From positions 15,500,001-15,564,000 of the forward strand of contig CM069145.1 in the NCBI GenBank assembly GCA_035221665.1: 64,000 nucleotides of DNA, written 5' to 3'. The DNA comes from Okamejei kenojei. Its lineage: Eukaryota. The notes beneath the pieces are model-generated. The model was not told where the DNA came from and ran no database searches. It saw nothing but the letters and a program-made list of their open reading frames with translations. How positions within the stretch are numbered: position 1 is the first letter of the stretch; each line of letters begins with the position of its first letter. Made by a program: the position numbers and the translations under genes. Below are positions 1-64,000 of the stretch, in pieces.

Positions 1-1309
1 TTGTTCTTGCCCATTGTAATGATTCTATTGTGTTCATATTTCATCTTCGTGCAATCTTCTGCTCCATGTATACTTCCCAATATGTGCTAGAGATTTTAAT
101 TATTTTGCGAATAGAATGATCTATGATAACCAAGTACCATTACCACTCTGACAAGATTTGTTCATAACTATTTAAAGCCAATTTACATCTGTGCACCTCA
201 ACTTTTTTCTTGTTTTGGTTAGTTCCATTTTGTGTCTGTATTCAAGAAAATTGCATTGTCAAAATATACAAATTTCTTGTTAAAGAAATACATCATCTGC
301 ACAAATTAATTCCTGCTTTGTTTCCTATATTTCTTTCTTCACTATGAACATTCTAAAAACGAAACAACTTGCATTGTATAAATTGTATATACAGTTTGCC
401 AAAGATAGGCTAAAACAAATCAATGTTTTGCAAATAACCACTGACTGATAATTTGTCCTCCATATGCAAAGAATTACAAGTTGCAGGATATGAGTTAATG
501 CATCCAATGGTGCAATTTATGTTACAAAGCGCAGGAGCAAAGTGAAGTATTGGTTGAAATCACTCCCACAAATCTTTTATCCGGAAATGTATTGTGGGAC
601 TCGAGGGGGTACTTTCATTATGTTGTCAATTCACATTTAATGGCACATGGTTGGTGCCGCATTTATCACATGGTGAAGCCCAACACTTACAAATTGTGAT
701 TGTGTCATTTAAAGTTTATCAAGCAATAATCCACAGTTGCAATTCAAATACCGTTCGAGAACATTTGAGGATGAGACTTGCCGTATTAAGGAGCTGTGAG
801 GACAATTAAGAAAATGCCTTTAAATGACTTCAAACACGTCCAGAGTAGTATGACGCAGAGATATTGCTCAAACAAACAAATGTGTGCAATTACGATATGA
901 TACAATAGAACGTTATTTATCCCTAGATGGAAAATGGTCTGCCAACAGTGATAAAACACAAGATTCATGAGAAATGAAATTAAAGTGACGAGTGGAAAAT
1001 CCAGAATTGGGGATGTGCAAAGATTGGGGGGGTGGTGGGGGGGGGGGGGGGGGGGGTGATCAGACAACCACATGACAGAATGGGGAAGAGTTGTACAGTT
1101 TGGTAGGTACAGTGAAAAAATCTTCTGTGGCGTTCTGTGCTGCATCTTGGTGCTTGCGCTGAAATATCAAGTGAATATTGAAAATGGAAGAAGTCTTCAT
1201 TCTAGCTACGGTAAAGATTTAGTTCTGTTGGTGCAACACAGTTGTTGGGAAGTCCGTGGTATGAGTAATACAAGCACTCACATTTAAAATGAAGAAGGTC
1301 TTTTCTCCG

Positions 1310-1677
1310 ATAGGGCCTGGTAATTCAGATGCCCAGACTAATGATCCGGAGACACGGGTTCGAATCCCAGCATTACAGCTGGGGGATTTAAATTTAGTTA
1401 ATTAAATAAAACCTGGAATTAAAAAAAGCCACAATCAACAATGGTGATCATGAAACTACCAGATTGTCGTGAAAACCCATCTGGTTCACTTATGTCCTTT
1501 GGCAAACAAAGTCTGCCATCCTCACCAGGCCTGGCATGTACCAGAGCACAGACAAACATCAATGTAGTTGACTCCTGGCTCCTTCTGAATTTGCCCAACA
1601 AGCCACTCAGTACAAGCTCAATTAGAGATGAACAATAAATAACCACCTTGCTGCCAGCACTTACATTTGCATGAAAG
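1310..1677 (+). mobile_element. Old tRNA-derived SINE with LINE-like 3' tail
   Basis: B-box-like GGGTTCGAATCCC at ~1356-1368. The 3' part (ttagagatgaacaataaat...) resembles the reverse complement of the LINE 3' end at ~2335-2370. A related remnant lies at ~44745-45060. Boundaries approximate. Confidence 0.55.
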
Positions 1678-2004
1678 AGTAAATTTAAGGGGAAAAAAAA
1701 CAGTTGTGTAATCAGAATACTGTAGAGTTGGCGATATTTGCTTTATCAAATTCTAATAAGGTTCTGGCACTTTCACTTAGCTGTTCTGCTGTCTGATTCC
1801 ACATTGAAAAGAAGTGATCACATTCTGGACAAGGACAGGTTTTCACGACCTTTGCACCTTTCATATCCCCGTGCAATTGCTTTGACAATACTTGACAAAC
1901 AATTAAATATTCCAAAAATAACTCTCTTAAACTTGCATTTATACTGTGGTAATTCACATCCAACAATCTTTCCACACACAGCAATGCCTTAATAACCAAA
2001 TTCA

Positions 2005-2285
2005 ATGTCCTCTCTCTCCATGCCTCTCCCTTCCCAGTTCTCTGACCAGTCTTACTGTCTCCGACTACTTTTTGTCTCTGATTGTTTTGTTGTTGGCTTC
2101 TCCCAGCTAACAATAATCTATTCTACATTTTCCTCGAGCTTCATTCCCTTTGTCCTATTTTGACACCTTACACGTCCTTATCTATGTATCTCTCTCTCTC
2201 GCTCTCTCTCCCCTGATATTCCTTCATTATTGCCATTCCTTCTCTCCAAAGATGCTGCCTGTCTTGCTGAGTAACTCTAGCATGT
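2005..2285 (+). mobile_element. Penelope-like element 3' region/pseudo-LTR remnant (hammerhead core lost)
   Basis: ccattccttctctccaaagatgctgcctgtcttgctgagtaactctagcat matches the repeat unit at 4149-4228 and 54204-54297, and is preceded by a pyrimidine-rich 3' UTR-like tract. Confidence 0.6.
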
Positions 2286-2329
2286 CATGTTTATCTTCAA
2301 TGTTTTATTTTTTTGGCTTTTGGTGTGTG

Positions 2330-2765
2330 TATCACAGGTGAGGCCAGCATTAGTTGACCATCCCTCATTGCCCTGGAGAAGGTGATGTTGAGCCGCCTTC
2401 ATGAACTGCTGCAATCCTTTCGCTGAAGGTAACTCACAATACTGGTGGGTAGGAGATTCCATGATTTAGCCCTAGCGATGATGAAGGATTGGTAATATGC
2501 TTCCAGCTTAGTCTTAGTAATGTACAACGTGGAGAGAACGTGGATACAGTGGTGTTCACATGCACCCATTGTCTTGTCATTCTTGGTGGTAAAGTGTGTG
2601 GTTTTGGGAGATGGTATTCGAGTAGCCAGGTCAATAAATGTAATGCACCTGTAGAAGATACATGAAGCAACCACTGTGCGCCTGTAGTGGAGTAAATTAA
2701 TATTAAGAGTGGTGGATCAAGCAAGAACTGAATGGACGGCTTTGTTCTGGCTGGTGTCAAAGTCT
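2330..2765 (-). mobile_element. Degraded CR1/L2-group LINE 3' end
   Basis: Minus-strand frames give decayed C-terminal LINE ORF2-like text (...KSWNLLPTSIV...AAQHHLLQGN) followed by a 3' UTR; recognised by similarity to shark LINE tails. Confidence 0.5.
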
Positions 2766-2829
2766 GTTAGTAATTTTGTTTTAAAGATGAATGTTGGCCA
2801 GGGTCCAATTGAGCATTCCTCCATCATTC

Positions 2830-3582
2830 ATGGTAAATGGTAGGGAATTGAGGAATGCTGTGGAACAGAGGGATCTATGAATAACTGTGCATAGTTCCCT
2901 GAAGGTGGAATCGCATGTAGATAGGGTGGTAAAGAAAGCCTTTGGTGTGCTGGCCTTTATGAATCAGAGCATTGAATATAGGAGTAGGGAAGTAATGTTA
3001 AAATTGTACAAGGCATTGGTAAGACCAATTCTGGAGTATGGTGTACAATTTTGGTCACCTAGTTATAGGAAGGATGTCAACAAAATAGAGAGAGTACAGA
3101 GGAGATTTACTAGAATGTTGCCAGGGTTCCAGCAACTATGTTACAGAGAAAGGTTGAACAAGTTAGGTCTTTATTCTTTGGAGCACAGAAGGTTAAGGGG
3201 GGACTTGATTGAGGTCTTTAAAATGATGAAAGGGATAGACAGAGTTGACGTGGATAAGCTTTTCCCATTGAGGGTAGGGAAGATTCAAACAAGAGGGCAT
3301 GACATGAGAATTAAGGGACAGAAGTTTAGGGTAACGTGAGGGGGAACTTCTTTACTCAGAGGGTGGTGGCTGTGTGGAATGAGCTTCCAGCAGAAGTGGT
3401 GGAGGCAGGATCGATTTTAACATTTAAAAGTAAAGTGGATAGGTATATGGACGTGAAGGGAATGGAGGGGTATGGTCTGAGTGCAGGTAGATGGGACTAG
3501 GGGAAAACAAATGGTCGGCACGGACTGGAAGGGCCGAGAGGGCCTGTCTCCGTGCTGTAATTGTTATATGGTTATATGGTTA
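2830..3582 (+). mobile_element. CR1-clade LINE, 5'-truncated, RT C-terminus plus 3' UTR
   Basis: ORF 2887-3339 contains LYKALVRPILEYGVQFWSP...IERVQRRFTRMLPG...RLRGDLIEVFKMMKG, typical of CR1 ORF2. It ends in a (TTATATGG)n tandem tail. Confidence 0.9.
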
Positions 3583-4006
3583 TTCCCCGAAATAATGCTT
3601 TGCTTTTTGTTTAAATCCACCCTCAGTATGGAGGAGACTTTGATTTCAGCTCTTGGTGAAAGAATTGGAAGATGTAAAGGCCAGCCCTATCCCAGTATTG
3701 CACAGAAATGTTTCTGAGTTTTTGATTAAGTCCATACTTTTGATTTAACCCCCAAACTCAAAGGAAGGTGTGGATGATGCATGTCGAAAATTATTTGAAA
3801 AAGTATTATCTCCTCTCTGCAGTCTTCAAAGTTACGATTTCCAAGTTATGATCTGTGGCTGGTGGGCAGCTGTGGGGCTCTGGGGTTCCAGCCTTGATGC
3901 TAATTGCTTTTATGTTTCTTTTTTTTGGCATAGTTACTCACCATCATAAATCCACAGTGAAATAAAAAACTTGTTATCACTTGTTATAAAGGTGATAAGT
4001 ACTATT

Positions 4007-4230
4007 TGTAGAGAAAGGAACTGCAGATGCTGGTCTGCACCAAAGAGAGACACAAAAATCTGGAGTAACACAGTTGGACAGGCAGCATCTCTGGAGAGAA
4101 GGAATGGGTGACGTTTCAGGTCGAGACACTTCTTCAGTCTAACAAAGGGTCTCGACCCGATATGTCAACCATTCCTTCTCTCCAAAGATATTGCCTGTCC
4201 CGCTGAGTTACTCCAGCATTTTGTGTCTTT
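4007..4230. mobile_element. Palindromic Penelope-like pseudo-LTR dimer (inverted arms ~4048-4137 and ~4138-4228)
   Basis: The two arms are imperfect reverse complements, and the left arm has a ~37-nt tail. Flanked by ATAAGTACTATT (3995-4006) and ATAAGAACTATT (4231-4242), a TSD-like repeat. Confidence 0.8.
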
Positions 4231-4871
4231 ATAAGAACTATTCACTGAGGAAAAATATATATCACTGGTAGAATTGTGATTATGATTATGTTTAAACTCT
4301 TCTTTGAACAACGCGAACAAGTTTTATTTTGTTGAATCCAACTGAAGCCAAAAGCAATCTGGTTCAAAAGTGCTTGATAATATTACAGGATGAAAAAACC
4401 TCCCGATGAAAATAAAATAGTTCTATCTTGAACTCTCATCAAAAGATCAGAATAATTTAATATTAATTATTACATCCCCACACCCCCAAGGATCCCCTCC
4501 ATTATTTTGTGTTAATTCCTGAATGTATCGACTCTTTGCTCGAAAACTGCTCCAGGCATTGCTATTACTAACTCAAGTACATTGCTCAAATTGTCATCCT
4601 TCATGTTGGAACATAGAATGCCCAGATAGCTAGCACTGAAGCCAAAAGCAATCTAGTTCACACCTGATATCCACATGGACTTTAGAGCAATGACAATGAG
4701 TATTTTATATTTGTACATCATTACATTAGCTGACTGTTGACCTTTAACTACTGCTGCTATCATGCCAGTTAATATCTGAGGTAGATTTCACACCAGAAGT
4801 ATCCAGTCTCTGGTCAGTGAAACTTTGTAGCTGGATGAGTCACCAGTCTGTGAACAAAACTGGGTCTCTTA

Positions 4872-5176
4872 TTTGTTTTAGTTTTAGAGATACATCGTGG
4901 AAGGATACCCACCGAGTCAGCGCCAACCAGCAATCACCTGTACACTAGTCCTGTCCTATCCTACGTACTAGGGGAAATTTTACAGATGCCAATAAACCTA
5001 CAAACCTGCACCCCTTTGGAATATGGAAGGTAAAGCTGAAGCACCCCCTGGAGAAAACCCATGTGGTCACAGGGAGAATGTACAAACTCCATACAAACGG
5101 CAGCCGCAGTCAGGATTGAACCTGGATGTCTGGTGCTGGAAGGCAGGAACTCAACCGCTGCGCCACTGTGCCGCCC
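4872..5176 (-). mobile_element. tRNA-derived V-SINE (HE1-like)
   Basis: Minus strand starts GGGCGGCACAGTGGCGCAGCGG (A box) ... GGTTCAATCC (B box), has a V-domain-like gtatggagtttgtacattctccc, and a (TAAAA/CTAAA)-type tail. Confidence 0.8.
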
Positions 5177-5196
5177 ATGGGAGTGAAGGATGTAAA

Positions 5197-5399
5197 AGGC
5201 CTGTCCCACTTGACTGACGTATCAGGGTCGCCGAAAGATTTTAAAAAATGTCAAAATCTAACGGCGACAAACAAATGTTGCGACACGTGCGGCGACACCG
5301 CGCATCATTACGTCATCACGCCGCGACTTTTTCGGTGACCGGATATGTCAGTCAATGATGCCGACAGTCGCCGAAAAAGTCGCCAAGTGGGACAGGCCC
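5197..5399. mobile_element. PIF/Harbinger-type MITE
   Basis: Terminal inverted repeats GGCCTGTCCCACTT ... AAGTGGGACAGGCC with internal repeated gtcgcc/ggcgac motifs; TIR related to the MITE at 48154. Confidence 0.75.
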
Positions 5400-5858
5400 T
5401 ACAATTGTGAACGCAGCCCAGACCATCGCACAAACTAACCTCCTTTCCATGGACACCATCTGCACCTCCGCTGCGTCGGCAAGGCCACCAGCATAATCAA
5501 GTCACACCCCGGTCACTCTCTCTTCTTCCCTCTCCATTCGGCAAGAGAATTAGAAGTGTGAAAACATATACCTCCAGATTCAAAACAGTTTCATACCAGC
5601 TATTATCAGGCATCTGAACCATCAACAAAAAAGAGCGGGGCTGAGCTACTATCTACCTCACTGGGAGACACTGAGACTATCATTAATCAAACTTTACTGG
5701 ACTTTATCTTGCACTAAACATCATTTCCTTTATCCTGTAGCTGTACACCTTCGATGGATAAATTATGATCATGCATCATCTTTCCACTGACTGAACAGCA
5801 CCCAATAAAAATCTTTTCACTGTACCTCGATACACATGATAATAAACTAAACTAAACT
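5400..5858 (+). mobile_element. Rex1/Babar-like LINE 3' end
   Basis: Decayed RT C-terminal coding sequence (IVNAAQTI...HPGHSLF..LP) followed by a 3' UTR ending cttttcactgtacctcgatacacatgataataa(ACTAA)n. Confidence 0.6.
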
Positions 5859-8800
5859 ACATGTTGTTGGGGGACCGAGGGAGGAAAACCATAGTGCTGG
5901 GTGCTGGGGACAGTGTTGGGGGTGGTGAACGCAGCAATCCCCACATTGGGTTTCTCGTCTGGTGCACCATTCCACTCATTTCTCAAACCAATAAGTGGAA
6001 CTCGTTATAACATCCTTCACACACTGCCCAGAATAGTCCAAAGGACGCTGTTTCATGTCTTACATGAGGCTTTTGCCTGCCACAGAACTTTTCTGCGTGT
6101 CTATCATTGGCTCAGGGAGAGAAAGCCACGGTTGTGGCAGATTGTGCCCCTCAGCTTTGGTTCTCAAGCCCATTTCTAATCAGAGGCTCTTAGACAAACA
6201 TATTTACATCTCGGTTGTGTAATTTTGCTTGCATTGAGTTTCAGGCATGTTTTTATTAAAGTAATCATTCTTATCAGTTATTCTATTGAAAATGTTAATA
6301 TTCTCAGGGATACCTGTGTATCATACCATGCAAAAGTTGGTATTCAAGTTTGTACCTGCAGATCCTCACCATGAATCTCAGCCATTGATGTTCTGCGGAC
6401 AACAGGACAGAACCCTAAGAATGAGCCAACTAGGCAGATACAGAGCCTCAGTGTCGGAGGCGGGATAGATTCTTCATCTTCCTCTCAAGCATGCCATATT
6501 GTGCAGTAGACCTAAGAAATAGATGAACTACTTATTTTGTTTTATAATAGTAAAAATGACAGATAAAATCGCATGGTGTTCATGTCAAGATGGAAATGCA
6601 GTACTCCAAGGGTTAACAGGAAAGCCTTACAACACATAATCAAAGCTTGACCTCAGGTTAGTTAAGGGGCAATACAATGTAGGGGAGGGGGTGGGATTGG
6701 TAAGGTCTAGTATCTAATAATAAACTAGCAGTCGCTGTAGCAAATCTTGTGTAAAACTGTCTAATCTGATCTTGCCATGTGGTAATTTTCCAGATAAATG
6801 GACAGTCGGTTACACAGTTCCACTGTTCAAGGTCAATGATCCATATAATACAGACAATTACTGAGGTTTTTCATTGCCAGCTCTTTGGGGAAACTTTTTC
6901 ATCAAGTACTGAGCAACAGAAAATAAACATCCTATACAAAGGCAACTATCAATTAAAGAAAATCAAATTGATTGTTAATATATTGATAAGAAGTGCTAAA
7001 TTAAAACACAAAAGAAAGGTAAATATGTTAAGTATACATTTGTAGAAATTTAACATTTTTATGTTTCACTTTCTTCAAAACGTTTCAATGCTATTGAACA
7101 ACAGCTTGTTTTATTAATTACCAGGGCCTGAAATCAATAGCCAGCTCCATAATGCAATTAAAAACATAACAAAAGTCACCCTACGGTAAGATTTTAAAAT
7201 GAGTCACTGCAACACATCCTTAAGATTGATCCCTTGCAATTCACAACGTCACACATTATTTAAATGTGCTATCAATTACTATTAGACTTTATAAACTAAT
7301 AAAACCACAAGTGTTAGGAACTTTTAATTTAAATTGCTTCCTATATGCAAGTAAATGAATACACATTACCCCTAATAAAACAAGGATACATTCCTTGCAA
7401 TGGCATCATTGGTCTAATTTAATGAATAATACCCACTGATATAGTAAGTCATTATTGCTGCCACAAAGCTTTTGTTTTCAGAAACTACATTAACAACAAG
7501 TATCATGCAAAAATAATTTCATCAAATTACAGTTACATTTTTTCACTCTAGGAATGCCATGAAGGCACTAATTATACTGGAGAACTGTTAAAATGTATAT
7601 ATAATCATGCACTAGAGGCTGTCATATTTATCTCCTTAATATTATAAACTTGTAGGAAATAAAATTGGCCACAGATTCAGTATAGTGACAGGTTGGGAAC
7701 AAATATAATTGGCAATAAACATCCAGAATTTTTATTATTAAAATCAATATAAAAGCTTCCAGATATATATTTTTAAATCGGGCTTAAACTCCAAATGTGT
7801 AGGTTAAAATAGACACAGATAATCACACAATTGTAAATAATGTATCAAAATTTGCATATGCTTTTCAGTAATTTAACCTGAATTTCATTGTGATGATAAT
7901 CTAATTTGAAAAGTATGAGGGCTAAGTGTTTCTGTTTCCTTCCCATGGCTGTCAATTAAAGCAGAAGCAACAACATTCTAGTGCTAGATTTACAGAACAC
8001 AACTGACAAAACCCAAATGCATTATCTTTTTCATTTGTGTTAATTTTTTTCAAGTGATATTCCTCAATTTTTGCACCAGATCTATTTTATCTATTAATTT
8101 CCAAATGGGTGGAATTGCTGTTTTTGAGCCCTACTGTTGCTATAATAAAAAAAAAATCTAAATTGAACATTTGGTGGAAGTATTTTAATGCATTTAATGC
8201 AAATATGATATTTTGTCATTAGTGTCGGAGTAATTTCCAGCAGTGCTCAAATAAAGAATAAATTCTAAAATCTCTGTAATTCAATGCAGTTGTATTGGCA
8301 AGAACATCAGCAGCTGTCATAATTTCAAGTAATGCCAACAACATATGTATGTTTTCAGTGAGCAACTCTAGCTGTGTTGGTTGCATGATTGCAAACAGAA
8401 GTGGTAAAGATAGTGCTTGACAAAGTTAAACGATGTGGAAAGATAGAGTTTGGAGTTCATTTAAGAGTAATTTTTAATGGAGAAAATTGGGAGAATAAAA
8501 CAGGCAGAACTGATAAATTATGGTGATTAAAAAGTGAAGCAAATGAAGAAAGATGTATCAAGGGAATCAAATGAAAAGCCAAAGGAATGTAACACAAAGT
8601 TAGAGAATCTGCATTGGAGAATGAAAGAAAACAAAACAAATAGATTTTTTGGGGAATGAAAATGGAAGTACATAGACAGAAAATGCTGGCCCAATAAAAA
8701 AAAAGAAAGTCTAAACAACTACTCGCTCTCTTTATTGGGGGCCCATCTTGAAATTTGTCTAATCTCAAACAGGACAAAGGTCAGAGCGCTATAATCAGTC

Positions 8801-9589
8801 CTTATTCGCTGATGTGGAGAGGGAGTTATTTACCCAGCATTCCACCTCTCTTACAGTGACTCTGGATGGAAACTGGTGAGATGACATCAATTTCCGGGCT
8901 CCATTTATAAATAAATTGTTGATGCTCAAAGGGGGTGACGATCTGAAGGGGGACAACTCTGGGGCATGTCCCATACTCATGCGAATGGGCGTTGTGAGTT
9001 CCTGATGTGGATTCCTACTGTGTATGACTCTCAGGGTTGCCCATACTGTTAGGGACACATTTTGGCTGTCTACAAATCAGGAAGCCACATGTGCTGGTCA
9101 ACGATGCAGGTTCAGGGGGGGGGAGACTTCCTGCCTGCAATGGATGTTATGCTGGTTGGGGGGGGGGGGTTAAATATGTTTTTAATGCTACAGGGATCAA
9201 GGAAAGTATTGTAATTGGACCCCCAAGTTGACAATCCGCAACCAACACTTAGTATCGTCAGGCCTTCATTGATGCAACAAATTGTAGGGGATTCCTGCTG
9301 CTGTCGCCCTCTGATCACTAAAGGCCCATCTGATAAAAGGCCAGAATCCAGGGCTTCAAGTTCAGGTCCAATTTAAGGACCTCCCAGCTCATTCCCACTG
9401 GCCTTACAGAAGCTGTGAGCAGTGAATTATCAGGTCGACATCCCACATTAGGCAGGTCTCATAAACAAGCTAATGAGGTGAAAGAATTGAGCACTAGAGG
9501 AGATAAACACAATTTGAAATAAAGATAAATCTTTGTGATCGATGACCAGATGGAGAAAACAGCTGCCACAAACCTTTATGACTAGCTGT

Positions 9590-9855
9590 GTTTAGTTTAT
9601 TGTCACGTGTACCGAGGTACAGTGAAAAGCTTTTGTTGCGTGCTAACCAGTCAGCAGAAAGATGATATATGATTACCATCGAGCCACCCTGCATTTGGGA
9701 CAGTGAAATGGTCCCAAAGCCTGCTAACTATCACATATGAACTCAGTGGGCTGTTTCTATGCATTATGTGCTCAACTGGGAATTGTACTTATGCATATAA
9801 TCTTACTGATCTGTATAAAAATGCATCTCACTGTACCTTAGTACAAATGATAATA
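9590..9855. mobile_element. Two oppositely oriented Rex-like LINE 3' tail remnants
   Basis: 9590-9690 is the reverse complement of the 5780-5850 tail (tttattgtcacgtgtaccgaggtacagtgaaaagc). ~9760-9855 is a + strand decayed copy (cactgtaccttagtacaaatgataataa). Confidence 0.5.
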
Positions 9856-11303
9856 AGGGAACCATTGAAGATAATTTTTTTTTAAATTTAAAAGTTCTTT
9901 TTTTATTGTTTTACAAAGAGCAAGAATCGATGAAGGATTAGAATCCGCTCACCTTAGCCTGATGGTCCTTCAGCTTATTGATGTGTTTCCCCAAACAACA
10001 AACTGATTTTCATTGGAGTTACCTTTCAATGTTATGTTGAGTTTCATGTTCCTCCTAGCTTAACACTTCCACAACAAATGATTTGAATCTCAGGAGCTAC
10101 TGTGCAAAAATACATAGATGTTCTACCTTACGATTTTTGACTTGTGCACATATTATGCCAAGTTCATTGTATAGCAGATTTTGAGACTGCCTATCTAGGT
10201 GTCACTTTATGTTTCAGGAACGGAAATGTTAACACATTCAAACTAAGTTCCAGTAGATGGCAGTCTCACAGAATTTAAGTGATGTGCCGTTATTATGCAT
10301 GTGATGATTCTCAATTACAGCAATCTGTCGATAACTTTGCGTATAAAAATTAGTTCAATTTAAACTTTTAAAACAAACTATTCCCCAACATGTAGCCATG
10401 ATAAATTAATTTCCCCATTAAAACAAGTCAAAGAAAATAAAATGTTTTTAATTCTTTATCGGAATATTGAAATGAAGTTAAATGTTAAAGGCGTTATAAG
10501 GTGTTTTTCAATTCTTGGGATGTATTTAAAGATTGTTTAAATATTAAATGCAAAAACACATCTCATCCACTCAAAACACATTATTCTTTAAATGCTTTAA
10601 GCACTCAACAGAAATGTTAAAACCTTTGTCTGAAAATTGGGCTATTTATTTAGTTGCTGTGTAAGCAGCTTTTCTCAGGCGTTTTAGCAGTTTAGGAAAT
10701 AAAAGTGAGGGTGGTTACATACACATAACAGCTATGGGAATTAGACAATTCACTTGGTCATTTGCCCAACAGCTTTGTACATAATATGTAATAGCCCCCT
10801 TACTGACCCAACATCTGCTGAGTGAAGAATCACTCCCTTTAAAATACTCAAATTTTCTCTTGTTCTTTCCAGTGAGAAAGAAAATAACCCACATGAATAC
10901 CTTTGTTTCTCCCCACTAACTACTAGGATTGTTTTTACAGTAGATCTTTATCAGATATGAAATATAACATACACCAGTCAAAGGTTCCTGCGTTTAAACA
11001 ACCTTATGTAAAATGCTACCTAAAAATGGGAAAAGGAGTTAATTGAAAAGCACATTTTAGTGGCTGCTGTTTTAATAACAACACATACTTAACTAATTTG
11101 AACATTTATACAAATCTGCATCATATAACTATGAGTAATTATTAAAAGCTGTGTTCACGTATTAGGTATTCAATAGTGATTTAAAAACAATTTATTATAA
11201 TTTTCATTTTTTAACGAAGGAAGCAAATTGCCATTGAAGAATGTTAAGTTGAGTTTATTGCCCTATGCACATGTATTGGCAAGGTAAATGTACAATGACA
11301 AGC

Positions 11304-11432
11304 TTTAAAGAAGGAACTGCAGATGCTGGAGAATCGAGGGTACACAAAAAGCTGGAGAAACTCAGCGGGTGCAGCAGCATCTATGGAGTGAAGGAGATAG
11401 GCGACGTTTCAGGTCGAGACCCTTCTTCAGAC
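11304..11432 (-). mobile_element. Penelope-like pseudo-LTR solo copy with hammerhead motif
   Basis: Near-identical to 56090-56218. Minus strand reads CTGAAGA-A-GGGT-CTCG-ACCT-GAAA-CGTC at 11430-11403. Confidence 0.85.
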
Positions 11433-11643
11433 CCTTGCTTGCAGCAGTATCACAGGCACTTCGTTTCTGACAACACACAGAACAAACAAGACATCAGTGC
11501 AAGTCCAAAGTAGTGCAAGTCATGATCCGTAATGTTCAGTTGCTCAAGTAAGATTAGGGTTGTGCAGAATGGTTCACTAACTGATGGCCTGAGGAAAGTA
11601 GCTGTTTCTGACCCTGGTTTATTTTAGTTTAGTTTAGTTTAGA

Positions 11644-11697
11644 GGGGTGGAAGATTGCAACCTTCATGTGGTCCGCCCTGTTTCGACTAATGCAATT
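11644..11697 (+). ncRNA. HDV-like self-cleaving ribozyme (minimal nested double pseudoknot)
   Basis: P1 GGGGTGG (11644-50) / CCGCCCT (11673-79) with G1-U wobble; P2 (G)ATTGCA (11653/4-59) / TGCAAT(T) (11691-96/7); P3 ACC/GGT; L3 TTCATGT; mini-P4 with TTCG loop; J4/2 CTAA with putative catalytic C at 11687. Confidence 0.75.
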
Positions 11698-11785
11698 AAC
11701 TCGATGTGCACAAACAGAAGGTCAAATAGAACACGTTGTCCTACAACTTTAGGTTGTGCACGCCACACGAAAGAAGAAGAAGAAG
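11644..11785 (+). mobile_element. Short non-autonomous retroelement with HDV-like ribozyme head and (GAA)n tail (possibly Ingi/Vingi- or RTE-mobilised)
   Basis: TSD GTTTAGA(G) at 11637-11643/4 and 11786-11792/3; (AAG)n tail at ~11771-11785; structured 5' end. Confidence 0.8.
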
Positions 11786-12220
11786 GTTTAGAGATACAGC
11801 GCGGAAACAGGCGCTTTGGCCCACCGAGTCCGCACCAACCAGCAACCCCTGCGCATTAACACTACCCTACACACACTAGAGACAATTTACAATAATACCA
11901 AGCCAATTAACCTACAAACGTGTACGTCTTTGGAGTGTGGGAGGAAACCGAAGATCTCTGAGAAAATCCACGTGGTCAATGGGAGAACGTACAAACTCCG
12001 TACAGACAGCACCCGTAGCCAGGATCAAACCCGGGTCTCTAGCACTGCAAGAGCTGTAAGTTAGCAACTCTACCGCTGCTTCGCTGCCCACACCGTGATG
12101 TGGGACCTCAGGCCCAATTTTTACAATGAGAAGTGAGCATGGCGTGGATAGAAGGAATCCATAATGTTTTGAAATGACAATGATTGTTATTCGATGACAA
12201 TTCTGATAAATTTGATAAAT

Positions 12221-12698
12221 AATTGGTATTGGTTTATTTTGTCACATGAACTGAGATACAGAAAAAAAAACTTTATTTGTGTGCTAGCCAGTCAAATTAT
12301 TCTATGCATGAGTACAACCACGTCATACATAATTGCATCAGATAGTGCAAAGAGAAAAAGTGCAAATCATATTGATATGAGCATTTAATGCTATAACTAA
12401 AGTTATAAGTGCAGATTTAAGAAAAGGTGAAAAGGTTGCATTGAAGTAGCTTGGAGGATTGGGACAACATCCTTAGCTGATGAGAGAACTATTCAGTAGT
12501 CTGATGACAGCATGGAAGAAGCTGTTCCTGAATTTGTTAGTATGTGCTTTCAAGCTTGTGTATCTTTTGCTCGACAGGAGGAAGAAGAAGGAATGACTGG
12601 GGCGTAAATGGCCCTTACTTATTTTGGCTGCTTTCCCGAGGCAGTGTGGAGTGTAGGTGGAGTCATTGGAAGGAATGCTTGGTTTGTGTGATGGGCTG
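12221..12698 (-). mobile_element. Rex1/Babar-like LINE 3' end, degraded
   Basis: Reverse-complement similarity to 5400-5858 (gaagctgttcctgaat..., ttggtttgtgtgatgggctg; tail ggtttattttgtcacatg). Confidence 0.55.
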
Positions 12699-14071
12699 TA
12701 CGAAAATTAAAATTCGGATAAAATGGAGAACTATTTGAAATTTTCCATAACAATAAGAAGAAATTTCATGTGTGTCAAATATTATTATATCTGTTTCACT
12801 ATCTTTAAGTAGATTTTGTTTTAAGTAAAATAATTCAGTAATTCAATTCTCCTTTGTCTTTGTACATGTGCTAAACAATCCTGAAATAAAGCGTGGTATT
12901 GCTTAGTAGAAATGTCACTTGCACTTGGCATTATTAAGACAAAGTGGTTTTAACACCACCCTTGATAAAGTGCTTTCCTGCCACAGGTGGCTTTTCTATT
13001 CTTAGCATGTTAATCCCAGCCTGATCAAAAACCAGCACAAGTTATATATTGTGGTGTAATGTCAAGCCCAAAACATCTGAAATTAATTATTATTTCTTTA
13101 GAAAAATGATAGTCGGTAATTGAATGGATGACACAAGTGTTCTTGGTTTAACGCTAAAACTAATATTCTGTTTTATTTGATGGTTATGCTGTTTTCACTT
13201 TGGAAAAATAAAACACAGAAGCTGGAAATTTGAAATTTAAGCAAAAAGAAGCGGAAAATACACCACAGGTCAGACAACAGTTATTGTATTTTTATAGATA
13301 GTAAACCTACTTCGGAAGGGAGATTAAGGCATCTGCTTTTACATCAGTTAAAATTAAATATCAGGTGCAGGCAGTCAACACATGGTCCAGGGTATGTGAT
13401 CTCAGAAGCGCAACTGTTGGTACATTCAAAGCTTTCAGGTGACTCTCGCACCTGTCAAAAGTCAAGGGTTAGGTGTGTTAAAGATGTTAATCAAAATCCC
13501 AATTCAAGAAATTTGGTCACCAACTAGTTGCCACTCCTGCCCTGTTCTTGGTCTACTTTGGCTTCTCTTGATAACAGTATGGGCTGTTGATGGGTCAGGC
13601 TGACCCCTCTCTTGTTAGCTTCACCATACACTACTGCCTCTATCCAAGCATCTCCCTCTCCCTATCAAACCATCCGAACCCCAGAACCTGAAGCTGCATC
13701 TGTTTCTCAAGGCTCTTTTTGTAGCAAAAGGAAGCTCAAGGCTTACGTTTGAATATGTCTAAGGCCAATATCTACACACTGGTGATTCTGCTTTAATGAT
13801 TACTTCATAGCACCTTGTGACAATAAATATATTTCTCAGTGAAACAGATCTTTGAGATAGGAAAAACATATTACCGTGAAAATTGTAACAGACACAGATT
13901 AAATATACAGATTTTGTTTATTTAATAAACTAAAAATTGCTGATTAAAATATGGTATGAAACTAAAGACAAATATATCTTTAAAAAGACAGACCATAGCC
14001 AGAGGTGAAATGAAAAATTAAAAACGTAAAATTATATCAGATGTGTTGCACAAATGCAAATGGATTCTAAA

Positions 14072-14438
14072 AGTGTGTAAGAAGGAACTGTTGATGCTGG
14101 TTTAAACCAAAGATAGACACAAAAAGCTGGAGTAACTCAGCAGGACAGGCATCATCTCTGGAGAGAAGGAAAGGGTGATGTTTTGGGTCAATACCCTTCT
14201 TCGGACTGGTTAGGGATAAGGAAAACAAGAGATATAGACGATGTGGAGAAATAAAGAACAACGAATGAAAGATATGCAAAAAATTAACGATGATAAAGCA
14301 AGCGGGCCATTTTAAGCTGTTTGTTGGATGAAAATGAGAAACTAGTGCGGCTTAAATGTGGTAGGGATAGAGAGAGAGGGAATGCCAGAGCTACCTGAAG
14401 TGAGAGAAATCGATATTGATACCACTGCCCAAGCGAAA
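14072..14438 (-). mobile_element. Penelope-like element 3' end with degenerate hammerhead motif
   Basis: Aligns to the tail, pseudo-LTR and 3' UTR of 55351-55740. The hammerhead core is mutated (minus strand CCGAAGA...CAAAACATC). Confidence 0.8.
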
Positions 14439-17400
14439 AAGTATTTGGTCCATCCATTTTAAAAAGATGAATGCCTTGTCTGTCCTTGCTAAACACTGAG
14501 AATTTAGCAGCTGGTAACTATAGCTCATTGCACTGGCATAGGAAACTATATGAATAATTCTCTATTGGCACCTATGAATTGTGCTCACCAACTATAGGTC
14601 CCAGGCTATTCAAGAGATATTGCTGCAGATGTAATGTGAAGGATCCTAAGTATTCTGACATTCTCCCTTCTCCAGAAATGACTTAATAAATGACAAAAAA
14701 TTAGATTTTTTTTGTCAATTTTTTTAGAAAGTATAAAGTTTTGATCCAGAGTTACCAATTTGTGAATCACGACTAATGAATGATTATAGGTGTAATCACC
14801 CTACATTTGCTTATTTCCCACTGTCATTTGAGACTATGGTAACAAAGTACAAAATATCTGTAATACTCAAACACACTCTGGATTCAGCTTTATTGTTGTA
14901 TTTAGCTTGCATTAATAATAACTGCATTAAAAGTGATAATAAAAACAATAGTGCACCAAAATCAGAACAATAAGATGAAATTAGCCTATTAAATGCAATA
15001 TAAAATGTTGTATGGATGTTTATATTTTCTGATACTAATTCTAATTTCAACATTTATTAAAATTAGTATTATATGTGCTAAAGGGAAATGTGTTCCAATC
15101 GTATGCAAAAAACTATTATTTTCAAAGCTAATAATGAAAGTTGAATTAATTTACTTGACTGAAAGAATATCAAACACTGTCCATTTAAATGCAATTAAAA
15201 TAATAATGTGGTGGGTTATGTTATTAGTTAACAATAGAGGCAAAGCATTCAATGCTTTTCTTAAAATGTATGCTTATATTTGTAAGGCTATGTTGTGGAA
15301 GACTATTACTTTTTACGCATTATGGCAAAAATAAATATTCCACAATATTTTATCAATGTTGCTGAGAGCTTTGATTTAGTCAAGGTGAATAATCAGAGCA
15401 AAAGGGCATTATCACCATGCATTAATGCTCACTTGAAGCAATTGTATTCATTTACAATACTCTACATTCTAAAAACGTGTGACATTCGCAAGTTACAGTC
15501 ACACATACAATGACTTGCAGAATTCAACATAATTCTCCAGGCATCATTCACCACAGTGCTGATGCGCTCCAAACAAGCAAAAAGTTTAAAAAGTACATTT
15601 TTTAATTGTGGTAAGTGTCATGTAACATATATTTTAACATTAATATTAAATAAGAACATCTTAAACTGAATTGTAAGTTCCTTGCTTTGCATTTTACCTG
15701 GACTCTGGAATTCTGACATTTCAACCAAATAGATTAACACAAGGACTGGAGAGAAGATACTCAACTTACTTTAAAAAATAATAATTTAATAAATATTGCA
15801 AAATGCATTTGTTTTAGAAATCATTTAAGGGAAAGATATTGCAGACACTATTTCTGATTACCATTAATTTAATGACTATATTGTGTGACCTCTGGGGAGC
15901 AAAAACATTGCTGTTTAAAAAATACTTGATTACTGAATTCCAACATTGGATTTAAGGTTTACGTTCCCATGGAAACGGAACACAGACTGCTGGTGAATGA
16001 ATGTCCCATGCCTCTCAGACTGTTGAATGTCTTCTGACATCATAAAATCAGCTTCCTAATTAGCTATAAGTGGCATAATGATCTGGAAACATAATAGGTA
16101 CCAAAGTGTGAGTTAAATAGTATTGCCGTATCTCAAAGTTCAGACCATGTTTATGGTCTACTTGAACTTTCCCCTTAATGGTTTTCGACATAATCGGAAC
16201 ACCTTAATTAGCTGCCAGCTCACTCAAAAGTAACCCTTTTCATGTAATTATATTGTTAAATACATGCACTCCCCATAATGCCGATGCCAAGGATGTTTAA
16301 TTTTGTGCAAAGCCTTATTTTTTTTTAATCCTTTTTTTTGCACATTCTGACAGACATTGACATTTTAATTTAATGTATTTCACTAAAAGAAACAGAAACA
16401 GAGTTTACAGGTAGCCGACCTTTAAATGCCTGACCATAACTTGTATTCTCAAAATTATTTCTTGTAGTTTTAAAAGCAATTTATAGTTTTTTTTTTGTTT
16501 GGGTTCCTCCTAAAGGTTCAACTATTTTGATACAATTGGATGACAATTATGATGTGCAGAGGATGGAGGGGGTCACCAGCGTAAATTATTCCAAAGAGTG
16601 AAAGGTAAATGCAAATGATGTGTGGTCACATTATGGACCTTTTGAATTGTTCCTGCTTCATGCCTTTAACTCTGTGGCAAGGCTTGCTCCACACCCTGTT
16701 CGCATTCACTTGAATGACAGACATGTGTGTGAGTGCTGGGAAGTTTTGTAAGGTTGCTTGTTGCTGTCCCCTGTGGAACGACTGCCACATTTGAACTGAA
16801 CTCCAGGGTCACCTGGTACGTGCCCTTTCACACCGTGACCCGCTTTCCAATAGTTCACTGAGCAAGGGAATTGAACACTGTTGGGCAAAGACAGTTACTT
16901 CAGGAAGTCGCGCACAGCTTCAGTCCGCGTTCGCTCAGATTCTGACACTTTTAAAACACTTAAATGTTTAACCTTCAACACTTGAGAAGTTGTCATAACA
17001 TTTGCATTTATCCGGAGGGGTAGTGGAGGGGGTAACGCTGTCCTTTTTTTAAAATATATGGACCTCTGCCCTTGCAGGAGAAAGTGCACCCGCGGCTCAA
17101 GACTCAATGGAACCCCCTGCTTGTCTGAAGTTCTTTGCTCGTAGTCGCTCATCCATTTCCCCGATTACTTTAACTCTGTCAAAGACAAAGCCACGAAGCA
17201 CAAGCTACATCCCGCCTCCCCGGTACCAGTTAGACTGCGCTTGCGTCTGTGCGGGGGTTTGCACTGGCCAGGCGACCCCAATTTGAGATGTAGACAGAAA
17301 TTGCAAAGATTTTCCTTGTAAGTAAGTAAACTAGCCCAGGATCACGCTTTCACAGAACATAAATAAACACGACATGACGGGTAAATAGTTCCGACTCTGG

Positions 17401-17823
17401 CTTTAAAGGAAAATCTGTCTAGTGTCTAATTATCCATGAAAGGTAAGCGATGTTCTAGATTTCACACTACCTTGACATGCCATAACAGTCTCAGTTATAG
17501 GTTATAGTCAGATGCGCTCTCTTTATTTTCCGTTTAAACATCCCTTTCGGTGTTATTTGGTATAATTCACATTTAGTTCGTAAAAACGTTACCAGCAGCG
17601 CATAAGGCGTTTTCAATGTTTCTGCAAAATAATTTGTTTGAACACGTCCATTAAATAATGAATTTACCGATTATTATACATTGATGCATGTTTGCATTTC
17701 ATGGATATGTATTACAGATATGTGTTATGTGTTTATAACGGATAATATTAATATACAATAAATTACATGTTGCAACTTTTTCGAATTTTTCATTCTAGTG
17801 TTTCTTAATTCTTAATTTTCATT

Positions 17824-18347
17824 CCTAATTTGAGGAAGGACATCCTTGCTATCAAGGGAGTGGACGTCGGTTCACGAGGTTAATCCCCGGGTTGGCGGGA
17901 CTGTCAAACGAGGAAAGATTGGAAAGACTGGGCTTGTATTCACTGGAATTCAGAAGGATCAGAGGATATTTTATAGAAACATATAAAATTATAAAAGGAC
18001 CGGACAAGCTAGATGCAGGAAAAATGTTCCCAATGTTGGGGGAGTCCAAAACCAGTGGCCACAGTCTAAGAATAAAGGGGAGGCCATTTAAAATTGAGAT
18101 GAGAAAAAAAAACTTTTTCACCCAGAGAGTTGTGAATTTGTGGAATTCTCTGCCACAGAAGGCAGTAGAGGCCAATTCACTGGATGAATTTAAAAGAGAG
18201 TTGGATAGAGCTCTAGGGGGCTAGCGGAATCAAGGGATATGAGGAGAAGGCAGGCATGGGTTACTGATTGTGGATGATCAGCCATGATCACAATGAATGG
18301 CGATGCGGGCACGAAGGGCGAAATGTTCTATTTTCTATGTGTTCTAT
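17824..18347 (+). mobile_element. CR1-clade LINE 3' fragment
   Basis: ORF 17892-18224 contains ERLERLGLYSLEFRRIRGYFIETYKI...FFTQRVVNLWNSLP, followed by a 3' UTR and (TTCTAT)-type tail. Confidence 0.9.
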
Positions 18348-21300
18348 TTAGTAACAATTTGTTACGTAAGTATTTGGATCACATTCATTATGCTGATTAA
18401 AGGCATCCCAAACATCCCTTCGTTATTTGAACGATGTGATAAACGATATCAACATCGTTAAAAGTTTTAAACAAATCAATTTTCTGTGAATGTACATTCT
18501 GTCACTGATGGCAATTCCTCATTCGGTTTTAAGGTTGAAACTATATCCTCCATCATGTGCTGCAGCGTAAAAGGTAGAGTGTTTAAAGTATTATTATAAT
18601 AGCCACGAATCAATTCTAAAAAGTAAACAACCACACATTGATCGATCTGTCAGGAATATTGTTGATTTATTCAAGGTGCTAATTTCCTTGATAGCGCATT
18701 TAATGCTCAGTAGGTGAAGCTGAGTTCATCGAGCTCAAATCCAGATTGATGTTAAAATATAAAAAATAGCAACTCAAAAAACTCGAGCAAAAGCCATCTG
18801 AGCGACCAGTCACTTCACCCCACCAGTCACTTCTGAGGTTAAGTCATTAACTTTGCAGTCTTCTCTCTTGCCATAATCAATAATCAGAAAGTGGCCACTC
18901 TTCATCCATTTGATTATATTGCGGAAGGTTTATGCTTCGTTAGCACCTTCTTTGGGGGTGCGCTTTCTTCAGTACTCTTCATGAAACAAAATTGACGAAC
19001 GCAAATGAACTATTGACTACCCATTCCATTTTAGGAAAAGATATCCTTAAAAGATTATCAGAGCGTTTTGTTTTAAATGTGAGATTTCAAAACATAAACG
19101 GTCTTGTTTAAGTTTTAAACTCTTTAAGTTGTTATCCTGCTTATATGCAAAGGTTCCTTTAGGTGGCGCACTGTCACCATGGTACGAGAGTTGCGATTTT
19201 TGATCGCTATCCAAAAGCGTTGCTAATATCTGTGATTGCAAGAAGTTAGCCTATCTCTTGTTATTCATTGATGCCATCTGCGTTAAAACGCAAACTATGA
19301 ATGTAGGGAGAAAACGTGCCCCCGTCAAAAGCAAAAATTAGCTGTTAAAATGCAGATTAAACATGTTTGCCATTCATGGACCTATCGTGCAATTTCCTAC
19401 AGCAAATATTGTTACCCTCTTCAAATTAATTTCGCTAAGCCAATGTATTAGAATCAAACTTTGTTCTAACTCATAGTATTCATTCCTTCCAAATTATGTG
19501 CAAGCAAACACATTCCAGGATGTAATACTGTATTTAACTTTGTCCCATGTTTTCTTCAAGTAAATTAACATGCTGAATAATTTAGATCTAGTTCAAGGGT
19601 AATACCTTACTGGCAGTTTCAAGTGTGCGGGCGCATCTCTGGTAGTTTAACAAATTACTGTCAGTTAGAGGAGCATCTCATCCCTAACAACAAATTTGGA
19701 AATCTCGTTGACTAATCTTAACAGTGAGGAAGCCCGCAGTGTCTTATTTTATTTCCACTCCTTGCTTTATTGGGACAAACTGCATATTAATTGACTGGAA
19801 GCAATCTATGTTCTTGCATTGCCCCCCAGCTACGCTTTCGGCAGCCAAACCGCCCAGCTTTCTTTCTTCATTACGATCTGTTGAATAAATGCAAATTGCG
19901 GCGTGGCATTACGAAAAGTAAATTGGCAACAGCTTTCCAATCAATAGTTCTATTAGTATGAGAATATACCAAATTTTAATGGAAATTATTTTCCTATGCA
20001 GCGCCTATACTGCAGGAGACACGCGATTAGAATACGCAGTCTGTTAAAATGAGGGTTTTGGATTTTATCTGCGAACATTTTAATTTTAAATACAATACCG
20101 TCAAGCATAGCAGATTGAAAGTTTCGCTATTGGTTACGAGCGTATATAGATCATTGTCTCCGGTTCCCGATTTTAAAAGATAGAGTTTTGAAATATATAT
20201 TACGTTTCGGCTATTTCAAAACAGTCACATTTGAATTCGTGTTCTTGCAATTGGAATGCAAAAGTCAAGTCCCACAGCAGTGTGTTATACAGTTCTCCTC
20301 AATGGGCTGAACTGAAGCTACACTTCATCACTGACTATCTCACCCTAGGTATCACATCTGGATTGAACATATTAAATATGACATCAACGTCCGGTCACTT
20401 ACAAAATAATATCAGATTTAATTAAAACGAAGTGTGTTTTATTAAAGGGCATTACAATATTTAAAATAACGCAATCGATCCTTCTCCATCCAAATTCCAC
20501 CTCTGCTTTGCCCGGGACCGCGAAGCTTCAATTTGCACATTGCAGCGAACTTCCTGAGGTGGAGGACAAATTAAAGTTGATACTTTGGGCTGATTTATTG
20601 TTGAACCCTGCGAGATTTTAGTGAACCAATTTTTCTCTGGACCGGACGTTTCATTGATCCCCATTCACCCAGATGCGCAATGTCTGATGCCCCGAATTGT
20701 CGGGATGGCACTGAAATTTGCGCATTTCACTGATCAAGTTTGAGATATTATCCAATATTTCCCGATATGTATAATTGTTGAAGTTTCTTGTCACTCAGGG
20801 GTACGCCAAAATGCGTCCAGGTGAAACCTCGGAAGTAGCTGTAGCAGCAGCGCTCTCCGTTGTGAGAAGATGCCCCGTTTACATACAAGAAGGACTTTTG
20901 CACGATTTTTTTCTGACTGTCGGGCACACTCTGGTATTTCTCTCCCCGCTGCCATCCGCTTTGACATTTGCCCCACTCTTCTTAGACTGGCCACTTTTCT
21001 AAAGTGGTCAGTCTATCTCTACCTCACCAAAAAGTTGCATAGAGTGGACAAATCGACCTCTCGCGCGTTACTGCATCATTTTCATGTATGAATTGCTACC
21101 CATGCCGTAGCGATCTCAATGGTGAAACTCTGCAGCGCGTTCAGATAACTATTTTGAGAGATGCAGTCGATTCGTGCATTTCTGTTCTCACAAAAACAAA
21201 AGTTGCCGATCTGGATATTAATTAATGCGCGGCGGATTTTTTTTTTTAAATAAAGCTTCAAAGTTGCAGGCATTCAGAAGCGGGCACCTGAGAACGGGAG

Positions 21301-24300
21301 AGAGATGCGACTGGTGGGCGCGTAAAGGTGCATTAGTTCTGAGGGATATTCGGGGAAAGTTGGTAAGGAAATCTTAGTGTGAGCAGCGGGCTCCTTTCCA
21401 CGTTCGCGATGTTGGCGAGCTCTTCACGGAGTCCAGATTGATCCCAAAGCCGAATCTCCGGCCCTCCCGAGGCGGCGCTATTTGTCAAATGTACACCTTA
21501 CAGGTTGTAACGTGAAAACAGGGATTGAGACTTTCCGCTAAATCTCTGCAAGGCGCTTCATAGAATAGCCCTTTCGGTGGGGGAAATACTCAAAATATCA
21601 ACTAACCGTAGTTTCAATTGATCAAAGCCAAAATAAAATCAACATCATGCGTGGTTATATGTTAGTGCGGAGAACTCATTTATGATTCGTGATGTTTTTT
21701 TTTTAATGTAAGTTCTGTCATAACATCTATGTGGACGCTGAACTGCATAAAGGGAACCTAACATTTTTAATCGATCAGTTAATATGTGGATTTTATTATG
21801 GATGCGTTAGAGGTTCCCGAATGACTGTTGTATGGTTATCTTCGAGAGAATAAAAATGATGCGGGCTAGCTATTTGTTTATATCGCGTAAGTTGTAAATA
21901 TATTGCGGTCAATTAAAAGTGTCTAACTGGGATCGGGGTATGTAATACGCATCGTACGTATACATTCAATGTAATACGCATTGAATGTATGTTACATACT
22001 GCGGTAAAAGACTTCCCCTCCCGTTCTCACCTCGCGTATGCCGTATCACTCGAGTTAATATTGTGGCCCTTTGTGTCATCTTCACAGCAAGTTTTAGGCA
22101 CACCACGATTATGTTACCTTTATTTGAAAACTGTAGTTATGTATGCGCGAAATGGCCCTGGGCGCCCGCGAGTGGAGGTGTACTTGGTCTAAGTATTTTG
22201 TTTTAAAAGTCTGTTAGGAATATATTTTTTATTTTTTTTTAAAAAAGGAGGTGAGGGGAGGACTAGTAAACACCAACAATTAGCTCAGTTTTAATCATTT
22301 AGAAGACGTCTACTTTTTTTTATTGAGGGGTTGGGGGGAGGGAGGGGAGGGAGGGGAGGGGGGGGGGGGAATAACATCTAAAACCACTACATTATAAGTG
22401 AACAAAGGCAGTCGAGTGTCCACACAAAACAACGTTTGTAAAACGGGGTTGAGGGTTAAAGCAAGAAGGCAAAGCGGGAGATTTGGTGAAAAGCAGTGTG
22501 CTCGCTTGGCGATTGTGATTTTGCAATGTGTGTGCACTGGTATGATCGGCGAGGAGGGGACAGCTGGCGCGGGGGACATGGAACTCCCAGTGTCCATCTG
22601 ACTGGGTTTGCCTTGACATCTGGGGGACCACTGGTGTGTGGCACGCGAATCGCTTGATGTCGCTATTTATATGCAAATTGTGTGTATCATTCAACCTCTC
22701 ACCGTAAATTTACAAAAGGAACACTTCACATAATACGGAGGATCGTTACTTCGGGAGGTCTTTGACTGGACCATGCAAATCCGATTCAATCCCGCAAGCT
22801 TCTGGCTCTCTTTGTCCAACAGTGGTTGCTAGCTAGCTCACTCCACAAACTAAGAACCCGACTGATTCCCCTAGTATTTCACCACACACAACTGTCCCCA
22901 CTGCCAAGTATGATTTTTTTTAAAAATATATATAAACCAGATAATTCAAACAATATTTGACAACAAACAGCCCATAAAACTGTCTGGCTCATTGTCCTAC
23001 TCCATTGTAGTAAATTATTTAAATGTGTTCCGCGGGTTCACTTTTTTTTTCCCAGCCGAATAGATCGTTCGACAGTCTCGCTTCAATTTGGACGGAGCTG
23101 TTTGCTTGCAAAGAAGAAGGCGCGTGTGTAATTGTAGATGCTTTAAGGTGCTATTCGGGCGAATGTGCTGCTACTATTCCCCTCTCTGGGAACAAAGGCT
23201 ACCTGGAAAATTTTAAGGCGCTTTCAAAACACGGGAAAGTTATTTGTCTGAACGCCAAAGTCACTTTATATTGAAGAAATGAAGTTTGAGTCGCTTTTAT
23301 GCGACCCGTCCCCTACAAGAAATGGCAGCGGTAAATTGTTGTGTCAATACGGAGTCGTCACATTTCCCCTCGATTAAATTTGGGTTGTTGCAAGCAGTTT
23401 GTCAAAATGGTAAATTTGGGGTGGGCGATAAAGGTTGTATTTTCCACGCTATCGTCTGGAGCAGTCGTCGGCCACACCAGATGAGAATAGAAAATGAGCG
23501 AAATATATTCAGCCCAAACCCTGTTGTGAGGAACAGCTGATTCCCCTATTCTGGCCAGATGGCTTCTGAACACAGATTTGCATTAATTTTCGCCTAATAT
23601 CTTCAAAAAAAAAATAGTGGTGCAGCTGCATTTGTTGTCCAATACGTTTTAAAACTCTTTGGCCGCAGCACGGATGGAGGCTCTGTGACGGTTTCGCGGA
23701 ACTTTCCAGGTTACGTTTTACAGTCAGATTTAAAAGGATTTGGCTAAAACCCTATAATTTGGTAATCAGATTTAAATCGCCTCGGCGGGTGTAATCTGGT
23801 ATGAGAACACTGTCAGTGACTTGGTGCAAAACACGTTTATCAGATTTGGAGGAAATCACTTTAAATATATTTAAAATTAAATAAATGATTGATAAAAATG
23901 TGTTCACTTCGACTCGCTGGTGTTAAAATTACCAATGTTATATTTATATTGCTGCACTCATTAATTACTAATGCATGTTTACTATAGCGGAGCTTAGCAT
24001 ACATGTACAACACAAGTGACTCGCAGAATGAAAATGCGCTTAAACGCTTTACAGGTTTCAAACATCGCACTTAGAAGAAAGGTTTACTTTCTGCAACTTA
24101 TTTTTATTTTCGGTTGAGATGTAATAATTGTGTTAATAATACAGATGTACAAGATCGATACAACACTGATTCCTACAGCTCAGAATCTCTTTTTATTTAT
24201 TATGCATATTGTTCCCTGCACGTTTTGATTTTAAAATACAGACTTAGGATTCTGTAGATCTATATGGCATCTTAATATGTGATGATTGCTTCTGAAGACT

Positions 24301-25418
24301 AATCTTATTACTTTCAATCGCCATAAAATATGATTTTATTATACTTACGTATTTAATTAGACGCCAGCAATGTAATGGATTTTGAAATCGGAATAGCAAC
24401 AGCTTTGATAATTCACTTATCTGTCGCAATAGTCATTAACCCCCAACACCAGAAAATAGATTGCTCTAACACATCTCTTTCTCACCCTCAGCGGACTATT
24501 GAAATTCAAGTGTTATGGTGTCCCCAGATAACAGAATTCGGACTTCGATTTTCACCGATTAATTAAAATATTAGCGTACATACTGTGCCAATTGTCAAAT
24601 AAAGGATGGCAGTGCTAATACGAACGAAGAGAAGGAGCTGATTATTGAGTAAGTGACTATCCCTGATTCTCTCCCACCAGCCAGGGTTCTTACCTTTAGT
24701 TATAAAAAAAAGCAGAGGGCAGGCTCCGTCCCCAGGGTCCCCTCTTCTGGGCACTAGCTAATATCTCTGAAAGGCTAGTTTTAGTCAACAAAAATCTAGT
24801 TAGAAATACATGTGGATCTTCAGGAATTCCCGGTGATCGCATATCTTCATACTGTATCATCTACCTTCAGATCGTCGTGTAGATTCACAGCCGTTATTGC
24901 GGCCCCTTATATTGTTAATATAAAATGTACCTCGGAATTTGGATATTGATTCAATGGACATTCCGAGATCTTTAACCCATAATTGATTATGTGATCACAT
25001 GGATAGGAAAAATGTTTATAATACGCCACTTTACACACAACAAACTACAGAAAGAAGACACGTCGTTTGATAAGAACGTGTGTTTTAAATAAACACTAAA
25101 GACACCCCTCTCCTCAACACGGACATAAACATGCACATGCACACACTTACACGCATAGAGACACACAAAATTCAGGTTTGTAATTAATTTGTCAGGTAGC
25201 TTCAATGTAGGGTTGTATTGATTTTCTGGCCATATATTGCACTGTCCAGCAACCATTTGTAGCCAAGGCCAGTCAAGGCACATTCTCCACGCGTTAGTTT
25301 ATAAGTTTAAGTGCACACTTCATCCGCAAGTTCTCGCTTTTGATCAGAGTGTGTTTCAAGTAACAACTTTTACCCCTTTAATTTATGTTTGAAGAAAACA
25401 ATTCGCATCCGCCGTGTG

Positions 25419-25425
<7 letters not shown>

Positions 25426-55054: not shown

Positions 55055-55340
55055 GACATAGTTTTCAGGTGAGAGGGGAAAGATTTAATACGAATCAGAG
55101 TGGCAACTTTTTTCCACACAGAGGGTGGTGGGTATACAGAATGAGCTGCCAGAGGAGGCAGTTGAGGCAGAAACTATAACAATATTTAAAAAACATTTGA
55201 ACAGATATCAGGATAGGAAAGGTTCTGAGAGATATGGGCCAAACGCGCGAGGGGTGGTGGGACTAGTGTAGATGGGCATCTTGGTTGGCATGGGCAAGCT
55301 GGGCCCAAGGGCCTGTTTCCATGCTGTATGACTCAATGAC
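55055..55340 (+). mobile_element. CR1 LINE 3' end
   Basis: aggtgagaggggaaagattt...gagggtggtgggtata...gagctgccagaggagg...ctgtatgactcaatgact tail. Confidence 0.8.
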
Positions 55341-55416
55341 TTGTATGAAAAGGGTACACAAAAGGCTGGAGAAACTCAGCGGGTGCAGCAGCATCTAAGG
55401 AGCGAAGGAGATAGGC

Positions 55417-55444
55417 GACGTTTCGGGTCGAGACCCTTCTTCAG
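55417..55444 (-). ncRNA. Minimal type I hammerhead ribozyme motif
   Basis: Minus strand CTGAAGA-A-GGGT-CTCG-ACCC-GAAA-CGTC: intact CUGANGA and GAAA boxes, palindromic ACGU stem III, GUC triplet; stem I weak. Confidence 0.65.
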
Positions 55445-55679
55445 ACTGGTCGGGGATCAGGGAAACAAGAGATATAGACGGTGATGTGGAGCGATAAAGA
55501 ACAATGAATGAAAGATATGCAAAAAAGTATCGATGATAAAGGGAACAAGCCATTGTAAGCTGTTTGTGGTGTGAAAATGAGATGCTGGTGCGACTAGGGT
55601 GGGGGAGATAGAGAGAGAGAAAGGGAATGCCAGGGCCCGAGGGCTGAGGGAGAGGTGGGAAGGGGAGGAGACAGCAAGG

Positions 55680-56084
55680 GTTAACAGAATTGAGAAAATT
55701 CAATGTTCAAGCCCAAAGGATGCAGACTCCCCAAGCGGAATATGAGGTGTTATTCCTCCAACTTGCAGTGTTGCTCACTCTGGCCGTGGAGGAGGCCCAG
55801 GACCGAGAGGTCGGATATACGGAATGGGAGGGGGAGTTGATGAGCTGAGCCACCGGGAGGTCGGGTTGGTTTTTGCGGACCGAGCGGAGGTGTTCGGCGA
55901 AACGATCGCCAAGCCTCCGCTTGGTCTCACCAATATAGATCATCTGGCATCTGGAGCAGCGGATGCAGTAGATGAGGTTGGAGGAGGTGCAGGTGAACCT
56001 CTGTCGGACCTGGAAGGACTGCTTGGGTCCCTGAAAGGAGTGGAGGGGGGAGGTGAAGGGACAAGTGTAGCATTTCTTGCGGTT
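55680..56084 (-). pseudogene. GIY-YIG endonuclease fragment of a Penelope-like element (frameshifted)
   Basis: NRKKCYTC...NLIYCIRCSRCQMIYIGETKRRLGDRFAEHLRSV: LIY...CxxC...YIG motif, conserved R and H, upstream Cys cluster. Frameshift near 55815; the frame continues with a premature stop into HLIFRLGSLHPLGLNIEF. Confidence 0.9.
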
Positions 56085-56091
56085 GACCAGT

Positions 56092-56119
56092 CTGAAGAAG
56101 GGTCTCGACCCGAAACGTC
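56092..56119 (+). ncRNA. Minimal type I hammerhead ribozyme motif
   Basis: CTGAAGA (56092-98) A GGGT-CTCG-ACCC GAAA (56112-15) CGTC (56116-19). Confidence 0.65.
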
Positions 56120-57367
56120 GCCTATCTCCTTCGCTCCTTAGATGCTGCTGCACCCGCTGAGTTTCTCCAGCCTTTTGTGTACCCTCGATTCTCCAGCATC
56201 TGCAGTTCCTTCTTTAACAATTGTATGAGAAGATTGTTCTTGCCATGAGGATTGACTGGTTTGTGCAGGGTAGCTGCTGCATGCAATGTGCATAAATTAT
56301 GACCAGACATTGTGGGTGGTCAGATTGGACCATTTCTGGAAAAACAATGCCAGTAGGAACAAGTGAGGAATAAGATAGGTAAAGTATCATGAATAACTGG
56401 TTGGGTGGTGAGTACGGAGCTCTTATTCACATCCACCATGGCCACCAGCCAAGCAGGACTAAATGCTGATGTGGTGTGACATCCCTTGCATTGATTTTAG
56501 CTCTTGGAGTATATAGTGTTGATTCGCTGCAGAAATACAGAACAAATAGCTGACTTAGAGTCATTTGTGAGCCCACATGGGGAAAGCACAACTGTAAAGC
56601 AGACTTGGAACAGTGAAAAAGAGTTAACTTTTTGTTTGGAGGATCTTTGTGCCAAAATCATGTCATATCCTTCCTCAGGTCTAGCATCTGTTCTATAGCA
56701 TGTAGTTTCCCTTAATGCACTCTAGCAGAAAGGACACCTGCCAAGACCCTCCCTAATCTCAAGTAATCTGGTGAGTCACCCACAGGCAAAGTGCGGGTGT
56801 ACACTCTAGGATTGTAGGTCTTCAGATACAGTGCATGTCAGTAAAACAAATTAACTGTTCATTTGTCATGCATAAATGGGACTCCAGAAAATGTGGAGCT
56901 GCATTTGAAAAACAGGGCAACCAATCTTTATGTTCTCGACACCAAATATTACCAAAATGGCATTGATATTGTACAAGAATGAACCTGTCAGCCTGATTTT
57001 CTTGAAGAGGACAAAATTAGCTGACAAACCTTTCTGTAATTTGCAAATGACGTCGTAAATTCATTCATATAAAGTAAAACGGATCGTTCGGGAAAAATCC
57101 TCGCACCAAATTGAATATGTTCCTGTGAATTATTGGAATGCGATCTTAATCAGAGCCACAACCATTCCCATTGGTGCTGGTGGGATAGGAAAGGAGTCCA
57201 TAACTCCTTCTTTCTTTCCAATCCCCGGTATTGGAATTTTTTCAAGATTAATTTTTGGGTGAGAATAGGATTGAATCTGACAAAAATGGCCCAGAGTGAA
57301 ATAATCTCATGAGAATCCCTGTCCATGTTCAAACATTAAATATTGACATTTTCAGTAAAGTAACAGA

Positions 57368-57670
57368 AGGGTGGCATAGTGGCAGTGGAACAGCTAGTGG
57401 AACTGCTGCCTCACACCACCAGAGGTTGAATCTGTCTGTGTGGAGTTTGCACATATTTGGGACCATATGGATTTCTCTAGGTTTTCTGGTTTTCTCCAAC
57501 ATTCCAAAGATCTTGTGTGGCAGGTTAATTGTCCCCAGTGTGTGTAGGTGAGCAGTAAGTCTGGAAGGACTTGATGAAAATGTGGGGAGAACAAGAAGTG
57601 GGATCAGCGTAAATGGGTGGTTGATGTTCGGCACAGACGGAAGGGCCTATTTCCGCATATCACTGATGTT
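57368..57670 (+). mobile_element. Degraded V-SINE
   Basis: gggtggcatagtggc head; V-domain tgtctgtgtggagtttgcac; LINE-like tail gaagggcctatttccg. Confidence 0.65.
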
Positions 57671-60624
57671 TATGGAACATCATCCCAGCATAAGTTATTA
57701 CTTCCAGGAGAAGGGGTAAACATGGTACATGTCTTTGTATCTCAGAAAAATGACATGTCTGTTTCTATTATATGTAAGGGAGCCCTGTGGTTCGGTTTCA
57801 GGATTTTAAAATGCACTACCCACAGAAAGGAAAAGGAAGGTGCCCTTACCTTCAGCAGTCTGCGATGCTTCTTAATGTCTGAACTGATGCGAATCACTGG
57901 TATGATGACATATCACTGCACTCATATGCCTTGAATGCATGTATGGCTTGATTTTGATACTCTGGTTCTGCCAGACCAGAGCGAATCCAACTTGAAACAT
58001 AAATACAACATTACTTCATGACAGTTATGAAATAGAAGGAAGATCAACTATGGATCAACAAATTTGATGTGATTTTGATTTGCAGTTTAGAGGGGCACAG
58101 TATGTTTAGAGAATTGTGGCTGAACCTATGAGCCAGGAAGTTAAACTTCACTTTAATAGTTCACTTTATGTCCCCTGTTTTTATGTGATGGATTAATTTC
58201 TACTATTAACACACAAGACCGCAGGAAGGTGATGTACTCCGGCTGTAGTCTATTTTCTCCAGCATCTTTCCTGTTCAGATTAAACTCCTGATGTTTTATG
58301 ATTGGATGGTTAAGTGTATAAAGTAAATGTAATTATCTGCTTGGGATTTGATAGCTATCAACAAGTCTGAATTAGAAATTCCTAACCACTCCTCGTCTCA
58401 CTAAAAAAACATAATGGCTATAAATGGACCTTTAATTAGAAAGTCAAAAATAAGTAGAACAAGCTTTTCTGTTTAAAGATATTCATATTACAAATAGCTT
58501 ACATATTTTAAATAGTAGCGACAGAAAGAAATCTGGAGTAGAATTTTGCCATAAGCATGCATTGATTAAGTAGTCAGTAGGTATGTTGAAAATGATTTAT
58601 TTAAGATTCAGTACTCTTTTGTTTTGCCACATGATAGCAGCGTTAAAAATAGTCAGAATAATTGAGACCATCATTCTGCAAGAAAATAATGCATTTGTTT
58701 GTAAGTGGAGAGCTGCAAAAAGGCTGTGAAAAATAGATTGGGGATAATTGGGTTATCAGATGTAGACGCTGCAGGGAATTGAACATTATCTGCTCTAAAT
58801 GTTAGAACTGGTGGGGGTCACTTCTGTAACTCTCCAGCTTCAGTTCTTCCTGCATCTGAAGGAATCCAGACAGTATAAAATGTGTTTTTACTGCCTGCTA
58901 CCCCAAGTATCTCCATTCCTCTGCCCTTCAACAGGTTGACTTTATGAGCCATGACCACACTAAATAAAATCTTGCATTGCTTTCTCCCCATTGATTCACC
59001 AGACTTTAATTGCTTGGAACACAAGCCAGATCCTCTGCTTCAAGTGTGTTTCCCTTAGCTTCAGCTGCTGTTATTCATTTCTATTAGACAACTTCTAACT
59101 AAGGTATTGACTTGCACTTTGACACAGACATTGCTACTGTGTTTGATTGCACTGTTAATTTAAAAATCTTCCCGAACAACGTTTTAAACCATTTAACATT
59201 ATGGTAAAACTGTGTTTGTGGTATTATTAATTTATACTATTCTCCCAAGGTTAAGATAATGCAGCAGTAATTCATTATTCGGGGGGGAAAAAGAACTTAG
59301 TAGGTAATTTAGAACTGAATTAAGGAAATACGGATTTTATTTGTCTTCTGTCCCAAATATTCCACCAAATCTCAAGCCCTATTCATCATAAGCAGAGATT
59401 TTCTTTGATTGAAAATGACTCATTAATTAGGTTTTTCCTGAAGGGAATTGAGTTAAAAAGACAAATTTATTTCTTATTTTGGTGGATGGGCATGACCCCT
59501 GTGACCTTCACAATGTTTGAGTTTAGATTAATTGATAATCTCCTTTCTTAGTTACACAAGCTAATCTCTGTAATGAGCAGAAACATAAAATGTGTTTTTA
59601 AAAATACTTGCATAAATGACTGCGGTTAACACTCATCAATTTCATCCAGATTTTACTAAATTCTGGGATTTTTACAGAATGTTAGTATAAATGTGCTGGG
59701 AAGGCAGGACAAATTCTTATTGTTAATTTTTCCGTAACAGATCAAATGGTTAACACATACACCCTGGAGAATTTCCAACCTGCCTACAATATGTTTTTGT
59801 AGAGTTGTGTTCGTTCTCCATAGTTCTGGTGCGAACATTTCTGGTCAATTGTAAAACTGATGGAAATGCAGATTAACCAATACCCTCCAGCTGAACACAG
59901 GACTAATATTAATTAATTAAATTTGACCATGTTAGGTCTTCGTTGACTTAGCTCGCCTGGAATTCATTTATAGCACAATGTTAAAGGGGAAAGAAACACT
60001 TGATCCATAATCCATAAATCAATTACAATTGATATTTTGAACAAAGAGAAAAAACCTATAATGCCCTTTAGGATTTTATTTAATCCGTCCCTATAAGCAG
60101 AACCTATAATTTAAACATATGCTCCATCATGAACAGAAAAATTGATAAAATAAGCAAACTTAAAATATATTATTTTCAAATACCTTTATTGATGCAAAAA
60201 TGCTCATTTTGCATCCAGTTTTAAGTGTTGTTGGAGAACTGGATCTAAGCACTTCAAATCCAGCATTTGTGATTTGGAACCATGATCTCATTCCATTCAC
60301 TATTAAAGGCATCATTTGGCGCCATTCCCAGGGCAATCCGTGGGAAGGTACCAAGTGATGATCTTGCTACAGCTGTGTGGAGTAGATTAGAGCTAAAATA
60401 AATGACCAATGGAATTACCAGCTAAATGAGTGAAGCTCAATTTTAGATCAGTATAGTTGAGTCCGTAGTGAAGAGAACCTCAATTTAGCACTGGGTTTAA
60501 ACATGCAATTTGACATTGCAATCTGAGATCTGCCTTTTGCTTGAAATCCTTGAGTGGGATAAATCTCAGAGAAAAGAAAGGGAAAATAGAAATAATATTT
60601 TCATTGACAGAAGAACTGTATTTA

Positions 60625-60970
60625 AATAAGAACGTAAGAAATTGGAACAAGAGCAGGCAATGCAGCCCCTTGAGCCTTTTCCAATATGTGCTGTATCACC
60701 AATCTTCTACTTTAGCACCATTTTTCAACATTATTCCCATGTCTCTTAATTCCCTCAAAGCTCAGAAACCTATTGATCTCTCTTTTGATTGAACAAAATG
60801 ACTGAGCTCACACAACTGTAGAGGGTAGAACATTCCAAAGATTCACCACCTTCTATGTGAAGAAAGTCCTCTTCATTTAAGTCCTAAATGCTGTAGGTTC
60901 TTGACTCTTCAGCCAAGGGGAAACCATAATCCACTTGTATCTACGGTGTCAAGGCCTTTAAGAGTTTGAT
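60625..60970 (-). mobile_element. Old CR1 LINE 3' end
   Basis: ataagaacgtaagaaattggaacaagagcaggc tail; ttccaaagattcaccacc...gtgaagaaa motif. Confidence 0.6.
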
Positions 60971-61569
60971 AGCTTTTTAGTTTCTCATATTTTTTTCACT
61001 TTCCATATCCTAGTACTTGGTCCTGGTAAAGGGAAAAATCTGAGTTTTATGCTGGGATCCCTAATATATTTAACATGCTTTCATCATCTAGATTCAGCAA
61101 CGCAATTCAAATTGGTCACATATGTCTACCACGACAAATAAGAAAAAGTTGGTGATCTGGATGGAATAGGCAGAGGTCAATAGCAGTAGACACTGAATAT
61201 TTATATACAGATAGCCGTCATTCAAACAGACCATAATGGGGGGAGGTCCGTTATTGCCGATTGTGCACTATAAACGAGCAAGGGTTTTTGTGCCCTATTG
61301 TCTTCACTGCCCAGGAGGGGTGTCAGAATCCACGAGCCCCGTCCCAATGGGACTTCCCGCACCACACCGAGCACAGTAGCCCAAGAAGGCCGCCCAGCAC
61401 CACCTTGTCCAGCACAGCTGGGGAACGGCAATAACCTCTGCCACTGTTGCTGAATCACACATTCAGAGATTGAGGGCAAAGTGGGAGGTCCACAGTGTTG
61501 GTGCGGTGGGTGAGGAAACCTTGTTCTGCTCTAAGTGAGACTCCCTCAACCAACTGCCCACCCAGAGTT

Positions 61570-61675
61570 CAGGGTGAAAGGACATTGAATTTAAACGTTA
61601 ATCCCGTTTCCCCTTCCAAAGTCACTGCCTAACCTGCTGAGTGTTTCCAGATCTTCCTAATTTTAGTTCAGGATC
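61570..61675 (+). mobile_element. Older Penelope-like pseudo-LTR relative
   Basis: tgaaaggacattgaatttaaacgttaat...ctgcctaacctgctgagtgtttccag has the same layout as the younger family, with a decayed hammerhead. Confidence 0.45.
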
Positions 61676-61881
61676 CATTCTATTTCTCTGACTCTGGGAT
61701 TATGTGGTCCCTATCCATTCCGGGATCACTGATCATATCCCATGGAAAATGTTCTTCTCTGATCCCACTATTGAAAGTGAGGTTATAACAGATATTGTCT
61801 GCTGTAACTGAAATCCGTTATAAAGAAGTCCATAATAACGAGGGTTGACTGTGTCACTGTAAAAGGAAAAAAAAAGGCACA

Positions 61882-63311
61882 CAGTGCCCTCCATAATGTT
61901 TGGGACAAAGACCCATCATTTATCTATTTGCCTCTGTACTCCACAATTTGAGATTTGTAATAGAAAAAAATCACATTGTTAAAGTGCACATTGTTGGATT
62001 TTAATAAAGGGTATTTTTATACATTTTGGTTTCACCATGTAGAAATTACAGCAGTGTTTATACATATTCCCCCCATTTCAGGGCACCATAATGTTTGGGA
62101 CACAGCAATGTCATGTAAATGTTTAGCATTTTGTTGCATATCCTTTGCATGCAATGACTGCTTGAAGTCTGCGATTCATGGACATCACCAGTTGCTGGGT
62201 GTCTTCTCTGGTGATGCTCTGCCAGGCCTGCATTGCAGCCATCTTTAGCTTATGCTTGTTTTGGGGACTAGTCCCCTTCATTTGTCTCTTCAGCATATAA
62301 AAGGCATGCTCAATTGGGTTCAGATCGGGTGATTGACTTGGCCACTCAAGAATAGACCATTTTTTAGCTTTGAATAAACTCCTTTGTTGCTTTAGCAGTA
62401 TGTTTGGAATCATTGTCTTGCTATGGAATGAACTGCCGGCCAATGAGTTTTGAGGCATTTGTTTGAACTTGAGCAGATAGGATGTGTCTATACCCTTCAG
62501 AATTTATTATGCTACTACCATCAGCAGTTGTATCATCAATGAGGATAAGTGAGCCAGTACCTTCAGTAGCCATACATGCCCAGGCCGTAACACCCCCACC
62601 ACCATGTTTCACAGATGAGGTGGCATGCTTTGGATCTTGGGCAGTTCCTTCTCGCTTCCATTCTTTGCTCTTGCCATCACTCTGACATAAATTGATCTTC
62701 ATCTCATCTGTCGACAAAACCTTTTTCCAGAACTGTGGTTGCTCTTTTAAGTACTTCTTGGCAAACTATAACCTGGCCATCCTATTTTTGCGGCTAATTA
62801 GTAAGCTCACCAGTGCTCTGTTTCTTCTTAATGATGTTCCAAACAGTTGATTTTGGTAAGCCTGGGGTTTGGCTGATGTCTTTAACTGTTTTATTCTTGT
62901 TTCTCAGTCTCATAATGGCTTTAACTTTCATTAGCACAACTTTGGTCGTCATGTTGGTAAACAGCAATAAAAGTTTCCAAAGGTGATGGAAAGACTGGAG
63001 GAAAGACTAGGTGCTGAGAGCTCTCTTATACCTGCATTAAGGAAGCCATTAAACACACCTGAGCAATTACAAACACCTGTGAAGCCATGTGTCCCAAACA
63101 TTATGGTGCCCTGAAATGGGGGAGACTAGGTATCAACAATGCTGTAATTTCCACATGGTGAAACCAAAATGTATAAAAATGGCCTTTAATAAAATCTGAC
63201 TGTGCACTTTAACCACATGCGATTTTTTTCTATTACAAATCTCAAATTTTGCAATACAGAGGCAAATAAATAAATGATGGGTCTTTGTCCCAAACATTAG
63301 GGAGGGCACTG
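61882..63311 (-). mobile_element. Tc1-family DNA transposon (IR/DR type), defective transposase
   Basis: ~223-bp TIRs (61882-62104 and 63088-63311) starting CAGTGCCCTCC, with repeated CCATAATGTTTGGGAC; TA on the right flank (CA on the left). Frameshifted transposase with TDEMKINL, VKHGGGGVTAW, QDNDSKH and WPSQSPDLNPIEH (DDE) motifs. Confidence 0.95.
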
Positions 63312-63351
63312 TATGTGCTCCATTTTGATTATACAGGGTCTGAATGTATTT

Positions 63352-63484
63352 GAGTAGGAAGGAACTGCAGATGATGATTATTACAAGAGATGGACACGAA
63401 ATGCTGTAGCAACTCGGCAGGTCAGGCAACATCTCTGGAGAAAAGGACCAGATGATGCTTCAGGTCTGAACATTCTTCAGACTC
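63352..63484 (-). mobile_element. Penelope-like pseudo-LTR, degenerate
   Basis: ggaaggaactgcagatg tail ... catctctggagaaaagg ... ttcttcagac. Confidence 0.7.
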
Positions 63485-63705
63485 TTCGAAAGTGTTTATC
63501 AGTTTGAATCTTGCTATCCAATCACCAAGGAGCAACAATCACCTAAATGAATGGAATGTGAGATAACACTGCTGGAAATTAGTTACGGCAAAGTCAGAGA
63601 ATAGGATGCCAAAAATATACATTTCTGTAGTTAGATCAAATTCTAAATACTACTTTTATTTTCCATCATCCAAAAACAAAGAAGGCAGACAAGATTTGGA
63701 GGTAA

Positions 63706-64000
63706 CAGACAATAGACAATAGGGGCAGGAGTAGGCCATTTGGCCCTTCGAGCCAGCACCACCATTCAATGTGATCATGACTGATCATCCCCAATCAGTA
63801 CCCCATTCCTGCCTTCTCCCCATATCCCCTGACTCCGCTATCTTTAAGAGCCCCATCTAGCTCTCCCTTGAAAGTATCCAGAGAACCGGCCTCCATGGCC
63901 CTCTGAGAAAGAGAATTCCACAGACTCACAATTCTCTGTGAGAAAAGGTGTTTCCTCATCTACGTTCTAAATGGCTTACCCCCTATTCTTAAACTGTGGC
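63706..64000 (-). mobile_element. CR1 LINE 3' end (continues beyond window)
   Basis: (AGACAAT)n tail; ggagtaggccatttggccc; gaattccacagactcacaattctctgtgagaaaa is the reverse complement of FFxQRxVxLWNSL-type coding sequence. Confidence 0.85.

What the first reader, a model, noticed from the sequence alone, without database searches (positions are those of the whole stretch)
4007..63484. Dispersed family of ~100-135-bp hammerhead-bearing Penelope pseudo-LTRs behaving like SINEs
Seen: about 11 copies of a unit beginning CTGAAGA-A-GGGT-(C/T)TCG-(A/G)CCC-GAAA-CGTC (4110/4138, 11403, 14176, 44639, 50140, 50836, 51487, 54204, 55417, 56092, 63455). Solo copies start within a few nt of the CUGANGA box, and several have 7-12-bp TSDs (TCAAAAT, TAAGGGGAA, TTCATTGAA, AGGATCTACA), so they inserted as independent short units. 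Stem II variants often keep pairing (ACCC to GCCC with a UUCG loop; ACCC to ACCT as G-U). Known: Penelope-like elements carry minimal type I hammerheads with palindromic stem III that are thought to act as dimers. Inference: a retrozyme-like, high-copy ribozyme system in this genome. Several copies are in sense orientation in EBF3 intron 6, and most of those have core mutations. Caveat: stem I is only 2-4 bp, so activity is uncertain.
Basis: partly seen in the sequence, partly recalled or inferred. Interest (0 to 1): 0.7.

Follow-up and report, generated by a model that had tools for sequence, protein, structure and literature searches.

The report
Solo ends of a Penelope-like retrotransposon
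These short repeats are the ribozyme-bearing terminal repeat of a Penelope-like jumping gene, present in an estimated million copies, and their unusually sharp front edge likely marks where the element's capped RNA begins, not where its ribozyme would cut, so they are probably by-products of the parent element rather than a separate ribozyme system.

Summary
The copies and all four TSDs are real (13 copies in the window). The unit is the pseudo-LTR of an endonuclease-bearing Penelope-like element. Window 55351-56232 is a 5'-truncated copy with a GIY-YIG end and an inverted arm, and full ~3.9-kb units exist elsewhere. Its CX4CX2C linker points to Neptune, not Poseidon. The exact 28-nt hammerhead occurs 48,215 times genome-wide. 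5' ends pile up from -6 to +1 of CUGAAGA (137 of 217 copies reaching there; replicated 57 of 94), not at the cleavage site. At tandem junctions an extra G precedes the start in 26 of 28 cases, the known signature of a reverse-transcribed cap. Best reading: RT starts at the two internal sites (about +95 and +130) of the RNA's 5' repeat and runs off at a capped start on YCAGT, like an integrated strong-stop DNA. Against this, 192 of 279 ORF-leading repeats carry upstream 3'UTR. The retrozyme reading fails: copies are dispersed, ends miss the cleavage site, no solo-only lineage appeared, and sense-strand depletion in introns did not replicate. The hammerhead is invariant across subfamilies but decays neutrally after insertion. 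Its activity is untested.

The parts
2233..2301 (+). Old pLTR remnant with upstream 3'UTR-like sequence; hammerhead part missing
4007..4140 (-). pLTR arm with tail, starts at -3; head-to-head with the next arm
   Evidence: 12-bp TSD (1 mismatch) at 3995-4006 and 4231-4242
4137..4230 (+). pLTR arm, short form, core mutated
11303..11432 (-). Young solo with tail, starts at -2; CpG change in stem II; no TSD found
14068..14391 (-). 5'-truncated copy: about 180 nt of 3'UTR plus pLTR with tail; core mutated
   Evidence: (D7, D18)
26690..32545 (+). Exons of an EBF/COE-family gene (context); the long intron follows, next exon at C15:15607486
44635..44731 (+). Solo, short form, starts at -4; stem II U-G variant; cleavage triplet lost; TSD TCAAAAT
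50139..50229 (+). Old solo; TSD TAAGGGGAA with 15-nt filler
50836..50926 (+). Solo starting at +1; TSD TTCATTGAA overlaps both ends
51486..51565 (+). Degraded solo starting at about +5, with an internal deletion
54203..54297 (+). Solo, short form; GAAA box mutated; TSD AGGATCTACA with 6-nt filler
55351..56084 (-). 5'-truncated PLE: C-terminal linker and GIY-YIG endonuclease (55737-56084 open, then frameshifted), 3'UTR, pLTR with intact hammerhead at 55444-55417
   Evidence: translation; Pfam GIY-YIG E=1.5e-4, 22.4 bits, just under the 22.6 cut-off
56084..56220 (+). Inverted pLTR arm of the same insertion, starts at -8, intact hammerhead 56092-56119, with tail; 12-bp TSD (1 mismatch) at 55341-55352 and 56221-56232
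   Evidence: (I3)
63347..63483 (-). Old solo with tail, core degraded

Best explanation
The repeats are pseudo-LTRs of an endonuclease-bearing, Neptune-type Penelope-like retrotransposon, and the solo copies are likely run-off cDNAs that end at the capped 5' end of the element's RNA, a few bases before the hammerhead. Shown: identity with the PLE; fixed 3' ends at about +95 and +130; 5' ends concentrated at -6..+1; TSDs; an extra G before the start at tandem junctions. Inferred: transcription starts on the conserved YCAGT motif, mostly at the A at -3. The element's RT, primed from a genomic nick, starts at one of the two internal sites in the 5' repeat and copies 100-135 nt to the cap, adding a C opposite the cap G. 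The short cDNA is then joined to the target (solo), joined head-to-head to a second run-off primed from the other strand (inverted pairs), or re-primed (short tandems and possibly the partial-tandem pLTRs). The hammerhead would sit 3 nt behind the cap with a 2-bp helix I. It is kept by selection in active lineages, does not define the template used for insertion, and decays neutrally in inserted copies.
For: PLE identity: RT, CX4CX2C linker, CCHH GIY-YIG and DKG motif; 110 RT/GIY-YIG-type relatives at E<=1e-30 among 2293 candidates; pLTR-ORF-pLTR units of about 3.9 kb in L081, L083, L092. 3' ends at two sites about 35 nt apart, as for the two RT start sites and the tail in PMC11167929. 5' hot spot: 137 of 217 copies reaching -6..+1 start there, 0.117 per nt against 0.004-0.010 far from it (0.018-0.035 in adjacent bins); independent set 57 of 94. 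The simulation control inflates this bin only twofold (41 vs 21) and miscalls 6 of 102 extended copies. Genome-wide, only 27,125 of 48,215 exact cores keep the native four upstream bases. Extra G, hand count of the first 100 of 441 tandem junctions: non-native base before AGTCTG is G 26, A 2, T 0; before CAGTCTG G 10, A 2. The same G fillers appear in another organism's run (table 5c). An extra G at full-length L1 5' junctions is attributed to the cap (PMC11702581, one passage). ORF-leading repeats also start at the hot spot (27 of 40 examined). Solos share all common haplotypes with 3'UTR-bearing copies (5 of 6 haplotypes among 117 young copies). No peak at the cleavage site (+25..+32: 26 of 335 and 6 of 177), in line with uncleaved RNA being the template in vitro (PMC11167929).
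Against: 192 of 279 ORF-leading pLTRs carry native upstream 3'UTR, and all 4 full-length units I read do. A start at -3 alone cannot give these; they need a strand transfer to the 3' repeat or longer read-through RNAs, neither shown. At ordinary genomic junctions the G excess is modest (G 38, A 41, T 21 of 100; about 25 G expected from flank composition). An RT can add an untemplated C without a cap. The same spot looks like a 3' splice site (80% pyrimidines at -40..-5, then CAG), and in Drosophila Penelope the intron ends at helix I with the start site about 120 nt upstream (PMC4209133, PMC2377424). Starts spread over about 8 nt. No RNA ends could be seen: all 24 runs listed were contigs.
Confidence: 0.65

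Rival explanations
1. Solos are themselves source elements. Each carries the start motif and both RT start sites, so if the promoter is internal they are transcribed and re-copied by the PLE protein as Pol II SINE-like units. This is compatible with the run-off chemistry but changes where most templates come from.
For: Solos and inverted arms outnumber 3'UTR-bearing copies (217 starts at -8..+2 vs 86 extended among 610). ORF-leading repeats are few (279 in the young family) against 48,215 exact cores of all subfamilies. Penelope has an internal promoter (PMC2377424, passages).
Against: Every sizeable sequence cluster holds both solos and extended copies (chi-square p 0.18-0.24; one cluster of 7 had no extended copy). 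No common solo-only haplotype among 117 young copies. Both tests have low power.
Confidence: 0.15
2. The boundary is a 3' splice site or a protein/RNA roadblock at the 5' foot of the hammerhead, where RT stalls on a longer RNA.
For: Pyrimidine tract and AG-poor zone before a CAG conserved across very different 3'UTRs. The Drosophila Penelope intron ends at helix I (PMC4209133). It explains why most ORF-leading repeats have upstream sequence.
Against: None of the listed joints landing at the site skips a GT..AG stretch (lists were cut). No shared upstream exon was seen in solos. Distant TSDs that would mark carried exons are rare (4 of 58 vs 1 of 57 control). A stall inside a template does not predict the extra G.
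Confidence: 0.12
3. One reading: a retrozyme-like system in which hammerhead cleavage and circular RNAs generate the units.
For: The hammerhead block is invariant across subfamily consensuses. There are 441 short tandem junctions and a few arrays, periods 49, 218 and 485. Four of 100 junctions join GUC directly to AGU.
Against: Units start 30 nt before, and end 70-100 nt after, the cleavage site. Only 9 of 610 start at +27..+29. Copies are dispersed. Helix I is 2 bp, and the minimum-energy fold does not form the hammerhead. About 10% of sampled hits have an intact motif (50 of 500). Strand depletion did not replicate.
Confidence: 0.04
4. Solos arise at DNA level by recombination between the two repeats of full elements, or by random 5' truncation.
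For: PLEs are mostly 5'-truncated; recombination was suggested for TSD-less solos in Adineta (PMC3846280, passage).
Against: Upstream repeats of full units include 50-290 nt of 3'UTR, which recombination would leave in the solo. The truncation rate is 10-25 times higher in an 8-nt window than far from it.
Confidence: 0.03

Closest known systems
[quoted passage not shown]
   Same: CUGANGA, extra base before G10.1-C11.1, palindromic AACGU with no helix III loop, mostly single dispersed motifs; a 2-bp helix I as in Drosophila virilis Penelope.
   Different: Copy number is far higher (48,215 exact vs about 4,000-9,000 motifs reported for coelacanth and Xenopus). The motif is uniform across subfamilies, and helix II is only 4 bp. 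That paper gives no breakpoint map in the parts I read.
Poseidon element of Anolis, PAc (Frangieh et al. 2024, PMC11167929)
   Same: Two 3' end sites with an optional tail, both-strand insertion geometry, no ends at the hammerhead cleavage site.
   Different: This element has the CX2-5CxxC linker (Neptune-type), and its ATG lies about 35 nt after the tail rather than inside the hammerhead. The fixed 5' boundary with an extra G is not described in the parts I read.
Non-LTR retrozymes of animals (PMC7229834; bioRxiv 10.64898/2026.07.22.740005)
   Same: PLE-pLTR-related, non-coding, type I hammerhead, dispersed monomers exist.
   Different: Retrozymes are defined as tandem repeats, typically 170-400 nt with canonical hammerheads and circular RNAs. 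Here units are 100-135 nt, dispersed or head-to-head, with a minimal hammerhead near the 5' end.
Minus-strand strong-stop DNA of LTR elements (recalled, no paper read)
   Same: Works like it: a short cDNA from an internal start near the RNA 5' end to the cap, able in principle to transfer to the 3' repeat.
   Different: Here it would be primed by nicked genomic DNA and be integrated as it is.
Solo pLTRs and inverted pLTRs of Adineta vaga PLEs (PMC3846280)
   Same: Solo pLTRs, head-to-head inversions with palindromic junctions, cis-acting pLTR.
   Different: Few copies there, read as recombination or self-priming; here an estimated million, with TSDs and a fixed 5' edge.

Membership tests
EN+ Penelope-like elements | Single ORF with RT and C-terminal GIY-YIG endonuclease with CCHH motif | tested here: met
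   (Pfam GIY-YIG just under cut-off)
EN+ Penelope-like elements | Partial-tandem pLTRs, inverted 5' copies, optional 30-40-bp tail, variable TSD | tested here: met
EN+ Penelope-like elements | Minimal type I hammerhead motif in the pLTR | tested here: met
   sequence vs descriptor in PMC4209133; Rfam finds no hammerhead
Neptune clade | CX2-5CxxC linker between RT and EN | tested here: met
   CX4CX2C; criterion from PMC8557442; Nematis also has such a linker
Neptune clade | RT phylogeny groups with Neptune | not tested
   no named reference sequences were at hand
Penelope/Poseidon clade | Linker Zn-finger absent | tested here: not met
Non-LTR retrozymes | Tandem arrays of hammerhead-bearing monomers | tested here: not met
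   0 close same-strand pairs among 40 perfect cores in 1.39 Mb; 441 short tandem junctions vs 48,215 cores; a few small arrays exist
Non-LTR retrozymes | Canonical hammerhead (6-bp helix I, short helix III) | tested here: not met
   helix I 2 bp, no loop 3
Non-LTR retrozymes | Unit ends set by cleavage | tested here: not met
   no ends at +28
Non-LTR retrozymes | Circular monomer RNAs and self-cleavage | not testable with these tools
   only assembled contigs were available
SINE (non-autonomous lineage with its own source copies) | Subfamilies that amplify independently of the partner element | tested here: inconclusive
   none found, low power
SINE (classical) | tRNA/7SL/5S-derived Pol III head | tested here: not met
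   no Rfam match over any copy at E<=1; the head is the PLE pLTR

The most novel reading that the evidence does not exclude
Neptune elements make a strong-stop-like cDNA from their capped 5' repeat. Failed transfers litter the genome with about a million promoter-bearing solos that can be re-copied as Pol II SINEs, and successful transfers to the 3' repeat build the pseudo-LTR. The hammerhead, 3 nt behind the cap, is a protein-triggered self-decapping switch that shuts off the element's own mRNA rather than shaping the template.
Probability: 0.2. Interest if true: 0.75.

Novelty: new variant of a known kind. Interest (0 to 1): 0.45.

Why it matters
How Penelope-like elements form their pseudo-LTRs and inverted ends, where their RNA starts, and what their hammerhead does are open questions (PMC8557442 and PMC11167929 say so). 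This genome gives a very large natural read-out. It points to a base-level start site, argues that cleaved RNA is not the insertion template in vivo, and predicts that cleavage would remove the cap with a 31-nt leader. One CAGE library and one in vitro RT assay test this. The family is also large: an estimated 1.07 million hits of roughly 100 nt (0.84-1.31 million by bootstrap), a few per cent of the genome. It is not a new ribozyme class or a retrozyme system.

Tried and rejected
Rfam scan: no hammerhead hit. Apparent in-frame TGA in most N-terminal hits: an artefact of a frameshifted query, not selenocysteine. Poseidon assignment: dropped because of the linker motif. Sense-strand depletion of intact cores: p=0.012 in EBF introns by one definition, but p=0.32 and 0.075 by two others, and not replicated (one-sided p=0.72; pooled p=0.077). 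The replication set was 350 kb of the 800 kb planned. Core conservation after insertion: 4.8% vs 6.3% mismatch, but equal to the conserved 3' blocks (5.0%), so not selection. First clustering was driven by alignment gaps and was redone. Back-splicing circle from the AG|GTATGC site in the ORF leader: none of the six leader-to-hammerhead junctions among 40 loci uses it. RNA runs: contigs only, so no RNA start, end or circle could be read; RNA contigs of X5 and X7 cover the 3'UTR and pLTR but DNA carry-over is not excluded. Folding: no significant stability (z 0.25 to -1.5). PDB: no relative of the RT-EN. Metagenome contigs: no relative. Earlier scan notes: none on this family. Literature searches returned no paper whose listing or read passages describe a capped-start boundary for solo pLTRs; the library lacks most subscription papers and Repbase/Dfam were not searched.
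Full report
Positions are counted from the C of CUGAAGA (0); the predicted cleavage site is between +27 and +28.

Observation. The window is C15:15500001-15564000 of a 2.76-Gb genome. Thirteen copies of the unit lie in it. The exact 28-nt motif occurs 48,215 times genome-wide, the reversed control 0 times. A profile HMM gave 507 hits in 1.04 Mb, 170 of them in 44 evenly spaced 10-kb stretches. This extrapolates to about 1.07 million hits including fragments (bootstrap 0.84-1.31 million).

Identity. Window 55351-56084 on the minus strand encodes the end of a PLE protein (CX4CX2C linker, then a CCHH-type GIY-YIG), followed by a 3'UTR and the unit; an inverted copy of the unit sits at its 5' end. 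Longer copies extend into RT. The 416-aa fragment has 110 longer relatives at E<=1e-30, most with RT and some with GIY-YIG Pfam marks. L081, L083 and L092 are complete pLTR-ORF-pLTR units of about 3.9 kb, with the first ATG about 35 nt after the tail. By the criteria in PMC8557442 (passages) the linker excludes Penelope/Poseidon and fits Neptune or Nematis. I built no tree.

Ends. 3' ends fall at two sites, about +95 and +130. This matches the two internal RT start sites and the tail of the Anolis element (PMC11167929, parts 1-2 of 4 read). 5' ends were mapped for 399 of 500 hits that passed length and identity filters. Of 217 copies reaching -6..+1, 137 start there: 0.117 per nt, against 0.004-0.010 far from it and 0.018-0.035 in the adjacent bins. 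An independent 350 kb gave 57 of 94 (211 of 256 hits used). Simulated uniform truncations inflate the bin twofold, not tenfold. Exact counts agree: of 48,215 cores, 27,125 keep the native CAGT, 5,806 change at -4, 6,796 at -3, and 8,488 by subtraction at -2 or -1; part of this is mutation. There is no excess at the cleavage site (26 of 335 and 6 of 177 in +25..+32; 9 of 610 at +27..+29). TSDs of 7-16 bp flank solos (31 of 78 vs 4.8% control). 227 of 610 copies are arms of head-to-head pairs.

What sets the 5' edge. Upstream of -5 the subfamilies have unrelated pyrimidine-rich 3'UTRs; only YCAGT is shared. It matches the Pol II initiator consensus (recalled) and also looks like a splice acceptor. 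The discriminating result is. Among the first 100 of 441 short tandem junctions, where both neighbours are known sequence, the non-native base before AGTCTG is G in 26, A in 2 and T in none; before CAGTCTG it is G in 10 and A in 2 (hand count; two of the 26 could be templated; six rows are repeats from two arrays). The upstream copy there is C/T-rich, so G is not expected. A run from another organism shows the same G fillers. An extra 5' G is the cap signature of full-length L1 insertions (PMC11702581, one passage). At ordinary genomic junctions the excess is weaker (38 G of 100), as expected if end-joining trims it. The listed joints into this site are not GT..AG. I conclude that the cDNA usually ends at a template end, probably a cap.

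The main difficulty. Of 279 young-family repeats followed by the ORF leader, 192 have native upstream sequence. Of 73 selected for a non-native base at -25, I read 40, and 27 start at 0..-6, so roughly a fifth of ORF-leading repeats start at the hot spot. The majority needs either transfer of the run-off cDNA to the 3' repeat or longer read-through RNAs. Neither was shown.

The ribozyme. The motif fits the minimal hammerhead of PMC4209133 (parts 1-2 of 4 read), with helix I of 2 bp (U-A or U-G, and G-C). If the RNA starts at -3 there is no room for more. None of the 28 positions differs among six subfamily consensuses, against 14 of the next 61 (p=0.004). So the block is under selection in source elements, though a promoter or protein-binding role would give the same pattern. 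In inserted copies G12 and the palindromic CG are mutated in about 20% each (CpG), and pair-breaking changes are as common as pair-keeping ones; 50 of 500 hits keep an intact motif. Published minimal hammerheads cleave poorly and only as dimers or with protein (PMC4209133, PMC11167929), and 8 of 9 Xenopus dimers did not cleave (bioRxiv 2026.07.22.740005, parts 1-3 of 5 read). Activity here is untested.

Intron orientation. In four EBF long introns all copies were balanced (163 sense, 154 antisense), and intact cores were fewer in sense (13/82 vs 23/67, p=0.012); other definitions gave p=0.32 and 0.075. A test fixed in advance (note) on two teneurin introns gave 13/52 vs 11/50. The claim is not supported.

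Retrozyme and SINE readings. Retrozymes are tandem arrays with canonical hammerheads and circular RNAs (PMC7229834, passages). Here tandems are under 1% of cores, though a 49-nt array of at least six units and 218-485-nt repeats exist and could seed true retrozymes. Solos behave like SINEs in size, TSDs and number, but I found no solo-only lineage, so the simplest source is the parent element's RNA.

Other papers: PMC2377424 and PMC3846280 (passages), PMC11371274 (passages, not informative). No supplements were read; those of PMC11167929 show genomic and RNA end coverage and could already show a similar 5' edge.

Verdict. A known kind of element in very high copy number, with a sharp, probably cap-defined 5' boundary that I did not find described. 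Interest 0.45.

Noticed in passing
G000:C2:52296734-52296972: Array of at least six 49-nt units, each with a complete hammerhead motif; the natural candidate for cis-dimer cleavage and for the birth of a retrozyme.
   Followed up: no
G000:C5:32949051-32949436; C7:91770643-91771767; C3:91927170-91927611; C7:49398752-49399201: Short tandem repeats (periods 218, 485, 298, 296) of pLTR plus ORF leader, in the retrozyme size range.
   Followed up: partly
genome-wide: In short tandem junctions the upstream copy mostly ends at +30..+34, just past helix I and 33-38 nt from the proposed start; unexplained (paused short RNAs, or aborted second-strand synthesis).
   Followed up: no
window 56089-56227: The 5' GAAGAAGG can pair with the tail's CCUUCUU, closing the whole long unit into one hairpin; z only -1.5.
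   Followed up: partly
sample: Inverted arms have secondary start peaks at +10 and +15/16, inside the stem II palindrome, suggesting fold-back priming.
   Followed up: no
window 44635-44731 and cluster 5 of K=8: A subfamily with cleavage triplet GUU and, in some copies, a U-G pair with UUCG loop in stem II.
   Followed up: partly
window 48150-48447: 90-nt inverted arms, 91% complementary, 118 nt apart; MITE-like (I7).
   Followed up: no
window 61857-63336: Nested inverted repeats (120 and 78 nt) around about 1 kb; possible DNA transposon with terminal inverted repeats (I2 and I14).
   Followed up: no
window 3348-63974 (families D8-D17): Several other dispersed repeat families, probably LINE 3' ends and SINEs (names recalled, not tested).
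   Followed up: no
L036:4623-5663 (+): 347-aa open frame that looks like a Tc1/mariner transposase, 1.6 kb upstream of a PLE copy (family by eye).
   Followed up: no
G000:C3:4261808-4262014 (-); C1:194440661 and 194465781: Inverted duplicate of a teneurin exon and a duplicated EBF exon hit; local duplications or assembly features.
   Followed up: no

Follow-up and report, generated by a model that had tools for sequence, protein, structure and literature searches.

A short retroelement of Okamejei kenojei consists of the two joined ends of a Vingi-type LINE, and self-cleavage is predicted for its 54 leading bases, which would free the RNA from host transcripts; taken as a whole, we consider this account probable. 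The copy described here lies in the window, that is, the entire stretch of 64,000 nucleotides that was analyzed (contig CM069145.1, positions 15,500,001 to 15,564,000). Directly supported are the existence of the family, the sharing of both ends with the LINE family V6, the fixed 5′ start, the target duplications, and the conserved paired fold. The features at the locus are as follows:

11637–11643, plus strand: left target-site duplication, GTTTAGA (7 bp; 8 when the shared G is counted)
11644–11785, plus strand: the element, one copy of a dispersed family, 142 bases
11644–11697, plus strand: HDV-like fold without P4, putatively active
11644–11716, plus strand: region from the 5′ end of V6, the parent LINE (66/73 bases shared with the corresponding end of its copy L426)
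11717–11740, plus strand: short middle piece, its likely origin read from the series of subfamilies
11741–11770, plus strand: 3′ end of the parent LINE, comprising the last three codons (LQL), the stop TAG (11750–11752), and a short 3′ UTR
11771–11785, plus strand: (GAA)n tail, also present in V6 and in the remaining Vingi-type families
11786–11792, plus strand: right target-site duplication
11620–12089, minus strand: host repeat, a high-copy tRNA-type SINE with A-/B-box-like motifs

The first-pass annotation of this DNA had reported an insert of ∼142 bp, flanked by GTTTAGA duplications, ending in (GAA)n, and situated in the tail of a SINE. Both the insert (11637–11792) and its position were confirmed: the element sits in the simple-repeat tail of the minus-strand tRNA-type SINE, which we take to be V-SINE/HE1 by name. 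A search for tRNA genes found none between 11000 and 12500. Also as annotated, the element contains no complete polymerase III A or B box when scored against a general consensus; there is one B-box-like pentamer, TTCGA (11682–11686). The tRNA-, 7SL-, or 5S-derived head with A and B boxes that characterizes a classical SINE is therefore not present. The middle piece is composed of the tail of the parental 5′ part, a partial repeat thereof, and a few bases of unassigned source. Eight-base stretches in the 5′ part and in the 3′ UTR are complementary and close a long predicted hairpin (11705–11762); if the two ends of the LINE RNA paired in this way, the internal deletion might have been directed by it, but the core is palindromic and the pairing may be due to chance. 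Elsewhere in the window, the exons of an EBF/COE transcription-factor gene (26286–32520, plus strand) start ∼14.6 kb downstream of the element, and fragments of a GIY-YIG (Penelope-like) domain (55707–56213, minus strand) and of a DDE_3 (Tc1/mariner-like) domain (62123–62503, minus strand) were observed.

The search for further genomic copies that the annotation had proposed yielded thousands. In the 2.76-Gb genome, a DNA search gave 3,009 candidates, and exact patterns matched 3,081 heads and 3,536 3′ ends; a second head pattern, which carries the parent's base at position 32 and excludes the first pattern, matched another 1,041 times, the reversed controls being 0 in all cases. The copy number is thus at least 4,000, and a rough capture–recapture estimate (36 of 100 overlapping, among the places listed within the 50 Mb at the start of contig 1) is ∼7,700–8,600. 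Words of the element occur in sequence runs of eight organisms, and it is multi-copy in each of the four runs examined, which come from three organisms. When copies were chosen by their 3′ end, 27 of 30 started at G1 (28 if one copy split by a later insertion is included). Of 75 unique full-length copies, 61 had recognizable target duplications, with a median length of 12 bp, and these ended no more than two bases from G1 in 60 of the 61; the search succeeded for 47/52 true flank pairs versus 48/509 mismatched ones. This agrees with the annotated coincidence of the 5′ boundary with the predicted cut site and settles its ambiguity of one nucleotide, base 1 being G11644 (G in 74/74 copies scored). 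The 89 unique upstream flanks gave no sign of 5′ transduction: only two pairs were similar, and both were duplicated sites. The scarcity of G at position −1 was set aside, because microhomology of the shared G with the target accounts for it (the duplication overlaps G1 in 20/61 copies). The copies are dispersed, with duplications and tails of variable length, as are those of bipartite non-autonomous LINEs. Copies of subfamily A are 2.4–4.0% from the column majority at non-CpG sites, and the ribozyme part is no better conserved among copies than the rest (2.5% vs 2.4% non-CpG, n = 8), which is expected under neutral decay and lends no support to function.

The annotation had further proposed a non-autonomous family relying on a LINE, to be sought among Vingi, Ingi, or RTE elements sharing both ends, and such a LINE was identified. 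V6, a broken, single-ORF, RNase H-less family of Vingi type, came to light through two 3′ fragments in flanks and is represented by 743 candidates. The element corresponds to the first ∼73–82 bases of V6 joined to the ∼45 bases at its 3′ end, which hold the final codons, the stop, the 3′ UTR, and the GAA tail. At the 5′ end of V6, the region matching 11644–11716 (66/73) is followed by a short leader and then the endonuclease; the V6 frame closes with a Cys/His knuckle plus LQL-stop, and the V6 3′ ends match window positions 11741–11776 at an identity of at least 27/36 in 27 of 30 copies. Both ends were found on single V6 copies (L401 and L408; also L387 with L367), and the V6 head forms the same HDV-like fold, likewise without P4. 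Only 3 of 30 loci covering the V6 5′ region reach G1 exactly and about ten end 4–14 nt inside the ribozyme, whereas the short element almost always reaches G1. Copies of V6 ending 4–14 bases short include L399, L406, L408, L413, L414, L418, and L421, several of them beside inverted LINE sequence. V6 is probably quiet at present, because no intact copy was seen among the loci fetched; the element is ∼10-fold more numerous. Intermediates between parent and element exist, namely one subfamily with the parent's junction and bases, followed by subfamilies B and A, the latter having gained an extra U–G wobble and having two terminal-motif bases altered relative to V6. In addition, L437, L444, and L447 are independent short deletions with parent-like junctions. 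Judged by its sequence, the element is a bipartite non-autonomous LINE, that is, an internally deleted derivative, and neither a classical SINE nor a new kind of SINE.

Several other candidates were rejected. A search with PF20049 led to an RTE-like LINE with a GAA tail, the 3′ end of which is otherwise unlike that of the element; this LINE (L061–L090) terminates at its stop codon. A search with PF14529 retrieved Nimb/I-like and CR1-like elements only. L132, in the same genome as the element, is a Nimb/I-like LINE with an open frame of 1,276 aa and copies up to 99.7% alike, and apparently young. A parent with a longer P4 was also sought, but all 13 pattern matches were ordinary copies with small insertions or duplications. 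That the element carries the start of an ORF was not borne out either, as the only match to the corresponding pattern was an ordinary copy and LQL-stop is the end of the ORF.

HDV-like heads are not confined to V6. A loose head pattern run on metagenome contigs gave 120 loci (L171–L290), 64 of which represent one animal-type repeat with the same head register, a full P4, and direct continuation into a frame encoding APE and RT. This repeat is an abundant LINE of the Vingi type whose host is an animal. With its protein as the query, families V1–V5 were found in the same genome as the element, each with an HDV-like fold at its start and a short 3′ UTR plus GAA tail at its end. Thus, six Vingi-type families of this genome (V1–V6) and one metagenome family have HDV-like heads, and every family examined starts at G1 of P1. 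V1–V5 were ruled out as the parent; the 45-base 3′ end of the element is matched by V6 alone. V1 (L291, L293, L294, L296, and L306) is a young 3.2-kb LINE (0.3% non-CpG distance from the column majority), the head of which has a short P4 and may have a P1.1 of 2 bp, and is the best candidate for recent activity. V2–V5 are represented among L292–L340. At least six distinct families of this type thus occur side by side in one genome; V1–V6 are far apart in the RT tree and all have GAA tails. In V2, the P1.1 pair is U–A in place of C–G. The 3′ end of V5 (L321–L340) contains an 11-base stretch identical to head bases 7–17 in their G8 form, probably by chance. Further metagenome HDV-like heads, followed by different downstream sequence, are those of L175, L186, L193, L196, L201, L202, and L288.

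A passage of PMC13708176 describes Vingi elements as having a single ORF with APE and RT and without RNase H. The parent has this architecture: the pieces of V6 are collinear with P0008, and both P0008 and P0067 (the nearest intact relative) contain RT and APE, whereas RNase H is absent. An RT tree was built from 53 rows, one short V6 row (L411) having been left out; in it, V1–V6 and the metagenome family formed one clade (100/100) of RNase H-less proteins of ∼1,000 aa, separate from the rows with RNase H and from those that are Nimb-like, CR1-like, or RTE-like. V6 therefore fits Vingi, the clade name resting on architecture and on position in a tree with no named Vingi among its rows.

The geometry of the predicted ribozyme, all on the plus strand, is as follows:

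11644–11650/11673–11679: P1, with G1–U and one U–G wobble
11651–11652: J1/2, 2 nt (3 nt if P2 is taken as 6 bp)
11653–11659/11691–11697: P2, 7/7 bp paired
11660–11662/11670–11672: P3
11663–11669: L3, 7 nt
C11665–G11680: P1.1, 1 bp
11681–11686: loop of 6 nt in place of P4
11687–11690: J4/2, starting with the predicted catalytic C11687
5′ of G11644: predicted cut site

The helices P1, P2, P3, and P1.1 form a nested double pseudoknot in the canonical order (annotated for P1, P2, and P3), with the cut site taken at the first base of P1 (as defined in a passage of PMC4908430). The catalytic C is the first base of J4/2 and is followed by N-purine-A (definition in PMC10879173, in part); C is found in 73 of 77 copies at this column. 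Other details had to be revised. The P2 pairing ATTGCA/TGCAAT is present but extends to 7 bp rather than 6, and the supposed shrunken P4 is instead absent: six nucleotides separate P1.1 from the catalytic C, as in the minimal ribozymes of phages, and this spacing is common to element and parent. Of the two bases thought to reflect CpG decay, T11667 does so (C in 63/77 copies), and because of it the window copy fails a strict descriptor that 15 of 30 sampled copies pass. T11648 does not: T is found in 74 of 76 copies, and it is ancestral because position 5 is likewise T in the parent, with A as its partner; the U–G wobble thus arose on the opposite strand.

The pairing was evaluated in several ways. 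A loose HDV descriptor matched the window site once in the window and gave no match in 60 dinucleotide shuffles; the strict descriptor had none in 12.3 Mb of shuffled loci, and in 1.54 Mb of fetched loci every inspected match was at an element start. When the catalytic base was swapped, there were 116 matches for C, 20 for A, 3 for G, and 5 for T, which were not individually inspected and some of which, for A, may be the same sites in a shifted register. The annotation had suggested a test of covariation in P1, P2, and P3; compensatory changes across families were indeed found in all three and in P1.1. Among 11 natural heads, 99.2% of the cells in P1, P3, and P1.1 were paired, with two-sided changes in 6 of 11 pairs including P1.1; none of 500 shuffles equaled this and slid controls paired at 45–58%, although the rows are only partly independent, some having been chosen by descriptor or pattern, and related or preselected rows inflate the signal. 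In P2, six to seven of the seven pairs were formed in 8/8 heads of differing sequence. The stretch in the place of P4 varies from 6 to 44 nt across heads, and from 17 to 44 nt in the sister LINE heads.

The covariance-model scan that the annotation had also suggested was less favorable. With Rfam, no ribozyme matched in the window at E ≤ 10, and the V6/element heads L426 and L007 had no match at E ≤ 5. Below the gathering score, matches were obtained for the sister heads L198 (metagenome; CPEB3 model, E 1.8e-5) and L291 (V1; E 0.011), and for the phage head L428 (HDV-like, E 0.001). Plain folding of 11637–11793 was no better than that of shuffles (z 0.91), with a program that does not model pseudoknots. 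By analogy with another ribozyme, for which a passage of PMC4908430 reports little activity with a J1/2 spacer of 1 nt and only slow rates with 3–7 nt, the 2-nt J1/2 of the element would count against activity. Minimal ribozymes without P4 are active in vitro (PMC10879173, in part), and ribozyme-like motifs between tRNAs on five viral contigs agree with the element in L3 and in the 6-nt loop. Theta-like phage ribozymes between tRNA genes, with this same L3 and loop, were observed at L203 and L428–L432.

The main rival to cleavage as the source of the fixed 5′ end is an internal promoter for RNA polymerase II, located within the first ∼70 bases, with a ribozyme that is slow or vestigial in this element. 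The head of L1Tc/NARTc doubles as promoter and ribozyme (PMC3383444, in part), folding may be weakened here by the short J1/2, the missing P4, the 1-bp P1.1, and the extra U–G wobble of subfamily A, and many V6 copies end a few bases inside the head. However, pairing and catalytic C are kept while the primary sequence varies between families, which is a signal of structure and not of a promoter, and the start at G1 of P1 in every family also argues against this explanation. We consider it unlikely as the main cause, but a promoter could coexist with cleavage. A second alternative accepts the origin from V6 but has the youngest subfamily spread by V5 or V1, which share only the terminal motif and the GAA tail with the element. 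V5 (1.7% non-CpG distance) and V1 are younger than V6 (4.1%), subfamily A lies in between, and the two altered terminal-motif bases of this subfamily could be read in the same sense. On the other hand, V6 and the element overlap in age, the age samples are small and were picked by exact patterns, and the 45-base 3′ end matches V6 only; mobilization by V5 or V1 is hence improbable. That the element is a polymerase III SINE, with TTCGA as its B box and an incidental fold, is very improbable, since one pentamer stands against the lack of a full B box and an A box, and these bases lie among the first of a protein-coding LINE, in a segment replaced by longer stretches in sister families. Finally, chance pairing, to which the missing Rfam match and the unfavorable folding z-score might point, is hardly credible in view of the empty shuffles, the position of the inspected matches at element starts, and the covariation.

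The preferred account, self-cleavage followed by mobilization through V6, can be outlined as follows. A copy would be transcribed within a host or neighboring transcript, as known from the biology of non-LTR elements. The nested double pseudoknot would then fold and C11687 cleave the RNA 5′ of G11644. The protein of V6, with its APE endonuclease and reverse transcriptase, would recognize the last ∼45 bases and the GAA tail, and target-primed reverse transcription at a new site would leave a duplication of ∼12 bp abutting G1. Because the ribozyme lies entirely downstream of its own cut, every full-length copy inherits it, and the ∼10-fold excess over the parent would follow from the usually complete copying of a 142-base RNA.

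A broader interpretation, for which we see about equal grounds for acceptance and doubt, is that a minimal HDV-like ribozyme without P4 serves as the working 5′-processing head of a vertebrate retroposon of ∼8,000 copies, half of them with an intact fold; that such heads are general, though unreported, in Vingi LINEs; and that intact copies in sense orientation within host introns cleave pre-mRNAs and undergo purging or exaptation. It would give minimal HDV-like ribozymes, almost exclusively of phage origin in a 2024 survey, a eukaryotic home with a clear job, and would extend ribozyme heads to Vingi-type LINEs, with six families in one genome. It also bears on a question left open by Kojima, namely why few LINE clades spawn two-ended mini-elements, as an element that makes its own 5′ end can do without a promoter. 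Gene-writing tools are based on Vingi elements; in the passages available from a 2026 review, the driver RNA keeps its native 5′ UTR and HDV ribozymes are mentioned for R2 platforms only (5/5 passages). A ribozyme in the 5′ UTR of Vingi drivers, if true, would matter for the design of such tools. Moreover, with 15 of 30 sampled copies fold-intact, the thousands of variants that exist in nature constitute a ready mutational scan and make a test for strand bias in introns possible.

In its general design, the element resembles known systems. Bipartite non-autonomous LINEs have been reported for RTE, Ingi, Vingi, and R2, and ribozymes are listed for R1, R2, R4, RTE, Ingi, as well as LOA in parts of PMC5786205 (Kojima 2018); according to the same source, the Vingi-1_EE derivatives, RIME, NARTc, RTESINE, and Bov-A, like our element, combine the 5′ and 3′ ends of a LINE without an ORF. 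Ribozyme-headed non-autonomous elements are known as well (passages of PMC3414825, PMC3383444, PMC4035085, and PMC6765202): NARTc/SIDER of trypanosomatids and the R2 SIDEs of Drosophila likewise have an HDV-like ribozyme at base 1 and the 3′ end of a LINE. HDV-like ribozymes have been described in lamprey, lancelet, and sea urchin (PMC8256844, in part), so that one in a fish-like vertebrate is not new per se, and some of these cases may be Vingi heads. The parts of PMC9901934, PMC5753468, and PMC3391268 consulted held nothing decisive on the element. No description of the family was found in the literature searched, and it may be named in Repbase or Dfam; nor was a Vingi ribozyme, or a ribozyme without P4 in an animal retroelement, described in that literature. 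Thus, the element is a real and well-supported internal-deletion derivative of a Vingi-type LINE with a ribozyme-like head, a variant of a known design, and the apparently unreported features are the P4-less head and the ribozyme heads across Vingi-type LINEs. The element stands apart in several respects. L1TcRz has a P4 helix (PMC4035085, in part), which the element lacks; R2 SIDEs are confined to rDNA and termed rare in the passages available, whereas the element is scattered through an animal genome, with thousands of copies. It is the minimal delta-like (theta) ribozymes that come closest in structure, the fetched phage examples having no P4, an identical L3, and a matching 6-nt loop in the same register. 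According to parts of PMC10879173, nearly 99% of the minimal P4-less ribozymes are from Caudoviricetes, and none were found in eukaryotes in a search of human, mouse, and protist sequences. Theta ribozymes reside behind tRNAs in phages, whereas that of the element heads an animal retroelement with no adjacent tRNA and hence is not one of them. Because the sister LINE heads keep 17–44 nt in the place of P4, the simplest reading of the sequences is that P4 was lost convergently in the element and in the phage ribozymes.
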